64,000 nt of DNA from an uncultured virus (IMG/VR IMGVR_UViG_3300038423_000106) (lineage: Duplodnaviria > Heunggongvirae > Uroviricota > Caudoviricetes), in IMG/VR virus record IMGVR_UViG_3300038423_000106; one strand, given 5' to 3'. The notes under the pieces are model-generated. The model did no database searches and was not told where the DNA came from. It was given only the letters and a program-made list of their open reading frames with translations. This document shows, piece by piece, positions 1 to 64,000 of the stretch (positions are counted from its first letter, which is position 1; every line of letters begins with the position of its first letter). The position numbers were made by a program, and so were the translations under genes.

Positions 1-255
1 GGAGGTCGCCGGCCCGAGGTTGTAGATGTCGATGTCGGCGAACCAGTAGGCGTTCTGGAAAACCAGCGTGCGCACGTCGAAGGTGATGCGCAGCGCCTCC
101 GGCTCGAACGAGCTGTCGCTGACCGTGAACACGGTGGTCGAGCCGTCCGACTGCGGCGTGAGCACCTGGAGCGAGTACTTGCGCCCGTACAGGCCCTGGG
201 AGTTGACGGTCTGCCCGGTGCCGACCTGCGGGTATGTTGTGGAGGTTCCGCCCAT
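1..255 (-). CDS. Baseplate hub-like protein, N-terminal part (runs off window)
   Basis: Hand translation MGGTSTTYPQ...LYGRKYSLQV...LRITFDVRT...ADIDIYNL; follows the baseplate genes in the operon. Confidence 0.65.
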   Translation of the reverse strand, partial: MGGTSTTYPQVGTGQTVNSQGLYGRKYSLQVLTPQSDGSTTVFTVSDSSFEPEALRITFDVRTLVFQNAYWFADIDIYNLGPATS

Positions 256-256
256 G

Positions 257-601
257 CTACGGCGTGTCTCCCCAGATGTCTAAATAGCCGGAGCCGAGGT
301 TCTGGTTGTTGGGATAGTTCGGAGTCTCCGATCCGGACACGTTGAGGATGTACTCCGAACCGATCTGAAGGTAGCTGTACTGGCGTAAAATGTTGCACGC
401 AGGCCCGTTCCCAGTGAGCAGCGGTACGGAGTCGAGCAGCAGGTTCCCGGCCGAGTCGGAGAGCGTTTCGCACCAGTACCCGGCGATCTCGTTATAGCGC
501 AAGACGCGCATCAGGGTGAGCGGGCTCCCGTCCACGGACAAGGTGAGCGTCTGCGTCAAGTTCGGCTGCGGCGGGTTCGGGAGCGGGATGATCTGCTGCA
601 T
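257..601 (-). CDS. Baseplate plug-like protein (DUF6983-like)
   Basis: IIPL...Q.L...LRYNEIAGYW...D..G..LL..VPLLTG..NILRQY.YL.IG pattern; position after Dit-like gene. Confidence 0.65.
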   Translation of the reverse strand: MQQIIPLPNPPQPNLTQTLTLSVDGSPLTLMRVLRYNEIAGYWCETLSDSAGNLLLDSVPLLTGNGPACNILRQYSYLQIGSEYILNVSGSETPNYPNNQNLGSGYLDIWGDTP

Positions 602-603
602 CG

Positions 604-1356
604 CTAGGGGCTCGGCTGCAAAGTTCCGATCCAGCCCACGGGGTCGCTGTTCCAGTTCGGGTTGGGGTTCGGAGTGACCGGCGCGCTCGGCGGGGTCGCC
701 GCGGGCGTCAAGGTCGTGTTGGTGCCGTAGATGGAAGTCGGGACCGTCACCGACTGCGTGTTCCCGGTGCTCGTCTGCTGCGAGGAGTCCGGGCGGCTGC
801 TCTGCACGACCGTCGTGCTCGTCTGCGCGATGATGATCTGGATGAAGGTTATGACAAACTTCACTCCATTGGAGGTCTCCAGCGTGTCCGCCGCTCTGAT
901 CGACTCTATGCCCATCACGCCGTACTGCTTCAAGCGGGTCGCGAGGTAAAGTTGCTGGCCCTGCTCCTTCAGCGCCACGAACTTCGTGAAGGCGTCTATC
1001 GATGAAGTATATTGTCCGTTGGAGAAGGACTGCATCGCGTCTGAGAAGCCGACGCCGATAACCACTCTGTCCGGAAGGTTGAACGAGTGGTCCGTGATCG
1101 ACGTGTTATTCTGCACCGGGTGCTGCGTGAACCTTCGGGTGAGGTAGTGGTCCGTCGAGAACACGGCGTCGAAGTAGAATATGACAGGCTGGCCCGGAGT
1201 CGTCACCGGTGGGATCGGAGTCCCGCCCGTCTCAAGGTTCGAGACGCCGAGCGTGGTAGTAGAAACGCCCACGGTGGCCGTCGGCTCCGTGTAGGACACG
1301 TAGACCAGTTGAGGCTGCGAGGCCCACTGCGGCGGCCGCCAGCCCTGCCCCGCCAC
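604..1356 (-). CDS. Dit-like baseplate/tail-tube initiator protein
   Basis: FDAVFSTDH...TQHPVQ....ITDH...LP motif; directly after tape measure. Confidence 0.7.
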   Translation of the reverse strand: MAGQGWRPPQWASQPQLVYVSYTEPTATVGVSTTTLGVSNLETGGTPIPPVTTPGQPVIFYFDAVFSTDHYLTRRFTQHPVQNNTSITDHSFNLPDRVVIGVGFSDAMQSFSNGQYTSSIDAFTKFVALKEQGQQLYLATRLKQYGVMGIESIRAADTLETSNGVKFVITFIQIIIAQTSTTVVQSSRPDSSQQTSTGNTQSVTVPTSIYGTNTTLTPAATPPSAPVTPNPNPNWNSDPVGWIGTLQPSP

Positions 1357-1357
1357 G

Positions 1358-2866
1358 CTAGTATCCTCCCGTCACGTACACCTGCCCCGACTGCACCTGC
1401 TGCCTCTGAGACTTCAGCCGGTTCGTCTCTTCGATGAACTTCCGCGCGTGCTCCGCCGGATCGCTCGTCTGCGCGTAGATGTTGACGTTGATAGTCTCCG
1501 CCAGCGCGCGGGCGTGCTCCATGCCGCGGGCGTAGTTCTGCGGCGTGTCCTCCATGTAGTGGCCGGCCTTGAGCGCCTGCGCCCACTCCTGCTCCGTCTG
1601 GGCCGTGCGCAGCCCGGAGAACCTTCCGCGGCTGATGAGGCGCTCGTAAGCCTGCGCGAACTCGTCGACCGACGAAAATTCTCTATAGGCTCCAGTAACG
1701 GTTTTCATACCGCCGAGGTTGAGTTGTTCCCGCGCCAGCCTGCTCGTGAACCCGCCCGTCTCGTGCGCCCACTGCTCGAAGATCAGGCGCGGATTGACTC
1801 CGAGGTCGGCCCCGATGCTCATGGCGGCAGCCATTGCCTGCTGCGGCAGCGTCTTGCCCCTTTGCTGGAATATGGGGAGTTGAGCTTTGTATTTCTCCAT
1901 TGACTCGGACTTCATTCCACTTTCCGGGAACATCCTCGCGAACATGTCCCCCATGGTCGCCGGTTTCCCGACCGGACCCCAAAGCCACTTGTCACTTCCC
2001 GTCTGACCCGCTGGCTGATGAAGCAGCGCGAACCACTCCCGCGTCTCGTCGATGATGTCTGCCAGTTCGTCGGAGATGTGCTGAAGCGATAGGCTGATGG
2101 TTTCGAGGTTAGCTTTTCCGCCGATGAGGCGCTGGTCGTTGTACAACACCCCGACCATCTGCACGAAGTCGTCCGCGACCATCTGCCCCATCGAGCCTAT
2201 GTCCTTAAGTATGCTCCAAACGTCCCTCAGGACAGGAGCCAGATAGGTAGCGGCCTTGTTCGCTAAGTCCGGGATGTTCTGGATCAGCCACTCGTTCCAA
2301 CTCTTGAGCCGCATCAGTATCCCGTTCTCGTCTCCGGTAAGAGCCTTTGACAGCGACTTGGTCAGCGCCATCACGAACAGCCCTGCCTCCTGCCGCAGCC
2401 GCGTGAACTGGAATTCCACGTCGCGTATCCGGCGCATCTCCCGCTCGAAGTCCGCCGGGCCGAGCGCAGCCATGATGCGGCGGTTGTCCTCCGAGAGCGT
2501 CTTGTACCTCTCGCGCAACTCCGGCGGCCCGAAGATCACGTCCTGGGCAGAGACTCCCAAAGCGTCCAGCGCCATTTTCATCTCGCGGAACTGCGGCAAA
2601 GACATCATCATCCGGCGCGCCATGAGTTGCATCTGCAAATCGCCGCGGGCGGTCTCTGTCGCTAGTGCTACCGTCCCTGTAGCTATCGCCGTGAGCACTC
2701 CGACGACGGACGCCCCAGCCTCGACGAAACTGGTGGCCATGCCGCCGGTGAAGCGTGTGATGTTCTGCGTGGCGACGCGGATGGCCTCGTCAAATTTCCG
2801 CTGGCTCTGAGAATTCACGTCGAAATTCAAAGCCACCAAATAACTCTTTATGACCGATGTGTCCAA
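1358..2866 (-). CDS. Tape measure protein with C-terminal glucosaminidase (GH73-like) domain
   Basis: TTG start after GAGGTGG; VIKSYLVALNFDV N-terminus; helical body; C-terminal QWAHETG...NLGGMK...F.SVDEF...Y...ALKAGHY. Confidence 0.8.
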   Translation of the reverse strand: MDTSVIKSYLVALNFDVNSQSQRKFDEAIRVATQNITRFTGGMATSFVEAGASVVGVLTAIATGTVALATETARGDLQMQLMARRMMMSLPQFREMKMALDALGVSAQDVIFGPPELRERYKTLSEDNRRIMAALGPADFEREMRRIRDVEFQFTRLRQEAGLFVMALTKSLSKALTGDENGILMRLKSWNEWLIQNIPDLANKAATYLAPVLRDVWSILKDIGSMGQMVADDFVQMVGVLYNDQRLIGGKANLETISLSLQHISDELADIIDETREWFALLHQPAGQTGSDKWLWGPVGKPATMGDMFARMFPESGMKSESMEKYKAQLPIFQQRGKTLPQQAMAAAMSIGADLGVNPRLIFEQWAHETGGFTSRLAREQLNLGGMKTVTGAYREFSSVDEFAQAYERLISRGRFSGLRTAQTEQEWAQALKAGHYMEDTPQNYARGMEHARALAETINVNIYAQTSDPAEHARKFIEETNRLKSQRQQVQSGQVYVTGGY

Positions 2867-2870
2867 TTTT

Positions 2871-3128
2871 CTAACCCCACCTCGAAAACCACGACAGCGG
2901 GAGCGACAGAAGTGGCTTCTTGCTCCTCGCTTGATCCATAACATCCAAGCGCGATTTCTCTCTGATATCGAGCAGCGCGTGAGCCGTCAGCAAATCGGAG
3001 ACGCGGTAGGTCCCGTCGAAGACTTCGCGCTGCTGCCACATTCCTGAGAGCACCGGGCGGTAGATGAATAAGTCTATGCCGTCGGAGTTGCCGGGAACAT
3101 CTTCAGCAACTCCCTTAAGAAAAAAGGG
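2871..3128 (-). CDS. Tail assembly chaperone frameshift extension (gpGT-like, DUF6889-like)
   Basis: -1 frame ORF with DLFIYRPVLSGMW...DGTY...DLL.AH.LLD and no good independent start; overlaps slippery site. Confidence 0.65.
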   Translation of the reverse strand, partial: PFFLKGVAEDVPGNSDGIDLFIYRPVLSGMWQQREVFDGTYRVSDLLTAHALLDIREKSRLDVMDQARSKKPLLSLPLSWFSRWG

Positions 3129-3541
3129 GAGCAGGACAACTGGAGCGATTTCAGCACGAGGTCGTCGACTCCCGGGCCGTTCTCCTGCAGCGCGGCATCC
3201 GCGATCCGTCCGTTCACCAGCAGGTCGCACGGGGCGTTCGTCGGGGCGTCGTAGTACCTGCAAACTTGCAGGGCGTAGCGCTGAATTTTCTCGCACGCCT
3301 CCTCGCTGATGGTGGACGGAGCGATGGACCATGTGTACTCGACTGATCCGTCGGCGATCTCCTGCTGCTCCTCTGGGGAAGGAGTCTGGTTTCTGTCCGG
3401 GGCGGAAGTCTGTCCCTTGTCCCTGCGCGAGAACTCGATGGCTGCGCCCTTCAGCCAGCCGTAGACTCGTCCGGCGACGAAGGGAGTCATCTGCTCGATG
3501 TGGTACTTCTTTCCGTTCACAGTCACATCTTTGCTTTGCAT
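3074..3541 (-). CDS. Tail assembly chaperone (gpG-like)
   Basis: Between tube and tape measure; KDVTVNGKKYHIEQM start; SD GAGGA. Confidence 0.75.
   Translation of the reverse strand: MQSKDVTVNGKKYHIEQMTPFVAGRVYGWLKGAAIEFSRRDKGQTSAPDRNQTPSPEEQQEIADGSVEYTWSIAPSTISEEACEKIQRYALQVCRYYDAPTNAPCDLLVNGRIADAALQENGPGVDDLVLKSLQLSCSPFFLRELLKMFPATPTA
3119..3128 (-). promoter_or_regulatory. Programmed -1 ribosomal frameshift site C CCT TTT TTC
   Basis: XXXYYYZ heptamers (CCCTTTT, TTTTTTC) in frame near the 3' end of the chaperone; -1 frame open to 2871. Confidence 0.75.
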
Positions 3542-3554
3542 GAAGTCCTCAGTG

Positions 3555-4010
3555 TTACGTGTTCGTCACGTCAGCCGCCATGAACTCCCATGTGGTGTGC
3601 TCGCCCTGCGCGGCATATGGCGTGTCGGGCTGCTTTGTCGGGCTGAGTCCCGTGAGCACGTGCCCGGTGTTCGTGGTCACCGAGCGGATGGAGAGCGTGG
3701 CCGAGGCCCAGTTTGTCACGTCGTTGTTCCTCTGCGCCGCGATCAGCTGGTTCATGAACTCGGTGAAGAACTGGTGGATGACCGAGGTCTGCTGCGTCTC
3801 GATGGTGACGTGCCCGTTGTCGCCCTTGATGCTTGACACCATGATGGCCCCGTCCGCCGCCACGTCGTGCACCGTGCGGACCGTGGTCATGGCGACGACG
3901 ATGCGCGTCGTTCCGATTGGGCCGGAGAACGACATCGCGGGAACTAATGGAGACGCGAACGCGATCACGACATCCCCGAAACTGTACACGCCGCCGGTTG
4001 GTTGCGCCAT
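3555..4010 (-). CDS. Tail tube protein (DUF3277-like)
   Basis: YSFGDV...VAADG.IMVS....NG.VTI..QQTS...P...Y...G....WEF; follows sheath. Confidence 0.8.
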   Translation of the reverse strand: MAQPTGGVYSFGDVVIAFASPLVPAMSFSGPIGTTRIVVAMTTVRTVHDVAADGAIMVSSIKGDNGHVTIETQQTSVIHQFFTEFMNQLIAAQRNNDVTNWASATLSIRSVTTNTGHVLTGLSPTKQPDTPYAAQGEHTTWEFMAADVTNT

Positions 4011-4028
4011 AATATGTTTCTCCTGTTC

Positions 4029-5492
4029 CTAGAACTGGACCTGCAAATTGATCTGGACGGACTGAATTGCGCCCGGAGTGTTCACGCAGACGTAGATCGG
4101 CATCCCCTGTCGCGCCTGCTGCGCAGCCGAAGTCTGCGTGGCGAACGATGCCGCGAACACCGTGTATCCATTCGTGAGCGCCTGCCCGTTCGTGATCCCG
4201 ATGGTGCCGCCGGTCCCGTTCGGAAGCTGGATCGTCGCGCCGCCCCACACTCCCGGCTGGATGAACCCGACGGCGCCCAGCGCGTCGCACGCCTGGTTGA
4301 CGGCGTGGATCAACAATTGTTCGCCGGCGTTGTCCTCGGGAACCGCGGGAAGCAGCGCGAGCGCGTTCGCCACGTTGTATTGAATCTGCGCTTTCAGGAC
4401 ATTGAGGAAAGTCACGAAGTCTGAAAACCAATTCGTCCGGCCGCTGATCCCCGGATACACCCAGGCATAGGCGTTGTTGAAGTTGCCGTAGATGTTGCAA
4501 TTCTTCGACAGTATGTTTTGGTACTGCTGCAGGGTGAGCGGCTCCGGGGTCACTCCGACCAGCGTCTTGAAGGCGAGCGTGTAGTAGCTCCCGGCCAGTC
4601 CGGTGTTCAACCCCATCTCCAATCCCATCATGCCGGCGGCCGCGTAAACGTTGTTAGGGGCGGTCCCGTTTTGTGTGGTCGAGTAGATGCCGGTCACGTT
4701 CGAGAGGCTGTTGGCCTCCATGTAGCTGGCCACGTCCGTCGATCCGGATTGGTACGGAGATTGAGAGATCGCCACCGTGGACGACGCCCAATAGTATTTC
4801 GCGGGCGGCGAGATGCCTTGGACGAACGTGGCGATGGCCTCGTGGTCAGAGTCGGCGGCGGTCGTGGACGTGCAGCCGTACCACGTGCCGTTCGCGTTGC
4901 GCAGGTACGCGAAACACGCTTCCGGGGTTTCCCCGATGGCCGTGACGTCGACGTACAATCCGCTCGCGGCGGGGTTCGCGACGGTCACGTTCGCTGTTGC
5001 CAGATCCGTTCCGGTCGTGTAACCCGTGCCGTCGGAAGTGAGCACCGGCGCCAAAGTGAGCGGAACTCCGCCCGCCGCGACTGTGAGTATCTCCGCCTGC
5101 CCCGTGACGTTCGGGGGTGACCCCTGAAGCACCTGCACTATGTCCCCGGCGGTGTAATTCGTTCCCGCCGCCCCGGAATGGGGAATCAGCGTTTTCAGTG
5201 AAGACGGGTTTTGCAGGCCGACGAACACCAACTGCGCGGCCTGATTCTGCGAGAAGTAGATGCCCGCCTCGATGTACTCGGGCGACGTGAGCAGAAATCC
5301 AGCCGCGATCATTGCGGAGGACCAATCCCCCTGCGAGAACTGCAGAATCCTAGAATTAGCCGCCGCGTATCCGCTGGCAACCGTCGTCCCGGTTATGAGC
5401 CCGATGTTGTACGTGGGCGCGGTCACGGCTATGCCCTGCGTGGTCACGGTGATAGGAACGACCAAACTCAATGGAAGCGCGGTGCTGGACAT
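4029..5492 (-). CDS. Contractile tail sheath protein (DUF3383-like)
   Basis: LPLS.VV.I...PEY..A..YFSQ...WYG...TLAFK.L.GV.PE...NIY...P....G...L. Confidence 0.85.
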   Translation of the reverse strand: MSSTALPLSLVVPITVTTQGIAVTAPTYNIGLITGTTVASGYAAANSRILQFSQGDWSSAMIAAGFLLTSPEYIEAGIYFSQNQAAQLVFVGLQNPSSLKTLIPHSGAAGTNYTAGDIVQVLQGSPPNVTGQAEILTVAAGGVPLTLAPVLTSDGTGYTTGTDLATANVTVANPAASGLYVDVTAIGETPEACFAYLRNANGTWYGCTSTTAADSDHEAIATFVQGISPPAKYYWASSTVAISQSPYQSGSTDVASYMEANSLSNVTGIYSTTQNGTAPNNVYAAAGMMGLEMGLNTGLAGSYYTLAFKTLVGVTPEPLTLQQYQNILSKNCNIYGNFNNAYAWVYPGISGRTNWFSDFVTFLNVLKAQIQYNVANALALLPAVPEDNAGEQLLIHAVNQACDALGAVGFIQPGVWGGATIQLPNGTGGTIGITNGQALTNGYTVFAASFATQTSAAQQARQGMPIYVCVNTPGAIQSVQINLQVQF

Positions 5493-5529
5493 TATGATGC
5501 TCCTTTATGCTTGGTGTAAATGTTGACGG

Positions 5530-5763
5530 TCACGGGATCACGAGCGTGGTGCCATCGTCGGTGATGCCGACCTGGTTGCGGCGGGCCAGCGGAGACGGGC
5601 CGGACTTCACCCCGGTCAGCGACTCTATGTACTCGTTCAGCCTCTGGCTTGCCGCCTGGACCGCCCGGCTGTACGGGGCTGCGGCCAGCTGCGCGGCAGC
5701 CACGGCGTCCTTGAGGCTGGCTATCTTCTCCTGCTGCTCCTGCGTGAGTGGTATGACTCTCAT
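5530..5763 (-). CDS. Hypothetical small coiled-coil protein
   Basis: ATG at 5763 with SD GAGGA; operon position. Confidence 0.6.
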   Translation of the reverse strand: MRVIPLTQEQQEKIASLKDAVAAAQLAAAPYSRAVQAASQRLNEYIESLTGVKSGPSPLARRNQVGITDDGTTLVIP

Positions 5764-5773
5764 AGTCGATTCC

Positions 5774-6754
5774 TCAGTGGACGATGCACAAAAAGTCTGG
5801 ATCGCTGCCGGTCCTGTAAATCTCCCCGGCGGACAGGCCGCCGTCAACCGCCTCCGCGTTGTCGGCGTAAGTCGGAGGCAAGATGCTTAAACTCAGGGCG
5901 GTGACTTCCATCGGACCAGAGAGTACGCTTGGCGCTGTGCTTCGGGATTTAATGAAATAACGCGTTGCGCCGTTGATGCCGTAGTCTGACCCATTACTCT
6001 CCGGAAAAACGTAAATTCCTATAGCTTCTCCCGTCGAAGGATCTGCGCTCACGCCTTCTATGTAAAGAGCGGCCCCGAACTGAATTCCGGAAGGACCGGT
6101 TCCTCGCCCAGAAACATTCTGTCCTACAGCTATGTCGATGGCAGCGCCAGCGCTAACCGTGCCACCATTGTTCCACACGCCAAAGAAGCTGCCAAACAAA
6201 TGTGCGCCGGCGACTGTAGCATCTTCCGCGAAAACATCTGCGGCATAGCCGGATGCCACTGCATCCGACGAACTGCTTGCAACTACGGCTTGCGTATAAT
6301 TACCATACGACCCACATGGTGACGCTACACTAGTGGACATTCCTATGATGTACGTGGCCAGATCGGAACAGTATCCTCCGGTCTGCAATACTGCGCCTAT
6401 ATCGCCATTGCCAAACCCAGCCGGAACGATTGCGTTAACCGAATTGAGGCCGGGATAGATTAAAGATTGCAGATACTCCGGCAATGCGGAGAGACTTCCA
6501 AAAGTAAACAGCCCATCGAGGTCGACGATGTTCCCGTCCTCGTCGATCGTGGCCGAGGAGCCGGAGAACAAGCCGTTGTCGTTGAACTGGATCGCGCCAT
6601 CAGTTCCCTCCGGTGAACCGCCGAGCGCGGCTATCGCCTCGGCCGTGAGGCTCACGTCCTGGTCGTCGTCCCGCACGGCGTAGACCAGGTCGGCGGGTTG
6701 GGCCGCCCCGCCGGGGGTGAGGTTGATTATCTTCTCGCTGAGCGCCGTCGGCAT
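5774..6754 (-). CDS. Neck/collar fibre-like protein
   Basis: GG...G.IQFN..G.F.GS near N-terminus, Gly/Ala/Ser-rich body, LP.YADN..A..GGL..G..YRT C-terminal motif of phage fibres. Confidence 0.5.
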   Translation of the reverse strand: MPTALSEKIINLTPGGAAQPADLVYAVRDDDQDVSLTAEAIAALGGSPEGTDGAIQFNDNGLFSGSSATIDEDGNIVDLDGLFTFGSLSALPEYLQSLIYPGLNSVNAIVPAGFGNGDIGAVLQTGGYCSDLATYIIGMSTSVASPCGSYGNYTQAVVASSSSDAVASGYAADVFAEDATVAGAHLFGSFFGVWNNGGTVSAGAAIDIAVGQNVSGRGTGPSGIQFGAALYIEGVSADPSTGEAIGIYVFPESNGSDYGINGATRYFIKSRSTAPSVLSGPMEVTALSLSILPPTYADNAEAVDGGLSAGEIYRTGSDPDFLCIVH

Positions 6755-6758
6755 AGTT

Positions 6759-7487
6759 TTATCCAGAAAGCCCGAGCGTGGTCTCCCCGTCGGACAGCAG
6801 CAAGCCGCCGCCGCTCGACAGCAGGAGCACGTTCTCCAATTCCGATTCCAGCGGAACCACGAAGTCCGCGACCAGCCCCGCCTCGCCCTCGTAGACCTTG
6901 ACCTCGACCGAGGCCATCGCCGGTATGACGAGCGGCTCCTGCACGTACTCGTTGAACTCCGCCTCGAAGTCCGTCCGCTCCCACCACTCGCCGTCCGAGT
7001 AGTACGGAACCCTGCGCGGGGTAGGAGTGTCAGGCACCCAGTAGAGCGCCAGCCCGAGGGCCGCGAACGTGTCGTGCACCTGCTGCGTGTACAAGGCGGA
7101 CTCGAACTGCCGCGCCCGGTCGAACGCCAGCTGCGGCCCGTAGAACTCCCAGTACGTCCTCCAGACGCGCGTGTAGCTCGTGAGCAAGACCAGGGTCTGC
7201 GGCGGGTTGTTGGCGTCGTTCGGGTTCGGCAGCAACTGGCGGTTCCTGACGCGGTTCACCGGAGGGACGTCGGTCAACTCGCAGCGCAGGTAGACGATCT
7301 CGTCCGTCGCCGCGTTGAACGGCTGCCCCCGCCTCTGCCATCCGACCCTGACCGTGTTGTAGACCGTTTGAGGTATCGGCGGAGTCGGAGTGTTCGGGAT
7401 CGGGATCATGCCGAGGGCCACGGCGGTCAACGTCTGCATCGCGGGCTGGATCGTCTGCGGCGTCAATGGAACCGGGTAAGCGCTCAC
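6759..7487 (-). CDS. Tail terminator/neck completion protein
   Basis: GTG start; VRVGWQ..GQP...YTRVWR..W.FYGP..FDRA...P.RVP....W.ER.D. Confidence 0.7.
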   Translation of the reverse strand: MSAYPVPLTPQTIQPAMQTLTAVALGMIPIPNTPTPPIPQTVYNTVRVGWQRRGQPFNAATDEIVYLRCELTDVPPVNRVRNRQLLPNPNDANNPPQTLVLLTSYTRVWRTYWEFYGPQLAFDRARQFESALYTQQVHDTFAALGLALYWVPDTPTPRRVPYYSDGEWWERTDFEAEFNEYVQEPLVIPAMASVEVKVYEGEAGLVADFVVPLESELENVLLLSSGGGLLLSDGETTLGLSG

Positions 7488-7573
7488 TTGGAATAATCCC
7501 TCAGCGAGATCACGACGATGTAAGCCACTACCGCGATTCCGGAGAAGATCATCGCGCCGAGAATCCAAGGCAT
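7484..7573 (-). CDS. 29-aa single-TM peptide
   Basis: MPWILGAMIFSGIAVVAYIVVISLRDYSK; TGATG overlap upstream and GTGA overlap downstream. Confidence 0.55.
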   Translation of the reverse strand: MPWILGAMIFSGIAVVAYIVVISLRDYSK

Positions 7574-7941
7574 CACGCGCCCAGAATCCTCGCTGCGAGG
7601 CCCCACCAATAGCCCCTGCTGGAATAGTCGCGCACCGCGACGATGCGGTACAACTCACCGTGGTACATCAGCAAATCGCTCGTCGCCGGATTCCCGTTAG
7701 TGTCCTGTTCCCGCGTCACGTAAATCGGCAGTTCGCAGTTGATCGTGATCGCTCCGTGGATGTGATCTGCGTCCGGCTGCGCGTCCACGACTTTCGGATC
7801 GGCGATGGTGACGTTGCCGTAGTAATTCAAATTCGTGTACTTGTCGTTCCATCCGCCCGGACCCCACGCCCCGCCGTTGCTGCGCTGAATCACGAACGGT
7901 TCGGCTGTAAGTGGATTGTTGCATGTGAAGGAGAGGTCCAT
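7573..7941 (-). CDS. Head closure protein
   Basis: F.I.RS.G.W..GGW...PDAD...G.I....IY.T.....SD...YHG..YRI..V.DYS..GYW. Confidence 0.7.
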   Translation of the reverse strand: MDLSFTCNNPLTAEPFVIQRSNGGAWGPGGWNDKYTNLNYYGNVTIADPKVVDAQPDADHIHGAITINCELPIYVTREQDTNGNPATSDLLMYHGELYRIVAVRDYSSRGYWWGLAARILGA

Positions 7942-7945
7942 CTAC

Positions 7946-8767
7946 TTATTGCACGCTATCGGTTAGCGAAGTAAACCGTCCAAACTCATCTTGTGGAACT
8001 CGAATAATAGGATGGCGACCTTCAGCGTATGCCCGCTTCAAAGACTCTGAGCGCTTCTGTTTAGTCTCCTCAGATTGTTTCTTGCCTTTGTGAGATAGCG
8101 AGAGATTAGCCCGCCATTCTGCCGAATGAGTCTTGCCTTTATTCCAAGCAGTTTGACCTTTTTTCCATCTAGTCTCTTTCCCGGCTTCTGCGAGAATTGC
8201 TCCAGTATTATTGCGAATAGACGCTATCCTGATCTTTTGACGCGTTGAGGGAGAAAGAGGGGCGCGCTTACGCCCGCGCTGCCATGCTCCTATTTTTTCT
8301 CGAGTCTCGGCAGAAATAACTCTTGTAAAGAGATACTGCCGCAACTTCTCTTTAGTCTTTTCAGACATAGGAAGATGCTTGGAAGAGGCCCGCATCCTCG
8401 CCTTTGTCTCTTCCGATGCTTTCTTCCCGAGGTGCGAGCGCCGGTTTTTCTCGATTACCTCAGGCGCGGGATCACATACTCCATCACCGCCAGCAGTGAG
8501 GTTGTACCCATGAGGAGCCTTAGAATTTAATAGTGCGATGTAGTATTTTTCTTTCTGGTTCAACTCTTCAAATGAAGAAGCGTGGTCAATAATAGAGAAC
8601 TCGAACGAGCGCGTTCCATATTTTTTTATCGCTCCATGAATTGCTGTCAATCTCTTTCTAGACGTTGGAGCATTCAGGTGCTGCTGACGGCGTTTTGCAA
8701 GTGTATGCTTAGTAATCCCAACATATAACTTGCCGTTAACCATGTTCCTGATACGGTAGACAATCAC
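7946..8767 (-). CDS. GIY-YIG homing endonuclease with NUMOD3 repeats
   Basis: VYRIRN..NGKLYVGIT...E..YI......P.GYNLT.GG; repeated SEETK.K motifs; lower GC than neighbours. Confidence 0.9.
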   Translation of the reverse strand: MIVYRIRNMVNGKLYVGITKHTLAKRRQQHLNAPTSRKRLTAIHGAIKKYGTRSFEFSIIDHASSFEELNQKEKYYIALLNSKAPHGYNLTAGGDGVCDPAPEVIEKNRRSHLGKKASEETKARMRASSKHLPMSEKTKEKLRQYLFTRVISAETREKIGAWQRGRKRAPLSPSTRQKIRIASIRNNTGAILAEAGKETRWKKGQTAWNKGKTHSAEWRANLSLSHKGKKQSEETKQKRSESLKRAYAEGRHPIIRVPQDEFGRFTSLTDSVQ

Positions 8768-9351
8768 TTTGCTCTCTCGCCTAACAACCAAATTATACTT
8801 TGTCGCAAGGCACCTGTGTCTATGTTTCTCCGGCTCGAACCCTTGCGGCGAATTGTAGCGGCGGCGTTCGGCGGCCAGTTGTTGCGCGGGTCTGTGAAAA
8901 AATTGCGTACGACGTTCTGCCCAGCCATGCCCGCTCGCTTCATGTATGTAACCGCCTGCGCCCTTTTCCCGTCCAACTGCAAACTTGCAGCCTCGCGCAG
9001 TTCGGGGATGATCTTGTCTTGATCTAACTCGATCGCCGGTTCGATGATCGGCGTCGGCGGCGTGTGGTACGCCATGCTGCCGCGCGACTTGATGTACAAC
9101 TCCTGTGCCGCATTGTATGACACGTTGCGGTTCAGCATCATCGCGCCCATGATTCGGCGGGCGTCTATCGTTCTCACGCCCTTGGTTAACAGAAACGCCA
9201 ATTCTGCATTCGTGATGTCCCCGCCTTTCCGAGACGGGCTCGCTTCTGGAATCCCGACATAAACAGCTAAGTCCTCGATCCCGCGTATGTTCTTCGCGGC
9301 CTTCACCGATCCATCTAAAACAGTCTTCACTTGGATGTTAGGCTTGAACAC
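8764..9351 (-). CDS. Neck/virion morphogenesis protein (HK97 gp10-like)
   Basis: VYVGIP...TNAELA...W.PNA..TI.RKGSSR..IDTG.LR.SI. Confidence 0.75.
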   Translation of the reverse strand: MFKPNIQVKTVLDGSVKAAKNIRGIEDLAVYVGIPEASPSRKGGDITNAELAFLLTKGVRTIDARRIMGAMMLNRNVSYNAAQELYIKSRGSMAYHTPPTPIIEPAIELDQDKIIPELREAASLQLDGKRAQAVTYMKRAGMAGQNVVRNFFTDPRNNWPPNAAATIRRKGSSRRNIDTGALRQSIIWLLGERAK

Positions 9352-9354
9352 GAT

Positions 9355-9894
9355 TCACCGAACATACATCGGCCCGATCCCTATGATGCGGGCGAGCGTG
9401 GCTAAATTTTGTCCGTAAATTGTGAGGTTCCACGCTGCGAACTCTTCCAAGTCCGGTGGCTGCACCGATTGGCTCACGTCGCCAGCCGACTGACTGACCA
9501 AGATACCAGAAGCCAATCCGCTGCGCGCTATCGCGCCCGGCGTGGTTCCCGCGTTCCCCTCTGACTCCATGTAGAGCGTGGCGAAGTGCGCGATGAACAG
9601 CGCCATGCCCATCAACCACTGGTCCTGCCAGCGGGCGAAGTTTATGGAGGCACTCGCCAGATTCACATACATCTGCAAGACCGCCGGAGGGAGCACCAAG
9701 TCGTACACCGGAGGGCTGCCGTTCGCGGTTCCAAACTTCGGATAGACATTCAAAAAATCGCTGATCAAGTATGGCGGGTTGCTGCCGAACACCAGGTTCT
9801 GCGCCTGCGTGATAGAACCGGCGAAGGCGTTGTTCTGGCATCCCCCGTTCCACCACACCGTCAGCAGCGTTTGTATGTCCGGGCCTTGAGACAT
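9355..9894 (-). CDS. Head-tail adaptor (DUF4054-like)
   Basis: F...YP.F...LFIAHF..L...S.S.GDVS.S...WNLT.YGQ. Confidence 0.8.
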   Translation of the reverse strand: MSQGPDIQTLLTVWWNGGCQNNAFAGSITQAQNLVFGSNPPYLISDFLNVYPKFGTANGSPPVYDLVLPPAVLQMYVNLASASINFARWQDQWLMGMALFIAHFATLYMESEGNAGTTPGAIARSGLASGILVSQSAGDVSQSVQPPDLEEFAAWNLTIYGQNLATLARIIGIGPMYVR

Positions 9895-10425
9895 TTAGGC
9901 CATCGCCCTCTTGCTCTTGGATTTATGCGCCGTTGCTGCTTCTGGAGCATGAGCGATATCCGTTAACTGCCCTCCGAGAATCGGATTGCTCTTTGTGGCC
10001 GCAGAAGCGATAGCTTCACCGGTGGCTATGTCGGCTGCAATTCCTAGTCCTGTGTTTATAACTCGGCCATCTGATACTACCGCTAACGCCTCTGCCGCCG
10101 ACAGCGTCGCTGCTATCCCGGCCACGTCTTGAGCCGTGCGCTTGACTTCTGCGGGAGCAGGGGCGGGAACTATGATCACGTCGTGCTCCGCCAGCGCCCA
10201 TTTGAACATCTGATCTTCTCGAACCCATTCTGGCACGTTCACCGCCCCGCCATAGGCGTTCGAAGGCAAGAGTGGCGCCGAAGGGTTCACGGCTGGCCGG
10301 ACTTCGACGAAGGCCACACCTTCGGCCGTCGCCCGCGAACCTTTGTTGAAGTTTTCTTGCAGCGCGTCTACCAGTCGGATTGCGGGGTTGTTAAACCTGT
10401 ATGCTTTTCTCGCCATGATCCACAT
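9895..10425 (-). CDS. Hypothetical virion-associated protein
   Basis: SD AAAGGAG; VP.WV.ED.MF..A...I motif typical of the gene after DUF2184 capsids. Confidence 0.6.
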   Translation of the reverse strand: MWIMARKAYRFNNPAIRLVDALQENFNKGSRATAEGVAFVEVRPAVNPSAPLLPSNAYGGAVNVPEWVREDQMFKWALAEHDVIIVPAPAPAEVKRTAQDVAGIAATLSAAEALAVVSDGRVINTGLGIAADIATGEAIASAATKSNPILGGQLTDIAHAPEAATAHKSKSKRAMA

Positions 10426-10639
10426 GATTCAATTCTCCTTTTTCAGCGTGTGTTGCTGACTGCGCCCGCCGACGGAGCACGAGGTCCGCGCCTTCCCTGA
10501 GAAGGGAATATGGCCTTTTCCAGTTAGGATGAGTCACCGTGTGCGCTTTCCTCGTTGCCCAGTCGGCGAGCGTCGCCAAGTCGTGATCAGTGAAGTCGTC
10601 AGCCTGCTCGTTCAGCAGGTCGAAGAGCCGGTTCTGCAT
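10391..10639 (-). CDS. Hypothetical protein
   Basis: SD GAGGAG before start; ORF track. Confidence 0.5.
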   Translation of the reverse strand: MQNRLFDLLNEQADDFTDHDLATLADWATRKAHTVTHPNWKRPYSLLREGADLVLRRRAQSATHAEKGELNHVDHGEKSIQV

Positions 10640-10678
10640 GTCGCGCTCCTCTTCATCCGGGTAAGCGCCCGGTCGGTT

Positions 10679-11797
10679 TTAGATGCCGTCGTAGTATGCG
10701 ATCGGCTGGTAATACATAGGCTTTACCACGCCGATCTGCCCGCCATACAACGTCTCGTAGGCTCCGCCGCCGGTGACGGTCGGAACGGTCATGACGCGTT
10801 GTATCGGCACGGGGATGTCCATGTAGATTTTCTTCTTGTCCGCGACGTAAGCCACCATGCGGTCCGTGGCGGACTGTCCGGCGCCAGAACACCAGCGGGA
10901 GGGGAAAATCTTCAGGTTCACGCCCTGCGTCTTGGCGATGTTGTTGGCCAAGATGTAGGTCAGAATCGAGACTGTTCCGGCCGTGCTCACCAGTGCGTTG
11001 GCGATGAGCGTGAACTGAGCCGGGGGAATCAGTATCTGGTTCGCCATGCCCGTCACGTCATAGTTCGAGGCAGCCCAGGTCGCGAGAACGGCGGTGTTGA
11101 CGTCGTTCATGATGGCCTGGATGCCAGCCTGCGTTCCGAGCGCCAGCTTGGCCGCCCAGGTGGTCGCGGCGGAGACCGTGGCGACGGCGCTGGCCGTCAC
11201 GTTCGAGTTGTTCACCAGTCCGGGATAAGACGGCGTGCTCCCGGCCGAAGCGATTGGCCCGATGTAGGTCTGCTGGTCCAGGGACTTGTTCCAGTTCAGG
11301 CGCAGGCAGTTGTCGTAGAGGTTGTCGAGCGAGCGCCCGATGTTCTGCGATTTCTGCATGTCGACGAACGTCACGCGGGCCTCGTTGAACCAGTTGAAGA
11401 CCCGGTAGATGTCCTTCGTGATGTTGGCCTGGGCGACGGGGATGGCGGTCGATTCGCCAGCCTGTATGCCGTAGCCGTTGCCGCCGCTGATCTGGTAGTC
11501 GGCGAAGTAGTTCGAAGAGAACTCTACCCAGCCGCCGCCAGAGTCGACGGGCATGTCGCGCATCCACGTAACGGATGTCAATGGTTCGTGCACCGTGGGA
11601 TCGCGCTTTTCCAGTTCAGCGATCAGGAAGGCCAGACCGCCCGCGACGGCGGCGTCAGAAGCTTGGAGCCGCAAAGCTCCAGACCGCAACGCCCCCGCAG
11701 CGTCCATGAGGCGTCGCGCCGCCGGAATGCCTGCCCGGCTCGCCACTTCGCCCCGCTGAATTGCTGTGTCGAGGTAATTTTCAAATCGTTCCAGCAT
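10679..11797 (-). CDS. Major capsid protein (DUF2184-like)
   Basis: FL..ELE..DP.V.EPL..VTW.RD.PV..GG...GLVN...RMVAY....P.P...Y.DGI C-terminus. Confidence 0.9.
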   Translation of the reverse strand: MLERFENYLDTAIQRGEVASRAGIPAARRLMDAAGALRSGALRLQASDAAVAGGLAFLIAELEKRDPTVHEPLTSVTWMRDMPVDSGGGWVEFSSNYFADYQISGGNGYGIQAGESTAIPVAQANITKDIYRVFNWFNEARVTFVDMQKSQNIGRSLDNLYDNCLRLNWNKSLDQQTYIGPIASAGSTPSYPGLVNNSNVTASAVATVSAATTWAAKLALGTQAGIQAIMNDVNTAVLATWAASNYDVTGMANQILIPPAQFTLIANALVSTAGTVSILTYILANNIAKTQGVNLKIFPSRWCSGAGQSATDRMVAYVADKKKIYMDIPVPIQRVMTVPTVTGGGAYETLYGGQIGVVKPMYYQPIAYYDGI

Positions 11798-11816
11798 GGT
11801 GGTTTATTGGTCTCCT

Positions 11817-12467
11817 TTAGCCTACGTTGGGCGAGAGCAGCGTCACTTCGATCACCTGTTGCGTGCCGCCAGGGTCGGTCGAGATGAGGCCGGTTGTGAA
11901 AACGCAGTTCGTGAGTTGGATGGTGTAGGAGGTCGACGTGTCTTCCGCCGGCTCCACGTTCCCCACCGTCCCGTAAGGCGAACCCGTGCTGGCCGCGATG
12001 CGGAGCCACACCGGACCGCCCGCGATCGGCGCGCTGGCCGACTTCGGGTTGCCGTAGGGCACGATGATGTTTCCCCTGCACATGGCGTCGCAAGGCTCGC
12101 CAGGCAGGTAGTAGCCGAGCGAAGGATTCGTGCCGGGATATGGCGTGTATCCGAGCATCGTCTTGACCTCGCGCACGGCGAAGCCGACGAAGGCTCCCGT
12201 GCCCTGCGTCATCGTTGGAGTGATGCTGGTCGGCGAGGCGATCAAGTTCGTCAGGTCGGAGTAGTTGCCTCCCTGCGAAGCCTGAGCGCCCTTGCCGTTG
12301 ATGAAGACGGCTTGCCCGAAGCTGATCGAGCCGACCGGATTGCCCTGCGGACTCTGGGTGGCGTCCGAAGGAGTGACGTAACGGGCGACGATCTTCACCG
12401 CCTCGTTCCGGGCGTAGGAGCCCACGTAACCGAGCCCCATCAGTGTGCCTACAGTTGTTCCTGGCAT
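11817..12467 (-). CDS. Capsid decoration/cement protein (Gp24-like)
   Basis: MPG..VG..M..GY.GS...I.FG..V...F.G.AVREVK...RG.I.V; SD AAGGAGG. Confidence 0.75.
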   Translation of the reverse strand: MPGTTVGTLMGLGYVGSYARNEAVKIVARYVTPSDATQSPQGNPVGSISFGQAVFINGKGAQASQGGNYSDLTNLIASPTSITPTMTQGTGAFVGFAVREVKTMLGYTPYPGTNPSLGYYLPGEPCDAMCRGNIIVPYGNPKSASAPIAGGPVWLRIAASTGSPYGTVGNVEPAEDTSTSYTIQLTNCVFTTGLISTDPGGTQQVIEVTLLSPNVG

Positions 12468-12468
12468 A

Positions 12469-13995
12469 TTATTGTAGTACCTCCTTCTTGGACTTTGCCG
12501 CTTCCGCCGCCGCTTCCGCAACGTCGCGTCCGAGGTAGTTGGCTGCCCTCTCGGCCAGCTTCCTGCCTTCGTCCGCTCCGTCGCCGGTCCGCATCCGCTG
12601 CTGTTCTGCCTTGCCCTCGCGGTCTTTCTCGCGGGCAGAGAGAACGGCGTCGTATCCGCCCTTCTTGCCCTTCGCCGGTCCGCGCAGCGCCTTGTACTGC
12701 TCGTTCCATGCGTCGATAGCATGACGATCACCACTCGCTGCGACGGCAGGCTTCAACGCCTTGTGTCGCTCCAAGATGGCATCCAGCGCTTTGCGATCAG
12801 CACCAAGGATCGGGTTGTGGGGAATCTCGGACGCCTCCAGGGTCTCGACCGGGATCAGGTCGAAGTCCGTGGCGCGGTGACTTCCAGCCATCGGGCAGTC
12901 GTCGTCATGGGCTTCCTTGCCCTTGGCGCCGCAGTTGCACTCCGGCTCGTCATCATCGTCATCGTCTTTCCGCTTCTTGTCGTCCCTGGCGATCAACTTC
13001 TCGACGAGTCCGCAGAGGCGATCGACGGCGTCGGTCGACTTGCGCTTCTTGTCGTCGTCATCGTCCTTCGCCTTCTTTTTGTCATCGTCATCGTCGTGCG
13101 CCTTGGCCTTTTTGTCGTCATCGTCGTCCTTGGCGCGCTTCTTGTCGGAACCCTTCTCCTCGGATTTCTCCGCGGGCTTGGCCCCCTTCTCTTCCTTCTC
13201 CAACTCGGCTTCCGCCGGATCGGCGTCTCGTGTCTTCAATTTGGCATCCTCGTTTCTGCGGGCCGCCCTGCGAAGGGCTTCCGCGTTGGCTTCCTCGTTG
13301 CGTTTCACCGGATCGTCCGGCGAGGTGTCTTGGGCAACGAGCTTCAAACCGAGCGAAGAGAAGAAATCCTTCATCCCGGCAAAGAAGCCCGTGGCCTCCT
13401 TCACGTCCATACACTCCTCCTTTTGCTCGATTTGTGAAGCATCTGAATTTGAATCCAGAATTCTGACTGAACTGCCCGCGCGGCCCGACTCCACCACAGC
13501 CACGTGGTTTCCGACGATCCCAACTTGCTTATAACGTCCTTCAACTTCGTCGGGAACAAGATCGTAGTCATACCCGCAAGAAATTTCTGCGATGGTATCG
13601 TTTTCGACACGGTTTATAAGAATTGAATCTTTAATTACGAGATCAGCCTCGATGGCAAATTCTCCATCCGGGAGTTGACCGCCTTGCCTTACATTTTGTA
13701 CATGGCCCTTCGAATAATTCGCATCATTGTCGGGAGTCAGAAATACGGGAGGATGGGGAGATGTAATTGACTTACCTTCAAAACTCGCCAGCGTCGTAGG
13801 AGAAAACACTTCGTTAAACGGTCTGAACACCTCGACAGTTTGATTAGCTGGGACGCCTTCGAGTTTCAATTCCGAGGCTTTGTATTTTTGCAAACCACTT
13901 CTGGCTATCGGCGTGCCGAGAACCACCAAGTAACCTTCTTTGGTTTTTGCCCGGTGACTCCCGAGGGCAATGCGATCAGCGTGAAATTGTGCCAT
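12469..13995 (-). CDS. Prohead protease/scaffold fusion (DUF2213-like)
   Basis: T.EGYL....PIAR.G.Q.Y...V.R...EVF...ASFEGK.IT..HP...EISCGY...NHVAVV..GRAG; Asp/Lys-rich scaffold tail. Confidence 0.9.
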   Translation of the reverse strand: MAQFHADRIALGSHRAKTKEGYLVVLGTPIARSGLQKYKASELKLEGVPANQTVEVFRPFNEVFSPTTLASFEGKSITSPHPPVFLTPDNDANYSKGHVQNVRQGGQLPDGEFAIEADLVIKDSILINRVENDTIAEISCGYDYDLVPDEVEGRYKQVGIVGNHVAVVESGRAGSSVRILDSNSDASQIEQKEECMDVKEATGFFAGMKDFFSSLGLKLVAQDTSPDDPVKRNEEANAEALRRAARRNEDAKLKTRDADPAEAELEKEEKGAKPAEKSEEKGSDKKRAKDDDDDKKAKAHDDDDDKKKAKDDDDDKKRKSTDAVDRLCGLVEKLIARDDKKRKDDDDDDEPECNCGAKGKEAHDDDCPMAGSHRATDFDLIPVETLEASEIPHNPILGADRKALDAILERHKALKPAVAASGDRHAIDAWNEQYKALRGPAKGKKGGYDAVLSAREKDREGKAEQQRMRTGDGADEGRKLAERAANYLGRDVAEAAAEAAKSKKEVLQ

Positions 13996-14750
13996 TATCT
14001 ATATGCGCGAGCATAGTTGTTGTAAGTGCTAGAACAACTCCTAGAGCAAACAACCCGTTTAATGCTGCGCTTATTATTAGGATTGATGTCGAACTTCCCT
14101 TTACAGATCTCGCAAATACGATCAAAGTGCGGAGTTAGTCTCGCGCTCCACCATTTCTTCTTTACGGATGATTGCAAAGCAATGCTCTCGGAAGAATGGG
14201 TTTTACCAAGCATCCGAGAACTGTTCAGAAATCCTTGAGGTACAGGACGCGGATTTAAACGGTAAGCGCGAGCAGAGGCAGCGGCTGCTTTACGCTGATG
14301 CTCGGGATTACTGTAGAACTGTTCCAATTCTGGATGCTTAATCCCCACTCCAAATCTATTACCTTTCAATCGTTCTTTAGCTTCCGGATGATCTCGAAAA
14401 AACTTTCTAACAGCCGCACTCATACGTCGTCGTGTCAGCTTTGAACGAAGGGGGTGATCGCCTCCATGTGTCATGTTATAGCCATTCGGCCATACAGAAT
14501 TGCAGCGCTTGATCCACTCAGCTTCGAGGAGATTGAGTTCTTTGCGATCTGTCGAACGCGCCACGATAGAAATTTCAAAAGCCAGCAATCCGTACTTACG
14601 AAGCGCATTCCCAAAGTAGGTATTCGCTGTGAAATGTTTCTTCACGCGTCGGTTCAGAGTTTTAACAGTCTGACCGATGTACGTCTTGCGACTCACGCGG
14701 TGCGTGAACTTATAAACGATACCTTCTTTCGTACTACGGAGATTAAGCAT
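13995..14750 (-). CDS. GIY-YIG homing endonuclease with C-terminal Zn-binding motif
   Basis: GIVYKFT....KTYIGQT...E..WI......PNGYNMT.GG; CEIC...CSRSC. Confidence 0.85.
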   Translation of the reverse strand: MLNLRSTKEGIVYKFTHRVSRKTYIGQTVKTLNRRVKKHFTANTYFGNALRKYGLLAFEISIVARSTDRKELNLLEAEWIKRCNSVWPNGYNMTHGGDHPLRSKLTRRRMSAAVRKFFRDHPEAKERLKGNRFGVGIKHPELEQFYSNPEHQRKAAAASARAYRLNPRPVPQGFLNSSRMLGKTHSSESIALQSSVKKKWWSARLTPHFDRICEICKGKFDINPNNKRSIKRVVCSRSCSSTYNNYARAYR

Positions 14751-14767
14751 ATCTACTATTTTATTCT

Positions 14768-15253
14768 TTAGTAGCTTTCTCCGCGCACCAGCTTGTTCGT
14801 CGGATCAACGTCCTTACCTTCGTGTTCGGCTTCCTTCTGTTCTTCGCTTAAAAATTTATTGAGTTCTTTCTTCAATTCTGGCAAGCCGTCGTCGCGCCCG
14901 AAAGTCTTCGCATCGACCGTGACCGGATTCTCACCGAGGTAGTCTGCCGCCATCCTGCCAAGCTTCCCGTCGTCCACTGCGTTGCGCGCGATATTCCCAG
15001 CCGCGTGCTGTTCTTCCGGCGTCATGGGCGTATCGCCGGGACCAGTCAACGTGCTCACGGGCCAGCCGCCGCCGAACGAGAGCATGGCGTCAGTTCCAGT
15101 GAAAATATCTGCTCCGCACATGGAATCGTTGTACGACTTCCCCGCCGTGTGCATCGCGATCGCGACTGCCTGCTTTTGGGGCTTTCCGTGCTCCATCTCT
15201 GTCTCGATGTTGTGCGAGATCGTTTCTTGGCTGCTGCCTTTTTCAAGCGGCAT
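14768..15253 (-). CDS. Putative internal head protein (DUF6496-like N-terminus)
   Basis: MPL.KG.S..TIS.NI...[10 protein letters not shown]. Confidence 0.6.
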
Positions 15254-16805
15254 CTTTGACCTCCTTGGCCTTTCCCTTCTTCGCTTTCCCGTTCGGCTTC
15301 CCTTCCGGCGACGGGATCATCTCGTCCTGTTTACCGAACGGGTTCGCGCTGTTCAGCGCCTCCATGCCCATGCTCTCGGCCGGGGTGATCACGGCGTCGT
15401 CCGCTTCCTCGATCATCTCGTCCGTTATGTTCGAGAACGCGCCAGTCTCGTCAGCTAGTTGCTGCAACTCCTGCAACAGAGTCTTGCGCCCGAACCCCCC
15501 AGCATTGAACACATCGAGGATCGGCTTTGTCTTTTTGTCTGTCAGGTCAGCCTGCTCCTCGTTCGTCAGCGAGCGCACCGGCCTGTAGTTCCACGAGAAG
15601 TCCTTTGGCACCTTGCCCCAAGTACTGACCGCGACGACGGGCAAGAGTTGGCGGAGGTTCGGGTCGAGTTCCGACTTCTGCTTCTGCCCGATGCTGTCGT
15701 AGTAGACGTGCTCGTCGCCTTCGTTCGTCGTGCCCAAACCGCCCGAGGGTTTGCCGAACAGCCGCGAGTACGGATAGCCCGTCGCCGCGCAGATGTCTTC
15801 CTTGAAGTGCATGTAGACTTCGCCCAGGCCGCCGAACGAGTACGAGTGGTTCTCGGCCGAACCTTTCTCCGGGAGAATCAGCAATCCCTGGTTCGACATC
15901 GTGTGGTTCATGGCTTCCAATGCGGCGGAGAAGCGTTGCTGGTTCGCTTGGGAAGCACCGAGGCCTGAGAGCATCGAAGCCAGGTCGGGCTGCCGGATGG
16001 CGAAGATGTTCGCGCGGAAGATCAGGTTAGCCAGGTTCCAGCTGGTGTTGTCGCGCTTCCTCAGTTCCTCGAAGAACACTTCCACCTCGGAGATGCCCCA
16101 TCGCATCTCGGCCTGCTTCTCCCAATACGGCACATCGCGCCCGATGAACCTGAGCACGCGGGAGGAGTGAATCTCGAACGAATCCGCCTGCTCCGTCGTG
16201 ACCCGGTAGGCCCGCGGCAGGCCATAGCCTACTGGGTCGTTGATGTCGTTGTTGATCTCGGGCAATGGCGTGATTCCGGACCAGCGGTCGAACGTGATCA
16301 AGCCTTTGTAGCTGCCGAGCGGGACCTCTTCGGGAACGAGCGGCTCAGCTAATCGGCCCTCGTCACCTTCGATGATGATCACGGCGCCGGCGCCGCCGAA
16401 GAGCCTGCCCCACTCCATCCCGCGAAGGATGCGAGACTGCGTTCCGGTGACTCTCAACACCTCGTTGAACTTATCCAAGTGCTTCGGGTCGAGTTCCGTC
16501 ACGACCTCGATCCAGTTCTTGAGCATGTCCTCGGGGACGGAGTCGATGACCTTCCTCACGAGCCAGTGGTTGCGGTAGAGGCTCTGGAGCAACCAGTATT
16601 GGTACGTGAGCCGCGTGAGCGGATAAGCCGTTCCTTCGAGCAGCGACGGCGTTCCGAAACCAGTCCGCGCCAAGGCGTTCGTGAACATGTCCATCGTCTG
16701 GCGGGACTTCGCCTGCTCCGCTTGCCACTCAAGGAACTGCGGAGCCGTCAGTCTGGGCTTGCCGTTCATCAGCGGAATCAAATCAAGATTAGAACTGGCG
16801 CTCAA
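15243..16805 (-). CDS. Portal protein (DUF1073-like)
   Basis: LYRN.W....ID...EDM...WGRLFGGA...IH.SRVLRF.G...WG.S...FGGL...AA...P...LFG..P.G...T.E.D...YY. Confidence 0.9.
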
Positions 16806-17488
16806 TTGATCTCGCGTCCATCTCTGAAGTATTTTCCGGTCGGAACATCATGCGCCTCCAAGAAGCACGCCTTGATGATGGAATCCGCCCCGTGCTCCGC
16901 CGAATGAGTGGCGTTGCTTCCCCCCATGTCGGTTCTGCACCAGTCCGGACAAGCGGCGTTGCAAAAAATACCGTGCGGCTTCAATGCCGCCGCCAGCTTG
17001 AACGTGCTCATCAGCAGCGCAGACTTGCTCCCCGCGTACGCGATCTGGAAGTCGGTGTGAGCCCGCGCATCGTTGAACTCTCCCGAGCCGGACATGACAT
17101 TCACCACCCTGGCCCCCTTCGCCAGCAGGGGGAGGAAGTAGCGCGCGGCCAGGAGCGGCCCGAGCACGTTCGTCTTGTAGACGCTCGTCCAGCGCTCGGG
17201 AGTTATTTCCAGCGCCCCAAGGTGACCATCGTCTGGAACCCAGTCTGGTTCGGCTGCGTTGTTTATGATCACGTCGAGTTGACATCCCGCCTGCCGCAAC
17301 CGCAGCGCGGCGTTGTGGATGGAGTTCTCGCTGGAAACGTCGATGACCAATGGCTTGATGTTCGCCCCCCACTCCTCGCAGCGGACGCGGCGCACGCCCA
17401 TGTGGACCGCGTAACCGAGACGGGCGAACTTCCGGCACAACTCCAAGCCGATTCCGCGGTTGCCGCCCGTGACGAGAGCGCTAGGCAA
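16802..17488 (-). CDS. Short-chain dehydrogenase/reductase
   Basis: TGGNRGIG Rossmann motif, NNA, catalytic YAGSK, CPDWCRTDMGG. Confidence 0.9.
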   Translation of the reverse strand: MPSALVTGGNRGIGLELCRKFARLGYAVHMGVRRVRCEEWGANIKPLVIDVSSENSIHNAALRLRQAGCQLDVIINNAAEPDWVPDDGHLGALEITPERWTSVYKTNVLGPLLAARYFLPLLAKGARVVNVMSGSGEFNDARAHTDFQIAYAGSKSALLMSTFKLAAALKPHGIFCNAACPDWCRTDMGGSNATHSAEHGADSIIKACFLEAHDVPTGKYFRDGREIN

Positions 17489-18473
17489 CTCTCACGTCCT
17501 TGCTGTAGCGCATGAGTTTCGGGTCGCCCTTCATGTCGTCGGTTTGGATGTAAGTTCCGAGTCCAGCTTCCCTCAGCGCGCGCAGCAGCTTGGCGCCGAA
17601 CTCGACGCTGCTCCTCGGAATCTCCTGGTCTCCGTAGGGGAACTCGGGACAGACGTAGACCGTCGACGGGCGCAGTTCCCTCATCATCTCCACGAATCCC
17701 GAGAGGTCGGCGTCTGTCTTGTTGTCCGCGGTGATGATGTACTTCGGCCAGAGGTTGCGCGTTCCGCTCGACTGATACCGCCGCAAGTTCTCCGCCACCC
17801 TGTTCAGCACGCTGCCCGGAACGCCCCTGACTTTGGCGAACGTCTCCGGCGTTCCTGCGTCGATGCTGACCGTCAGGTACATCCGGTTCGCCGCCAAGCC
17901 GTCGTAGACTGCCTGCTTGAAGGCGATGGCGTTCGAGAACAGGCAGACCTGGCCGATGTTGTTGACGAGAAGGTATTCCAGCAATTCCTCGAAACCAGGA
18001 AGCAGGGTCGGCTCACCGCCGTTGTACTCAATCCACGTCCCCGGATTTATTTTTCCGCGCTTCCGGAACTGCTCGATGAACTCGACGATGCGATCATTCC
18101 CGTAGGCGGCTGGCTTGAAGTTGTCCATCTGCGTGTACAGGCAGTATCCGCAGCGCATGTTGCAGAACGTCGCGTGGGAGATGTTGAACCCGGAACTGTG
18201 GTCCGGGACGCCGAGGCGGCTGAAGTCCACGTTGGCCGCGTCCGTTTCGAACACCCTGCTGCAGCGCAGGCAGTCCCCGGCAACTGGATCGCCGGCATTT
18301 AGGGCGTCGTGCAGCCGCCTCCTGCGCTCCAATACCAGATCGTAATCGACGCCACCGGACGCCATTTCGGCTGCCGTGACGATCGCCGGACTCTGCCAGG
18401 TGTTCGCGCAACAGCAGTGCACGCCGTCGAAGTCAAATCTGACGCCACTCTCGATGTTCTTGCAGGTCTTCAA
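17481..18473 (-). CDS. Radical SAM protein
   Basis: CNMRCGYC, GGEPTL, VSIDAGT.ETF..VRG; extra N-terminal Cys cluster; TTGA overlap start. Confidence 0.85.
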   Translation of the reverse strand: MKTCKNIESGVRFDFDGVHCCCANTWQSPAIVTAAEMASGGVDYDLVLERRRRLHDALNAGDPVAGDCLRCSRVFETDAANVDFSRLGVPDHSSGFNISHATFCNMRCGYCLYTQMDNFKPAAYGNDRIVEFIEQFRKRGKINPGTWIEYNGGEPTLLPGFEELLEYLLVNNIGQVCLFSNAIAFKQAVYDGLAANRMYLTVSIDAGTPETFAKVRGVPGSVLNRVAENLRRYQSSGTRNLWPKYIITADNKTDADLSGFVEMMRELRPSTVYVCPEFPYGDQEIPRSSVEFGAKLLRALREAGLGTYIQTDDMKGDPKLMRYSKDVRVA

Positions 18474-19084
18474 TTGTGCACCAGCATGACTTCCGGGACG
18501 ATGCCCCACGGCACGCCGGAGCGGACGAGGTGCGCCCCGAAGCTGTAATCCGCCCCGGCGGCCGCATTCTCTGCGACCGGCTTGGCGTGGAACTTGGTGA
18601 AGCGCGAGGCTTTCACCAGGAACGAAGTCTTTATCGTCCTTCCAATCTGCATCTCCCAGACGCGGTATCCGGAGCCGCCCGATGCCGCCGGACCGACGAC
18701 GGCGCCGCCGCAGACGACGAATTCCCAGTTCTCCCGGTAAGCGGCGCTGAGCATCCGCTGGCCGAACTCCGGCACGTAATAGGTGTCGTCGCAAGGGAAG
18801 CAGTACCAGTTGCCGCTGGCGTGGTGCCTGATCGCCCACTCCGCGGACCAGTAGCAGTCGGAAATCTTGATCTTGTTCGCCGTGCGATAGTAACGGAAAC
18901 GCTGGTCCTTCATGCCCGACACGGTGGACCGATGCCTCGACGCCACGTCCTCGTCCACTGAATTGTCCGTGACCAGCACTTCGAAGTCTTTGTGAGTTTG
19001 CGCGGCGAGCGAATAGAGGCAAACGGGAAGCAACTTGGGACGGTTGAAGCAGGAGACGACGTAACTGATGTCGGGAGAGTTCAC
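18470..19084 (-). CDS. Glycosyltransferase family 2 (GT-A)
   Basis: ISYVVSCFNRP..L...L.SL..QT..DFEVLV.DN; CDD DxD-like motif. Confidence 0.85.
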   Translation of the reverse strand: MNSPDISYVVSCFNRPKLLPVCLYSLAAQTHKDFEVLVTDNSVDEDVASRHRSTVSGMKDQRFRYYRTANKIKISDCYWSAEWAIRHHASGNWYCFPCDDTYYVPEFGQRMLSAAYRENWEFVVCGGAVVGPAASGGSGYRVWEMQIGRTIKTSFLVKASRFTKFHAKPVAENAAAGADYSFGAHLVRSGVPWGIVPEVMLVHN

Positions 19085-19088
19085 GGCG

Positions 19089-19358
19089 TCACTCGATGAT
19101 CCCCGTCCGCAAGGCCAAGGCGATGGCCTGAGAAGTGGTGCGGACTCCGAGAATCTCGCGGACGATCTGCATTTGGTTGCGCGCGTAAACTTCGCTGTGG
19201 TGCAATTCTTTGACCCGCGTGCCGTCTGCTATCGAACGGAGCCAGCGGCGGTCGCGCTCGCTCAGTTCGAGGCGGAAATTGCTCTGGGGGCCGTAGACGT
19301 GATTGATAGTCGCGCTCATCGCCCTGTCACCTTTGACGGTTTCAACCATTGCAATCAT
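19089..19358 (-). CDS. LuxR-type HTH-like protein
   Basis: LSERD...L..IADG..VKE...V.E.LGV.T..QAIA.ALR.GII. Confidence 0.6.
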   Translation of the reverse strand: MIAMVETVKGDRAMSATINHVYGPQSNFRLELSERDRRWLRSIADGTRVKELHHSEVYARNQMQIVREILGVRTTSQAIALALRTGIIE

Positions 19359-19476
19359 GGATGTATTCGCCAGCGCGGCAGTAGGCTTCCCGGCGGCTGT
19401 GGACTTTGCCGAATTCGCGGCCGCACTTCGAGCAAACCACCAGGAAGCCGAACGCGAGTTGAATGAGTTTCAGCAC
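19342..19476 (-). CDS. Small Cys/His protein
   Basis: CSKC...H.C; coupled between neighbours. Confidence 0.45.
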   Translation of the reverse strand: MLKLIQLAFGFLVVCSKCGREFGKVHSRREAYCRAGEYIHDCNG

Positions 19477-20123
19477 AGGCCCGCCGCCTTCCTGAAACCA
19501 TCCGGCAACTGACCAACCGGAACGGATGGCCAGTTTGCTTCGCCTGGATTCCGCTTCGTGCTGCGGTCGTTCAACGTGGCCACGAAGTTCCCATCGCCGT
19601 CCTTGGTGACTATCGCGCGCGAATCCCGCGCTGGCTTGATGAACGCCGCGTCTTCGATGAACTGACACTTCTCGTCCCACGGATGAGTCAAAGCGTAATC
19701 CGTGCGGTAGATCAGGTTCGCCCCCCAGATGTAACCACGGTAGTAGCTGGCCTTCTTGGATGCGAAATCGTACCAGTATGCGCGGTCGTATCCCGCAACC
19801 TCGGCGCCGTTCTGCATCAGGGCAACCTGGTCTGATATACGGTGCGGTCCGCTCCAGTCGTCGGCATCGAAGTGAACGATGTATTCCCCACAAGCTACCT
19901 TCGCGCCAAAGTTCCGTTTCTCGCTCAAGTTCCTTCCGGGAAACGGAAAGTAGCGGCAGTGGTCGATGCCGGTCAGCAGGTCGGCGATCGGCTCGTCTCC
20001 GGAGTCCACAACCACCAACTCGCGGTCCTCATAGTCCTGCGAGAGATACGAAGGGATGGCCAGAGTACGGGCCAATTCGCGAATGTTCCTGTGGCAGAGC
20101 AAGACGGTGACCAAAGGCGTCAC
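19470..20123 (-). CDS. Glycosyltransferase family 2 (GT-A)
   Basis: PLVTVL...QDY...ELVVVDSG...KRN.G...A.GEYI.HFDADDWS.P.RI..QV; FIED. Confidence 0.9.
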   Translation of the reverse strand: MTPLVTVLLCHRNIRELARTLAIPSYLSQDYEDRELVVVDSGDEPIADLLTGIDHCRYFPFPGRNLSEKRNFGAKVACGEYIVHFDADDWSGPHRISDQVALMQNGAEVAGYDRAYWYDFASKKASYYRGYIWGANLIYRTDYALTHPWDEKCQFIEDAAFIKPARDSRAIVTKDGDGNFVATLNDRSTKRNPGEANWPSVPVGQLPDGFRKAAGLC

Positions 20124-20914
20124 GCGGCCACCGCCATCTGCTCCACGCCGGCGATGCGGCGGAAAGCGGCCAAGGTCATCATCCGGATGGCTCCCGACCT
20201 GAACACTTTGTGCGGCCATTCGACCTGCTCAAGCCTAAGCAGCGGTTCGCTGTAGCACCTGCAGTTCCAAATGTTTCCGCTGTTGTACGGAGCGGGAGGA
20301 TTCTTCTCTCCGAGCAGCCGTTCCGGCGAGGGTGGATCATTCCAACTGACCAGCACGCCCTGCATCTTGCGGTGGGACAGACGCACCCGTTCGTCTTGCG
20401 AAGTCCGCCACACGTACCAGTTCAGGTCCAACTCCTCAGACCGCGCCTGCGTCAGCGCCGACTGCGCCTTGGCCGTCTCGGTCCGTGCGATCCTGCGCGC
20501 CTGCCAGCGGGCGATGTGCTTCAGCAGCGATGGCTCGTCCGCGGGACGCTGGCCCTCTACCGCTCGCCTCTGTTGCTCTTTCGACGCCATCAGCGCCACG
20601 TTCTCGGGCAGAGTCTTGATCAGCAAGGCGTTCTGTTCGACCAGCTCCCGAACCCTGTCACCTACCGGCCCCTGGAGTTCCGCCTGGAGCATCCGGTAGA
20701 TGTCGCGCCCGCGCATCACTTCCCTGCTCGCCTGGCGCCAGGTCCGCGCCGTGTCGTGGAGGCGCTGGAGGACCATCCGCTCCGCCGCTTGCCAGCTCCA
20801 CAGGTCGAGGAACCGTTCTCTGTCCACGAGCGGCACGCGGAACGAGCGCTGAGCGATCTCGAACAGCAACTTCGCGTATTCCTCGGCGGCGCGTTTAGAC
20901 TGTTGCCAGTTCAT
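20120..20914 (-). CDS. Head morphogenesis protein (SPP1 gp7/Mu F-like)
   Basis: ARRIARTETAK...YVWRTS.DERVR.SH...W..PP...NCRC. Confidence 0.9.
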   Translation of the reverse strand: MNWQQSKRAAEEYAKLLFEIAQRSFRVPLVDRERFLDLWSWQAAERMVLQRLHDTARTWRQASREVMRGRDIYRMLQAELQGPVGDRVRELVEQNALLIKTLPENVALMASKEQQRRAVEGQRPADEPSLLKHIARWQARRIARTETAKAQSALTQARSEELDLNWYVWRTSQDERVRLSHRKMQGVLVSWNDPPSPERLLGEKNPPAPYNSGNIWNCRCYSEPLLRLEQVEWPHKVFRSGAIRMMTLAAFRRIAGVEQMAVAA

Positions 20915-20953
20915 TAGTTTACTTTTGAGGTTAGAAAGGTTAGAATAGTAACC

Positions 20954-21307
20954 ATGACTAAACAACGCACCATAAGCAAGCAACATACGGGGGCAGCAGG
21001 TGAATTAAGGATTTGTGCTGACCTCCTCTTGCGCGGTTACGAAGTGTACAGAAATGTTTCATCTTCTGGTGTCGACATAGTCGCTTATAAAAACAAGAGA
21101 TTCTACCGTGTCGAGGCTAAATCGACACAAATGGGAACGAAGGACAAGAACAGCAATTGGGATATCCGGGCTACAGCTAACGACAGTCATGGGAAAATTC
21201 GCTATTTGGTTGCTGAAACTGGTGATGATTACAGATTCGACAATCTACGATGCACTGGCGTTCAAGATGCCGACAGTCCAGATTTTTCGAGGTCATCAAA
21301 TGTCTAG
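20954..21307 (+). CDS. PD-(D/E)XK nuclease-like protein
   Basis: G..GE....DL..RGY.V......DIVA......RVEAKS. Confidence 0.7.
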   Translation: MTKQRTISKQHTGAAGELRICADLLLRGYEVYRNVSSSGVDIVAYKNKRFYRVEAKSTQMGTKDKNSNWDIRATANDSHGKIRYLVAETGDDYRFDNLRCTGVQDADSPDFSRSSNV

Positions 21308-21560
21308 CCTTCTCGTTAAAAACGTGACTAAAGAATGGCTTCGCGAGATTAACTATGCTGCGGCAAAAGCAGACAAGACGCAAAGAGATTGGATAATCGA
21401 AGTTCTCGCCGCTGCCAGTTCTGGCATGGGAAACTTTAAGCAAGTCGGGCCTAATACATGGGTCAGTCATCAGGAAACGGCACCACACGGCGATAAGACT
21501 TGCAAGCACGGCTTTAGGACGTGCAAAGCCTGCGGGTTCAAAGACGGAGCGAAACAATGA
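21300..21560 (+). CDS. Ribbon-helix-helix-like protein with C-terminal CKH...CKAC
   Basis: LLVKNV...WL......AA......RDWII.VL pattern. Confidence 0.55.
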   Translation: MSSLLVKNVTKEWLREINYAAAKADKTQRDWIIEVLAAASSGMGNFKQVGPNTWVSHQETAPHGDKTCKHGFRTCKACGFKDGAKQ

Positions 21561-21826
21561 AAAACAAAACTGTAAATTTGCCGTTAGATCACGCATATTT
21601 TTGTCCGGCTTGCGAATGTCTTTCGCGAAATAAAGTATGCACTGATGGTCATAAACCTTGGCAGACTATCAACATGCGCAAATTCCTCATGCGCTTGGCT
21701 GGCCGTCTCATTGCTCTGACCGATGGCTACTCTGTAACCGATGTCAATCTCATTACGAACGTTCACGATGGCAGACCATTAAAAATTAACCAACAGCGAG
21801 GATTCTGTGTAACCGTTAAGCTGTAG
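21557..21826 (+). CDS. Hypothetical Zn-ribbon protein
   Basis: ATGA-coupled start; AYFCPACE...C. Confidence 0.5.
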   Translation: MKNKTVNLPLDHAYFCPACECLSRNKVCTDGHKPWQTINMRKFLMRLAGRLIALTDGYSVTDVNLITNVHDGRPLKINQQRGFCVTVKL

Positions 21827-21974
21827 ACAGTTCATGCCGTTCGGCCTGTATCTCCACGGTAACAGGTTCCAGGAAGTGCTCGCAACGCTGGTTCTTGCAG
21901 TGGTACGTTCCTATTCTACCCAAGATCAGCATCCATCCGCAGTCGCAGAACAGCGCCAGGTGGGCGACGGTCAC
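21816..21974 (-). CDS. Small Cys-rich protein
   Basis: GTGA overlap with terL stop; CDCG...C.N.RC. Confidence 0.45.
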   Translation of the reverse strand: MTVAHLALFCDCGWMLILGRIGTYHCKNQRCEHFLEPVTVEIQAERHELSTA

Positions 21975-23257
21975 GCGGCCTTGCCTACGATTCTCCAGTT
22001 CGGAATCCTCGTTTTCACCATGTAGCGCACGGCATCGCATTCGTCGTCTTTTTGCTTGACCGGTTCCTCGACCCCGCGTCGGGCCTTTTTGTCGTCCCAA
22101 GCATAAGCTGGAAGTTTCGAGATCGTCTTCGGGCAGCGTTCCCTGGAAAACTTGATCTTCCTCAGAGCCATCAGCGAACTGACCATGCGTATCCCGTCGG
22201 CCACTTCGTTGTCCGCGTCCGTGTGCCAGATGCCGCGCAGAGTCAGCTCGGCTTCGAACGAAGCACATTCTGGAGGGACCAGCACAAGGGCATGTGGCAG
22301 CGGATGACCGGGAGCGCCTGCGCGGTTGCCACCCTTCATGAAGTCTTCCAGGTCATCCGCGTACTGCCCGTCCGTCTTCTGGCGCATCGTCTCGCTCGAC
22401 TCCCAGACGTACTCGCGGTCAACCCATACCGTGTCCCCGTCATCTATCACGGCCAGATAGACTTGCGGGTGGGCAACGCCACAGTCTACGGCGATGGTTT
22501 CCTCCCCGACACCCTGACCAACCGGACACGGCCCATCGTAGCAGAGGGCATTTTCGTCCCAGCAACTCCCATAAATTGCTCCCTCGGCTACGATCCACAG
22601 GCCGAGGATGTACCGCTGATAAAACACGCCCGTATACGAACGCCGCAGGAAAGCCTTCGTGTCTTCATCCAAATGCGGGTTGTCGTCTAGCCCGAACTCG
22701 ATCACGCGCATGTCTCCGTTCTTCACCAATCGGTCCATGATCTCTTTCACGTGGTGGTAGGGAGAATCCGTGTTCGTCGTCCAGTAAGCCCTCGCCCCTG
22801 TCGGAGACATGCGGTTCAGCGCCATGTTGATGAAACTGGCCGGGTAAGTGACGACCTCGTCCGCGTACCAAATGCCGACCGTCATTCCTCTGACGTTCCG
22901 CTCAGAGCCTTCGTCCTTCGCACCCATCACTACCCACTTCGTCCCGAGTATCGACAGTTCCCCAGATTGCCGGTTGTAGGTGTAGCGGCTGGTTCCGACG
23001 AGATCGAACAAGTCGTTGAGAACGTTGCGGAAGACGGTTTCTTTTGTCGCGCCAGTCAACAGCCGCTGGCCCTTTACATCGTAGGCGCACAGGCCCAGGA
23101 ACTTGGCCATCATCGCCCAAGTCTTCCCGCTGCGCACGGCTCCCTGGAGCACAGTGAAACGGGAATCGTTGCGCGGATCACTCCTGAGGAACTCTATAGC
23201 CTTGTCTCCGCAGCGCAAGAGCTTGTAGACCTCAGTGAAGCCTTCGCTCATTTCCAT
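21971..23257 (-). CDS. terL: Terminase large subunit (PBSX-like)
   Basis: Walker A GAVRSGKT, Walker B YADE, TTN, RYI.G.W..AEG.IY, nuclease VDCG and DD.CDAVRY. Confidence 0.95.
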   Translation of the reverse strand: MEMSEGFTEVYKLLRCGDKAIEFLRSDPRNDSRFTVLQGAVRSGKTWAMMAKFLGLCAYDVKGQRLLTGATKETVFRNVLNDLFDLVGTSRYTYNRQSGELSILGTKWVVMGAKDEGSERNVRGMTVGIWYADEVVTYPASFINMALNRMSPTGARAYWTTNTDSPYHHVKEIMDRLVKNGDMRVIEFGLDDNPHLDEDTKAFLRRSYTGVFYQRYILGLWIVAEGAIYGSCWDENALCYDGPCPVGQGVGEETIAVDCGVAHPQVYLAVIDDGDTVWVDREYVWESSETMRQKTDGQYADDLEDFMKGGNRAGAPGHPLPHALVLVPPECASFEAELTLRGIWHTDADNEVADGIRMVSSLMALRKIKFSRERCPKTISKLPAYAWDDKKARRGVEEPVKQKDDECDAVRYMVKTRIPNWRIVGKAA

Positions 23258-23790
23258 CCCATCGCGTTCTTCACTTCCTTGGCCAAGTCGCGCTGCTTCT
23301 CTGATGTCCCAGATTCAAAGACGCCGGTGTGCTTGCCGAGCAGTTCTAGGCTGCTGCGCTTGTCGGACAGTTTGAACTTGGTTTTCCTTACTCGTTCAGC
23401 ATCGTACCCGTGACCTTCGACGTATTCTTCGACCGTGATCTCCTGAATCGCAGCCGCTCGGTCGCGATCGAGTTCAGATAAGTCCACGAGAGCGCTGCCC
23501 TGCTCCGTCACGCGGATGTAGTCCTTCATGTTCGAAAAGCCCAGCAAAGCGAGTTCCCGGATGATTCGTTCAGATGTGATTTCCAGTTTGTCCATCTGCC
23601 GACTGCGGAGACGCTCGATTTCGGCCGAGATAATAGCATTTGATAGCAGTCGACTGGACTGCTCTTGAGCTGCCTTCGGAGCATAGCCAGCGCGGATAGC
23701 TGCTTGCGTACCATTGAGGTCGATCAGATACTCACGCACGAATCTGGCTTGTCTATCGTTGAGACTGTTGTGGTTTCGTTTGGCGGCCAC
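23248..23790 (-). CDS. terS: Terminase small subunit
   Basis: RF..EYLIDLN.TQAAIRAGY...LELLGKH.G.F. Confidence 0.95.
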   Translation of the reverse strand: MAAKRNHNSLNDRQARFVREYLIDLNGTQAAIRAGYAPKAAQEQSSRLLSNAIISAEIERLRSRQMDKLEITSERIIRELALLGFSNMKDYIRVTEQGSALVDLSELDRDRAAAIQEITVEEYVEGHGYDAERVRKTKFKLSDKRSSLELLGKHTGVFESGTSEKQRDLAKEVKNAMGWK

Positions 23791-23833
23791 ATCTAATTGC
23801 GTAAGTTGCTGAATGCGTTAAGACTTAGCAGCA

Positions 23834-24073
23834 TCACGAGAACGCTTTGACCAGCCAGTCGTACCAGTGGCGGTGGTGGGCGGGAACCTCAAGGGGCGCC
23901 TCCACCTCTCCGCTCTGCACCTGCGCCGCCTCCGGCATCTCGATCGGCTCCGCCGGCAACTCCACGTTCGGCAAGTCGGGCGCGCCGTGAATTTCTAACT
24001 CCACGTGGTGCACGTCGTTCCCGAGCGGAACGACCTTCTTGACGCGGACCTTGCGGGTTTTCTTCTTCACCAT
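23834..24073 (-). CDS. Hypothetical protein
   Basis: Coupled to peptidase gene; SD-like GGTGG. Confidence 0.5.
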   Translation of the reverse strand: MVKKKTRKVRVKKVVPLGNDVHHVELEIHGAPDLPNVELPAEPIEMPEAAQVQSGEVEAPLEVPAHHRHWYDWLVKAFS

Positions 24074-24891
24074 TTTCCACCTGCGTGCGTAATTTTGAGG
24101 TCGGTCGAACCGTCGGCCGCATCAATGACTGAAGTCACCATCCAGAAGAACCCTTTAAGCCCCCAACTGTCAGACCAGCTGTTCTGGATCAGGAACGCCG
24201 GCGGGCAAGCAGCTGGGCGCAGTGTGGGAATCGCGCCGAGGTCGTAGCCAACGGCGAGCACCTCGTGGCCGCCCAAGACGGATTCAGTCGACACGTTCGG
24301 GTTGTAGATGCCAGTGGCCGCGACTTCGTCCGACTCCAGCGAATCGTAGACCGTGAAGCCGACCAAAACGGGCCACGGCACCGGATCGCCGAGCACAGAC
24401 TGCATGACCTGCGAGCCCGTCAAGCCGTGGTAGGCTCCCATGCGATACAACCCTGCGGCCGCGTCCTGCGCCGCGGTAGGCTGCGTGATCTGCCCGGCGA
24501 CGTAAGGGTCGAGCGCCAGCGGGCAGAAGCCCTTGAGGATCGCTACTTCGCACGCCGTTTCGCCGTCGGAACCGGCGTCGCTCGGGAAATTTCCGTCTGT
24601 GATCAGTTCCCATTCGTAAGTGTACTGCGCCGAGAACTGAGGGTTTGGCGGAGCGCCCTTCGGGAGCCAGAACTTGGCATACTTACGGAATATCCATTCT
24701 CCCGCCGAGGCGCTGGAATTGCCAGTGCACGAACCCTCGGCGCCCTGGTTCTTGATCGGACCGCACCATGAGCGCAGGTCTACCACGGAGGGGAGATTGA
24801 GAGAGACGCGGGACAGCATCCTGTGAGCGGGAAGCGGCTCGGGTATGCTGCGGTCGAAGCGGTGGCCTTTTGCGGTTACGATGACAGCCAT
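24067..24891 (-). CDS. Papain-like cysteine peptidase (C1 family)
   Basis: LP..VDLR...NQG..GSC; GGH.V..VGY; QNSW...WG.KG.F (Q/C/H/N catalytic set intact). Confidence 0.9.
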   Translation of the reverse strand: MAVIVTAKGHRFDRSIPEPLPAHRMLSRVSLNLPSVVDLRSWCGPIKNQGAEGSCTGNSSASAGEWIFRKYAKFWLPKGAPPNPQFSAQYTYEWELITDGNFPSDAGSDGETACEVAILKGFCPLALDPYVAGQITQPTAAQDAAAGLYRMGAYHGLTGSQVMQSVLGDPVPWPVLVGFTVYDSLESDEVAATGIYNPNVSTESVLGGHEVLAVGYDLGAIPTLRPAACPPAFLIQNSWSDSWGLKGFFWMVTSVIDAADGSTDLKITHAGGKW

Positions 24892-24990
24892 TTACGGCAC
24901 CCACCAGAACATGACGTAGGTCGCGGCGCCCGCCACCATCAAGAGAGTGACGACGAACGCCGCGAACTCGCGCTTTGTCAGTTCCTGCAT
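24892..24990 (-). CDS. 32-aa single-TM peptide
   Basis: MQELTKREFAAFVVTLLMVAGAATYVMFWWVP fills the intergenic gap exactly. Confidence 0.5.
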   Translation of the reverse strand: MQELTKREFAAFVVTLLMVAGAATYVMFWWVP

Positions 24991-24994
24991 TCGG

Positions 24995-25783
24995 CTACTG
25001 GACGCTGACGACGAACGTGCTCGCCGGACCCGCGACGACGTTCACCGGGCTGTAGGTTCCGGTCAAAGTGCCCATCACCGGGCCTGTGGCCGTCACCGTG
25101 ATCGTGTCGCCCGAGACGAGCGCGGGCGGGGTGGCCGGAGCCACGACGCAGCTCATGCCGTCGGCAGCGACCGTGAGTACGATGTTCGGATCCGCGCCCG
25201 CCCCCGGCGTGGTCTCGCATATCCAGGTCGGTACGGTGCCCGCGTCGAACGAGGTCGGCAAGCCGGCCGCGTCCACGATGCCCGTGATGGTTCCCGTCGC
25301 CGTGCCGTTGTCCGGGATCGATACCTTGAACTTCAGTTTGAAAGTCTTCGATTTTGCCATGTCTGAATCTCCTTTTCGGTTGAGTGAGTTTACGTCGACC
25401 ACTTCAACCTGAAATGCCACGGCTGGAGCGGAGGGAGGAGGTGTCTTGAGAATCGCCAGTATCTCCGCGATGTTCGAGGAGTCTGCGTTCTCTTGGGTAA
25501 GCACGGACTGCAAATTTGCAGCCACGGCCGTGTCTGTCTGGACGAGCGTGGAAAGGGCCGAGGCCATCCCGGCGTCGGCGTTGGCCAGGGCCGTGAGTTC
25601 GACGTTGCCAGCATCCACGGAGGTTTCGAGCAGGCGCAGGCGGTGCTCGATTTCGACTTGGTTGCTGTTGATGACTTCGCAGTAGTGGAGGATTCGAGTC
25701 AGAACGTTCTGGACCCAGACGGGTTCGGTGGGTTTGAAGACTGGCTCGGGCGGGGTTGGAGGTCCTGGTACGGGTTCGCTCAT
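24995..25783 (-). CDS. Hypothetical protein (coiled-coil plus Ig-like beta domain; internal start at 25360)
   Basis: SD AAAGGAG at both 25783 and 25360. Confidence 0.6.
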   Translation of the reverse strand: MSEPVPGPPTPPEPVFKPTEPVWVQNVLTRILHYCEVINSNQVEIEHRLRLLETSVDAGNVELTALANADAGMASALSTLVQTDTAVAANLQSVLTQENADSSNIAEILAILKTPPPSAPAVAFQVEVVDVNSLNRKGDSDMAKSKTFKLKFKVSIPDNGTATGTITGIVDAAGLPTSFDAGTVPTWICETTPGAGADPNIVLTVAADGMSCVVAPATPPALVSGDTITVTATGPVMGTLTGTYSPVNVVAGPASTFVVSVQ

Positions 25784-25947
25784 GCGAACGCTCCTTTCGT
25801 GAAAGCGGAAAAGTGTATCGGGGGCCAGAACATGCGGCCATCGACGATCAGGTAGCAGAACTCGCCGCAGACGAACACGTCGTCGAAGTAGCCGACCAGT
25901 TTGGGCAGCGGCTCGTACTCGGTCTGCGGCGTCAGTTCTTCGGACAT
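25780..25947 (-). CDS. Hypothetical protein
   Basis: SD GGAG; ATGA coupling. Confidence 0.45.
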   Translation of the reverse strand: MSEELTPQTEYEPLPKLVGYFDDVFVCGEFCYLIVDGRMFWPPIHFSAFTKGAFA

Positions 25948-26432
25948 GCCATCTCCGGCGGCAGGAACAATCCCTCGGGGTGCCCCAGCCTGCTCCTGCG
26001 CGGCCACACGCTCCCGACGTGCTCGAACTCGAACATGCACAGCGACAGCGCCGTCTTCATGGTGTTCACGCTGCAGTGACCCGTCACCTCCCGCATCTGG
26101 CGATAGGACAGGGGGCCGCACTCGACGAACGCGGAGAACAGCTTCGTCTTCCAGTCGCCGAGGCTGGGATGTGCCCCGCGGCGGACATGAGAGGTCGGGT
26201 GCAACTCGCGCCAGGCCTGCTGAATCTCTTTGTCGATGTTGTAGGTGCTCAGCGATTCCGGAAACATGATCGGCTCACATTTAGAACAATAACGCGTCCC
26301 GTTCTCGACGAACATGTTCAATCCGCACAGTTCACAAAGCTTGCTGTGGACTACCGTGCATCCCAGAGGGACCGTATGCTCGACCTCCGCGAAGCCCTGG
26401 AACATGCCGAGCGTGAAGGCTTGGCCCGTCAT
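25932..26432 (-). CDS. Zn-ribbon/HTH-like hypothetical protein
   Basis: CELC...CSKC; ATGA-coupled start. Confidence 0.55.
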   Translation of the reverse strand: MTGQAFTLGMFQGFAEVEHTVPLGCTVVHSKLCELCGLNMFVENGTRYCSKCEPIMFPESLSTYNIDKEIQQAWRELHPTSHVRRGAHPSLGDWKTKLFSAFVECGPLSYRQMREVTGHCSVNTMKTALSLCMFEFEHVGSVWPRRSRLGHPEGLFLPPEMACPKN

Positions 26433-26793
26433 CGGAACAGTATGAACACCGCCCACGCCCAGAGCCACAGGAGGAACGCTTTCATTTCGCCCTCTGCACT
26501 CCGACCTTCATGTCCCGCAGCTTCTCCTCGACCAGCTTCTCGTATGTCTTCCGCCAAGCTCCGTCCCGCATCAGCATCTTTCCGTGCTCCACTTGGTTCG
26601 TCGTGTACGGCTCCGGAAACTCCAAGATTTTAGCTTGCGCCACCGAGGAACTCCCTGCGGAGTTGACACACCCAATCGAGTTGCCAGACGGCCAGCGCGA
26701 CGGGGTCGTCGATGATTTCCATGTGCCGCTCCAAAGCATCCGAGGCCGCCTGTATCTCGCTCGCGCAATGCAGAACACGCTCCAGATCGGGCT

Positions 26794-27147
26794 TCACGCT
26801 GGCTCCGCCTGCAAATTTGCAGCCCAGACCTGACGCCGGATCGCGGCTCCGTTCGACTGACGATATGCCTCGGGATAACTTAAATCGAGGTTCTCCGGCC
26901 TGCGCGGTGGCAAAAGCTTGGGAACGGGGCGCGGCCCTGCGCGGAACTGCTCTTTCACCTCTGCCCAGGCGAAGCGGCCGAGGAGCACTATGCCCAGCTT
27001 CGGCTGCGACGGCTTGACGTACTTGGCCCAGCTGACGTTGACCAACAACGCGGCGAATTTCGGGGACGTTCTGTGCGGCGGGAGATCGGGAAGAGAGTCG
27101 GAAGGCTTGGAAGGCAGGAGGTAAACGGGGAGCCGATTGTTGGCCAT
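26794..27147 (-). CDS. Hypothetical protein
   Basis: First ORF after the promoter at 27239-27267. Confidence 0.55.
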   Translation of the reverse strand: MANNRLPVYLLPSKPSDSLPDLPPHRTSPKFAALLVNVSWAKYVKPSQPKLGIVLLGRFAWAEVKEQFRAGPRPVPKLLPPRRPENLDLSYPEAYRQSNGAAIRRQVWAANLQAEPA

Positions 27148-27238
27148 CAGTCTAGGGCAAGTAGGGTACGGGGATTCAAGTTGCGTTGAACCACCAGCTT
27201 CTATCGAGGCCGGAAACGCATGTTGAAGATTCGATTGA

Positions 27239-27267
27239 ATAATAATCACAAATTGCCCCGCTGTAAA
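27239..27267 (-). promoter_or_regulatory. Sigma70-type promoter
   Basis: TTTACA-17 nt-TATTAT in an AT-rich intergenic gap. Confidence 0.6.
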
Positions 27268-27275
27268 GAGTTATC

Positions 27276-27980
27276 TCAGACGCCGCTACTGGCAAGGGGT
27301 TTGCCATCGGTGACTATCAGCTTTTGTTCCAAAAGTCTTTCCGCGTAATCCGCAACACAATTGACCAGTTCGGGAGGGATGGTCGCCGCCCGCGCTTTCT
27401 GGGTGTCTTGCCGTTTTTGCGATTTGCTCGATCCGGTTGCGAGAATCTGTTCGCGGTTCCATGCGCCGAAACCCTTGTTTATTCCTTGCGGCATCAGCGG
27501 CGGTACGCCCGTTCCCCAAAGGTGATAGGGTCCACAGTGATGAACGGATCTGCCGACGAAATCCTGCGCCCGTCGCACGTTCTCAAGAATGTATGGCACT
27601 CCGCTTTCTTCGCAGATTGACCGCGTATGATTGAACAGGCGAATTCCCAACTCCGGGTAAGGCGGGTCTGGATGAAAATGCCGCATCCCAAAAACGGCGA
27701 ACTGCTCGCACGGGGGAGAGGCGCAGATGAAATCGAAATCCTCCCAGAATGGACCATGCTCATCCCAGATATAGGTGGCTATTTCAGAAGCTGAATTTCT
27801 TGGCGCGATTCGCAACACATCGGCCATCAGAAAAATACAGCTTTCCGGTATCTCTAGTGGCTCAATCAAGTCCACTCCCACACACTCCCATCCCCTCGCC
27901 GCAAACGCCCGCGACCATCCCCATCTTCCTGAGAAGAGGTCCAAAAGACGGTACTTTCGTTTTCCTCCGCCCGTCCTCAA
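27276..27980 (-). CDS. C5 cytosine methyltransferase-like protein
   Basis: LLDLFSG.WG (motif I), ASPPC..F (IV), ILENV (VI); short. Confidence 0.7.
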   Translation of the reverse strand: MRTGGGKRKYRLLDLFSGRWGWSRAFAARGWECVGVDLIEPLEIPESCIFLMADVLRIAPRNSASEIATYIWDEHGPFWEDFDFICASPPCEQFAVFGMRHFHPDPPYPELGIRLFNHTRSICEESGVPYILENVRRAQDFVGRSVHHCGPYHLWGTGVPPLMPQGINKGFGAWNREQILATGSSKSQKRQDTQKARAATIPPELVNCVADYAERLLEQKLIVTDGKPLASSGV

Positions 27981-28106
27981 ATCCCCAAATCCTTCTCAAC
28001 CGCTACTGCTCCGCTCCGCGCTTGTGACGCGTGGCGACGTGTTGCATAAGTTCCTGGAGACTTTTGGCTTTGACTTTGCAATGCTTCGAGACTCCGCAGA
28101 TGAACT

Positions 28107-28331
28107 TCACGACTCCGCTCCCGCGACCAAGACTCCTGGCATCGCCGTGTGCGCGTTCGTTCGCTTCGTTCCTTTGTCTGCCCTTGTTTTGCGAACATCG
28201 ACAGGCTTTGATGCCTGAATCCGCTGCTTCAGGCGAGAGTTGGCGATGCCCATGATTGACTGAACGACTTCAAGCGGAGCCTCGTCCACCCAAGCCAAGA
28301 ACCTTGCCTCCGTGCTGATTTTCTTGCTCAT
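28107..28331 (-). CDS. Hypothetical protein
   Basis: SD GGAGG; RKTRADKGTKR basic motif. Confidence 0.55.
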   Translation of the reverse strand: MSKKISTEARFLAWVDEAPLEVVQSIMGIANSRLKQRIQASKPVDVRKTRADKGTKRTNAHTAMPGVLVAGAES

Positions 28332-28342
28332 TGTGTTGCCTC

Positions 28343-28702
28343 CTAAATTCGCTTTGATCCAGCCCGACCATTGCACAACCAGCAGGAACATGAATTTATT
28401 TTATGCCCGTCTGAGTCAATGATGCGGTCATCCCTTGTTGCGCTGCCCATCCCGCGCCCGTTCGTCGAATGGTCGAACGTCGGAGCCACGATGCGGTGAT
28501 CTCCTCGACTGCAAATCCCATTCTGGCGGTCGTGCATCTCCATCGTCCGACGCTTGTATTCTGCTTCGCCTTTTGCATTGTCCAAACAGACCTCGCGCCC
28601 ATCGGGATATTTGCGGAACGAATCATTCACGACCTCGAAGCGCAGCGATGTGGCGAGCCCCTTGTACTTCTTGCGCACACGGCCCATGAACGGAGTTGTC
28701 AT
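28343..28702 (-). CDS. Degenerate HNH-like protein
   Basis: RQ.G.C...TFDH...RGMG....D...C..CN..GS. Confidence 0.5.
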   Translation of the reverse strand: MTTPFMGRVRKKYKGLATSLRFEVVNDSFRKYPDGREVCLDNAKGEAEYKRRTMEMHDRQNGICSRGDHRIVAPTFDHSTNGRGMGSATRDDRIIDSDGHKINSCSCWLCNGRAGSKRI

Positions 28703-29403
28703 TGTTTCGTTTCCACTTCAATCGCATCCAGCCGCTCGCGCAGCATTTTGTAATCCGTCAATGCTCCCTCTATCGCGTCTTGACGACTCATGTCGGGATC
28801 GCCTTCCTTTTCGCGGTAGTAATCACAAACTGAATCAATCGCGGCGAGTTGGCTAGTCGGGAAAACTACGTTCTCAATGTCCTCCAGATGCAAATCAGGA
28901 AGCGCTTCGTTCACTTCTTTCATGCACTGCGCTTTCTTTTTCTTGGACGCAGCTTTAACTTGTGGATTCTTTCGATGCTCCCGTGAGGTCACTTTCTTGG
29001 CAATCAGCTTCGCCGTTTCAACCGGCATCTGACTTTGTTCTTCGTCTGTGAAATCTGGCGAGAGATTCTTGTGCAGGGACATGTAATCCATAATCGACCG
29101 AGCACTCTTAGGCGCTGCGTTTTCTAGCCAGTCAGTCATGGTTTTATAGCCGCCGTGCTGGAAAAGTTCCCCGTCTTTGACCATCTGACAATACTTCGCC
29201 AGTTTGGGCCATCCTGTGACCACAGACTCAACCCTGCGAACCTCGCGGTCGATCGCTTCAAACTGTTGAGCGGGGTCAGAATTGGTTGAGAGAAAAAGTT
29301 CCAAGCCTACAAGATTCGACTGCAAATTTGCGGCTGGCAGTTCTAGCCTTGGATTCTCAGGGACGATGATCGCAACAGCGTGACGCTTGCGCTTGAGTTT
29401 CAT
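28699..29403 (-). CDS. Hypothetical protein
   Basis: 234-aa ORF coupled in operon. Confidence 0.65.
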   Translation of the reverse strand: MKLKRKRHAVAIIVPENPRLELPAANLQSNLVGLELFLSTNSDPAQQFEAIDREVRRVESVVTGWPKLAKYCQMVKDGELFQHGGYKTMTDWLENAAPKSARSIMDYMSLHKNLSPDFTDEEQSQMPVETAKLIAKKVTSREHRKNPQVKAASKKKKAQCMKEVNEALPDLHLEDIENVVFPTSQLAAIDSVCDYYREKEGDPDMSRQDAIEGALTDYKMLRERLDAIEVETKQ

Positions 29404-29742
29404 TCATGCTCCAGACACACCGCAATCCTCGGGGGATTTAGGGGGTGTGGCCCTTGATCTTGACTCTTGCCCCTTGAGGCGGATAGGTACTCTTTTACTC
29501 CCCGTTGACCGGGACGTATGCGTTTTGCGCCAGAACATCTGGCCCGTTGCCCGGATTAAGAAGCCTTGTCCGTCCCATAACCTGACCCAAATGCGCGGCC
29601 CGTTGTTTTTCGGACAGGGGCAGAACTCCCCTAAGCAGTGCCGTGAAGCAACCGTGGCTCTGCCCATGGGCTCATAGACGAATTGTTTTGGGAATTATAT
29701 ACATGACTCGCTAACCCTTTCAGAACAAAACGACTAAAGTTC

Positions 29743-29771
29743 TTGACAAAATGCAGCGAGTGATCTACTAT
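29743..29771 (+). promoter_or_regulatory. IS-internal sigma70 promoter
   Basis: TTGACA-17 nt-TACTAT. Confidence 0.6.
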
Positions 29772-29795
29772 AAAGCCAGTTAAGGAGTTCCAAAG

Positions 29796-29999
29796 ATGGG
29801 CGAAACTCAAACGATTGTTCCGTACTGGTTCTTAATGAGAGCCGCTGGACACCTGACTGGTGGCGGCTGCGAAGGTAACGTATACAACGGCACCTGTCCG
29901 CTCTGCAAAGCACAAGAGATTCTAATGAACGCAGCGATGCGGATTGGCTATGTCGGAACCTTGCCCTACGAAGTGGGGGTTGGTAGCTATGCCCGCTAA
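29796..29999 (+). CDS. IS passenger gene 1 (hypothetical)
   Basis: SD AAGGAG; inside TIRs; H...C...CPLC. Confidence 0.55.
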   Translation: MGETQTIVPYWFLMRAAGHLTGGGCEGNVYNGTCPLCKAQEILMNAAMRIGYVGTLPYEVGVGSYAR

Positions 30000-30405
30000 A
30001 CACACCGAAACCGTGACGAAGCCTACTCCCCCGACAGCGAGGGACGTTGTGACGTGGTGCCACGGCGAGGAAAGCGACTGGATCATTAAGGGCACGCAAC
30101 TCATGCTGGATCGCTATGTGGAGCACTCCGAACTGGCAGAGAAATACAAGGAAATGTGCGGGAAGCTTCGCGAGTACGTCGAATGGCGTCATCTCGGCCT
30201 GGGCGGAGAGAACCTCGAAGAGCTTGTACTGGCGCGAGCGAAAGAACTGGAGAGCATGCTCGCGCGAGTAATCGGCTGCCTGAATCGCGTTGAGGTGATG
30301 GCTCCGCATATTGCGGAACTGAAAACTGAGTCGCACAAACTGATGCCACAAGTCGAACGCACGCCTTTTATACCCGCGCCCGTGGGCTGTGGGCCGGGAG
30401 AGTAA
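29989..30405 (+). CDS. IS passenger gene 2 (helical hypothetical protein)
   Basis: Inside TIRs; ends 3 nt before transposase start. Confidence 0.55.
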   Translation: MPAKHTETVTKPTPPTARDVVTWCHGEESDWIIKGTQLMLDRYVEHSELAEKYKEMCGKLREYVEWRHLGLGGENLEELVLARAKELESMLARVIGCLNRVEVMAPHIAELKTESHKLMPQVERTPFIPAPVGCGPGE

Positions 30406-30408
30406 GCC

Positions 30409-31335
30409 ATGAGCAAAAGCACGATCAGCACCTTCCAGCTTTTCGAGATGTTCCCGACGCCAGAGTCGGCACGGATTTACCTCGAATCGCGGCTCTGGCC
30501 CGATGGCCCGTTCTGTCCTGAGTGCAAGAGCCGTGAGCGCATCGGCAAGCAGCCCAAGGTTGGCTTCTACCGCTGTAATGCTTGTTCCCTCGATTTCACG
30601 ATCCGTACCGGGACGATTTTCGAGCGCAGCCACATTCCCCTGCACAAATGGCTCTACGCCATGTACCTGCTCGTTACCGCTCGGAAGGGCATCTCTAGCC
30701 TGCAACTGGGAAAAGAGATCGGAGTTACCCAGAAATCGGCATGGTTTATGCTCCAGCGTCTCCGTGAAGCGTGCGGTTCTGGCGATGACCTCGACAAGTT
30801 GCGCGGCATCGTCGAAGTAGACGAATGCTTCATTGGCGGGAAGGAGCGCAACAAGCACGAGCACAAGAAGCTCAAGGCTGGACGTGGATCGGTTGGCAAG
30901 ACGGCTGTCGTAGGACTCAGGGAACGCGGCGGACGCACTGTAGCAATGCCGATTGAGGCTACCGACATGGCCGCGCTGCAATCGGCTGTCCATGCCAACG
31001 TCGAAGTAGGTTCCACGATCTTTACGGATGAGGCGACCGGGTACGTCGGCCTTGACGGGCTGTTCTTTCGGCACGAAGCCATCAATCACACGGCGGGAAT
31101 CTACTCCGAGAACGGCGTGAGCACGAACAGCATCGAAAGCGTCTGGGCTGTGCTCAAGCGCGGAGTGTATGGCGTTTACCATCAAGTTTCCAAGAAGCAT
31201 TTGCATCGTTACGTGGATGAGTTCACGTTCCGCCTGAATGTCGGCAACGTGAGCCGTCACACGTTGGAACGGCTGGACTCGTTCGTAGTTGCGGTAGTCG
31301 GAAAGCATCTCACCTACAAGGAACTGACAGCATGA
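30409..31335 (+). CDS. IS1595-family transposase
   Basis: Zn ribbon CPEC...CNAC, GTIFE.SH.PL.KW, VEVDE..IGG, TDE...Y, NH, TN.IES.W..LKR. Confidence 0.95.
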   Translation: MSKSTISTFQLFEMFPTPESARIYLESRLWPDGPFCPECKSRERIGKQPKVGFYRCNACSLDFTIRTGTIFERSHIPLHKWLYAMYLLVTARKGISSLQLGKEIGVTQKSAWFMLQRLREACGSGDDLDKLRGIVEVDECFIGGKERNKHEHKKLKAGRGSVGKTAVVGLRERGGRTVAMPIEATDMAALQSAVHANVEVGSTIFTDEATGYVGLDGLFFRHEAINHTAGIYSENGVSTNSIESVWAVLKRGVYGVYHQVSKKHLHRYVDEFTFRLNVGNVSRHTLERLDSFVVAVVGKHLTYKELTA

Positions 31336-31469
31336 AAACTCCCCCAGAGCTAGACCGAATCACAGATCGCGTGCTGGCCTATCGCCCGAAACCCAAGACG
31401 AAAGCGGCCAAGCGCCGGAAGCGAAGGAATCAATATGCGAAGCGTCGAAGGAGCGAGTCATCTATATAA
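31332..31469 (+). CDS. Small basic IS accessory ORF
   Basis: MKTPPELDRITDRVLAYRPKPK...; ATGA overlap with transposase stop. Confidence 0.55.
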   Translation: MKTPPELDRITDRVLAYRPKPKTKAAKRRKRRNQYAKRRRSESSI

Positions 31470-31838
31470 TTCCCATTGTTTTGGTGAGTCATTAGCAGAG
31501 ACAAATTCTTCGAGGTGGGGGCCGGTGTCTCTGCTAGAAGTTTCCGGCACGCCCACACTCAAAGACATCCCAAGCATATCACAGCCGGGGAGATTGTCTA
31601 ACAAAAAATCGCGCATCATTCCATCTCCACCATCGTCCCCGCCGGGACAGCAATCGCGGCCTTCCAGATCAACTGGCAGGCTTCGAGGCGCGGCCCGAGT
31701 TCCACGGCCTTCGTCCGCCACAGGTAGTCGTGGGCGTGAACGAGGATTATGAATACACTTTTCATAAACTCACCAGCCTGTAATTGAACGTCCTGCCAGA
31801 AAGCCGCTGGCACTGGATCACGTGGCCCTTCGCGCGCA

Positions 31839-32372
31839 TCATATGTGTTTCCATGTCTGTCGTCCTAGAATTCCAACGACATTTCGTAAAGCCAAATTAT
31901 ATTTTTCAGCAAGATACTTTGCGGTAACTTTGCGCGGGATATATTCTGCCCTGATTTTCAACACCGTAGCATTATCGGTCTTAGATGAAGGGCGTTGTTC
32001 ACCGCGAAGCGTTCGGTCGCGTCCTTTTCTTCTCATGTCAGCCAGATTGTCGGCTTGGGTGCCCTCAATGATATGCCGCGGGTTGAAGCAAGGTGGATTA
32101 TCGCATGTGTGTAAGCCGTTCGGCGTTGGCCAATGCCCGTGAGTAAAAAAGAATGCAAGTCTATGCACTGGAACTGATCTACCTTCGTACCAAACTCCGC
32201 CGTAATCTCTGTAGCTCTTACTGAATGGCCAAAGCAAACAATCATCACTCTTGTGGTTCGCGATACTTCGTTTAAGATACTCAAGAGTCCCTTTCCACAT
32301 GGGATTGCGCGGGCCACACACTTTGCGTTTAGCTATATGTTCGGGAGTCTGTTTATACCCAAATTTCGTCAT
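31839..32372 (-). CDS. HNH homing endonuclease
   Basis: C..W.......YG.......HR.......LHTCDNP.C.NP.H...GT..DN..D. Confidence 0.9.
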   Translation of the reverse strand: MTKFGYKQTPEHIAKRKVCGPRNPMWKGTLEYLKRSIANHKSDDCLLWPFSKSYRDYGGVWYEGRSVPVHRLAFFFTHGHWPTPNGLHTCDNPPCFNPRHIIEGTQADNLADMRRKGRDRTLRGEQRPSSKTDNATVLKIRAEYIPRKVTAKYLAEKYNLALRNVVGILGRQTWKHI

Positions 32373-32791
32373 AAAATACTCCTAACTGGAGGCTATGGAG
32401 TCGAGAGTCATATTTTCGCCGATCTTTTCGATTTGTAAAGCTGTTTGCGGAGGTCTTTGATGTATACAGTCAAATCCTTCACTGCAATACGCGAGAACTC
32501 CCGCGATTCGATAGCCTCTTTCAATCTATCTTCCAACGATCTCCATTGCGGTCGTGGCAAAGGATCGCCAGTTATCGGGTCTAATCCTTGACGTATCATG
32601 TCTGCGAAGGCTTTACAGGTCATAATCTCTCCAGCACTTCCGTTCTCACTTCCCTCTGCGCCTGATGCCTGTTCTCGTCGACCAGCGCGGCCACAAGCCC
32701 TTGCAGACTAGGCGGTGGATGTCGGATTCTTTTTCGTCAACCACGCTATCCGTATGAGTCGCTGGTTTCTCAGGATGGAAATAGCAATTGC

Positions 32792-33064
32792 TCATGACTT
32801 CACCAGTTCAATGTGGCTTATTGCGACCGATGCCGAATATTTGCCGTCATCTGAGCGAACATACACGCTTGCCGTACCGCCGATCTCGTATACACCGTCG
32901 TACTTGATCGTTCCCAATCGGCCCTCGCCTTCGCGGATTCCGCTCCAAAACCGAACTCGCGTTCCCTTAGCCACAGTCTCAAGACTGACCATTTTAAAGT
33001 GTCCCTTCTTTGCGCCGCTTTTGGATTTGATTACGGACCCGCTTGTACCAGTAGTCCGTATCAT
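32792..33064 (-). CDS. Hypothetical protein (SH3-like)
   Basis: ATGA-coupled; GTRVRF...G..G.I. Confidence 0.45.
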   Translation of the reverse strand: MIRTTGTSGSVIKSKSGAKKGHFKMVSLETVAKGTRVRFWSGIREGEGRLGTIKYDGVYEIGGTASVYVRSDDGKYSASVAISHIELVKS

Positions 33065-33315
33065 GCTTTCGCACGCTTTCTTCCTTCTTGAAACGCCCTC
33101 ACAGTCTCGGGCCGGACCTTCGCCACCGCGTCGATCTTCTCGATCTCGAACCTGAACAAAGTCCTCTGGCAGTCGACCGGCATGTGTCTCCGCTCGGAAT
33201 ACCAGTGCGCCACTTCGTTCCCGGACACGCCGAACATCAAGCCCAGCTTGTCGAAGCTCAACCCCGTGCGGTCCTTGAACCGCTGGATGCGTTTGTTTGC
33301 AGTGCGGTCTATCAC
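33061..33315 (-). CDS. XRE-type HTH protein
   Basis: GLS..KLG.MFGVS...V..W. Confidence 0.65.
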   Translation of the reverse strand: MIDRTANKRIQRFKDRTGLSFDKLGLMFGVSGNEVAHWYSERRHMPVDCQRTLFRFEIEKIDAVAKVRPETVRAFQEGRKRAKA

Positions 33316-34634
33316 TTTTCGTACCAACTTTCTGCATTAGATTCTCCGCTCTCTGCCGCTCTCGGGAGGAACACGAGCTGCTTGTTGTCGAACATCACTG
33401 GAACTGAGTCCACGGGGCCTTCCCTCTGCTTTGCCACGATGATCTCATCCATCCGCGTAAACCCTGTTTTCTTGTCCAGTGGGCGGTAGACGAGCAGCAC
33501 CAAGTGGGCGTCGTTCTCCACGTCTCCCGATTCCTTCAGGTCGAACAGTACCGGGCGACGTTTCATCTTCTCCGCTGGCCGTCCGAACTGCGAGACGCCA
33601 ATCACCACGACCTTCTGCTTCTTGGCGAGTTCGCGCAGCGCGGCAGAACATGAAGAAATCCTCTGCGCCCGGTTGTCGCCTTCGCCTTGCATGAGTTGGA
33701 TGTAATCTACGGCCACGAGTTTTATCCCATGCTTGCGGATCATCATCGTGGCGTGCGACGTGAACTCGCCGGCGGTCACTGACGAAGCATCGTTCACCCA
33801 GAGTGGCCACTGATCTAGCACGGCTTTGGACTCCATGAACATCGCGCGCTCGCTCGGCTCCATCCGCTTCGGGTTCCTCAACTTCCATCCTGTAACCGCG
33901 CCTTTCGTCACGAGCGGGATGCAACGAGAAAGCACGGCCTGCTTAGTCATCTCCTGGGAGAACAGCAAGCACGGTATTTCAGCTTCGCAGTTCGCGGCGA
34001 TGATCTGAGTGACGAACGGCGTCTTGCCTTCGTTCGTCCAGCCGCCTATGACCACGAACTCTCCGGGATGGAGTCCTCCGGTCAGTTCGTCCAGGTCGGT
34101 CAAACCGCTGCTCAGCGCCTTCGACTTCGCCGCGCCGGTCGAGAGCTTCATCACGTAGTCGTAGAACACGTCCGAGAACTCGCTGAGCCGCAGGGAATCC
34201 GAACTCTGGCCGTACTCCGCCATCTCAACCAGTTTGTCGTAGGTCACGGACAGCACGGATTCGTTGTCCTCGGATGCATCCCGCGCCTGCAATAGAGCAG
34301 ACTCGAATTCCTGAATGATCTTCCGGCGGTGAGCTGCCCGGATGACTTCTTGCACGTGCGGGGCGATCTTGCGCGTCCCCGCGGCGTTGAAGTCCATGAT
34401 GTACGCCGTCAGCCCGTGGTTCTTCGGGAACATGTCCGCCAGTATCACTTCGTCGACCTGCTCTCCGCCTTTGACGCGCCGCTCGATGGCCTTGAAGATT
34501 TCCCGGTGGTAGCTGTTCTGGAAGTGCTCCGGCCGCAACCGCTCGGCGAAGCAGAAAAGTTCGTTGTCCAGCAAGACTGACTGCAGGACGACCTTCTCCG
34601 ACTCCATCGCTGCCTGCTGATCGACTAGCTGCAC
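33312..34634 (-). CDS. dnaB: Replicative DNA helicase (alternative start 34607)
   Basis: L.PE.F....HR.IF..I; SG..DLD..TGG; Walker A GWTNEGKT; FS.EM; VDYIQL; SQ; DLKESG..E.DA; K.R.G. Confidence 0.9.
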   Translation of the reverse strand: MQLVDQQAAMESEKVVLQSVLLDNELFCFAERLRPEHFQNSYHREIFKAIERRVKGGEQVDEVILADMFPKNHGLTAYIMDFNAAGTRKIAPHVQEVIRAAHRRKIIQEFESALLQARDASEDNESVLSVTYDKLVEMAEYGQSSDSLRLSEFSDVFYDYVMKLSTGAAKSKALSSGLTDLDELTGGLHPGEFVVIGGWTNEGKTPFVTQIIAANCEAEIPCLLFSQEMTKQAVLSRCIPLVTKGAVTGWKLRNPKRMEPSERAMFMESKAVLDQWPLWVNDASSVTAGEFTSHATMMIRKHGIKLVAVDYIQLMQGEGDNRAQRISSCSAALRELAKKQKVVVIGVSQFGRPAEKMKRRPVLFDLKESGDVENDAHLVLLVYRPLDKKTGFTRMDEIIVAKQREGPVDSVPVMFDNKQLVFLPRAAESGESNAESWYEK

Positions 34635-35440
34635 TCTGCCCTCCCGTACTTGTTCAGCGTTCCGGTTTCGTAGCGAGGAAGACGAGAAATATAAAAGGCA
34701 GGTTGCTCAGCTGGTGCGTGATCCTTCGACTCGTGATAGTTATCGAGCATCGCGACCAGCCGTTTCTCAGTAAGTGTCTTATCTTCTGAGAGTAACCGCT
34801 TGAGGTTTTTCCCAGCAGTGCCGTTGAAGTGGGGCGGAGCTTTTACGTAGTGCTGGTGAGCTTTAAAGATTAACTCTGTGAATCTTTCGTACCGTAAGTC
34901 TGCTGTAGTCTTGTGCCCGTTCCCGTTCTTGGGAGCAGGAGGGTTGGAATCGAGTTTGAAATCGTCGGTCGGAAGCGCAGCTGACGACAGTTGTTCTTGA
35001 GTATTGTTATAAGTCTTGTTAGGGGTACATTCCTGTCCGCTATTTTTGTAAGAAATGTCCGCTTTCCCGTGTAGTTTTTGTCCGCTTTCGATAGCGGATA
35101 TTTTGTCCGCTATCGACAAAAGAGCATATTCGTGATGCCGTCCAACTTTCTTTCTAGAGATCAACTTTGCACTGAGCAATTCGTCCATCGAACGTCGTAC
35201 TGTCCGCTCGTCTATGCCGATCATCTCTGCCAGTAACTCCTGAGATGGAAAGCATTGTTGACTACTGTTGTTGGCCATTCGACACAGAGCCAAGTAGAGC
35301 ATGAACGTAGTAGATTGGAGGCGCTTGGCGAAGAAGTCGAAGACGGCATTAGATACCCAGAGGAACCCGCCTCGGCGGTCTCGTACTTCAAAAGTTTCTT
35401 CTGCAAAACTATCAGCAGAAGTGCGATCATCATTTTCCAT
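34625..35440 (-). CDS. Replication initiator (N-terminal wHTH)
   Basis: LY..L...AN.....FPS.E.LA...GI..RTV.R....L; upstream of dnaB. Confidence 0.8.
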   Translation of the reverse strand: MENDDRTSADSFAEETFEVRDRRGGFLWVSNAVFDFFAKRLQSTTFMLYLALCRMANNSSQQCFPSQELLAEMIGIDERTVRRSMDELLSAKLISRKKVGRHHEYALLSIADKISAIESGQKLHGKADISYKNSGQECTPNKTYNNTQEQLSSAALPTDDFKLDSNPPAPKNGNGHKTTADLRYERFTELIFKAHQHYVKAPPHFNGTAGKNLKRLLSEDKTLTEKRLVAMLDNYHESKDHAPAEQPAFYISRLPRYETGTLNKYGRAECS

Positions 35441-35528
35441 GTGTTAGACCTTTTTGTGCTCTCTCTGGACTGGGAGGTCTAGGCCCAGCCCGAGAGAGAG
35501 CGAAGTGTCACTTGGCAGCGACAGTTAA

Positions 35529-35557
35529 ATTCTAAAATTCTATCAGACAAGAGTAAA
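35529..35557 (-). promoter_or_regulatory. Sigma70-type promoter for the replication operon
   Basis: TTTACT-17 nt-TAGAAT. Confidence 0.6.
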
Positions 35558-35594
35558 GCCCTTTTTCACCGAGCAAACACGCGGCCTTCACGCG

Positions 35595-36353
35595 CTATGG
35601 AAATTCGTGAATCTGCAAGTTTGCAGGTATCAGCGCTTTTCCAGCTGCGGGAGTGAGTGCCGAGAACTGCTTGACGAACAGCTTGGTCCCGACAGCCTTG
35701 CACTCTGCCCGAAGATTAATCAGCCACTCCAGTTTCATCGGTCGGCGAGCGTGCCCACTTTCTCCTCCGAAGATGATCCAGTCCGGAGGCACGTTGTAGT
35801 AAAAGCCAGACAACGGACTCTGCACTATCGAGACCGGACCGAGCGCCGGTTCGTAGCTGATCCAGTTCACTCCGCCGCGCTGAATCGAGACTTCGCAGAT
35901 GATCGGGTAGCGGATGTCGTAGAACTCTTGATTTTCAGCCGTCGCTCCGTACCACACGTTGTTGTGCTTGAAGTCTTTCGGCAAGTAACGCTCGTAACGC
36001 TGCGGCCGCTTCGTGAGCAGTTGCCAGATGAGGTTCGGGGTCTGGTCGATCAACGTCCACAGTCGCTCCCTCTGGCCTTCGGGAGCCTCGTCGTCCATTA
36101 TGTCGCACATCGAACCGCAGAACACTTTACGCTTGACGCTTTCCTTGGCGGCTTTCTTATCCCAGCGCAAAGGATCGTTCCAGTAATGATCGCTCATAAT
36201 CCGGCGTGACTCGCCTTTGCCCCAGTGTGCTCCGCCGACGCGCTTATCAAAGGCTTCAGCATAGCAGTGATCGCAACCTGGAGACACTTTCGTGCAACCC
36301 CACCACGGATTGAACGTCGCGTCTGTCCAAGAAATGCCAGTTGTCTCTGCCAC
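35595..36353 (-). CDS. DUF5131 / phage Gp37-Gp68 family protein
   Basis: I.WTD.T.NPW.GC.KVSPGC..CYA; LLTKRP; S.EP.LG; DW.I.GGESG..RP; F.KQ. Confidence 0.9.
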   Translation of the reverse strand: MAETTGISWTDATFNPWWGCTKVSPGCDHCYAEAFDKRVGGAHWGKGESRRIMSDHYWNDPLRWDKKAAKESVKRKVFCGSMCDIMDDEAPEGQRERLWTLIDQTPNLIWQLLTKRPQRYERYLPKDFKHNNVWYGATAENQEFYDIRYPIICEVSIQRGGVNWISYEPALGPVSIVQSPLSGFYYNVPPDWIIFGGESGHARRPMKLEWLINLRAECKAVGTKLFVKQFSALTPAAGKALIPANLQIHEFP

Positions 36354-36598
36354 TACGAATCCCCCTTCAACTCTGATTCCCCGTGAGAGATGAACTCTCG
36401 CAGAATCTTCGCCCCGCATTCCCAACTGCAAACCTCTTGCGGCTCATCGGCAGCTTGATACGGCAGAGCACTGGACGGTGGAACCATTGCGATAAAACGC
36501 GGCACATCCTGCTCGCGTCCGATTCCAATGCGCGCGAATATCTGACTCTGTTTCAACTCTTGTCCGCAACCGTCACAGGTGATGATTTCGATTCTCAT
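36353..36598 (-). CDS. Small Zn-binding protein
   Basis: CDGC...CS.EC. Confidence 0.55.
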   Translation of the reverse strand: MRIEIITCDGCGQELKQSQIFARIGIGREQDVPRFIAMVPPSSALPYQAADEPQEVCSWECGAKILREFISHGESELKGDS

Positions 36599-36820
36599 TC
36601 AGCAATCCCCCTTCAACTCCCGGATGCTGGCCGAGACCTGCTCGGGATGGTCAGCCGGGTCGATCCGTTCATAGCAGGCGTCGCACACGACGTCCCACTC
36701 CGATTCGGGGACGGCGCCGAAGTAAGATTCCATCTCGGCTGTCGCGTCGGCGCGCGTCCAGGTTCCGTCCGTAACGAACTCGAACGTCTCGCGGCACAGG
36801 GTGCAGGTGAAAGTGTTCAT
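36599..36820 (-). CDS. Small Zn-binding protein
   Basis: CTLC...CDAC. Confidence 0.55.
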   Translation of the reverse strand: MNTFTCTLCRETFEFVTDGTWTRADATAEMESYFGAVPESEWDVVCDACYERIDPADHPEQVSASIRELKGDC

Positions 36821-37098
36821 ACGGTACTTCCATTGCGGTACTGCTCGTTGCAAATTCTTCGCTCTGCATTCAGCCGCGCTTGGTCCAATAAAAACGAGAG
36901 TTGAGACCGTCCATGCTTTGTGTCTGGAATGCGGCAATTGTTTATGTACGGCACTCCATTCGCATCGATGGTTAGTTCTTTCGGTAAGTCTTCCGGCTTG
37001 AGCATGTAATATTCCCATAACGCATTCCGTTCAGCGTCGAGCTGTTTGCTGATCTGCGCACATGCACCTTCCCAGATATTCGGTTTATCGCTCGTCAT
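36817..37098 (-). CDS. Hypothetical protein
   Basis: SD GGAGG; ATGA coupling. Confidence 0.5.
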   Translation of the reverse strand: MTSDKPNIWEGACAQISKQLDAERNALWEYYMLKPEDLPKELTIDANGVPYINNCRIPDTKHGRSQLSFLLDQARLNAERRICNEQYRNGSTV

Positions 37099-37138
37099 CT
37101 TCCCTCCACCTCGCACATCAGGTCGTCGCTCAGCAGAC

Positions 37139-37348
37139 TTATTCGGACGGCCAACGCCGTCGAGGATGCAGAATCACAGCTCCGTCTTGCGAAACGTACA
37201 CAGCCCCAATGTCTGGATTGGCGGTCCGCATCGCTTCATTTCTGTTTATCCATCCATCTTCGTACAGCAACCAATCTTCCGGCTTCGATCCTACGACGTG
37301 CGCGAGCACCCAGAATGGGATTTCAAAACCTTCCGCGTTCAGATTCAT
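37139..37348 (-). CDS. Hypothetical protein
   Basis: SD GGAGG before MNLNAEG. Confidence 0.5.
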   Translation of the reverse strand: MNLNAEGFEIPFWVLAHVVGSKPEDWLLYEDGWINRNEAMRTANPDIGAVYVSQDGAVILHPRRRWPSE

Positions 37349-37500
37349 CGTTTCCTCCCGCCCGAGTGCACCTGCCGGTTGTGCCGCTGGAGGTCGTCGA
37401 TGCTCTCGAAAGCCTCCGGCGGGTCGCAACTGTGGCACCAAGCCCGCGCAGGCTCCCCGATTTGCTGCATCCACTAAACAAAAATATGCAATTCATGCGA

Positions 37501-38025
37501 TCAGATCAAAGAGCGTTGCCGCTGTACGTCCTTCAGTACTACCCATCCACGGGGATCGATCTTACTAATTGAGAATTCGGGGATTCTGACGACGTCCTCG
37601 ATACGAATCAACGTCGCAAAAGATGCGGCGCGTTTTTTTGCCCAGAACTCGGAATCGTCCATGCACAATGCAGTGGCAAACTGCTCAATTTCAGACCAAG
37701 TCGTCGGATCAAGGTGATAATACCAAGCATTCGATACCCGACAGACTCCGCAAATTGGTCCGCTCGACTGCTTCAACACCACCAGATCCCCCTTTCTGAC
37801 TTGCTCAAAGGGGGCGTGCCGATGAACGCTAAATCTAGATTCGATCGTCTTCTTTCCTTCAAGAACGAATCTGAGGTATGGTTCAATGAAAACCGCAAGA
37901 TGAATGCTGTTGTCCAGAGTCTCTGCAAGGATGCCCTCCAGAAGTCCAGATAAAACAGTTCCTGCAATCTTGCCCCTGAGTTCAGGAAGCAAGTCGTTAG
38001 TCCACCAATCAGGTCCCTGCGTCAT
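37501..38025 (-). CDS. ASCH-domain protein
   Basis: HLA...PY...VL.G.KTIE.R.........V..GD.V..K. Confidence 0.85.
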   Translation of the reverse strand: MTQGPDWWTNDLLPELRGKIAGTVLSGLLEGILAETLDNSIHLAVFIEPYLRFVLEGKKTIESRFSVHRHAPFEQVRKGDLVVLKQSSGPICGVCRVSNAWYYHLDPTTWSEIEQFATALCMDDSEFWAKKRAASFATLIRIEDVVRIPEFSISKIDPRGWVVLKDVQRQRSLI

Positions 38026-38154
38026 GTGCCTCTTAGCTTTTTGATTCCGCGATCAAAATGTTCAAAAACATTTCCAAGCGCTCGGCGTAATCCGGGGAAG
38101 GTTCAGCAGTTCAGTTTCGGTCTTCTTTTCGTCTTCCGCTGCCTTGTCCATGTC

Positions 38155-38430
38155 CTAGAGTACCGTTTCCGAGCTATTAGGCGACTTGAGAGCGATTGCC
38201 GGGGCTTCCGGGTAGATTTCCTCAGTCTTTTCCCCGGCAGGCTCCCTGAACAGCGGTTTCCTGCCGATCCTCAGCTTTTTCTTCTGGTACCGCTTCTGCT
38301 TGCGCAGGCGCGTCCAGTGGCAGACGCAGAGGGCCAAAACAGCCATCCCCAGCTTCCGCGGTCGTGCCGGATGACCGCAAGCCTTCTGCTGGCCATCCGA
38401 CTTCGAGCGCGTCATGTAGCTGCAAATCAC
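38155..38430 (-). CDS. Hypothetical basic Cys/His protein
   Basis: GTGA-coupled ORF. Confidence 0.45.
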   Translation of the reverse strand: MICSYMTRSKSDGQQKACGHPARPRKLGMAVLALCVCHWTRLRKQKRYQKKKLRIGRKPLFREPAGEKTEEIYPEAPAIALKSPNSSETVL

Positions 38431-38816
38431 TTGATGTTCGCTTCCTTAAACCCGACTGCGATCTCTGGCGGTAACGGAATCTGTTGCTCTGTCGGTCGCC
38501 AGAGATGCAGGCAATATGGATGATTATTGATCCACTTAGACTTTGGAGGATGCAACTGCATGACCGTGTCTTCGTCGTCCCAGAACAGCGATTTCACGAA
38601 GCACATTTCATCCCAGTTCGGACAACGATTCGAGAGCGACACCGAAACATGCTCCCACGGAATCTGCTCGTTAGCATCACCCGGGCTTGCGATGATCCTA
38701 AGCATTCGGAAGTGTGGACCTTCGATTTCAAACGAACCGTAATCCGCTCCAATCGGAGAACCATATAGGCCGTTGCGTATTCGATGCCGCTCTAATTTGC
38801 CTGAGAACTTCATCAC
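38427..38816 (-). CDS. Conserved phage protein (WEHVSVS family)
   Basis: WEHVSVS...RCP.W.EMC.VK..FW......Q.HP......N.H..CLHLW. Confidence 0.75.
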   Translation of the reverse strand: MMKFSGKLERHRIRNGLYGSPIGADYGSFEIEGPHFRMLRIIASPGDANEQIPWEHVSVSLSNRCPNWDEMCFVKSLFWDDEDTVMQLHPPKSKWINNHPYCLHLWRPTEQQIPLPPEIAVGFKEANIK

Positions 38817-40138
38817 GCCCCCTCTCCGAACAGACTCTCTCCGTCCAGCGGGTCAGCTTCGACCACGCCTTGCTCCGCCGGAGAGTCATCGACGAATACC
38901 TGACCTCCGAGTTCCAAAAGATGCTCGACATGAACGAACAGTTTCCCGTTCTTTTCGTGCTCCGAGACTTCGGCTCTCATCGCCAATGCAGGCTTTATCT
39001 CGCCGCGCTGTTCGAAATACTTGTGCAGCGATTTGTGCCAGATGCAAAGATAACCCTTTCCTTCGTTCGTGAGCACTTCGAGTTGAAGCATCGTCTTTTT
39101 GTTGATTGTTTTTTTTTCCACTCCAATTAGAGAGTAGGCGCGGTGGTTCGTCGGCTTCGAGGTCAGCCTGTCCTGCTCCGCCTTCGCTGCATATTTGCAG
39201 TCCGGCTCGTGGCCGTTCACGCCGCCGCAGTTCCCGCACTTGACGTCCATGTTCGGCTGCTTCTTCGGCTCGACGATCTCTTCGGTCTCGTCCGGCTTCG
39301 GGAAGGTCACCGGGGCGATGTTCGCGGCAGGGTAGAACTCCGGCGCGATCTCCTCGGCCCGTTCGTTGTCGTCCTCGACCACCTCTATCCTCCCAGTGCC
39401 GAGCATCTTCCGCGTCTGCTCGAACAGCCTCGCATGGTCCGTCATCCGCCCGATCAGCTCGCTGATGCCCGCTGCCTGAATCTCCAAGTTCAAGGCATAG
39501 ATCGTCGTCGAGTGGCGCTTGTTGTCTTTTTCGGACATGTAACTCGTCTTCTCCGGCCTGACGACTAGCTTGGCCCTGATGCCCGCCAGCCTCCCCCCGG
39601 TGATCGTCTGAATCTGCTGGATGCTGGAAGAGATTTGCATGATGCTCCGGTACGACCCGGTGTGAATGCGCGCCACCGATCCGAGCTTCGGGAACGCGGC
39701 CAGCATGAAGCGCAAGTCGCCCGACGGCTTGCAATCTCCGCGCTCGAAGTCCGGACAGGATTTTCCGCACGGAGTCCACGGTTGCCCGTCCGGGTGCTCC
39801 GGCGTCCTTCGCGTGGCCGACTGCCCATCCCCGAAACACTTGCACTCGGATGCGGTGAACCACGCCAACTTCGTCGGGAAGACGTTTTCCAAGTCGTCAT
39901 CCAATAGGACGATTTCGAATTCCTTGCACTTGTTTCCGTATGCCTTCGTAAGGTCCGGATCGATCTCCCAGGCGTTCTTGCTGGAAGGAGACTTGCGCAG
40001 GAACACAAAGCAATCGAGTTTTACAGGAGCCTTGCGACCGTGCTCTGGGTCAGGCGGCAGACCGATCGCCACCTTAGTGCTCACGGCCAACCGTTGGATG
40101 GGACTGCCGTCTTCCGTTGTCGTTATTCCGCGAATCAT
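38813..40138 (-). CDS. Recombination directionality factor-like (Gp3-like) protein
   Basis: KV.IG......P.KLD.F...C.GDG..A...C...CK..G.L.F.L...G......T.S..S; next to exonuclease. Confidence 0.65.
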   Translation of the reverse strand: MIRGITTTEDGSPIQRLAVSTKVAIGLPPDPEHGRKAPVKLDCFVFLRKSPSSKNAWEIDPDLTKAYGNKCKEFEIVLLDDDLENVFPTKLAWFTASECKCFGDGQSATRRTPEHPDGQPWTPCGKSCPDFERGDCKPSGDLRFMLAAFPKLGSVARIHTGSYRSIMQISSSIQQIQTITGGRLAGIRAKLVVRPEKTSYMSEKDNKRHSTTIYALNLEIQAAGISELIGRMTDHARLFEQTRKMLGTGRIEVVEDDNERAEEIAPEFYPAANIAPVTFPKPDETEEIVEPKKQPNMDVKCGNCGGVNGHEPDCKYAAKAEQDRLTSKPTNHRAYSLIGVEKKTINKKTMLQLEVLTNEGKGYLCIWHKSLHKYFEQRGEIKPALAMRAEVSEHEKNGKLFVHVEHLLELGGQVFVDDSPAEQGVVEADPLDGESLFGEGA

Positions 40139-40148
40139 GGTATTCTCC

Positions 40149-41114
40149 TTAGAAAATTCTGTCGATGATCTCTACTAAATACGCCGCGTCCACCTTCTCG
40201 GGGTCTTTTTCTTTCAGCCGCTCGATCAATTGGACGAAGTAAGCGGTGTCGACGCCGGTCAACTGATCTTCAAGCACGTTCAAGTCTTTCAGATTCAGTT
40301 CGCTGATCTGCATCGCCATCTTGAGAATCTGTCCTGCGTTGACTCTCCATCCGCGCTCGATGAACTTCCGCAAGCGGACGACAGAGCAGATCGGGTACTT
40401 GCTGCCGACGTAGCGCAGTTCCCTCGCCAAGAGAGATTCGAGGGCTGCTGGTCGGAGCACGAGTTCGCTGTCCCAACTTTTCCAATAATTAGTGCAGTGG
40501 ACGAAGTCGTAGTTCGCGTGTATCTCGTCCGGTTCTCCGTAGAATCTGAGGATGAGCTGGATTTTACCGCTCAGCGTGATCGCGTTCGAAGTCATGAATA
40601 CAGGCCGGTGCTTCGGCTTGTCCTTCTCGTCTTCCGTTGCCAGCGCCTTGGCTTCGATCTCTTGGTGAGTATCTTCAATCTGCGCGGGGTCTTGGATGAC
40701 TTCTCCGACGTAGGCTGCCGCATTCTCGTCCGGTGCTCCCTCGAAATATTGGTACGGCTTCTCGGTTCCTTCTGCACTCGCGATGCCTGCAGATTTGCAG
40801 ACAACCTTGATGCGAGTCCCGTCGTCAAGGATGCTCAGCGGAACGTCGATCCCGTTCTTCTTCCCGGGCTTAAACCGCGCTAAGCAGTAGTTCGCCACTG
40901 CGAGCGTCGTGTCATGATCTCGGAAGTACAGATCGAAGTCATTCACTTCTTCCCCGAGCAGCATAGAAGCAATCGAACCGCCGGTGACGATCACGCCTTT
41001 CGACAACTTCTCTTTTAGTGCGGCGTCTTCAATGGTTTCCAGCCAGCCATCGACCTTGCGGCGGATTATGCTTTTGATCGTCTTCGTCTTCATGCCGTGC
41101 TTGTGCTCTGTCAT
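40149..41114 (-). CDS. Nucleotidyltransferase-superfamily protein
   Basis: GG.I.S.L..E.VND.D.YF; N.IT....Q......YDF.H; R.RKF..RGW. Confidence 0.7.
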   Translation of the reverse strand: MTEHKHGMKTKTIKSIIRRKVDGWLETIEDAALKEKLSKGVIVTGGSIASMLLGEEVNDFDLYFRDHDTTLAVANYCLARFKPGKKNGIDVPLSILDDGTRIKVVCKSAGIASAEGTEKPYQYFEGAPDENAAAYVGEVIQDPAQIEDTHQEIEAKALATEDEKDKPKHRPVFMTSNAITLSGKIQLILRFYGEPDEIHANYDFVHCTNYWKSWDSELVLRPAALESLLARELRYVGSKYPICSVVRLRKFIERGWRVNAGQILKMAMQISELNLKDLNVLEDQLTGVDTAYFVQLIERLKEKDPEKVDAAYLVEIIDRIF

Positions 41115-41803
41115 TTCACACGTCCCGCGATCACTGGAATGTTTCGGGCGATCACTCCCGGTATATTCATGGTGCTCTTGTCTGCCTTCGCCCTAGCGTT
41201 CAACGCGACTTGGTTCGGCAGGATGTACTCGTAAGAAACTTTCCCGGCAGCGACGGCCTTCACCAGTTTAGCGATGTCAGTCACTTCTGCCGACCAGTTC
41301 TCGCGCATTTTAGAGATGCCGGCGGCCCGCTGGTAGGTCGGTGCGACCGGAGCGGCCACGACGGCGACCGGAGCCGAGAAGATGTCGTCCACCTGTTCCT
41401 TCGAAGCTCCCGCCTGTTCTGCTGCGATGGCTGCTTTCAACTGTTCTTCCTTCGCCAGCCGCTCGGCTTCCTCTTGAGCCTTGCGCTGCGCTTCCTGCCG
41501 GATGCGTTCTTGCTCCATATCCCACGCGACTATCGCGGCTTTCACAACGCGTTCCGCTTGCGCGGCTGGCGCGTCGCCTTCCTCGAACTTCGCAGTGATC
41601 GCCTTCCACGAATCGTAGGCCGCCTTCTTGAGCGGATTCCAGTACTCCGCCCATCGCTTGCGGAAAGGGATGATTTGTTCCAAAAGCAGCGCTGACGCTG
41701 AATCATATGAAGGCTGGTCTGTGATCTTGACGAGCGCGGCCTTTTGCGTGACCGTCAATGCTTCCTGTTTTAGTTCCTGTTCCTGATCAATCGTAGTTGC
41801 CAT
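41111..41803 (-). CDS. Coiled-coil conserved phage protein
   Basis: Helical body; W...V.D...L...IPGV C-terminus. Confidence 0.65.
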   Translation of the reverse strand: MATTIDQEQELKQEALTVTQKAALVKITDQPSYDSASALLLEQIIPFRKRWAEYWNPLKKAAYDSWKAITAKFEEGDAPAAQAERVVKAAIVAWDMEQERIRQEAQRKAQEEAERLAKEEQLKAAIAAEQAGASKEQVDDIFSAPVAVVAAPVAPTYQRAAGISKMRENWSAEVTDIAKLVKAVAAGKVSYEYILPNQVALNARAKADKSTMNIPGVIARNIPVIAGRVK

Positions 41804-42383
41804 TCATTTTCCTCAATTCTTCGATGAACCTAGATATGTCGCTGTCAAATGATGCCAACGGAAACTCTTTTACTTTGTAATCTCCGTCCGGTAAGAGACT
41901 CAATCCTATTCTTCTTATCGTCCGTGCCAGAGAGATGTTCGGCTGGATCAAGACGCACTGGGCAGCGAGTTGAAAACGGGTCCACTCTGCTATCGCTCCT
42001 GTCTTGAATTCCACAACCACATGTTGCCAAAGTGGCAACTTGCCGTAACGGTCTGGAATCCCACAGTAACCCAGAGCCGATGCCATCGGCTTCTCGATCA
42101 ATAATGGGACGAATCCACTATTTTCTTTCCATGTCTTATAAGCGCGGCGGTATCCGAGCAAGGAGCGCGGAACCTTACGGTAGTTCAGCAATCCTTCGTC
42201 CTCAAGCTGCAGCATCCAGTGGACGGACTTTCCACGGTTCATCGCATGGATGCGAACGTCCTCTGCAACGAAAGAGAAGTCGCAGATTCCAGATGCGGCT
42301 AAGACTTGCGTGATCGAAGGACGCCTGACTCCGCCGATGCTGAACTCGTGCTTGGCGCGGTCGAATTTGAAATCTGTGATCAT
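41787..42383 (-). CDS. PD-(D/E)XK (Cas4-like) exonuclease
   Basis: PSITQVL...RG..VH...E......Y.G..D......EFKTG....Q. Confidence 0.75.
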   Translation of the reverse strand: MITDFKFDRAKHEFSIGGVRRPSITQVLAASGICDFSFVAEDVRIHAMNRGKSVHWMLQLEDEGLLNYRKVPRSLLGYRRAYKTWKENSGFVPLLIEKPMASALGYCGIPDRYGKLPLWQHVVVEFKTGAIAEWTRFQLAAQCVLIQPNISLARTIRRIGLSLLPDGDYKVKEFPLASFDSDISRFIEELRKMNGNYD

Positions 42384-42570
42384 CGCATCACGCTCGGCAT
42401 CGTCCGACTCCAGTAGTCTCGCCCGGCGTTCGGGTTCCTGCTGCGCTGCTTCCTGTCGCGAACGCAGGAGCAGCAAATTCTTGACCCGCGCTCCAGTTGC
42501 CACATCTTAGGGCTGAAGCAGTTCACGTCCTTTTCGAGTTTGCAGTAGTTGCAATACTTAAGCGGCCGCT

Positions 42571-42783
42571 TCACAGCTTCACTCCGAACTCGTGGAGTTC
42601 CTGTTCGAGCCAGTGCTTCGAGATTCCGTCCTCCCGGAACGGCGGCTCCAGCCCCATCGCCAGAGCCTCGGAGTCCGTCAGCGGCCTGACCAGGTGTTCG
42701 CTTCCGCCGTCCCTGTGCATGAAGGCAGCGTTCGCCGTGCTTCCCTTCCAGCCGCATCCCCTGCAGTACCAGGCGATGGTCAT
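42571..42783 (-). CDS. Small Zn-binding protein
   Basis: CRGC...H...H; ATGA coupling. Confidence 0.45.
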   Translation of the reverse strand: MTIAWYCRGCGWKGSTANAAFMHRDGGSEHLVRPLTDSEALAMGLEPPFREDGISKHWLEQELHEFGVKL

Positions 42784-43019
42784 AATTTCGCGAGCCTTTC
42801 CCGGAGAATGCGGTGAGCCTCGAACCGGTTCGGAGCCGAATCGACCGCATCGCTCATCATGTCCATCGAAAGCAAGATTCGCTCTTGGGCGTCATCGTAA
42901 GTCTCAGCGTCCTCGCAGTCGAAGCAGCGCATGAAACGGCGGTACGCGGCAACGTCTTTCTCCGTCGCATTCGGGTTCTTATCCCGCAATCCATCCATAA
43001 TTTGCTGGTCACTTAGCAT
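42780..43019 (-). CDS. Hypothetical protein
   Basis: SD AAGGA; coupled. Confidence 0.45.
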   Translation of the reverse strand: MLSDQQIMDGLRDKNPNATEKDVAAYRRFMRCFDCEDAETYDDAQERILLSMDMMSDAVDSAPNRFEAHRILRERLAKL

Positions 43020-43660
43020 GTTCCTTCTCCATTTCCCTACGTATCTCCTCTGCCCTCTGCGCCAGCCGCGACAGGTCGCACGGGCATCCCTTGGCGTGCT
43101 GGCCGGTTAGCATGACCACGGAGCCGCAAGAGCAGACGGCCTCAGCCTTAGCTTGATTGAAGGCAGCATTGTGCCTGTCGAGCGCGGCTTGGTCCCAACT
43201 AGCCATGATTACGCGCTTTCTGTTCATTCTGGCAATTAACGCATTCCTGATTTGCAGTCGGAGTTGCTGTCAGAATGAAGCCAAGAACCTGAGCGAGCGA
43301 TTCAAGTTTACGCGCGTGTTCTGCGCACGATGGCACGTCCTTACCCGGCCAATGAACGAGTAAAACTGCTTCAGCCATGGTGGTGCCTCCCCACGTACCA
43401 CTCGACGAGCCAGCCCCCCCAGGCACAGACCGCCGCAGAACAGGCTCGTCCACAGCGCCAGGAGCAGGACGTTCTCCAGGTAAAGGTTCATAAGTCCTCC
43501 TACCACATCGATCCGCATTGAATGCAGCGGCTCGGATACATTGGCATCGCCAGCGTCCAGAGTCCGAACGTCAGCAGTATGAGCAAGCCCGTGCCGACTC
43601 CCCAGCGCTTCGAGAAGCCGCGCCTCATGTCGCAGTGTGGACAATACGCTTCGTGCACGG

Positions 43661-44029
43661 TCATTCCTCCCACTCGATTCGGACGCAGGCAATGCGAGAT
43701 GACGTGGCCCGCGCATCGGCGTGTGCTTTACTTAGGAAAATGAGGCATCCAGTTACACAACCGAGCTGGACTTTTTCTTCGCGCAAAATGTTGATCCAAC
43801 CTTCGCGCTTCGCTGGAGCCATGAAGAGGTCTAATTCGTGTTCGTAGTTAGAATAGCGGCCGTTGTACTTCCATGTAACTATCGAATTGTCCAGCACGCC
43901 AGCGAGCGAAGGAAGGAAGAGAAGTCTATCCGGCGACAAGGCGAACTCGTGGAACTGAGTCACCGTCCTTCCGTCCCGCGTCACCACAGAAGCACCTTCC
44001 AACGCCGCTTTCAAGTCGAATGGTTTCAC
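43661..44029 (-). CDS. Conserved phage protein (KPFDL..AL.G..V.TRDGR family)
   Basis: KPFDLKAALEG..V.TRDGR...DLFM...W.NI. Confidence 0.7.
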   Translation of the reverse strand: MKPFDLKAALEGASVVTRDGRTVTQFHEFALSPDRLLFLPSLAGVLDNSIVTWKYNGRYSNYEHELDLFMAPAKREGWINILREEKVQLGCVTGCLIFLSKAHADARATSSRIACVRIEWEE

Positions 44030-44031
44030 GG

Positions 44032-44394
44032 CTATTTCTCCATCCCGAAGAACGGCGCCGGGTGAACGTCGATCACCGTGTACGTGAACGTGTTCGAGTC
44101 CTCCAAGGTACAGGTGTCCTCTACCACAAATCCGTTCTCGTCCTGGTAGGCGACGTAGAGTTCCCCGCCGTAGTAGTCCTGAAGGTAGTCCGTCCGCGTG
44201 AACGAGACCGTGTAGTTCGCGTCCCACTTGCACTCCAGCGGGAGAACGATCGTCGCGCTGGCCTGCGGCAAGCCCTCCTGGGAGAGCGTCAGCGTCCCCG
44301 TGGCCACGGTCAGCCCGGCGAAGTTCCAGCACTTCGGTTGCGCCAGCGCGGTGCCGGCGAGCAACAAGATTGCGAGCATCAGTTTGGTCTTCAT
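44032..44394 (-). CDS. Secreted hypothetical protein
   Basis: Signal peptide MKTKLMLAILLLAGTALA-Q; SD AAGGAG. Confidence 0.65.
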   Translation of the reverse strand: MKTKLMLAILLLAGTALAQPKCWNFAGLTVATGTLTLSQEGLPQASATIVLPLECKWDANYTVSFTRTDYLQDYYGGELYVAYQDENGFVVEDTCTLEDSNTFTYTVIDVHPAPFFGMEK

Positions 44395-45130
44395 TGTGGT
44401 TCTCCTTTTTTACCTGCAAAATTTGCAGTCAGAACTTCTCGAACATCACGACCCAGACCGCGCGCCAGACGGCCGCGCAGACCAGAGCGGCCACGACCAA
44501 GCGGAAGATCGCGAACCAGTCCTTCCTCGTGAGCGGCTGCCAACAAGCGAGCGCCCAGCGGCGGCGACGAGTTTGAAAATCAGTTTCCGTCATAAAAATC
44601 TTCCTCCAGGCAGACTCCTTCTGTACTGCTTTAGGGGTTTTGCTCCCTTGCTACTGTTCTCGTCTGTTCTTACGTCTTGAGAAAGTAGGTACGGGTTGAA
44701 CAAGCAGTTAGTGTGGAGGGTAGTAGGAGAATCGCCAGAATTCACCCTTTCGGCACTGGCCCATTGGCCTCCGTCCCCCAGCCTTGCTCTCTCTGCCTCC
44801 GACCTTCCGAGGCTTACGTCTTGCAGCGGCCCGTTAATTTTCGGATGTACGCAGTGCCGCGAAGCTACCGCCCGATCGCTCGGGAAACAGACGTGGGTCT
44901 CCCGGTCAATTGGATCAGGCTCGAATTGTGAGAGTGAGGCATTTGATCGGGTGAAAGTTCGTACTCTCTGGTGGCCGGTCCACCCGATCAAGAATTTCCC
45001 GGCCAGCGCAGAGAGCAGAACCGACCTAAGATTATCACATCCTAAGCCGATGTCTAGAACTTTTTTCATTTTACTGTCCTCCTGCAAGTTTGCAGGACAG
45101 GCCGCCCAGCCCGAGACGGCCCGTCCCCTC

Positions 45131-46057
45131 TCAGCGGTCAGCAGCAACGGGCGAAGTAGAGGCGACCGCTGAAACCTTCTTGCCGAAACGATCACATTCG
45201 TAGAGAACCTTCCCCACCCTGAATCCGATCTTGTAGGGATACTCTGGGTTGTCTTTCCACTCATACAAGTCGGCCTTATTGATCTCGACAGCGATATAGC
45301 GGTCGCCTTTAACCGTGCGGAACTCATCGCAGAAATACGGAAGCGAGCAAGCATGGAATTTACCACCGCCACATTCACTGTTCTTTGGTTCCCATGCTTT
45401 ATGCTCGACCGTAGAACCCACCAGCCATAGTGTTTCATTCTCGGTATTTTCCTGCGTCTTCCAGTCAACGGAAACTCGCTTGTAAAGTACGACTTTGTCA
45501 CTTTCTTCGACTGCGTTGCGTTCAAACCATCCTAAATCCTTGATGATCTGCACGTGGCAGTGTTTGGACTGTTTGCCTATATTCAGATTGATCGTGACTG
45601 GAAGGAAGGCTACAGAGAAGCCATGCAGCAGAATCTTTACGAATGCAGAGAAGATGCGCACAACAGAGTTCCCCCACGCCACGACCGAAGAGTTCTCCCA
45701 CGCCACGACCGAAGAGTTCCCCCACGCCACGACCGAAGAGTTCCCCCACGCCACGACCGAAGAGTTCTCCCACGCCACGACCGAAGAGTTCCCCCGCGCC
45801 ACGACCGAAGAGTTCTCCCGCGCCACGACCGAAGAGTTCCCCCACGCCACGACCGAAGAGTTCTCCCACGCCACGACCGAAGAGTTCCCCCGCGCCACGA
45901 CCGAAGAGTTCCCCCACGCCACGACCGAAGAGTTCCCCCGCGCCACGACCGAAAGCCATTTACCAGCTGTATCCTTAATTATGATACGCGTGTATTCATC
46001 GAACTTCTTTGGCAGTGCGTCCAGTTCAGATTGAGTAGTAACTACGATTTCTTTCAC
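45131..46057 (-). CDS. Octapeptide-repeat (beta-solenoid) protein
   Basis: GTG start after GGAGG; (NSSVVA[W/R][G/E])n; C-terminal LYK.V...C..G.FH.C...K domain. Confidence 0.75.
   Translation of the reverse strand: MKEIVVTTQSELDALPKKFDEYTRIIIKDTAGKWLSVVARGNSSVVAWGNSSVVARGNSSVVAWENSSVVAWGNSSVVARENSSVVARGNSSVVAWENSSVVAWGNSSVVAWGNSSVVAWENSSVVAWGNSVVRIFSAFVKILLHGFSVAFLPVTINLNIGKQSKHCHVQIIKDLGWFERNAVEESDKVVLYKRVSVDWKTQENTENETLWLVGSTVEHKAWEPKNSECGGGKFHACSLPYFCDEFRTVKGDRYIAVEINKADLYEWKDNPEYPYKIGFRVGKVLYECDRFGKKVSAVASTSPVAADR
45666..45953. repeat. 24-bp tandem repeat x12
   Basis: GAGTTC[C/T]CC[A/G]CGCCACGACCGAA units; variation at two positions only. Confidence 0.95.
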
Positions 46058-46116
46058 GAGTACACCTCCCTTGATTTTGATTGGTTTGCATATCGCCTCA
46101 TTGCTGTACTGGAAAC

Positions 46117-46186
46117 AATCTAGCAAATCGCGTGCTAGCATGTCAAGCAAATAATGCTTGACATGCATCTCTATCAATGATAAAAG
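46117..46186. promoter_or_regulatory. Back-to-back promoters on a 12-bp inverted repeat (early switch)
   Basis: GCATGTCAAGCA-N5-TGCTTGACATGC (46138-46166) supplies TTGACA on both strands; TGn-TAAAAG to the right, TGn-TAGATT to the left; gene orientation diverges here. Confidence 0.75.
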
Positions 46187-46192
46187 GAAAAC

Positions 46193-46339
46193 ATGGACGA
46201 GCAAACCAAAACTTTATACGTCAGAGACGTTCCAGTGCTTTTGATGAATAAAGCGAAAGCAGCTGCGGCCACTGAGGGGCTTTCGTTCCCAAAGTGGATC
46301 ATTAAACTGATTGAAAAGACGGTGGGGATTAAGAAATGA
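46193..46339 (+). CDS. Ribbon-helix-helix regulator (48 aa)
   Basis: MDEQTKTLYVRDVP..LM.KAK..AA.EG.S...WI..LI; SD AAGGA. Confidence 0.7.
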   Translation: MDEQTKTLYVRDVPVLLMNKAKAAAATEGLSFPKWIIKLIEKTVGIKK

Positions 46340-46788
46340 AACGCTTCTGGGATAAGGTAAACAAAAATGGCCCTTTACCCCCTAAGCATCCAGAATTAGG
46401 GCACTGCTGGTTGTGGCTAGCCGGGTGTTCCGGAGATGGTTACGGAGCATTCTGGTTTGAGGGGAAAACTGTTCGAGCACATCGATTCTCTCTGTGGTTA
46501 GTTGGACGAAACATACCAGAGGGGATGCAGCCAGATCACCTCTGCGAAGTGACGATCTGTATAAGGCCGGAGCATATTAAAGTCACGACTCCTAGAGACA
46601 ATGTCCGAAGAACGGACAGTCCCCCCGCCGAAAATGCGCGCAAAACGCATTGCTTGAACGGTCATCTGCTCTCGGGAAATAATCTCTACACACAAGGCGT
46701 TCGAAGGCGAGTTTGTATCACTTGCCGTCGACAACGACGCATGGCACGTTATTGGAGTCTATCCAAACAAGAACGGAGATTCGCATGA
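46336..46788 (+). CDS. HNH endonuclease
   Basis: RFW.KV...CW.W...GYG.F....AHR.S....DHLC....C.RP.H; KTHC..GH. Confidence 0.9.
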   Translation: MKRFWDKVNKNGPLPPKHPELGHCWLWLAGCSGDGYGAFWFEGKTVRAHRFSLWLVGRNIPEGMQPDHLCEVTICIRPEHIKVTTPRDNVRRTDSPPAENARKTHCLNGHLLSGNNLYTQGVRRRVCITCRRQRRMARYWSLSKQERRFA

Positions 46789-47261
46789 GCGTATTGACGT
46801 TCACAGTTTATGGCATTCCCGCACCGCAGGGTTCGATGCGAGCCTTCATACCTAAAGGTTGGAAGCGCGCCGTGCTGACCTCAGCGAACAAGAGGACGAA
46901 GCCGTGGCGCCAAGAGGTCGCCGGGGCAGCTCTGGCGGCGATGGAGCGGGCGAAGTTCGAGCAAGCTGGAAAGTCGGTGGCATTTCAGCTGTGCGTGTCG
47001 TTCCGCTTTCAGAAGCCGAAGTCGGCGAAGAAATCAGTGACGCAGAAAGTCACCAAGCCAGACCTCGACAAACTTTTGAGGTCGGTCCTCGATGCGCTCA
47101 CTGGAATCGTGTGGGTTGACGATTCTCAAGTAGTAATTATCAGCGCCAGAAAAGATTTCGGGCAACCGGGAGCTACGATCACATTCTCGGAGATGGACGA
47201 CCTGCCTCCGGGCAAAGCACTGAAGCACGAAGCGATCAACGATTCTGAACTTCCATTCTGA
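46785..47261 (+). CDS. rusA: RusA-family Holliday junction resolvase
   Basis: G.PAPQGS...PWR...KPDLDKL.R.VLDAL.G....DDSQV. Confidence 0.9.
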   Translation: MSVLTFTVYGIPAPQGSMRAFIPKGWKRAVLTSANKRTKPWRQEVAGAALAAMERAKFEQAGKSVAFQLCVSFRFQKPKSAKKSVTQKVTKPDLDKLLRSVLDALTGIVWVDDSQVVIISARKDFGQPGATITFSEMDDLPPGKALKHEAINDSELPF

Positions 47262-47281
47262 AAATCACAGGAGAGAATAGT

Positions 47282-47626
47282 ATGCCGAAGAAAGCCGCAA
47301 AAAAGCCCACTCAGAAAGTAAACAAGATCGCCCGCCAAGACGCCTTGCCCGGTATGGACGTTGGAATCAAAGAGATCGAAGACGCGGCTCTGGATTATCG
47401 GGAAGGCCGCGACGAGCGCATGGCTGCCACGGAAGTAGAAGTGACGCGCAAGCAAGCCCTGATCGCGGTCATGCACAAGCACGGCAAACAGTCGTACTTG
47501 CGCAGGATCGGAGACAAGGTTCTGAAAGTGGAATTGAAAGTCGAGAAGGAATCGGTGAAGGTCGCGCTCAAAGATCAAGCGCCTGCCGCCGGGGAAGGCA
47601 GTGAAACACGAAGCGATCAAAGATGA
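47282..47626 (+). CDS. Hypothetical protein
   Basis: SD AGGAG. Confidence 0.65.
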   Translation: MPKKAAKKPTQKVNKIARQDALPGMDVGIKEIEDAALDYREGRDERMAATEVEVTRKQALIAVMHKHGKQSYLRRIGDKVLKVELKVEKESVKVALKDQAPAAGEGSETRSDQR

Positions 47627-47675
47627 TTCGTTACCCTTTTGAAGTGACTGCAAACTTGCAGAGGAGAACACAGAA

Positions 47676-48026
47676 ATGAAGAAGTTGATACCGCTCGCGC
47701 TGCTCTTGACCATGATCGCCGCAGCCCAGCAGAAGCCGTCCGAGCAACCGAAAGCCGAGGAGTCCAAACCCGTCCCCGAAGCCGTCAAGTTCAAAGTTCT
47801 GGCCGCGTGGCACAAGGCGAGGCAGTACCAGGACGAGGCCGCGTACATCAAGGACCAAGTGTGCCAATCGGTCGTTCAGTGCAAGCAGGCGCAGGACAAG
47901 GCGCAGGCGGCGGTCAACGACTACAACGCGGGACTGCCCGTCTGGACGAAGGAGGCGGGCTTGCCGGAAGGCTCGCAGATCGTCGTGGACGAGCGCACGG
48001 ACGCGGTGACGGCCGCGAAGAAGTAG
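47676..48026 (+). CDS. Secreted helical protein
   Basis: Signal peptide MKKLIPLALLLTMIAAA-Q; SD GAGGAG. Confidence 0.65.
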   Translation: MKKLIPLALLLTMIAAAQQKPSEQPKAEESKPVPEAVKFKVLAAWHKARQYQDEAAYIKDQVCQSVVQCKQAQDKAQAAVNDYNAGLPVWTKEAGLPEGSQIVVDERTDAVTAAKK

Positions 48027-48053
48027 GGGTAATCCGCCAATGGGAGACACGCG

Positions 48054-48260
48054 ATGAAAAAGCACGATGCAGTTGACCGTTTGATTGAGAAAATCCGCGA
48101 ATCAATGTTTAACGCCTACAAGAACGCTGGGTACGGTGATGCCGAAGCCCGAGCCGACAGCTACGCGGGCGGGGTGAGGTTCGCGGCCTACAACCAGGTT
48201 CACAAGTTGCCGTATCCGAGCAATGCGGTCGAAGTGACGAAAGACTGTTGCTGCTCATAG
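48054..48260 (+). CDS. Hypothetical cassette gene
   Basis: Bounded by 19-bp repeats. Confidence 0.55.
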   Translation: MKKHDAVDRLIEKIRESMFNAYKNAGYGDAEARADSYAGGVRFAAYNQVHKLPYPSNAVEVTKDCCCS

Positions 48261-48283
48261 GGTGATCCGCCGAAGGGAGACAA

Positions 48284-48541
48284 ATGAGTAGCACTGGTAG
48301 CCCTATCGAAACCGGATATTGTCCGATTTGTTTGTGGCCCTTATTTCTCGGGATTACACACGCTTGCTCTACACCCCTTTTTTGTTTTATCAAAAGAGTT
48401 GACCCAATGTTGGCGGATGAGAATAGAAGATTGTCGGACGAGAATCGCAGACTTAAAAATGACATTGGTACAGCGTTGCGTATCATGAGTCAAGTAGAAG
48501 AAATACAGCGTAAACGCAACAATCGGAAATGGTGGTGGTAA
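48284..48541 (+). CDS. Hypothetical cassette gene (low GC)
   Basis: Bounded by identical 19-bp repeats. Confidence 0.55.
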   Translation: MSSTGSPIETGYCPICLWPLFLGITHACSTPLFCFIKRVDPMLADENRRLSDENRRLKNDIGTALRIMSQVEEIQRKRNNRKWWW

Positions 48542-48571
48542 CGGTGATCCGCCGAAGGGAGCGGGGAAACA

Positions 48572-49381
48572 ATGAGCCGCATACTTGGTAGCGTTTCCGG
48601 CGGTCGCACATCTGCAAAGATGGCGTGGCATATGAAGCGGGAGTGGAGCGCAACGCACGAACTCATCTTTGCGTTCGCCAATACCGGGAAGGAGCGCGAA
48701 GAAACGCTCCGCTTTGTAGATCGCTGCGACCGTGAATGGCGGCTTGGCATCGTCTGGGTTGAGGCTGTAACACATCCCGAAGTGGGTGTGGCTTGTACCC
48801 ATCGGGTAGTCGATTACGCTACGGCTAGTCGCAGAGGAGAACCGTTTGAAGCTGTGATTCAAAAGTACGGAATCCCTAACATGAACTACCTGCACTGTAC
48901 CCGCGAACTCAAGGCCAATGCTATCCGAAGTTACTTGCAGAGTATCGGCTGGACGGATTACCTCATTGCTCAGGGGATGCGGATTGACGAGCCGAAGCGC
49001 ATCAAGCCGAAAGACGGGATTATCTACCCGTTGGCCTATACGTGGCCTACCACGAAGCCGGAAGTGCTGGACTGGTGGAAAGATCAATTTTTCGATCTCG
49101 GATTGCTGGAGCACCAAGGAAACTGCGATTGCTGCCACAAGAAGAACATCACCAAACTAGTCAGGATCGCGCAAGAGAACGAGCGCACATTCGATTGGTG
49201 GAGCGAAATGGAAATGTCCTATCCGCTTAACGGGCATAACGTAGACGGCACTCCGCGCACTTTCTATCGTGGACATCGCTCTGCAAAAGACATCGTAGCA
49301 ATGTCGAAACTGATGACTTTGCCGCCTTTGCCAGACCAAGAGGCCGACGGAGGTTGTTCGGAAAGTTGCGAGGCATTCTGA
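48572..49381 (+). CDS. PP-loop / PAPS-reductase-like protein
   Basis: SVSGGRTS, FANTGKE..ETL.F, CT..LK, G.R.DE, YPL, GNC..C..K, CSESCE. Confidence 0.8.
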   Translation: MSRILGSVSGGRTSAKMAWHMKREWSATHELIFAFANTGKEREETLRFVDRCDREWRLGIVWVEAVTHPEVGVACTHRVVDYATASRRGEPFEAVIQKYGIPNMNYLHCTRELKANAIRSYLQSIGWTDYLIAQGMRIDEPKRIKPKDGIIYPLAYTWPTTKPEVLDWWKDQFFDLGLLEHQGNCDCCHKKNITKLVRIAQENERTFDWWSEMEMSYPLNGHNVDGTPRTFYRGHRSAKDIVAMSKLMTLPPLPDQEADGGCSESCEAF

Positions 49382-49725
49382 TGACCGCCCCCAGAGCAGC
49401 CCGCGAGAAGCCAGCCCCGCACGTTTGTAAGCCTAGCTGCCACAATCCTTGCATGATTTTGGAGGACGAACGAGCCGCGCCCAGCCCAGCCGAGAGCGCG
49501 GAGCAAATGTGGAAGAATTGGCGAGCCAAGCGTTACAACGGTTATGACCTACTCGCAGCAGGAGTTACGCTCGAATTGGCATACCGAATGGATGCCGAAG
49601 TTGTGGAGTTTGCCGAAGCCTACGCCGCGAGCGAGACAGCCCGCCTGCGCCTAGCAGAACAGAAACTAGCGGAGTTCAACGTGGAATGGGACGGAGAAAA
49701 ATATGTCTACAACGGAAAAGATTGA
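49381..49725 (+). CDS. Hypothetical mosaic protein
   Basis: TGATG coupling. Confidence 0.5.
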   Translation: MTAPRAAREKPAPHVCKPSCHNPCMILEDERAAPSPAESAEQMWKNWRAKRYNGYDLLAAGVTLELAYRMDAEVVEFAEAYAASETARLRLAEQKLAEFNVEWDGEKYVYNGKD

Positions 49726-50683
49726 TGAAACCGCAGAACTCAAGCGTTTACTTGATTTGATTGCCGGAGGGTTCACGATACCGGGATTCAAAGGCAGTCA
49801 CGAAGATTGCCGAATCGCTATGCTCCAAGAAGTAATGCACGCGGCCCAAACTTACGCAAGAGAAGCCCTTACGTTGCTACCGGAACTGGCCCGCCTGCGA
49901 GCCGAACTGGAATCCGAGCAAAAGGCGCACGAGCAAATCGCCGCTTATCTCCTGCCGCTGGTAGGAACTGGCGATGGTACTTCGGTGGATGCGGCGAAGA
50001 AAGCTGCCGAGATGCTGGCCCGCCTGCGAGCCGAGCCACAGCCGAAAATCATGTCTGATCTTGATTCGATGGCGACCGGGAAATGCCCGACTTGTGGCGG
50101 TGGCGTCGAGGCATCGGTCCATGAAGTAATCAGCCTGCGAGCTGAGCGCGACCAAGCTAAGGACGAAATTGAAGTCCTGAAAGGGGAAATAAAGGCGGCA
50201 GACGATGGCAGCGGCCTGACGAACATTCAGGAACAGCACGACGCACAGTTGAAGGCGGAACGTGATGCGAGAGTGAAAGCCGAAGCCGAGCGCGGTTACT
50301 GGCAGACCCGAGCGGAAACGGCGGAACTGAAGGTGCTCACCTTCCACGAGGAGATTGTGAAACTAGGGGCCGAGCGCGACGGCCTGCGGGATGCGCTGCA
50401 AGCACTCGTCACAAAACTGAATCTTGCTCTACCTGAGATAGAAAGTATGTGTGTGATGGAGCATATCCACGGACGACCGTACCAAGGGCCGCAATTCGGT
50501 GAAGAATTGAAAGCGGCTGAAAAACTACTTCTGTCTATGAAGGAGCCCGCAACTGAAAAAGTTCCGTGTCCAACGTGCGACGGCCTGCGTTACAGTCGTC
50601 TAGTGATTGAATCCCGTCTGAACCAAATAATTCAAGAAGCCCAAGGCGGCCTCGCTGCGCTGCCCGAGAAGGAAAAACCATGA
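49703..50683 (+). CDS. Mosaic coiled-coil protein (Ea22-like modular architecture)
   Basis: Repeated LARLRAE, RDGLRDALQA and CPTC modules. Confidence 0.6.
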   Translation: MSTTEKIDETAELKRLLDLIAGGFTIPGFKGSHEDCRIAMLQEVMHAAQTYAREALTLLPELARLRAELESEQKAHEQIAAYLLPLVGTGDGTSVDAAKKAAEMLARLRAEPQPKIMSDLDSMATGKCPTCGGGVEASVHEVISLRAERDQAKDEIEVLKGEIKAADDGSGLTNIQEQHDAQLKAERDARVKAEAERGYWQTRAETAELKVLTFHEEIVKLGAERDGLRDALQALVTKLNLALPEIESMCVMEHIHGRPYQGPQFGEELKAAEKLLLSMKEPATEKVPCPTCDGLRYSRLVIESRLNQIIQEAQGGLAALPEKEKP

Positions 50684-50910
50684 CGCATTCTCATCGCTTC
50701 GGAATTGCAACGCATCAATGTATGGATTGCGGACAGCTTGAAAAGTTCGAGTGTCCAACGCGCGACGGCCTGCGGGATGCCCTGCAAGCCTGTGAGCGAT
50801 ATCTTGGCAATCTAGTCGATGAGGACACGCCAAGTTGTGCGCTATTGCTTGGAAGAGTCAGGAGCGCCCTCGCTGCGCTGCCCGGAAAGGAAACGAATGG
50901 GAACTCGTAA
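50680..50910 (+). CDS. Hypothetical cassette gene
   Basis: Shares RDGLRDALQA and ALAALPGKE modules. Confidence 0.55.
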   Translation: MTHSHRFGIATHQCMDCGQLEKFECPTRDGLRDALQACERYLGNLVDEDTPSCALLLGRVRSALAALPGKETNGNS

Positions 50911-51301
50911 GATTCTGACCGTCAAGGGGTGCGAAAAGCGCTTGGCTCGCGGTCGTGAAACACGCGCAAGATTCGTGGCCTCTCACATCGACAAGGGAAT
51001 CGCTTTCCAACTCCGTTCTATTCGTGACGCCCGAGGATTAAGTCAAGTCGAAGCGGCGCGACTGGCGGGGATGGAACAGGCTAACGTGTCGAGAATGGAA
51101 AACCCGTATTACGGCAAGCATACATTGACTGCTTTGAAGCGATTGGCGGCAGTCTATGATATTGGTCTGAGCGTGGAATTCGTACCATTCTCGAAACTGA
51201 TTCGTCGCGTCACTGGAATAACAACAAGTTGGACTAGAGCCGAAATTAAACGATCATTCCCTAGCGCCCTCGCTGCGCTGCCCGGGAAGGAGAAGAAATG
51301 A
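50897..51301 (+). CDS. XRE-family HTH protein
   Basis: IAFQLR..R..RGLSQ...A..AGM.Q..VSR.EN..YG......L.RLA...D..L.V.FVPFS. Confidence 0.8.
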   Translation: MGTRKILTVKGCEKRLARGRETRARFVASHIDKGIAFQLRSIRDARGLSQVEAARLAGMEQANVSRMENPYYGKHTLTALKRLAAVYDIGLSVEFVPFSKLIRRVTGITTSWTRAEIKRSFPSALAALPGKEKK

Positions 51302-51483
51302 ACAAGCCAATTCTTAAACTATACGAATGCGGTTGCACAAGTGGACACGACAGCCTTATTCGATTGTGGGTGCCGGAATATTTTACGCAAGAGGACCTAG
51401 AGAACGTCAAGGCTACATGGGACTTGATGCTACGTCAGTTAGAGCGCGGAGTCGCGCCCGAGACTCGGAAGGAGAAACCGTGA
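51298..51483 (+). CDS. Hypothetical protein
   Basis: ATGA coupling. Confidence 0.5.
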   Translation: MNKPILKLYECGCTSGHDSLIRLWVPEYFTQEDLENVKATWDLMLRQLERGVAPETRKEKP

Positions 51484-51650
51484 CGCCCTGCTATCCTGCT
51501 TGGATGATGCTCGTTTCCGAATTGTGGTGCGCGTTCTGCGGATTCTGGATAGGGATGGCCGTTGAGCGCCGCCTGTGCAAGAAACGGAGGGCTGCGCTGC
51601 TCGGAAAGGAAACGCCGTGAACGGAAAAGAAGTAGCTCCGGGCGTGATAG

Positions 51651-52169
51651 TCAGAAGCGGAACGTCGGACTGAGCGCGACGCTCGGAAGCCAACTTGACT
51701 GCTTTGGAACTTGGTCAGTTATTCCCGGCAAGTGGTTGGCTTGGACCTCGAACGCCAAACTGAAACTCGTTGAACCCGACGGCGCCCAGCGCAGGAAGAA
51801 CCCGGCCCGTTCGCCCCAGTGGTTCGCAGCGCCTTTTACGATTCCGAGGCTGCTCGTGACTCCGAACTGATAGTTGTATCCCGTGAGCGCGGTGTGGTTC
51901 TGGAGCCAAGTCGCTACTTGCGGGATCACGCGGTCGTAGCGTCCGCCGACGAACGTATCGTTGCTGATGAGCGTAGTCGGCCCCACGTCGTTGTTCGGCG
52001 TAAGGCTCACGAGGATATCAGACTCGGCCCCGGCAACGGTCGTGCCCACTCCGGGCAACGTCACGGGCGTCAGTCCGAAAGAGTATGTGGTATCGATGAA
52101 CGCCGATTGCTGCTGTCCGAAGCAAACCGCGCTTGCGAGGATCGCTGCTATCAGTACGAGTGTTTTCAT
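51651..52169 (-). CDS. Putative small outer-membrane beta-barrel protein
   Basis: Signal peptide, amphipathic beta strands, terminal TFRF. Confidence 0.55.
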   Translation of the reverse strand: MKTLVLIAAILASAVCFGQQQSAFIDTTYSFGLTPVTLPGVGTTVAGAESDILVSLTPNNDVGPTTLISNDTFVGGRYDRVIPQVATWLQNHTALTGYNYQFGVTSSLGIVKGAANHWGERAGFFLRWAPSGSTSFSLAFEVQANHLPGITDQVPKQSSWLPSVALSPTFRF

Positions 52170-52185
52170 TTTTGAGTTCTCCTTT

Positions 52186-52629
52186 TTAACCTATTCCCAC
52201 CTGTCCGTCCAAATCGGACGCTTGGCCCGCGACCGGGTCCGCGAACGTGATGGTCTGCGGTCCCGAGGCCAGCGCCGTCTCGATGTTGGCGTATAGCGGC
52301 GCGAACGCGGCGTCGCTCTCTCCGACGAAGTTTATCCCGAGAGTCGTCCCGACCAGGCAGCACCCGTCCGTGTCCCTCGGGAAATTCCCCGGATGGAGCA
52401 TGATCTCGGTGAAGTCGGGAACTTGCTCGACGTGCGGCATGTCGCGGTTGAAGCGCGGCGAGAACCGGATGTCGAGCGGGTATGTTCCGGCGGGGATGGC
52501 GCGCGGCTTGACCCCGGCCAACCCGTAGGCCGGCTCCAATGTGAAGCAGAAATGCGCGCCGCAGTAGAGCAGTTCCCCAGTGACGGAGAGCGACGTGGAC
52601 TGGCGGCGCCGCACGAAGAAGGCGGTCAC
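52186..52629 (-). CDS. Putative endolysin (DUF5675-like, L,D-transpeptidase-like)
   Basis: T.G.L......CFTLE......AIPAG.Y......S..F...P....VP.F..I..H.GN...DT.GC.LVG. Confidence 0.8.
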   Translation of the reverse strand: MTAFFVRRRQSTSLSVTGELLYCGAHFCFTLEPAYGLAGVKPRAIPAGTYPLDIRFSPRFNRDMPHVEQVPDFTEIMLHPGNFPRDTDGCCLVGTTLGINFVGESDAAFAPLYANIETALASGPQTITFADPVAGQASDLDGQVGIG

Positions 52630-52786
52630 GGCTTGAGCCTGTCCAGTCGTTGCAGCGCGCACTCCAGCCCGTGCAGAAAATCGGCGAGCAGTTCCCATCG
52701 CTCCGGGTTCTGCTCTTTGGCGAGTGAGAAGCTGACGGCTGCGTTGACCTCGCGCAGTTGGCCTTCCCAAAGGTCCAGGGGCAGGC

Positions 52787-53257
52787 TCACGGCTGCTCCT
52801 CCGCGTGGTGCTTCACGACGTAGTCGCGCCCCTGCATGTGCGCCCGCAGCATGTCCTTTATATCCTGAAGATCCTGCTTCGAGTTCGTGCGGAACTCCGA
52901 GTTCTTGACCTGCTCATCGCGCATGGCCGCGATCTTGTCGTTCAGCTTGTTGATCTCGTCGTGCATCTCCCGTCGGTCCTTCTCGCTGTCGGTCATGCGG
53001 TCGGAGAACGCCTGCCTGTCCTGCACGACGGAACTGAACTGCCCGAAGCTGAAGGCGATCAACCCGCCCACCAGTGTGCAGATGGTGCAAACCACGGCCA
53101 CGGACTGCCAGCGCCAGTGAAGGTCGATCCCGTTGGTCGGTGGCTGCGGCCCGACGGTGTCTACACTGGAATGGCGCTCGGTGTGGCTCGCGCTTTCTTC
53201 GGGCACAGGTCTGTCCTCGTTGGTCATGGCGAACATCGGGATGCCGAAATGGAACAT
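52787..53257 (-). CDS. Membrane protein with coiled-coil (lysis module)
   Basis: One TM segment then coiled-coil; upstream of endolysin. Confidence 0.55.
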   Translation of the reverse strand: MFHFGIPMFAMTNEDRPVPEESASHTERHSSVDTVGPQPPTNGIDLHWRWQSVAVVCTICTLVGGLIAFSFGQFSSVVQDRQAFSDRMTDSEKDRREMHDEINKLNDKIAAMRDEQVKNSEFRTNSKQDLQDIKDMLRAHMQGRDYVVKHHAEEQP

Positions 53258-53260
53258 CGT

Positions 53261-53494
53261 TCAGTACAACCCGAACACGTGCAGGAACAAAACGAACACG
53301 AGCAGGACGAGCAGCCAGAAGATGATCTGAACCCACGTGGGGTCGAGTCCGAGTTTCGGCGCGAGCAGCCCCCAAATCTTGAACAGGATCGCGCAGAGGA
53401 TGATCAGGATGATCACCCCCACGATGATCCCCGCCAATCCCTCGATCCCGAAGAACCCGTACCTGTGCAGACCGATTTGCAGTAAAGCCAGCAT
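53261..53494 (-). CDS. Holin-like two-TM protein
   Basis: Two very hydrophobic segments; SD AAGGAGG. Confidence 0.55.
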   Translation of the reverse strand: MLALLQIGLHRYGFFGIEGLAGIIVGVIILIILCAILFKIWGLLAPKLGLDPTWVQIIFWLLVLLVFVLFLHVFGLY

Positions 53495-53503
53495 GGAGCC
53501 TCC

Positions 53504-53857
53504 TTATTGCTTGTTCGATGAAGCCGGTGGCAAGTCCTTTATGAACTGCTGAAGCTGGAAGGCCGTGAGCCAGCCCTGCTGAACGAAGTACTGACCGATG
53601 ACCTGCACGAGCGAGTGCCCGAGCACGGCCAGCGACGGGATGGCTATCGCGATCTGCCATCCGGTCGAGGCGTTGCCGACGTAGGCGCCGTGGATGCCGA
53701 GGCCGGTGAGCAGCGCCATGAGAGCGCGAAAGCTGATATTGATCGCCGTCGTCTTCTGTGTCACCCACGGCAGCGACTTGCTCATCTGCGCGTAGTGTAG
53801 CACCGCGCCCCAGATCGCTCCAAAGGCTAGGTGTGTGAATACCAGGCTAGAGTCCAT
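53504..53857 (-). CDS. Holin-like membrane protein
   Basis: 2-3 TM segments; SD GGAGG. Confidence 0.55.
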   Translation of the reverse strand: MDSSLVFTHLAFGAIWGAVLHYAQMSKSLPWVTQKTTAINISFRALMALLTGLGIHGAYVGNASTGWQIAIAIPSLAVLGHSLVQVIGQYFVQQGWLTAFQLQQFIKDLPPASSNKQ

Positions 53858-53866
53858 CGTTTCCTC

Positions 53867-54526
53867 CTATGGTACGGTTACCGCCAGGGTCGCGCTCATG
53901 GCGCTGACTTTAGTTCCAAGCGCCGACTTGACGCCATAGTACCGGGTCTGCCCCTTGACCGGCTTCGTGTCGACATAGGACGCCGCTGTGAGCCCGCTCG
54001 CCAGCTGTTTCGGGTCGGGCAGTTTCGGTTCCACTCCCCGGAACACATCGTAGCTGATTCCCTGCAAATTTACAGGCGTCCACTTCAACGGCACGCGGTT
54101 CTCCGTGACAGTCTCGACCGTCAGGCCGGTGGGCGCCGGGGGCTGCGCGTCGGCTGGGATCGTGGCGCTCACCTCGTTTGACGGCCCTGAAAGGCTCGGG
54201 CTGGCGGTCGACAGATAGGCTTTGGCGACATACCAGTAGGTCTGCAGAGCCGTCACCGCCGTATCGGTGTAGGAGCAGGTCGCGAGCGGCGAAGCATTCA
54301 GTGCCGTCGCGCTCTCCCCGCCGGAGGCCGTTCCCTTGTAGAAATTAAACTGCACGCCCGCCGCCGTATCCGTGCATCCCCCGAGGGTAACGGAGTGCGC
54401 CGTCGCAGTGGCGGTGAGCGGGCGCGGCTCGATGGAGGGCGGGGCAGGAGTGTTGGCGCGCTGGGCAGTCGGAGTCATACAGCCGACCAGGGCGAGCGAG
54501 AGAACTGCGGTGATGATGATTTTCAT
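53867..54526 (-). CDS. Lipoprotein with two FN3-like domains
   Basis: Lipobox LVG-C; F/Y..Y/FRG...Y.D......Y.Y.V.A FN3 patterns. Confidence 0.75.
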   Translation of the reverse strand: MKIIITAVLSLALVGCMTPTAQRANTPAPPSIEPRPLTATATAHSVTLGGCTDTAAGVQFNFYKGTASGGESATALNASPLATCSYTDTAVTALQTYWYVAKAYLSTASPSLSGPSNEVSATIPADAQPPAPTGLTVETVTENRVPLKWTPVNLQGISYDVFRGVEPKLPDPKQLASGLTAASYVDTKPVKGQTRYYGVKSALGTKVSAMSATLAVTVP

Positions 54527-54533
54527 GATTCTC

Positions 54534-57026
54534 CTAGTGCACAGTCACAGACAATCCGGTTGGGGCGAGCGGGCCGCCCGTCAGCGGCGCGGCCGACATG
54601 AGGTCGATCAGCATCGCGTCACTTCTGCAATCGTTCGGACCCTCGTTCGTCCATTGCACCGTCCCGTCGAGCGAAGGGCAATTTCCGTATGACGGACAAA
54701 ATACTTGCCAGTTGGGAACCGTCGCGCCCGTCGTCCCTCCGGCCGCCGTGAGGTAGACGTCGTTGTTCGGGTTGTTCGACACGGGGTAGACGGCCGATCC
54801 ACCGGAGAACGCCGTGCTGGCGGACGGTGAAAACCCGGCACGCAGTTGGTCGCATGATGCCTTCAGGTTCTTCCATGTAACCCCGCCGTCCACGCAGGAG
54901 GTGGCGCAGGCGGCGTCCCAATCAGGCTGCGTGCCGGAAGTGGTGCCAGCGGCGATGACCTGGAAGTCGTATTTCCCCGCGTTGTTCGAGGTCGGGTACA
55001 TCGTGGCCCCGAGCGCGTAAGCCGCGCTCCCGGCCCACGCGGGCGAGGTCGAGCCGCGCGTCCCCATCATGTCCGTGCCGACCAATGCCCACTGGCCGTC
55101 CTGCGAGGCGTTCCCGATGTTGTTCTGCGCCTCGAAGCTCTGGTTCATCCCGGTGTTATAGATGTGCGAGAACCTATAGGTCGTTCCCAGCGGGCAAGTC
55201 CCGAGGCCCGTGCACTCTCCCACCACTTCACCGTAGTACGCCAGTCCAGTGAGTGCGCCGTTGGAGATCGTCGGAACCTGCGTGGCGAAGTCTACTATCG
55301 GAGGCGTATCCGTCAGCCCGGAATCGCGGTAGGAGTCATGGTGATCTGAAGGGAAGCCATTTGGCAGGATGTCCCGGCTCAACCATCCGGTTGAACCGCT
55401 ACCGCCAATGGTCGGATAGGGCACTTCGTCAATCGTCCCGCTCACGCTCTGATAAACCATCGGCTGCGAGAAAAGATGCTGGTACTGGTCATTGTCCGCC
55501 CAGTAGTTCAAGTAGCCCTGCGCCTGGTGGCCGGAGGTGTGGCTGGCCCCGCTCGTCTGCGTGCTGACGTTGATGTTCAGCGTGGCTACTTGCCAAGTGT
55601 AGGTGTAGCAGTAGACGTCGGCCAACTGCCAGTAGGTCGAGTTCGGGGGAGCGTTCCCCGCCGTCGGGGTGGCGTAGACGTACTCGTAGTAGCTGTACGG
55701 CGCGCCGTGCGAGGGATCGTAAACCGTCTGGTGCGCGGGACTCGTCTTGGAATAGGTCTTGCCCGCGCTGTATGCCCCGTAGTACGTCGCGTTCGTGTTC
55801 AGGCAATTAGCCGTCCCCGGCGTGAGCACGGGCGTCCCGCCGCCATGCGTCGGCGTCAGCGACATGTAGGCCGAATTAAGGTCTGCTCCATTCCCGTGCA
55901 GCGTCATCAGGTCGGTCAAGGGGCATGGGTTGGTCCCGTACTTGCCGCAGATCACCGTGTCGGTAGTTGTCCAAGTGCCCGCGACGGTCGTGCCAGATCG
56001 CACCTGCCCGAGCCGAGTATTCAAAGCGTAATATCCGGTTCCCGCTAAATACACTACAGCGTCGAATCCCGGCCCTTGCCCGTTGACTGAGCCAATGTTT
56101 GTCCACGTCACCCCTCCATCCGTGCAGGTCGAAGTGCAGGTCGACCACGTCGGCTCCGTGCCGGAAGTCGTTCCGCCGACGGTCGCCTGGAAGGCATGAT
56201 TGGCGGAATTCCCCGTTTGCGGATAGATGAACGAAGTGTAGTCTCCGGTAACGTAGGCCGTGCTCCCCTTCCAATCCATCCCGCCCGCCATCGCAAGGGC
56301 TACTGAGCCGTCTGTCGCTGTCGTAAACTCCCCGTTCCATGTACTAAAGTAGGTTTTGGGGAAAGCGTTGCCAAGGTTCGCGTAAAGCGTTCGCGTGAAC
56401 GTGTCTGTGCTCGGGTTGATCACGTCCTTGTAAATGGTCAGACCGTCCGACCAAAGCTCGAAGATGGTGTACGCCTGTCCTCGGCTGAATACCTCCGCGC
56501 CCCCCGAGTTGAGCACGGTGCAGCCAGAAGTGCACGGACTTCCGCTGATCGAGCCGCCGACGATCTGGCTCTTGGTCACGCCGGGATTCGAGGGCGAGAT
56601 CGGTGTTCCGCCCGCTTCAGCAGCCCGGATCGCCGTCTTGTTTAGGTAATAGAGATAAGGGCCGCCTCCGACTGAGTAGACCATGAGCATGTTCGAGTTC
56701 TGCTCAAACAGATCGCGTTCTCCATCCGAGCCGAGTTGGAAGCTGTTGGTCGTCAGATGTGTACTTTGATCGGTCACAAGCAGCAGGAACGAGCCGAAGT
56801 CTTTATCCGTAGTGGCGGTGTTCGCTGGCGCGTTCGCCGCGAACGGTCCTGTTCCCGTCAGGAGGAAGCTAATGGGCGCTCCCGCGTGGCCCACTCCGAC
56901 TCCCGCGACGCACCCGGATTCCGTCCCGACCTCGCAATTGTCCGTCCTCGCCGCGTAGGTCTGCGGCCCTTGCGCGAAACAGCAAGTCGTGAGCAGGACG
57001 CAGGCGAATTTGAGGAGGCTGCGCAC
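54534..57026 (-). CDS. Large secreted protein with W...Y..G...GT(T/S)G..P.W...DG...W repeats
   Basis: Signal peptide VRSLLKFACVLLTTCCFA-Q; three repeats; C-terminal APTGLSVTVH. Confidence 0.75.
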   Translation of the reverse strand: MRSLLKFACVLLTTCCFAQGPQTYAARTDNCEVGTESGCVAGVGVGHAGAPISFLLTGTGPFAANAPANTATTDKDFGSFLLLVTDQSTHLTTNSFQLGSDGERDLFEQNSNMLMVYSVGGGPYLYYLNKTAIRAAEAGGTPISPSNPGVTKSQIVGGSISGSPCTSGCTVLNSGGAEVFSRGQAYTIFELWSDGLTIYKDVINPSTDTFTRTLYANLGNAFPKTYFSTWNGEFTTATDGSVALAMAGGMDWKGSTAYVTGDYTSFIYPQTGNSANHAFQATVGGTTSGTEPTWSTCTSTCTDGGVTWTNIGSVNGQGPGFDAVVYLAGTGYYALNTRLGQVRSGTTVAGTWTTTDTVICGKYGTNPCPLTDLMTLHGNGADLNSAYMSLTPTHGGGTPVLTPGTANCLNTNATYYGAYSAGKTYSKTSPAHQTVYDPSHGAPYSYYEYVYATPTAGNAPPNSTYWQLADVYCYTYTWQVATLNINVSTQTSGASHTSGHQAQGYLNYWADNDQYQHLFSQPMVYQSVSGTIDEVPYPTIGGSGSTGWLSRDILPNGFPSDHHDSYRDSGLTDTPPIVDFATQVPTISNGALTGLAYYGEVVGECTGLGTCPLGTTYRFSHIYNTGMNQSFEAQNNIGNASQDGQWALVGTDMMGTRGSTSPAWAGSAAYALGATMYPTSNNAGKYDFQVIAAGTTSGTQPDWDAACATSCVDGGVTWKNLKASCDQLRAGFSPSASTAFSGGSAVYPVSNNPNNDVYLTAAGGTTGATVPNWQVFCPSYGNCPSLDGTVQWTNEGPNDCRSDAMLIDLMSAAPLTGGPLAPTGLSVTVH

Positions 57027-57028
57027 AC

Positions 57029-58696
57029 TTAATGCACCGTCACGGTCAAGCCAGTCGGGGCGTTCGGCCCCGTAGCCGCAAACTGGTACGCGCCCACGTT
57101 CCACGCGCCAGTGGAAGGACGATTAACTCCGAGAATGGCTGGAACGACTACAGTGTGATTGGTGGCGTTGTACGCCACGCCAGTGAACCCCTGAAGGCAG
57201 GCCGCCTTGGATACGGAATCGTTCAGTCCGTTGCAGAATGTCGCATTGTTCGTCCCGGCCCCGACCGTGGAATTACTGGATGCCGTGGGCGCGTAGTCGT
57301 TCGCTGACGTGTAGCCCTGCGTAGCGGCAAGAGTGGGCGTCATAAACAGATCAGTAGTTTCGCTACTGAATGAGCATCCGTCCATCGTGGAAGTGTAGGT
57401 CGTGATCCAGTGATTGTTCTGGGAGCTAACCGATCCGGGAGCCGGAGCGGGGCAGGGCCATGCTGAATTGAACGGAGGATTCACGAAAGTGTTGTTATAA
57501 AAAGCCACATTCCCGCCGCCGATGGGAGGCGATGCTTGGCTGATGTTGAAGTAGTTCGAGTTCGCGTACAGGTCATGGATGACGTTGTTGAAGACGTAGT
57601 CTGTCTGTCCGGTAGGCGGGGCGAGCCACAGCGTGTTCGCGGAAAGCGCCTGGCTCCCGAGCGTCCCGATGTAACGGAAGATGTTGTTGTAGAAAAGATT
57701 CGGATCTGACGAGCCGTGGGACGTTTCCCCGTAGCACTGGAGCACGTCCGAGTGCGACGAGCCATCCGTCACGTTGTTCATATACTCCCAGAGATTGTCG
57801 TGAACCCGATAGCAGCCAGAAGATGAATTTTCTCCTTGGTTGTAGCGAACGACGTTGTAATTGAACTGATAAACGTCGCCTTTCATCGAAATCAGCGAGT
57901 ACGGGTCGGAATCCGAACCGTCGATGACGTTGTATTCATAGGTGATTCCGGGCTCCTGATTATAGCTGTAAAATGCGATCCCGCCGCCACCTTGCGTGCC
58001 AGCCGAAGTATGGGTCCATCCGTGAACGTAGTTTCTCGAAACAATGTGCCCGTTCGGGCTGCCGCTGGAGTTGAAGGTGAGCATGATCGCGCCACCTTCG
58101 TTCGATGATTGCGTGGTGTTCCAGCAGAACCCAGTGAACTCGAAATCGTCAAGGATGTTATAAACCGTGCCGCTGAAGGCAACCATGTCGTTGCCGTTCG
58201 TGACTTGGTAGGCGCAACTGCCGACCACGCTCGTGCTCGGCGAGTTGTCGCCCGTGAAAACGGGCCGCGTCCATCCCGTGCTCGGCCATCCGAGATCGAC
58301 GCCGATGTACGTGTAATGACTGCTCGTGCCGCTCCAAGTGAAGTTGATGCCGCCACCGCCTGCGTATGGAGTCGCGGACGAGTTGCCGAAGTGGTAAGTC
58401 GATCCGCCCTCGATGATGATCCCGGTTCCAGCGGGAACGCCTGCTGATTGCACCGTGCCGCAAGTGGCCGTGCAGGTTGGCATCCCCGGAATGTGCAGCC
58501 ACGGGCTTGATTCACTAGTGCCGGAATTGCTGTCCGACGCCCCGGAGAGCGACGAAGCGTAATAGCAAGAGGTCACGCCAAGCGAGGCAAGGGTGACCAA
58601 CGCGCCCGAAGCATTCGGATAGTTCGTTCCATTGGGACAGGAGCCGCCAGCGGCAAAACAGGCCGCGCTCAGAAACAGGATAAGTACGCATCTCAT
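57029..58696 (-). CDS. Secreted right-handed beta-helix (pectin-lyase-like) protein
   Basis: Signal peptide; D.NSGT...PW...P, H.D..Q, YNN/FNN ladders, W..GAYQ; C-terminal APTGLTVTVH. Confidence 0.75.
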   Translation of the reverse strand: MRCVLILFLSAACFAAGGSCPNGTNYPNASGALVTLASLGVTSCYYASSLSGASDSNSGTSESSPWLHIPGMPTCTATCGTVQSAGVPAGTGIIIEGGSTYHFGNSSATPYAGGGGINFTWSGTSSHYTYIGVDLGWPSTGWTRPVFTGDNSPSTSVVGSCAYQVTNGNDMVAFSGTVYNILDDFEFTGFCWNTTQSSNEGGAIMLTFNSSGSPNGHIVSRNYVHGWTHTSAGTQGGGGIAFYSYNQEPGITYEYNVIDGSDSDPYSLISMKGDVYQFNYNVVRYNQGENSSSGCYRVHDNLWEYMNNVTDGSSHSDVLQCYGETSHGSSDPNLFYNNIFRYIGTLGSQALSANTLWLAPPTGQTDYVFNNVIHDLYANSNYFNISQASPPIGGGNVAFYNNTFVNPPFNSAWPCPAPAPGSVSSQNNHWITTYTSTMDGCSFSSETTDLFMTPTLAATQGYTSANDYAPTASSNSTVGAGTNNATFCNGLNDSVSKAACLQGFTGVAYNATNHTVVVPAILGVNRPSTGAWNVGAYQFAATGPNAPTGLTVTVH

Positions 58697-59586
58697 TGGA
58701 TCACCACGCAGATCACGTTCGACGGCGGACCTTCTTTTCCCGCAGAGTCCACTGCCGTTACGTAGTAGTCGTAGTTGTAGAACAGGGCTACTACCTGATC
58801 CGTATAGGTCACAGTCGGAGCCGTGACCGATCCGATCTTCGTCATGCTGACCGGCGTGCTGCTTCCTGTGCAACTTCCGGTCGAAGGATAGCCACGATAG
58901 ATATTGTAACTAGCGGCAGGATCACTTCCCGTAGGGGCGGTCCACGCGGGGAGCGTGTAGTGCGGAGCGAGCACGTAGCTGTATCTGTTGTTGAACCACT
59001 GGCCACCGATCAGAGAATAGAGCGTGACATACATAGTCGAACCGTTGGCCGGGAACCCGGTCGCCTGAGTGCTCGTGAGAACGTTCCCCAGATTGCCGGA
59101 CTGGATGTAATTGTTCCCGCCCACGGTGGTCCCTATGTCGATCCAGTAGGCAGTTGCGCTCGTTCCTGCCGCCCATGTGAACGTTATGTGGTTTGTGTCC
59201 AGAGTCGAGTTGTTCGTCGGAGTCTGCATGACGGCGGCCCCGGCCGTTCCGTTCAGCGACGAATACGTGTAGACGCCGTGCTGCCATACGCCGCTCACCA
59301 GAGAGTACAGGGTGGCATAGACTGTTGTGCCGTTCAATGGGAGGCTCTGCACGGTGATAGTCAGAACGTTTCCCAGATTGCCGGATTGGTAGTAATTGTT
59401 CCCGCCAGCCGTCGTCCCGAGGTCGAGCCAGTAGGCCGTCGCCCCGCAGGAGGAGCAAGTCCAGTCGAACGTCACCGTGCTCCCGCTGAGTTGGGTTCCG
59501 GGTGTCGGCGTGGTGAGCGTGGCTTGCGGGAACGCCGCCGCGCAAGCGAGCCAGAGGAAGACTGCAAGTTTGCAGGTAATTTTCAT
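58693..59586 (-). CDS. Secreted protein, two tandem beta-sandwich repeats plus FN3-like domain
   Basis: Signal peptide; AYW.D.GT..GGNNY.QSGNLGNVLT twice; YNIYR...YYVTAV. Confidence 0.75.
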   Translation of the reverse strand: MKITCKLAVFLWLACAAAFPQATLTTPTPGTQLSGSTVTFDWTCSSCGATAYWLDLGTTAGGNNYYQSGNLGNVLTITVQSLPLNGTTVYATLYSLVSGVWQHGVYTYSSLNGTAGAAVMQTPTNNSTLDTNHITFTWAAGTSATAYWIDIGTTVGGNNYIQSGNLGNVLTSTQATGFPANGSTMYVTLYSLIGGQWFNNRYSYVLAPHYTLPAWTAPTGSDPAASYNIYRGYPSTGSCTGSSTPVSMTKIGSVTAPTVTYTDQVVALFYNYDYYVTAVDSAGKEGPPSNVICVVIQ

Positions 59587-60479
59587 TGGTAGCCCGCCGC
59601 CGTCCAGAAGATCGTGCTCGTGACTTCCGTCGTGTCGCTCGACACGATAAGGAACCCGAATGCCGTCTGATTGACCACGTTCAGGAAGCCGTTGCCGAAC
59701 CCGGCGGCGGCGCTCTTGCGCGTCACCTCCACGGCGTAGTTCGCGTCGCAGTAGGCAGCTCCGTTCGAGAACGTGACCTGATATGCCGCTTCAGGGGAGG
59801 AGCCGTACTGCTGCAACTGTCCGACGCCCGAGGCCACGTGGTTGTCACATGCCGTGGCTGCGGTCCCCGTCTGCCCGAGCAGAAAGAACGTAGGAGCGGG
59901 GGGTGGCGGAGCAGGAAAGGGCGCGCAGTTCGGGTATCCCGTGCTCAGCCATCCAGTAACCACCGGGGTCAGCGCTGGGCAGTTAGATTGGTAGATGCCT
60001 CCGAGCGAGTAGAGTTGCGGCGTGGCGAGCTTGGCCGTGATCACGGAAGGGTTCGTCGGCACGTACTGGTCGAAGTTACAAGCGCCGTTCGCGCACCAGT
60101 AGTTCGAGGTCTGCGGCTGCACGCACGCGTTGCCGTTCGCGGCGGGAGAGATCACGACGTTGTTCGAATCCTTTATGGTCAAAGCAAAACAAATGTTCAT
60201 GGGATTCGTCGTGCTCGTGTTCGCCACCTGGCAGCCGCCCGTGATCGCCCCGTTCACTATCGGGCACACGGTCGGGTACGTGATCTGCTGCCCTCCGCCG
60301 TTCACCTGGTAGCTCACGGGGTTCCCGCCGCTGTCCGTGGCCTGCCAGACGAGTATCCCCGATGGCAGCAGGACTCCTCCAGCGCCGTATATGTTCGCGG
60401 CCGTGATGTTCATGAACGATTGGGAGAACGCGCTCCCGGCGAGCGCCGTCAGCAAAGCGATTTGAAGCAGTCGTTTCAT
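59583..60479 (-). CDS. Secreted fibre-like protein
   Basis: Signal peptide MKRLLQIALLTALAGSAFS-Q; C-terminal VTF....Y.V......T..GF.......W.A.G domain typical of tail-fibre tips. Confidence 0.7.
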   Translation of the reverse strand: MKRLLQIALLTALAGSAFSQSFMNITAANIYGAGGVLLPSGILVWQATDSGGNPVSYQVNGGGQQITYPTVCPIVNGAITGGCQVANTSTTNPMNICFALTIKDSNNVVISPAANGNACVQPQTSNYWCANGACNFDQYVPTNPSVITAKLATPQLYSLGGIYQSNCPALTPVVTGWLSTGYPNCAPFPAPPPPAPTFFLLGQTGTAATACDNHVASGVGQLQQYGSSPEAAYQVTFSNGAAYCDANYAVEVTRKSAAAGFGNGFLNVVNQTAFGFLIVSSDTTEVTSTIFWTAAGYQ

Positions 60480-62764
60480 TGCACCCCCGCCCCCCCGAAA
60501 ACCGCACTCCCACCTATCACTTTGTTCGGACTCGACAGTCCCGCCCAAGCCTCGACCAGGTTGTAGACGTTGACGCTCCCGAGGCCGGTGGCGAAGTCCC
60601 AGCCGGAAGTGGCGGGGTAGGCTGGTTGGTAGGCGCTGTCACTCGTGCTCAACACGCCGAAGTATTGATATGTGGAATCGTCGGGATCGTAGCAATTGAC
60701 GTAAGTCGAGGCAGCTCCCGGATCACCACAACTTGTCGCGTTATCGCCTGCGGTGATGTCGTGAAAGACACACGAACTGCCTATTGAACTTCCAAGGCTT
60801 GCGTTGCACTGACTGTTTCCACCTGATCCGTATTCCGCCCGTGCTAATTGGTACAAAATAGGATTCGCAAGCCCCGACTGCGTTGTGCCGATCTTCTGGT
60901 TTATCAAAGCCTGAATCCCGGCCCAGATGGGCGTACCCAAACTGGTCCCCAAAACGCCGCCCCAGAGCGTAGGAGGGTTGAGTGTGCCGCCAGTTCCATA
61001 GCAACCTTCGGAATCCGAGTTGCAATACATATAAAAATGCGTCCAAGTGCCTCCCCCGGAGAACATCGCCACGTCTGGCTGGTCGCGCACGCCATCTGAG
61101 GGATTGCCGAGAACGGATTGCCATGAAGGTTTCGGCCATCCGGCGCAAGTGCCGTTCACGACTGTGCCGCCAACGGGAACAGCCTGCCCGGTAGCGCAAC
61201 TGCTCGGTCCTCCGCTGCCCGCGAGAATGGACTGGGAGTTTCCCGCTGTGTAAATCGCGCCTCCATAACCCGTGACAGGAAAGTTGCCATCCTTGATCGT
61301 GTTGCATACGCTAGTCGAGCCGTAGATTGGAATGCCGAGATACGAGGCTATGAGCGGGCTGGTGCAGGAATCGTCCCACGGAATCTCCGGCACGTAAGTG
61401 CCGCCTGCGGTGCCATACACCGAGTTATTGGTCGCGTTCCAATAGGAATTTATCGTTCCGGCGTAAGTGTCCCCGAAGTCCGTCCCGCCCACCGACGTGG
61501 CGTAGGGTGTCGAGCCAATCGCGTTCACGCTGAAGCCGAACACGGCAGAGAGGCCGTCGCTGCCAAAGCTGCAAATGCTCGCCCCCCAGTCCCCCGCGGC
61601 CACGAAAACTGAAATACCCTCCGACGCCGCCTGTTGTAACGCGTCATAATAAGCCAAGTTCGCGGCAGGCCCGTTCGCGGGTTCGCACAGTGCGTAACTG
61701 ACGCTCATGATCGTCGGCGGGGAAGGCAGGTTGACCAAGTTCTGAATCGCGATGATGATGCCGTCCCCAAATCCGCTGTCCCCGGCAAAGCAGGACGCGA
61801 GCACGAGATTGGCGCTCGGGGCTGCTGCGCTCGCCCACTCAACATCCACGGCGGCCTCAAGAACGTCAGGCGTGACGCCGGGATCGCTGCATGTAGGCTG
61901 CCCGCTGACCTGCGGGTGGGTCAGCGTTAGGGTGCTGGTGTAAGTGCTGAGTCCGCTAACCGAACGGAAATTTAGCCAGTCGCCATTCCACGGGCCACCC
62001 GAAGGTTCTTGCAAATCTGAATCTTCGACCAGCGTGATCGTCTGCCCCTGCCCGCTGATCCCGGAACTGAAGAGTGGGAGGAAACCGTAAATCGTCTCCA
62101 AATCGAACGGCATGACGTTTTGCAGTGTCCCGGCGCCATTAGTAAGAATTATCTGCGGCTCGGGGTTGAAGTTGCTCAGCCCCATGATGCCGACAATTGC
62201 GGGAGCCAAGGCAGCCGGGACTTGGGGGTTGCTGACATTGCCCCTGTGGTTTTCGCTGGTCATTGGGCCGAGGCCCATGTTGCCATTCGGCTTCCTGCGG
62301 TTCACGGTCAGGTTGTGAATCTCGGTGTGGAAGGCGCCTGTGACCTGTCCCGCCGTACCCGAGAAATCTATCGTCAGATTGCTCGCGCCGTTGACCGTGA
62401 AGCCGTGCGACTTCAGCCATGTCGTGATGGCTTTCCGGTCGTCAGGATGCGTCGGCCACTGCGCGTTGAACTGAGCCGCCGTGAGCCATTTGCGGTAGTT
62501 CGGATGCTTTCGATCGTAGCGCGTCTCCACGTCGGCGGCCAGTGCTTGCGATTGTTCAGGAGCGCGGGCCAGCACCATGACCATGTGGTTCATGGCGAAG
62601 CTATCGGCCACCTTGCCCTTGTCGTTTGCCGGGACGGTCGCCTCGGGCCTCGTGTTGCCAGCAAGCGTTGCCAGTTTGGTTTCGTCCACAGCAGAGGTCA
62701 CGAGTCGGCGCGGGGTCTGCGCCATGACGCTCGCGGCCAGCAAGATCAGAAGGGTTATCCTCAT
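60476..62764 (-). CDS. Secreted S53 (sedolisin/kumamolisin) peptidase with prodomain
   Basis: Signal peptide; prodomain Y.KWLT..QF; catalytic EAAVD, AAGD.G, GTS..P; Ca site DIT.G.N and GWD..TGLGS. Confidence 0.9.
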   Translation of the reverse strand: MRITLLILLAASVMAQTPRRLVTSAVDETKLATLAGNTRPEATVPANDKGKVADSFAMNHMVMVLARAPEQSQALAADVETRYDRKHPNYRKWLTAAQFNAQWPTHPDDRKAITTWLKSHGFTVNGASNLTIDFSGTAGQVTGAFHTEIHNLTVNRRKPNGNMGLGPMTSENHRGNVSNPQVPAALAPAIVGIMGLSNFNPEPQIILTNGAGTLQNVMPFDLETIYGFLPLFSSGISGQGQTITLVEDSDLQEPSGGPWNGDWLNFRSVSGLSTYTSTLTLTHPQVSGQPTCSDPGVTPDVLEAAVDVEWASAAAPSANLVLASCFAGDSGFGDGIIIAIQNLVNLPSPPTIMSVSYALCEPANGPAANLAYYDALQQAASEGISVFVAAGDWGASICSFGSDGLSAVFGFSVNAIGSTPYATSVGGTDFGDTYAGTINSYWNATNNSVYGTAGGTYVPEIPWDDSCTSPLIASYLGIPIYGSTSVCNTIKDGNFPVTGYGGAIYTAGNSQSILAGSGGPSSCATGQAVPVGGTVVNGTCAGWPKPSWQSVLGNPSDGVRDQPDVAMFSGGGTWTHFYMYCNSDSEGCYGTGGTLNPPTLWGGVLGTSLGTPIWAGIQALINQKIGTTQSGLANPILYQLARAEYGSGGNSQCNASLGSSIGSSCVFHDITAGDNATSCGDPGAASTYVNCYDPDDSTYQYFGVLSTSDSAYQPAYPATSGWDFATGLGSVNVYNLVEAWAGLSSPNKVIGGSAVFGGAGVQ

Positions 62765-63708
62765 TTCTGCACGACCGAGGCGCGGTGGCGCTTCACGCTG
62801 CCGCCGCCTGTATAGGTATAGGAAGCCACGTTGCTGTCTGCCGTGTAGGAAGTTCCGGCGACCACGTTGATTGTTTCGGCCACGGAAACGGTGAAACTCT
62901 CAGCAAACGAGCCTGTAGTACAGGCCAATCCAAATCCATTCGTCACCGGATTCGTTGGGCTGACCGCATAACATGTTACGAACGTGGCCGACGAACTGGA
63001 ACAGCTCACGGTCTGCGGCACCGTCCCGCTGCTCGGCGTGCAAGTCGGCGTGGCGGCCTTGGTCACGCTCCCACTGGTCTTGAAGGCGGCGACGTTCGAC
63101 TCCGCATCGTCGCCATCGGCGCAGGTCCACACCATGTCGATGGCCCCGCTGCCTGTGTTGTGGTAGTAGGCGTCTGCCTGCGAAGCGGTGGAAGGGTTAT
63201 AGTCGTCGTTCGCTATGGTGCCCGTGCTTACCGAACTGCAATCTCCGCTGCCGTCGAACCCTCCATAGGTCGAGATGAACAAGTCTCCGGACTGCGAAGG
63301 CAACAGGCTGCCGGGGTCTTGGCCGTTGCCATTGTTATTATTGCTGCCATCCGCCGGATTGAATCCAGTTGGCGTCCCGCTGAAGACCTGCACGGTGAGG
63401 AAGGCGCCGCCGCTTGCGCATGAAACTGTATCGGTTCCGCCGGAGAACGAGCCATAGGCGTAGTATGTCCAAAGGTAGTCCGCATCGGCATTGGCCTCGA
63501 TGGCGTGCCAGCCCAGGCTTAAGGTATCTGTGGGCGCGTTGCCGATAATGCTGCACGATGCCTCGATCAGCGTAGCCGTGCCCGACCAAGTGACCGTGCA
63601 GGACGGCGGCGAATTCGTATAGTCGTCGCAGTTCCCGATGAGAGTCTGGGCGCTGGCCGCAGAACCAGCGAGCAGAAGCAAGGCGAGGATGAGTAAGATT
63701 CGTCGCAT
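62761..63708 (-). CDS. Secreted protein with C-terminal FN3-associated-like domain
   Basis: Signal peptide MRRILLILALLLLAGSAASA-Q; ATPT..P..G....V..S...Y....P. Confidence 0.7.
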   Translation of the reverse strand: MRRILLILALLLLAGSAASAQTLIGNCDDYTNSPPSCTVTWSGTATLIEASCSIIGNAPTDTLSLGWHAIEANADADYLWTYYAYGSFSGGTDTVSCASGGAFLTVQVFSGTPTGFNPADGSNNNNGNGQDPGSLLPSQSGDLFISTYGGFDGSGDCSSVSTGTIANDDYNPSTASQADAYYHNTGSGAIDMVWTCADGDDAESNVAAFKTSGSVTKAATPTCTPSSGTVPQTVSCSSSSATFVTCYAVSPTNPVTNGFGLACTTGSFAESFTVSVAETINVVAGTSYTADSNVASYTYTGGGSVKRHRASVVQK

Positions 63709-63710
63709 GG

Positions 63711-64000
63711 CTAATAGGTATATTCGATAATGACTGCGAGACTTGTGCTGTGCGTGTCGGGCGTGCCCATCACCGGATCAATGCCCGTCCCGGTCGTCCA
63801 GCTCGCGTTCGACACCGAGCACGAGGAACTGTAGGCATAGCTGTTCCCGCACTGAAGCGTGCCGCTGCAAACCGTCGTGCCCGTTCCAGCCGAGCCGAAT
63901 GACGGATTGACGGTCGTGGTGTTGGACGAGTAGTCGCTCCGGCACTTCACCGCCGTGATCGTCCGCGTCACTCCAGAATCGTTGTAGCAGGTGTTGTTCG
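63711..64000 (-). CDS. C-terminal part of fibre-like protein (start outside window)
   Basis: Thr/Ser/Cys-rich beta-sandwich TITAVKC..D...IIEYTY; frame open to window edge. Confidence 0.55.
   Translation of the reverse strand, partial: NNTCYNDSGVTRTITAVKCRSDYSSNTTTVNPSFGSAGTGTTVCSGTLQCGNSYAYSSSCSVSNASWTTGTGIDPVMGTPDTHSTSLAVIIEYTY

Follow-up and report, generated by a model that had tools for sequence, protein, structure and literature searches.

Distribution of a palindromic motif in a peat phage

The window (the whole stretch of 64,000 nucleotides that was analysed) covers about 87% of the genome, roughly 73.7 kb long, of a myovirus-like phage from peat/wetland metagenomes. A 14-base palindrome, CTGCAARYTTGCAG, occurs in the window eight times exactly and no more; four other copies have one mismatch, and one has an extra base in its centre. 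These copies had been listed in an original prediction made from the DNA letters, and all were present (8/8 exact, 4/4 one-mismatch, and the copy at 44414). They are given here without strand, together with a site that has two mismatches:

3258..3271: exact copy, CTGCAAACTTGCAG, where ORFs 3074..3541 and 2871..3332, a likely tail chaperone pair, overlap
8977..8990: exact copy within the tail-completion gene 8764..9351, encoding AASLQ
21570..21583: two-mismatch copy, CTGTAAATTTGCCG, an uncertain member
25508..25521: exact copy with an AT centre, within ORF 24995..25783, encoding AANLQ
26809..26822: exact copy with an AT centre, in the final 9 codons of ORF 26794..27249; the next start (26778) is 31 nt on
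29320..29333: one-mismatch copy, CTGCAAATTTGCGG, close to the 5' end of ORF 28699..29403
35613..35626: exact copy at the 3' end of the DUF5131 gene 35595..36431, upstream of a 154-bp gap that precedes the replication-initiator gene 34625..35440
39187..39200: one-mismatch copy in the Gp3-like gene 38813..40138, where it encodes a conserved DCK(Y/F)A peptide; contig G008 carries an exact copy at the homologous position
40787..40800: one-mismatch copy, CTGCAGATTTGCAG, within ORF 40149..41114
44414..44428: copy with a three-base centre, CTGCAAAATTTGCAG, intergenic, adjoining a GGAGAA run; the start of 44032..44394 is 20 nt on
45082..45095: exact copy, intergenic, abutting a GAGGA run and the ATG at 45072; G008 has an exact copy (11807) at the same place before the homologous stretch
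47648..47661: exact copy, intergenic, abutting AGGAGA, 22 nt past the stop of 47282..47626; the start of 47676..48026 is 15 nt on
54062..54075: one-mismatch copy, CTGCAAATTTACAG, within ORF 53867..54526
59562..59575: exact copy in codons 4-9 of ORF 58693..59586, 8 nt past the stop of the upstream gene

The copies at 44414, 45082 and 47648 are wholly intergenic, with a start codon 10-20 nt on and AGGAG-like runs adjoining, in agreement with their earlier placement at ribosome-binding sites. Ten of the 13 copies fall at 25.5-48 kb, where the early, recombination and replication functions lie, a segment chosen after seeing the data. Two further copies lie in the 9.7 kb of phage genome beyond the window, and there are nine exact copies across the whole genome. 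Contig G226 represents the same phage and was not counted as an independent case.

Enrichment over shuffled sequence

In 100 dinucleotide-preserving shuffles there were zero matches to the exact motif (0.00 expected versus 8 seen). At up to one mismatch 12 copies were observed versus 0.03 expected, and at up to two mismatches 13 versus 0.71, the sole addition being the site at 21570, whose membership is uncertain because two mismatches are at chance level. When the CTGCAA and TTGCAG arms were combined with spacers of 0-14 bases, matches were found only at spacer 2 (8 copies) and spacer 3 (1 copy). An unbiased scan of all 6-base inverted arms at spacers of 0-8 returned this motif as the only family with more than two copies.

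A codon-aware null, proposed beforehand in the original prediction, consisted of 1000 synonymous-codon shuffles inside 87 gene calls, with intergenic DNA unchanged. The shuffles contained a mean of 2.10 exact copies (maximum 4), of which two are the unshuffled intergenic copies, so that about 0.1 exact in-gene copies were expected compared with 6 observed. At up to one mismatch the mean was 2.77 (maximum 6) versus 12 observed. The enrichment thus survives both types of shuffle, ruling out an artefact of chance, composition or codon usage.

Motif anatomy and selection on DNA

The motif consists of six fixed, two free and six fixed bases, and the 12 outer bases are identical in all eight exact copies. 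Centres of the window copies are AC, AT or GT, apart from the single three-base centre. The sequence is palindromic and copies occur on genes of both strands. The ten copies borne by ORFs are spread over three reading frames: six begin at codon position 2 (A/P-A/V-N/S-L-Q), three at position 3 (C-K-x-A) and one at position 1 (L-Q-V-C). The peptide ANLQ does recur in frame 2. Three reading frames and three intergenic copies lead to rejection of selection at the peptide level and, with the codon shuffles, bear out the earlier claim that selection acts on DNA. The 14-base palindrome is real, enriched and maintained by selection on the DNA itself.

At 8977 the residues encoded by the motif align to motif-free homologues without insertion or deletion, which indicates that this site arose by substitution rather than insertion. 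The flanks of the eight exact window copies pair at chance level (mean 2.0/8 positions), so the functional unit in the window is the bare 14-mer and not a longer hairpin, and they share no sequence outside the 14 bases. As RNA, the bare motif could form a hairpin with a 5-bp stem and a four-base loop, with a predicted stability of about -5.7 kcal/mol. The symmetric anatomy suits a symmetric dimer, in line with the original proposal of a site for a dimeric protein; the accompanying view of a system private to this phage was not sustained by the distribution of the motif.

The motif in other viral contigs

At least four other lineages of viral contigs, with few or no proteins in common with the window, carried 4-9 copies of the motif, and a control palindrome of equal composition never occurred twice in any viral contig. 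G009 and G011 share one or two unrelated genes with the window, while G223 shares none that can be detected; enrichment of the same 14-mer in such contigs gives no support to a phage-private system. In four high-GC contigs the CAAATTTG 8-mers lay within the motif in 3/3, 7/7, 7/7 and 4/4 cases. Centres in G223 were AT, TT/AA or TC/GA, and the palindromic centre AAATTT was found in 7/7 copies in G009 and 7/9 in G011. The G009 copies cap longer palindromes with a predicted RNA stability of -14 kcal/mol.

Three contigs were not counted. In the low-GC provirus G222, two copies 33 bp apart encode a repeated SANLQ within one gene, and G007 and G010 (about 41-43% GC) have two copies each, those of G007 lying in a duplicated stretch of ~70 bp.

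Megablast of the phage collection returned no near relative of the window, and the best portal matches in that collection had at most 38% identity. None of five records with a portal protein 38-58% identical to that of the window carried a copy, and inheritance of the motif from phage relatives was rejected on this ground.

The motif in bacterial chromosomes

The motif was found in 4/7 genomes of one family of soil Acidobacteriota, at 5-13 copies per genome. It is not a phylum-wide feature, as 200 other sampled Acidobacteriota genomes held three single copies. Equal abundance in the host, which the original prediction associated with a host repeat, was not found: the density was about 0.7-2.3 copies/Mb in this candidate host family versus about 120 exact copies/Mb in the phage. 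Outside ORF calls lay 24 of the 28 bacterial copies, many of them 18-50 nt after a stop codon and some between convergent genes. Their neighbours were housekeeping and toxin-antitoxin genes and not prophages, which again speaks against a phage-private motif. Among the seven family genomes, relatives of the window portal and of the G011 terminase were found in none (0/7 each), and the G009 terminase had distant relatives only (at most 37% identity).

In these chromosomes the 14-mer caps longer hairpins with co-varying arms. Across 26 distinct copies, all eight flank pairs (8/8) were changed on both sides, in 55 cells compared with 18.9 in shuffles; 0/500 shuffles reached 55 cells, and sliding the pairing gave at most 20. 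Co-varying arms indicate hairpin or cruciform formation, which a plain dimer site does not explain. The repeat family has longer shared flanks of about 75 nt, the centre AAATTT, itself palindromic, occurs in 26/28 copies, and predicted RNA stabilities range from -18 to -23 kcal/mol.

The 18-mer GACTGCAAATTTGCAGTC had 48 matches in the genome collection, many of them terminators with an A-tract, hairpin and T-tract. The motif of 12 fixed bases occurred 23 times in 150 Flavobacteriales genomes, about the chance rate, so the terminator matches were treated as background and a general bacterial terminator hairpin was rejected. IS200/IS605-type Y1 transposases were found in 4/7 family genomes (three motif-positive genomes and the motif-negative G219), and the motif-positive G220 has none. 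Because transposase and motif occupy different genome sets, and 0/9 Y1 loci hold the motif core, a REP/RAYT reading was also rejected.

A possible hairpin acting in RNA or single-stranded DNA

One alternative, possible though on balance unlikely, is that the motif acts as a hairpin in RNA or single-stranded DNA, full-length in the bacteria and minimal in the window, whose tip would be read by a factor or act by itself to end, process, stabilise or translationally tune polycistronic transcripts. The arm covariation, the intergenic siting of the bacterial copies, the predicted stabilities in the bacteria and G009, and the intergenic position of 6/7 copies in G009 and about half of those in G011 are all consistent with this. 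In the window, the three copies that abut ribosome-binding sites fit as well, and the altered base at 54062 retains a G-U pair on the sense strand, as read from the sequence.

However, the unpaired flanks leave a stem of 5 bp in the window, 10/13 copies lie in genes, and at 29320 the sense strand loses a stem pair through the altered base. Motif positions 6 and 9 are conserved despite being unable to pair across a two-base loop, and a loop does not need the palindromic AAATTT centre that is common in the bacteria, G009 and G011. Intrinsic terminators have a G+C-rich stem followed by a U tract, unlike the window copies: the 15 terminator-like sites predicted at 34-52 kb all lie away from the copies, and no U-tract terminator is predicted at the copies there. 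Neither sigma-70 promoters nor terminators were predicted at the copies or enriched over shuffles. Rfam 15 gave no match in the window at E ≤ 1 and none at the copies in 10 bacterial loci, and no tRNA or tmRNA was found. RNA and DNA contigs of three runs, compared with 34-53.9 kb, were uninformative on the copies, as contigs cannot show transcript ends, and the bin at 44.6-45.3 kb that they leave without coverage is not taken as a result.

Candidate binding proteins and a possible phage repressor

Two proteins encoded in the window are candidate binders:

50819..51301, plus strand: XRE-type helix-turn-helix (HTH) protein of 160 aa, Pfam-backed and the sole such HTH
33061..33327, minus strand: basic protein of 88 aa, helix-turn-helix by eye only, with no family match

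The XRE-type protein was absent from the binders first proposed. Those, all weak candidates, were the 88-aa protein, which resembles a helix-turn-helix by eye only and matched no family, and two others. The ORF near 21300 is apparently spurious, with a PD-(D/E)XK/Hjc-like protein encoded on the opposite strand, and position 46193 is the start of a gene with a tandem repeat and no DNA-binding match. The parS-like sites also suggested there found no counterpart, as no ParB domain was detected in 84 window proteins at E ≤ 0.001; a weak ParB-like PHROG match was seen in G009 only (E 2.8e-4). Neither HTH candidate has a detectable homologue in other motif-rich contigs or a motif copy close to its gene. 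BLAST, phmmer, Pfam and PHROGs identified no common binder among the motif-rich contigs, and no protein family was common to the four that were annotated (42-82% complete by the tool's estimate). To our knowledge, no LacI-, CRP/FNR-, sigma-54-, LexA-, IscR- or NsrR-type site fits the motif spacing.

It is improbable that the copies are stoperator-like operators through which a private phage repressor silences the genome, with the word present elsewhere because the repressor gene was transferred with its sites. Cluster A mycobacteriophages are known to have dispersed repressor sites (PMC9283540), and the XRE-type protein offers a candidate. Its relatives occur in 3/4 motif-positive and 0/3 motif-negative family genomes, a split that is not significant and may reflect kinship only. 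The best match in the Acidobacteriota genomes searched (51% identity) is in the motif-bearing family, compared with 34-39% identity for matches in 6/150 other sampled Acidobacteriota genomes. Against a private repressor, the window proteins (88 compared with PHROGs, 84 with Pfam; 9.7 kb of genome lies outside) yielded no integrase, partition protein, repressor family or shared regulator. The sites are symmetric, unlike the asymmetric, transcription-oriented stoperators described in the available text of PMC4351075, and the five portal-related phages and the chromosomal contexts given above also count against it.

Least probable is that the repeat is selfish or tied to recombination, as a tiny mobile element or as a site where crossovers or module boundaries fall when phages and the host chromosome exchange DNA. 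Its presence in unrelated phages and in a bacterial repeat family with shared ~75-nt flanks, and the many copies at gene boundaries, would suit this. Against it, there is no insertion at 8977 relative to homologues, and 10 copies sit in frame-preserving contexts although a length of 14 bases is not divisible by three. The searches detected neither a recombinase nor a transposase in the window, no Y1 locus of the family genomes holds the core, and the window flanks have nothing in common past the 14 bases.

A proposed site for a dimeric DNA-binding protein

A protein that is not exclusive to this phage probably docks at the motif. The preferred reading, to which a probability of roughly 40% is given, is that the copies are double-stranded DNA sites for a dimeric protein whose specificity extends beyond this phage and which acts on gene expression. 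In a symmetric, sequence-specific dimer, each monomer would recognise a single CTGCAA half-site, with the two bases at the centre forming a barely contacted spacer. The specificity could come from a protein of the host lineage or from a regulator that moves between phages. Selection would keep sites wherever they fit, genes included, most densely in the early and replication part and in several cases in the gap from a stop codon to the following ribosome-binding site. Once bound, the protein may adjust expression of the long operons, which run in one direction, by looping or as an orientation-independent roadblock or attenuator. Where a site immediately precedes a ribosome-binding site there is no space for a promoter, so an RNA-level element would fit such sites just as well.

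A broader proposal, somewhat more doubtful than the hairpin reading, would make the 14-mer the recognition tip of a hairpin repeat family specific to one lineage of peat Acidobacteria. Several unrelated phages would each independently have filled their genomes with the bare tip, at a density 50-170 times that of the chromosomes, so as to recruit or titrate a single host factor that binds it, or to escape from that factor.

Comparison with known systems

A literature search with the exact motif words returned only unrelated papers. It has been known for ten years that lytic phages can carry dispersed dyad repeats, and the closest known kind, according to the available text of the report, is that of the Cluster O mycobacteriophages (PMC4351075). 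These are 17-bp repeats, TGTTCGGNNNCCGAACA, with invariant 7-bp arms and a variable 3-bp centre, in 34 copies of which about a third are intragenic, in phages that are not temperate. Their authors described them as 'of unknown function' and predicted a dimeric DNA-binding protein (PMC4351075). The motif studied here resembles them in its invariant inverted arms (12 outer bases fixed) and variable centre, its many copies through a genome of roughly 70 kb with greater density in the non-structural arm, its mixture of intergenic, 5'-proximal and intragenic sites (here 3 intergenic and 10 in ORFs), its lack of orientation with transcription and its presence in a phage that is not evidently temperate. 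It differs in word and geometry (6+2+6 versus 7+3+7), in copy number (9 exact copies in about 73.7 kb versus 34), and in its presence in unrelated phage contigs and bacterial hairpins, neither of which is reported in the available text of PMC4351075.

Cluster A stoperators likewise consist of many short sites throughout the genome, some of them intragenic, and are thought to affect transcription elongation (PMC9283540, PMC4351075); as presented in the available text, they are asymmetric, transcription-oriented and bound by the monomeric immunity repressor of a temperate phage (PMC4351075). The sites described here are palindromic and not phage-private, and the scans of the window proteins detected neither an integrase nor a repressor family. 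Many sites for one regulator are also distributed through phage genomes in the case of the P1 C1 operators, the phiC31 conserved inverted repeats and the SPbeta SPBRE. Those systems are alike in dispersal, but in each of them the phage is temperate and encodes the repressor itself.

REP/BIME-type repeats of bacteria are dispersed, intergenic hairpins, mostly located after genes, with compensatory arm changes. The bacterial copies share the intergenic hairpins and compensatory changes, which the window copies do not, being bare 14-mers mostly in genes. Unlike REP/BIME, the motif has only 5-13 copies per genome, its hairpin tip is conserved rather than its base, and it has no link to a Y1 (RAYT-like) transposase.

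Biological significance

A single word connects phages that are not related to one another, one narrow lineage of bacteria and a family of hairpin repeats. A sequence 'address' shared by host and phage, if true, would be of a kind not described in the literature searched. The 14-mer as pull-down bait, the contrast between four and three genomes within one family, and the independent phage lineages, in which gene co-occurrence can be compared, all provide handles on the question. Should the binder prove to be encoded by the host, the motif sequence would also help to indicate which hosts uncultured peat phages infect.

Copies of the palindrome in the window

A scan with CTGCAARYTTGCAG recovered all eight of the exact copies listed in the original prediction and no further one in the window, and a scan allowing one mismatch recovered the four near copies that had been claimed. 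Allowing two mismatches added a single position, 21570. Dinucleotide-preserving shuffles gave expected numbers of matches of 0.00 (exact), 0.03 (one mismatch) and 0.71 (two mismatches). The copy at 44414, described as carrying an extra base, does have a 3-base spacer between CTGCAA and TTGCAG, and these facing arms occurred in the window with a spacer of two (8 times) or three (once) and at no other length from 0 to 14. When every pair of 6-base inverted arms separated by 0 to 8 bases was considered, the motif was the sole family in the window with more than two copies.

A codon-aware null was built from 1000 synonymous-codon shuffles inside the 87 gene calls, with intergenic DNA unchanged. 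The shuffles contained a mean of 2.10 exact copies (maximum 4), including 2 intergenic copies that were not shuffled, so about 0.1 exact copies would be expected in genes, compared with 6 observed. The ten intragenic copies were read in three different frames, as claimed, split 6, 3 and 1. At copy 8977, the five encoded residues aligned without gaps to motif-free homologues in three related viral contigs, indicating that this copy was gained by substitution rather than insertion. Both the observation itself and the claim that selection acts at the level of DNA are upheld. Five intragenic copies in the window are read as ANLQ, as is the word in G222, a low-GC provirus in which it occurs twice, 33 bp apart, in one gene (L367:3040-3090), encoding a repeated SANLQ peptide.

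Three of the 13 copies were fully intergenic, 10-20 nt upstream of a start codon and touching AGGAG-like runs, which bears out their predicted position at ribosome-binding sites. The coding share of the window was 92% by our own gene calls. Copies 26809, 35613 and 59562 lay no more than 35 nt from a gene boundary. Ten of the 13 copies fell within 25.5-48 kb, a segment picked post hoc that corresponds to the early, recombination and replication part. Within 34-52 kb, no copy coincided with a promoter-like or terminator-like site, and neither class of site was more frequent than in shuffles.

The phage genome

PHROGs and Pfam annotation identified the window as a myovirus-like phage, with genes for the tail sheath, tube, tape measure, major head protein, portal and terminase, and for a DnaB-like helicase, a replication initiator and recombination. 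From about 46.2 kb the genes point leftward as far as position 1 and onward from 64 kb to 51.65 kb; the rightward arm is short (46.3-51.6 kb). A second contig of the same phage, G226, was 100% identical to both window ends and bridged them with 9,707 further bases (L369:1550-11256), so the phage has a circular or permuted genome of about 73.7 kb. These bases added one exact and one one-mismatch copy, which have the flank GGTGAACT in common. No near relative of the window was found in the phage collection, where the best portal matches were at most 38% identical. The runs in which DNA of the window was found carry a peat or wetland metagenome label; they amount to 20 rows across 19 studies and may include its source. 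Other features of the window were as follows.

Additional features of the window
2871-3541: overlapping ORF pair between the tail tube and tape measure genes, with copy 3258 inside the overlap
7946-8791, 13995-14750, 31839-32372 and 46336-46788: two GIY-YIG and two HNH homing-type endonuclease genes, amid structural and early genes
16802-20219: short-chain dehydrogenase, radical-SAM protein and family-2 glycosyltransferase, between the portal gene and a Mu-F-like head gene
27276..27980: C5-methylase match, apparently truncated
33061..33327, minus strand: another candidate binder
44420-45080, minus strand: stretch between copies 45082 and 44414 with an un-protein-like translation
45670-45960: 24-bp unit in 12 head-to-tail repeats, within gene 45131..46204 (minus strand)
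48572..49381: PAPS-reductase-like gene
50819..51301, plus strand: XRE-type protein, a candidate binder

The interval between tail tube and tape measure is the usual site of the frameshifted tail chaperone pair. The 24-bp unit encodes runs of the 8-residue repeat GNSSVVAW or GNSSVVAR, and the DNA assembly of one run fragments into small contigs there. Compared with G008, a viral contig (L152:11830-12365), the 44420-45080 stretch contains blocks of high DNA identity, while proteins of these modules are only about 30-40% identical. The stretch is a possible conserved structured RNA; no match to Rfam, tRNA or tmRNA was found. Possible capsid-modification genes are similarly placed to those at 16802-20219 in Cluster O mycobacteriophages, according to PMC4351075.

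Occurrence in other viral contigs

The motif was not private to the window phage, since at least four copies were present in each of five other viral contigs.

Viral contigs with multiple copies of CTGCAANNTTGCAG, counted over the whole record
G008: 25 kb; 5 copies
G009: 34.6 kb; 7 copies
G011: 59.9 kb; 9 copies
G225: 16 kb; 4 copies, with a 96-base stretch around one copy common to G011
G223: 16.7 kb, 44% G+C; 6 exact and 5 one-mismatch copies

The built-in control pattern had no match in any of these five. The exact word CTGCAAATTTGCAG was found in at least 124 stretches of the viral collection, and among the matches listed at least eight contigs had two or more copies. A composition-matched control palindrome, GACGTTTAAACGTC, occurred in 72 stretches in a complete scan of the collection, each in a different contig. 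A search of related phages found no copy in five viral records with portal proteins 38-58% identical.

The motif-rich contigs had little in common with the window: a replication module and nothing else in G008, DUF5131 and DUF7694 in G009, one PD-(D/E)XK protein in G011, and no protein in G223. No protein family common to all four annotated motif-rich contigs was found, which is weak evidence given that the contigs are fragmentary, with completeness put at 20-82% by the tool. Two copies were kept in position between the window and G008, one upstream of a conserved DNA stretch (window 45082, G008 11807) and another, encoding DCK(Y/F)A, within a homologous gene. The abundance of copies in low-GC G223 shows that the word is not confined to high-GC phages. 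This phage fragment carries mainly structural genes, and its motif centres are free (AT, TT/AA, TC/GA).

Occurrence in bacterial chromosomes

An 18-mer scan of the genome collection gave 48 matches, many of which were A-tract/hairpin/T-tract terminators of Bacteroidota and Firmicutes. These were set aside as background because the 12-fixed-base motif occurred at about the chance rate, by our own arithmetic, in 150 Flavobacteriales genomes (23 occurrences in 21 genomes); a CG-containing control was rarer there, in 4 genomes. Two high-GC matches came from Acidobacteriota genomes of a single family. Of seven genomes in this family, four had 5, 5, 5 and 13 copies and three had none, and the control pattern was absent from six and present once in the other. 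Of 200 other Acidobacteriota genomes, sampled evenly, three had one copy each.

Twenty-four of the 28 bacterial copies were outside rough ORF calls, many of them 18-50 nt past a stop codon or between convergent genes. Their neighbours were housekeeping and toxin-antitoxin genes (the latter adjoining 5 of the 28), not phage genes. Each copy carried complementary flanking arms that varied from copy to copy. Changes on both sides were seen at all 8 of the 8 flanking pairs, in 55 cells as against 18.9 in column shuffles (none of 500 reached 55) and at most 20 when the pairing was slid by 1-3 columns; such counts are inflated by related copies, a relatedness that the slid controls retain. The window differed in this respect: around its eight exact copies, 2.0 of 8 flanking positions paired, as expected by chance.

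Some bacterial copies had about 75 nt of additional sequence in common. In the four motif-bearing genomes (L254-L281) the 14-mer belongs to an intergenic repeat unit about 75 nt long, in which an A-rich box lies 5' of the hairpin and CAGCAGAATCAACGRCTT follows the hairpin at a distance of about 15 nt. Several tandem variants at one locus retained only GCAAATTTGC. One of these genomes, G012, has a further pair of palindromes on GCAAATTTGC, spaced 50 bp apart and with different outer bases (L374:3106-3175); the pair directly follows a nuoB-like gene, and a relative of the window XRE-type protein is encoded 1.3 kb away. No Rfam match was found for the bacterial copies.

A link between the window phage and this family is only suggestive. 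The peat or wetland label is consistent with the family, and the best match to the XRE-type protein, at 51% identity (E 1e-25), came from a motif-bearing genome of the family. Two more of the four motif-bearing genomes gave weaker matches, and the three motif-free ones gave none. Elsewhere in the Acidobacteriota, matches were found in 6 of 150 genomes, at 34-39% identity. Searches with portal and terminase proteins gave no close prophage relative in the family genomes.

Possible function of the repeats

Phages are already known to carry dispersed dyad repeats. The 17-bp repeats of Cluster O mycobacteriophages share nearly all anatomical traits with the window motif, and the authors infer symmetric dimer binding, the function being unknown (PMC4351075). 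In open-access text, no description was found of one word common to unrelated phage lineages, of the same word common to phages and a narrow bacterial lineage, or of a phage word at the tip of co-varying bacterial hairpins.

The window sites have 12 invariant outer bases, a variable centre (as in G223) that admits a third base, unpaired flanks and no orientation, an anatomy consistent with duplex DNA bound by a symmetric dimer. The main alternative is a hairpin element whose tip is read. It would account better for the bacterial and G009 copies and for the sites immediately before ribosome-binding sites, but worse for bare 14-mers within genes, the palindromic centre and conserved bases unable to pair, and it seems unlikely overall; the bare motif is predicted to fold at about -5.7 kcal/mol, versus -18 to -23 for the bacterial copies. 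A private repressor system is ranked lower, as distinctly improbable, and the word recurs in other viral contigs. A mobile or recombination repeat is a poorer candidate still, and in the family genomes no association of bacterial copies with Y1 transposase genes was found.

Because the window anatomy fits a dimer and the Cluster O authors inferred likewise, we tentatively prefer, at a probability of about 0.4, to read the copies as predicted protein-binding sites in duplex DNA, with a specificity that would reach past the window phage. The bound protein would then act on the expression of long operons.

Follow-up and report, generated by a model that had tools for sequence, protein, structure and literature searches.

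Secretion leaders on eight consecutive fibre-slot proteins of an Acidobacteriaceae myophage: host-recognition gear that probably folds outside the cytoplasm

Results and discussion

Eight consecutive, translationally coupled proteins in the tail-fibre slot of a phage genome carry secretion leaders, which suggests that the host-recognition gear of this phage probably folds outside the cytoplasm. The genome is that of a circular myophage of peat Acidobacteriaceae, approximately 73.7 kb in size; the stretch analysed here (64,000 nucleotides, further called the window) contains genes A to G and the end of the eighth gene, FIBRE (Table 1). The first-pass annotation of this DNA had described a run of seven exported genes. 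All of A to G are indeed leader-bearing, but A is not the first gene of the run: what appears as a fragment at 63711 is the C-terminus of a leader-bearing protein of 1323 aa, so that eight coupled exported genes make up the run. Judged by the leaders, a lipobox and an enrichment in cysteines, the sequence supports an exported module encoded on phage DNA. Both explanations offered earlier for such a module, appendages folded in the periplasm and a secreted or surface complex, survive the analysis.

Table 1. Features of the block and the adjoining lysis region, with predicted products and leaders
Feature	Position	Strand	Length (aa)	Predicted product	Leader
FIBRE, last 95 codons	63711..64000	-	1323	Gly/Ser/Thr/Ala-rich, fibre-like; start outside the window (L006 7575-11546)	MMMRLKWFLALLLLAPFAWS-QK
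A	62761-63708	-	315	Exported beta-sandwich protein, tagged partner of FIBRE	MRR-ILLILALLLLAG-SAASA^QT
B	60476-62764	-	762	Exported sedolisin (S53)-like pro-protease	MR-ITLLILLAASVM-A^QT
C	59583-60479	-	298	Exported short fibre-like protein	MKR-LLQIALLTALA
D	58693-59586	-	297	Exported; two lectin-like repeats of ~95 aa and FN3-like C-terminal domain	Positive (heuristic)
E	57029-58696	-	555	Exported right-handed beta-helix enzyme, polysaccharide lyase/hydrolase-like; tail APTGLTVTVH	Positive (heuristic)
F	54534-57026	-	830	Exported beta-propeller, GTG start; tail APTGLSVTVH	(M)RSLLK-FACVLLTTCCFA^QG
G	53867-54526	-	219	Lipoprotein with FN3-like domains; last gene before the holin	Lipobox LVGC
Lysis cassette	52186..53857	-		Holin-like 53504-53857 and 53261-53494; spanin-like 52787-53257; DUF5675 52186-52770
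OMP-like	51651-52169	-	172	Outer-membrane-protein-like, ends ...SPTFRF	MKT-LVLIAAILASAV

Genomic position of the block

The circular map was closed with an IMG/VR contig of 29.4 kb (G002), which matches the two ends of the window at 100% identity and bridges from the fibre, at the window's end, to the plug and baseplate genes, at the window's start. The resulting order is hub, Baseplate_J, DUF2612, p177, FIBRE, A to G and holin/lysis. This confirms that the block lies in the late operon at the tail-fibre slot: 3' of the baseplate genes and p177, and directly 5' of the holin. The product of p177 is a leaderless short fibre of 177 aa in the canonical fibre position, with homologues that carry PF21882. 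Public contigs of 73,834 bp encode the same proteins as the window. Since relatives of F and E are numerous on chromosomes, it might be argued that the block is host chromosome past a prophage boundary. This reading is refuted by the bridging of the window ends, which joins baseplate to fibre; the public contigs and the location between baseplate and lysis genes also speak against it, and we give it hardly any chance.

Coupling by ATGA overlaps or short gaps, as noted earlier, is found throughout. The A/B, B/C, C/D and D/E junctions are ATGA overlaps, and the spacers measure 2 nt (FIBRE fragment/A and E/F) and 7 nt (F/G). FIBRE itself is coupled to p177 through ATGA, and translational coupling is unbroken from p177 to the holin. 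Neither promoter-like sites (1 against 3.9 expected) nor terminator-like sites (9 against 11 expected) are in excess, and an integrase is absent from the Pfam/PHROG matches of the 56 scanned window ORFs outside the block. The GC3 of the block (0.70-0.81) is lower than that of the adjoining baseplate genes (0.85-0.93) and resembles accessory genes. Contigs from one RNA library match the baseplate genes, FIBRE and C/D without mismatches. This lends weak support to the explanation proposed below; DNA carry-over is possible.

Export signals and cysteines

Leaders were called with a heuristic of our own rather than with SignalP, using a net non-negative n-region, an h-region of 8-18 uncharged residues averaging at least 1.6 in hydropathy, and a small-residue -3/-1 site. 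All seven proteins A to G are positive, in agreement with the signal peptides reported earlier, against 1 of the 81 other greedy ORFs of window positions 1-53860 (Fisher p = 1.3e-9), for which any start within the first 70 codons was allowed. The sole positive outside the block, and thus a ninth leader-bearing late gene, is that at 51651-52169; its product looks like a small outer-membrane beta-barrel. The heuristic gives no leader for the small fibre p177, and it detects a cleavable leader in none of the lysis cassette ORFs (two holin-like, one spanin-like and DUF5675). A search of 51600-53900 found no lipobox ORF and hence no classical o-spanin.

The signals are of a classical kind, with n-h-c architecture, AXA-type sites and Gln at +1, and the lipobox of G is likewise classical. 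As stated in the first-pass annotation, five proteins (A, B, C, D and F) have Gln at or adjoining +1 and one, G, is a lipobox protein. The earlier remark on Cys-richness is also correct: cysteine accounts for 69 of 3122 residues (2.21%) in the mature block proteins and for 52 of 6337 (0.82%) in 20 core structural proteins, and F, E and the C-domain of FIBRE have cysteines that are invariant or nearly so.

A reading without export, in which the hydrophobic N-termini are start artefacts, uncleaved anchors or adaptor helices of ordinary cytoplasmic fibres and tailspikes, can point to the home-made nature of the heuristic, to a FIBRE homologue (P0123) and a locus (L068) without leader, and to a public gene call for F (P0001, 786 aa) that begins 44 codons further downstream, past the leader. 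However, the GTG of this call, at residue 45, lies downstream of the motif TYxARTDNC..ESGC (residues 24-39), which is nearly invariant among 37 aligned family members; E likewise has a conserved post-leader motif, AGGxCPxGxNY. Starts that include the leader are therefore supported by conserved mature N-termini in relatives, and true starts downstream of the hydrophobic segments are at odds with these motifs. The upstream starts are moreover fixed by the ATGA coupling, and the leader property is retained among otherwise divergent sequences. Together with the classical signals and the cysteine enrichment, this makes the absence of export very improbable.

Proteins of the block

FIBRE has 76 homologues, which have mainly the C-terminal ~145 aa in common (70-87% identity). 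The fragment in the window covers most of this conserved, Cys-rich domain, in which Cys 1213, 1238, 1253 and 1284 are invariant. The nearest Atlas clusters are without common Pfam family (30/30) and are viral among the matches listed. Its partner A ends in the tag GGGSVKRHRASVVQK; in the window and in 13 of the 21 unique related loci, the gene that follows the fibre C-domain carries a tag of the same type, which is either C-terminal or placed N-terminally behind the leader. The Atlas model of A resembles a beta-sandwich with a CHB_HEX_C-like domain (weak match).

The assignment of B as an S53 protease is sustained by a Pfam Pro-kuma_activ match (E 4.8e-21), and sub-threshold subtilase alignments point to GTSLGTP as catalytic-Ser motif and AAGDWG as oxyanion motif. 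Its C-terminal tail is KVIGGSAVFGGAGVQ. C had been credited with a C-terminus resembling a fibre tip. It is fibre-like, but the fibre-like part is N-terminal: over residues 1-169, identity to the N-terminus of a leader-bearing fibre of 2054 aa (L055) is 64%, with weaker matches in L065 and L068 and a P0061 N-terminus that is alike by eye. D contains an internal DNA repeat of 89 nt (82% identity, spacing 285 nt); six D-like repeats are fused N-terminal to the F domain in the bacterial protein P0026 and in locus L021.

No sequence-family membership was detected for E and F, and both were assigned by structure. The AF2 model of E (pLDDT 85.7, pTM 0.90) has beta-helix structural matches, in line with the beta-helix claimed earlier: the best VIA-align results are the BT_1002 hydrolase (Z 23.4), an alginate lyase (Z 22.2), RbmB (9ozd, Z 21.3) and CBA120 TSP2 (Z 20.5), with WceF (6tgf) at Z 16.6. 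Monomeric bacterial enzymes, not tailspikes, head this list, and the model suggests that E is like a beta-helix glycanase of the polysaccharide lyase/hydrolase type. Its family counts 890 representatives; among the best 150 of these, a leader is found at residue 1 in 99 and at some start within the first 70 residues in 121.

F had been read as an FN3/beta-sandwich protein. This candidate was rejected, as the AF2 model (pLDDT 80.7, pTM 0.82) and VIA-align yield a beta-propeller. The best match is the PL22 lyase 3c5m_A (Z 15.1, rmsd 4.3, 344 of 376 chain residues aligned), against approximately Z 12 for generic WD40 propellers, and the Foldseek probability is 0.97-0.98. The modelled structure thus appears to be like a PL22 oligogalacturonate-lyase core with inserted Cys-rich repeats, the latter matching phrog_20658. 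The 53 homologues are mostly from Terriglobales/Acidobacteriaceae, and copies on Acidobacteriaceae MAG chromosomes have 66-70% identity to F. One chromosomal, non-phage copy (L018) is fused to Big_3_5/MBG_2 and lies between cytochrome bd and NfeD genes, another (L023) adjoins an EPS-synthesis gene, and a conserved chromosomal island combines F with Peptidase_M15_3 and Peptidase_C1; the phage's own Peptidase_C1 is 47% identical to that of the island. G matches phrog_33719 weakly, and its interior PAPTGLTVETV resembles the E and F tails.

Variation and recurrence

Between two phages (the window and contig L004), identity is 98-100% for C, D, F, G and the lysis genes, yet E is only 58% identical with its ends retained, and the whole B cassette differs: the B slot of L004 encodes a different leader-bearing protein in which the common tail alone is kept. 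E and F share the tail APTGL(T/S)VTVH and the B-slot tail reads KV(I/L)GGS..FGG.GV. At the sequence level such swaps with kept ends are like the cassette variation of receptor-binding proteins.

The fibre C-domain occurs in 28 IMG/VR loci (21 unique), where the best tblastn segment is 56-87% identical. The phage backbones are podo-like or otherwise unrelated, their GC content is 41-58%, and the fibre N-terminal parts differ. In the unique loci the fibre ORF is leader-bearing in 19 of 21 cases, the next ORF in 16 of 19 and the second next in 13 of 19, compared to 28 of 368 background ORFs (p = 5.6e-28). Several related phages have leader-bearing genes inside the structural module, and in an unrelated contig (L007) a tail-fibre-like gene is separated from the lysis genes by three giants with leaders. 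None of the 35 late proteins of the cultured phage Tunturi 3 is leader-bearing, so the export trait is not general for phages of Acidobacteriota.

Comparison with known systems

The closest parallels come from two cultured phages. In Cellulophaga phage phi18:3 (NC_021794) the large, consecutive gp085, gp086 and gp087 lie just upstream of the lysis region, and each has a Sec-type leader with Gln at +1 as in the window. In the record these carry virion, structural and tail protein annotations 'based on experimental MS/MS proteomics analysis'; none of the 9 other MS/MS-annotated proteins checked is leader-bearing. Unlike the window phage, phi18:3 is a podovirus with a Bacteroidota host, and gp085-gp087 contain only 0, 1 and 3 cysteines. 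A tblastn search with F and the fibre C-domain against a phage collection containing phi18:3 gave no matches, and no paper discussing the phi18:3 leaders was found in the literature searched. In Tunturi 1 (PP887698), a phage of the acidobacterium Tunturiibacter, gp12, gp13, gp14, gp16 and gp17 are leader-bearing, situated between the tail protein gp11 and the endolysin gp21. With 20, 10, 21, 2 and 32 cysteines, respectively, four of the five are large and Cys-rich. The record names gp14 a 'tail spike protein' and gp17 a 'virion structural protein'; according to the accessible part of the Tunturi 1 paper this annotation derives from Phold/PHROGs, not proteomics, and signal peptides go unmentioned there (PMC11924767). 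Tunturi 1 differs from the window phage in being a podovirus, and BLAST finds no similarity to the window block.

Modular or branched receptor-binding complexes are familiar from the T4 gp37/gp38 fibre and tip adhesin and from the CBA120 and G7C tailspike trees. These resemble the block in having a fibre followed by a small partner gene, enzymes and lectins in a row, conserved docking ends with exchangeable middles, and variation at this place between near-identical phages. In contrast to the block, they lack signal peptides and assemble in the cytoplasm, and they dock through N-terminal adaptor domains whereas the putative docking parts in the window are short terminal tags. Phage proteins exported from late regions include lambda Lom and Bor, T5 Llp and phi80 Cor. 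As in these, and as for prophage CAZymes in the available sections of PMC13507307, leader or lipoprotein genes adjoin fibre or lysis genes, and G and the OMP-like gene are positionally alike. However, each of Lom, Bor, Llp and Cor stems from a lone, separately expressed gene and is not fibre-like, whereas the block has eight coupled genes and recurs across phage lineages. E, F and B finally resemble secreted bacterial matrix enzymes, which are exported and act on extracellular polymers: E shares its fold with RbmB and WceF, F with the PL22 lyase, and B the pro-kumamolisin activation domain with sedolisins/kumamolisin. They differ in being phage-borne and in their extra C-terminal tails. The literature search yielded no paper on a leader-bearing fibre-slot block, and within that literature the earlier designation as an undescribed system holds.

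Proposed explanation and alternatives

The products fall into fibre-/lectin-like proteins (FIBRE, A, C, D), enzyme-like proteins (B, E, F) and a lipoprotein (G). We propose, at about even odds, that the block encodes host-recognition and depolymerase gear that is disulfide-folded in the periplasm and joins the particle upon lysis. FIBRE and A to G would be translocated by Sec, lose their leaders (mostly exposing Gln), form disulfides in the periplasm and associate via short terminal tags. The KRHRASVVQK-type tag of A would pair with the conserved C-domain of FIBRE, and the E/F and B-slot tails would have other partners. After holin, endolysin and spanin have opened the cytoplasm to the periplasm, the fibre-like members, at least, could dock on finished particles, with the baseplate or the stub p177 as the probable site. 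B and G, and possibly the glycanases, may act on the envelope or exopolysaccharide of the infected cell and, after the burst, on the matrix. Docking on particles is favoured by the fibre-like members, the conserved terminal tags, the cassette variation, the many backbones and the phi18:3 annotation.

Other observations sit less easily with docking. Sec export separates the proteins from cytoplasmic particles before lysis, and we know of no mechanism for late docking after export. Leaderless p177 already occupies the canonical fibre place, the large E family is mostly leader-bearing, and F also occurs in chromosomal contexts. The non-tailspike structural matches of E, the accessory-like GC3, the lack of leaders in Tunturi 3 and the use of our own heuristic count on the same side. 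To our knowledge neither a secreted-type pro-protease such as B nor a lipoprotein such as G is part of a virion. The phi18:3 parallel stems from another phylum and a record note, and co-purification is possible.

The main rival, of lesser weight, is that all eight proteins stay off the particle, as secreted or periplasmic lectins, glycanases, protease and lipoprotein that strip or remodel exopolysaccharide and surface late in infection, in the manner of receptor-destroying or exclusion factors, and clear the matrix for progeny after the burst. Known mechanisms would suffice for this: the families of E and F are large, made up of secreted bacterial enzymes and also represented outside phages, B is a pro-protease and G a lipoprotein, a normal leaderless fibre is present, and the GC3 is accessory-like. 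In the available text of PMC13507307, 5% of prophage CAZymes (3261 of 64,678) have signal peptides, and WceF is, in the consulted part of PMC7949094, an exported tailspike-like EPS enzyme of bacteria; RbmB is another enzyme of this kind. Such a free role leaves unexplained, however, why a fibre-like protein of 1323 aa, with look-alikes that are viral only among the matches listed, has a C-domain that moves with a tagged partner among many backbones, and why tails are kept during cassette swaps. Nor does it account for leader-bearing genes within the structural module of several related phages, or for the MS/MS annotation of the phi18:3 proteins as virion proteins.

Rather improbable, in our judgement, is that the genes are morons or auxiliary metabolic genes, that is, host-derived cargo expressed independently of the late operon and aiding the lysogen or infected cell through polymer nutrition or adhesion. 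In lambda, lom and bor are situated at the same two positions within a late region. The identities of F and the phage Peptidase_C1 to chromosomal copies agree with such an origin, and CAZymes are carried by soil viruses according to the accessible parts of PMC13507307 and PMC11924767. Against it stand the unbroken coupling from p177 to the holin, the promoter-like and terminator-like sites that are not in excess, the missing integrase among the scanned ORFs, the fibre and partner module with viral look-alikes only among the matches listed and, weakly, the RNA-library contigs spanning baseplate and block genes.

In textbook tailed phages, fibres are normally folded in the cytoplasm. If periplasmic folding is true, the leader-bearing fibre-slot proteins of this phage would depart from textbook tailed-phage assembly.

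Genomic setting of the block

The window carries the gene set of a myophage: Pfam and PHROG scans identified terminase, portal, a DUF2213 protease and a DUF3383 sheath, together with a tape measure, a Dit-like protein and a Pam3-type plug, and all late genes lie on the minus strand. An IMG/VR contig of 29,402 bp (G002) is 100% identical to window positions 1-1549 and 63257-64000 and provides 9,707 bp joining the two ends. Because it matches both ends and bridges them, the phage map is circular with a size of ~73.7 kb; the same proteins were found on public contigs of 73,834 bp. The stretch outside the window codes for a baseplate hub, a Baseplate_J protein, a DUF2612 protein, a short fibre of 177 aa (p177) and a fibre-like protein of 1323 aa (FIBRE), the latter reaching to window position 63711. 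For p177 a weak tail-fibre PHROG match was obtained, and PF21882 is present in three of four relatives (self-match aside).

The gene order in the late operon is Baseplate_J, DUF2612, p177, FIBRE and then the block under study, ORFs A to G, after which follow genes for holin-like, spanin-like and DUF5675 proteins. Judged by the circular map and the baseplate and lysis flanks, the block is phage DNA in the tail-fibre slot, as the first-pass annotation had placed it. The refuting case that it named, host DNA beyond a prophage boundary, falls away, since G002 closes the map. The GC3 of the block is somewhat lower than that of the baseplate genes, and promoter or terminator consensus sites show no excess within it (the sigma-70 consensus used may not fit the host). 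At least half of the sampled words of the block were recovered in 19 run rows, 18 labelled as peat or wetland metagenome and one just as 'metagenome'. In one RNA library, mismatch-free contigs cover baseplate genes, FIBRE and C/D alike and leave A and most of B uncovered; this fits late co-expression, although DNA carry-over may account for it as well. Two further RNA runs (X21 and X22) yielded short pieces alone, mostly 90-95% alike, which most likely stem from other organisms.

Coordinates of the block and of further features in the window
Feature	Position	Strand	Remark
Block, ORFs A-G	53867-63708	-	between FIBRE and holin genes
APTGL(T/S)VTVH tail sites of E and F	57029-57061, 54534-54566		
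Ninth leader-bearing gene	51651-52169	-	after lysis genes, following DUF5675
Two GIY-YIG and two HNH homing-endonuclease-like genes	7946-8791, 13995-14750, 31839-32372, 46336-46788		GIY-YIG genes within structural module
Short-chain dehydrogenase and radical SAM genes	16802-19022	-	between portal and Mu F-like head genes
Papain-family (Peptidase_C1) gene	24067-24891	-	upstream of small terminase
Tape-measure-like protein with glucosaminidase domain	1358-2944	-	
Offset matches of a 99-nt stretch	~45665-45905		offsets 24 nt apart

The 99-nt stretch listed in the table comes from the end of a compared contig (L003) and matches at several offsets. It suggests that 24-nt units are arrayed in tandem beside the divergent early region, perhaps as iterons or operator repeats. 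The ninth leader-bearing gene codes for a protein of 172 aa that ends in ...SPTFRF and has the look of an outer-membrane barrel. It may pair with the spanin-like protein as its outer-membrane component, or be a moron of the Lom type; no ORF with a lipobox, as a classical o-spanin would have, was found in 51600-53900.

Export signals

Leaders, that is Sec-type signal peptides, were called with a heuristic of our own: a basic n-region, an uncharged hydrophobic h-region and small residues at -3 and -1, or for lipoproteins a lipobox [LVI][ASTVI][GAS]C closing the h-region. The seven ORFs, their starts and their junctions agree with the first-pass description, and by this heuristic all seven indeed bear leaders. 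FIBRE and A-F are positive for a Sec (SPase I) leader and G has a lipoprotein (SPase II) signal, MKIIITAVLSLALVGC, with lipobox LVGC, whereas the holins, the spanin-like protein and p177 are negative. Among the other ORFs in window 1-53860, with any start allowed, only 1 of 81 is leader-positive (Fisher p = 1.3e-9). The run extends further than first described, since FIBRE, which is ATGA-coupled to p177, has a leader of its own.

The concern that the true starts lie downstream of the hydrophobic segments, which would turn the export into an artefact, did not hold up: in F and E conserved motifs follow the leaders. In F a motif that is near-invariant in 37 aligned relatives lies between the leader and the alternative GTG used in a public gene call (P0001); inspection of 16 relatives by eye showed that 11 start with a hydrophobic leader and five at or inside the domain. 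In the E family, the best 150 representatives have the leader at residue 1 in 99 cases and at some nearby start in 121, followed by a conserved AGGxCPxGxNY motif. The mature block proteins are also richer in Cys than the core structural proteins (2.21% against 0.82%), several of these residues being invariant within families. Overall, export of the block proteins is well supported. No match to Type IX CTD or PEP-CTERM sorting tags was obtained in Pfam, though such tags may still be present.

FIBRE and its putative partner

FIBRE is rich in Gly, Ser, Thr and Ala. Its 76 homologues have mainly the last ~145 residues in common (70-87% identity), a C-terminal domain with four invariant Cys whose only look-alikes are viral clusters without a name. 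FIBRE, A and C found no match in Pfam, PHROG or NCBIfam, and a comparison of FIBRE, E and B with PDB sequences gave nothing usable. NCBIfam had no match for 14 of 15 proteins, and B, the remaining one, scored far below threshold. Neither the fibre C-domain nor F was matched (tblastn) among 50,697 GenBank phage records. The C-terminus ...IIEYTY had been considered as an outer-membrane beta-signal or trimeric-autotransporter anchor; this idea was dropped, given the polar character of the domain, its four invariant Cys and its resemblance to viral proteins only.

ORF A shows a weak match to a beta-sandwich, and its C-terminus is a Gly linker followed by the tag KRHRASVVQK. A tag of this kind recurs on the gene after the fibre C-domain, both in the window and in 13 of the 21 unique related loci. 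It is located either directly after the leader, as Q(E/T)VI(T/V)ARRR(A/S), or C-terminally. With a stricter pattern applied to greedy ORFs it is retained in 10 of 19, and three further partners have a variant without arginines. Since the tag recurs in the gene adjoining the fibre C-domain, A may be regarded, by its gene neighbourhood, as a putative partner of FIBRE. When the fibre C-domain (three copies; A3, residues 1170-1329) was modelled together with mature A, the prediction came back without an answer (score 0.00), which speaks neither for nor against the pairing.

The enzyme-like members and the lipoprotein

The model of E (pLDDT 85.7) is a right-handed beta-helix with Z scores of 23.4-20 against beta-helix hydrolases, lyases and tailspikes. 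Secreted hydrolases and lyases, among them RbmB, a biofilm lyase, are its best structural matches, with phage tailspikes next; by its modelled fold, E is a predicted beta-helix glycanase or lyase. F was modelled as a beta-propeller with the seven blades of PL22 and is closest to PL22 oligogalacturonate lyase (3c5m_A: Z 15.1, rmsd 4.3, 344 aligned of the chain's 376 residues), about 3 Z above generic propellers (~12). No Pfam or NCBIfam family, PL22 included, matched F. PL22 has a metal-binding His/Gln site, and residues H377, H500, H563 and Q317 are invariant in the F family.

E and F have a ten-residue tail in common, APTGL(T/S)VTVH; it shows as disordered in the model of F and is absent from host copies of F. 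Many secreted members of the E family (P0130-P0279) show a GAYQ(F/Y) motif, a linker and then a terminal strand like P(T/S)(G/N)LxxxV(Q/H/N), which resembles the opening strand of an FN3 domain. When a loose pattern is applied, a similar strand closes 47 of the 150 representatives. Read-through or frameshifting past the ends of E and F into an FN3 domain was dropped as an explanation, because the next ORF has its own leader and the tail is the very end of those representatives. The strand may serve as donor strand or sorting tag, and the phage's F has acquired the same tail.

In B a Pro-kumamolisin activation domain (PF09286) covers residues 63-199 (E 4.8e-21), while its catalytic domain has no above-threshold match in Pfam, NCBIfam or PDB. 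Sub-threshold subtilase alignments (E 0.25-0.3) put GTSLGTP on the Ser motif and AAGDWG on the oxyanion motif; the Ser-Glu-Asp triad was assigned by eye. The first 169 residues of C are 64% identical to the N-terminus of another phage's 2054-aa fibre. D, a lectin-like protein, has two internal repeats, which in a bacterial protein are fused ahead of an F domain.

Near-full-length relatives of F were found in 19 Acidobacteriaceae/Terriglobales MAG loci. Pfam was run on 70 of 130 ORFs, from seven loci: in five of these F is followed by a Peptidase_C1 gene, in three of the five also by Peptidase_M15_3, with housekeeping genes next, and two of the seven (L018 and L023) are plainly non-phage. Ten of the 11 MAG loci listed have the same C1-peptidase C-terminus after F, and the phage's own C1 peptidase is 47% identical to this peptidase. 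F and E thus occur in phages and hosts alike, and FIBRE and its partner look viral only. On the Acidobacteriaceae MAG chromosomes (L010-L017, L019, L020, L024, L025 and L027) a conserved island is seen between housekeeping genes, in the order F homologue with leader, small leader protein (present in those loci nearest to the phage's F), Peptidase_M15_3, a ~200-aa lipoprotein and Peptidase_C1. This island may represent a prophage remnant that became fixed, or a host locus for envelope remodelling with two genes in common with the phage. G has no similarity to the 130-aa leader protein downstream of F in the island.

Recurrence in other phages

Another IMG/VR phage matches this one at 97.6-100% identity across C, D, F, G and the lysis genes, but E reaches only 58% with conserved ends, and the place of B is taken by another leader-bearing protein that keeps just the last ~20 residues of B. 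Such variation is what one would expect if specificity determinants dock via constant ends.

A search with the fibre C-domain yielded 28 other IMG/VR loci, of which 21 were kept after leaving out seven near-duplicates (L052, L058, L059, L061, L066, L073 and L076). These loci range from 41 to 58% GC and have differing backbones. The ORF with the fibre C-domain is leader-positive in 19 of the 21, the misses being L054 (cut by the contig end) and L068. Leaders are found on the next same-strand ORF in 16 of 19 and on the second next in 13 of 19, against 28 of 368 for all others (p = 5.6e-28). On an unrelated contig (L007), leader-bearing proteins of 1358, 501 and 1612 aa are flanked by a tail-fibre-like gene on one side and an M15 endolysin on the other; the largest is a fusion of E-like and F-like domains.

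Results for cultured Acidobacteriota phages are mixed. Tunturi 3 has leaders in 0 of 35 late proteins and Tunturi 4 in 2 of 29, both small, whereas Tunturi 1 has them on gp12, gp13, gp14, gp16 and gp17, including the annotated tail spike, between a tail protein and the endolysin. The available part of the report on these phages mentions no signal peptides and no virion proteomics (PMC11924767). In Tunturi 1 (L078, PP887698) the annotated gp14 ('tail spike protein', 15931-18690) overlaps gp13 by 37 nt at its start; the deposited start is probably too far upstream, because one 6 or 11 codons downstream gives a classical leader. In Cellulophaga phage phi18:3, gp085-087 each have a leader with Gln at +1 and are called virion proteins from MS/MS in the record; none of nine other MS/MS-annotated proteins checked has a leader. 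Tunturi 1 (host Tunturiibacter) and phi18:3 have the same layout as the block.

Weighing the readings

A full-text literature search (articles without their supplements) retrieved no description of Sec-routed tail fibres or tailspikes of tailed phages. The nearest printed statement we found, in the part of the source available, is that 5% of prophage CAZymes have signal peptides (PMC13507307).

A role on the particle is favoured by the tail-fibre slot, the presence of fibre-like proteins, the tags and the way cassettes vary, by the spread over phage lineages, some of which have leader-bearing genes as their main tailspike candidates, and by the MS/MS annotation of phi18:3 gp085-087. Against it stand the physical separation from the particle before lysis and the presence of p177, which has no leader, at the canonical place; E, F and B resemble bacterial enzymes, G is a lipoprotein and the GC3 of the block is lower, and these points weigh against it too. 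Taking these together, we give an even chance to host-recognition gear that matures in the periplasm, with at least its fibres joining the particle at lysis. An exported arsenal that stays entirely free, with none of its members on the particle, seems rather unlikely to us; moron or AMG cargo is improbable, and the artefact readings share the remaining probability.

Periplasmic maturation could be taken one step further, to a two-compartment assembly line in tailed phages of several phyla, which we consider doubtful. Capsid, tail and a leaderless stub would be built in the cytoplasm, while a disulfide-bonded 'tree' of long fibre, tip lectins and glycanases would be exported by Sec, assembled in the periplasm and snapped onto the baseplate no earlier than the moments that follow holin triggering. 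A docking code that allows cassette swaps between phages would then lie in short terminal tags, for which the Arg-rich strand of A-type partners, the APTGL(T/S)VTVH tail and a GGS..FGG.GV tail are candidates.

In the textbook view, morphogenesis of tailed phages takes place wholly in the cytoplasm. A recurrent Sec-routed class of host-recognition proteins would, if true, change fibre annotation. Gene callers and AMG pipelines now trim or misfile such proteins, one public start of F being placed downstream of the leader, and soil viral 'CAZyme AMGs' would read differently. Host-range prediction and engineering would be affected as well, with proteins that depend on the Sec and Dsb machinery and signal peptidase of the host. 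Disulfide-stabilised fibres together with acid-active enzymes would suit particles that survive in acidic peat.
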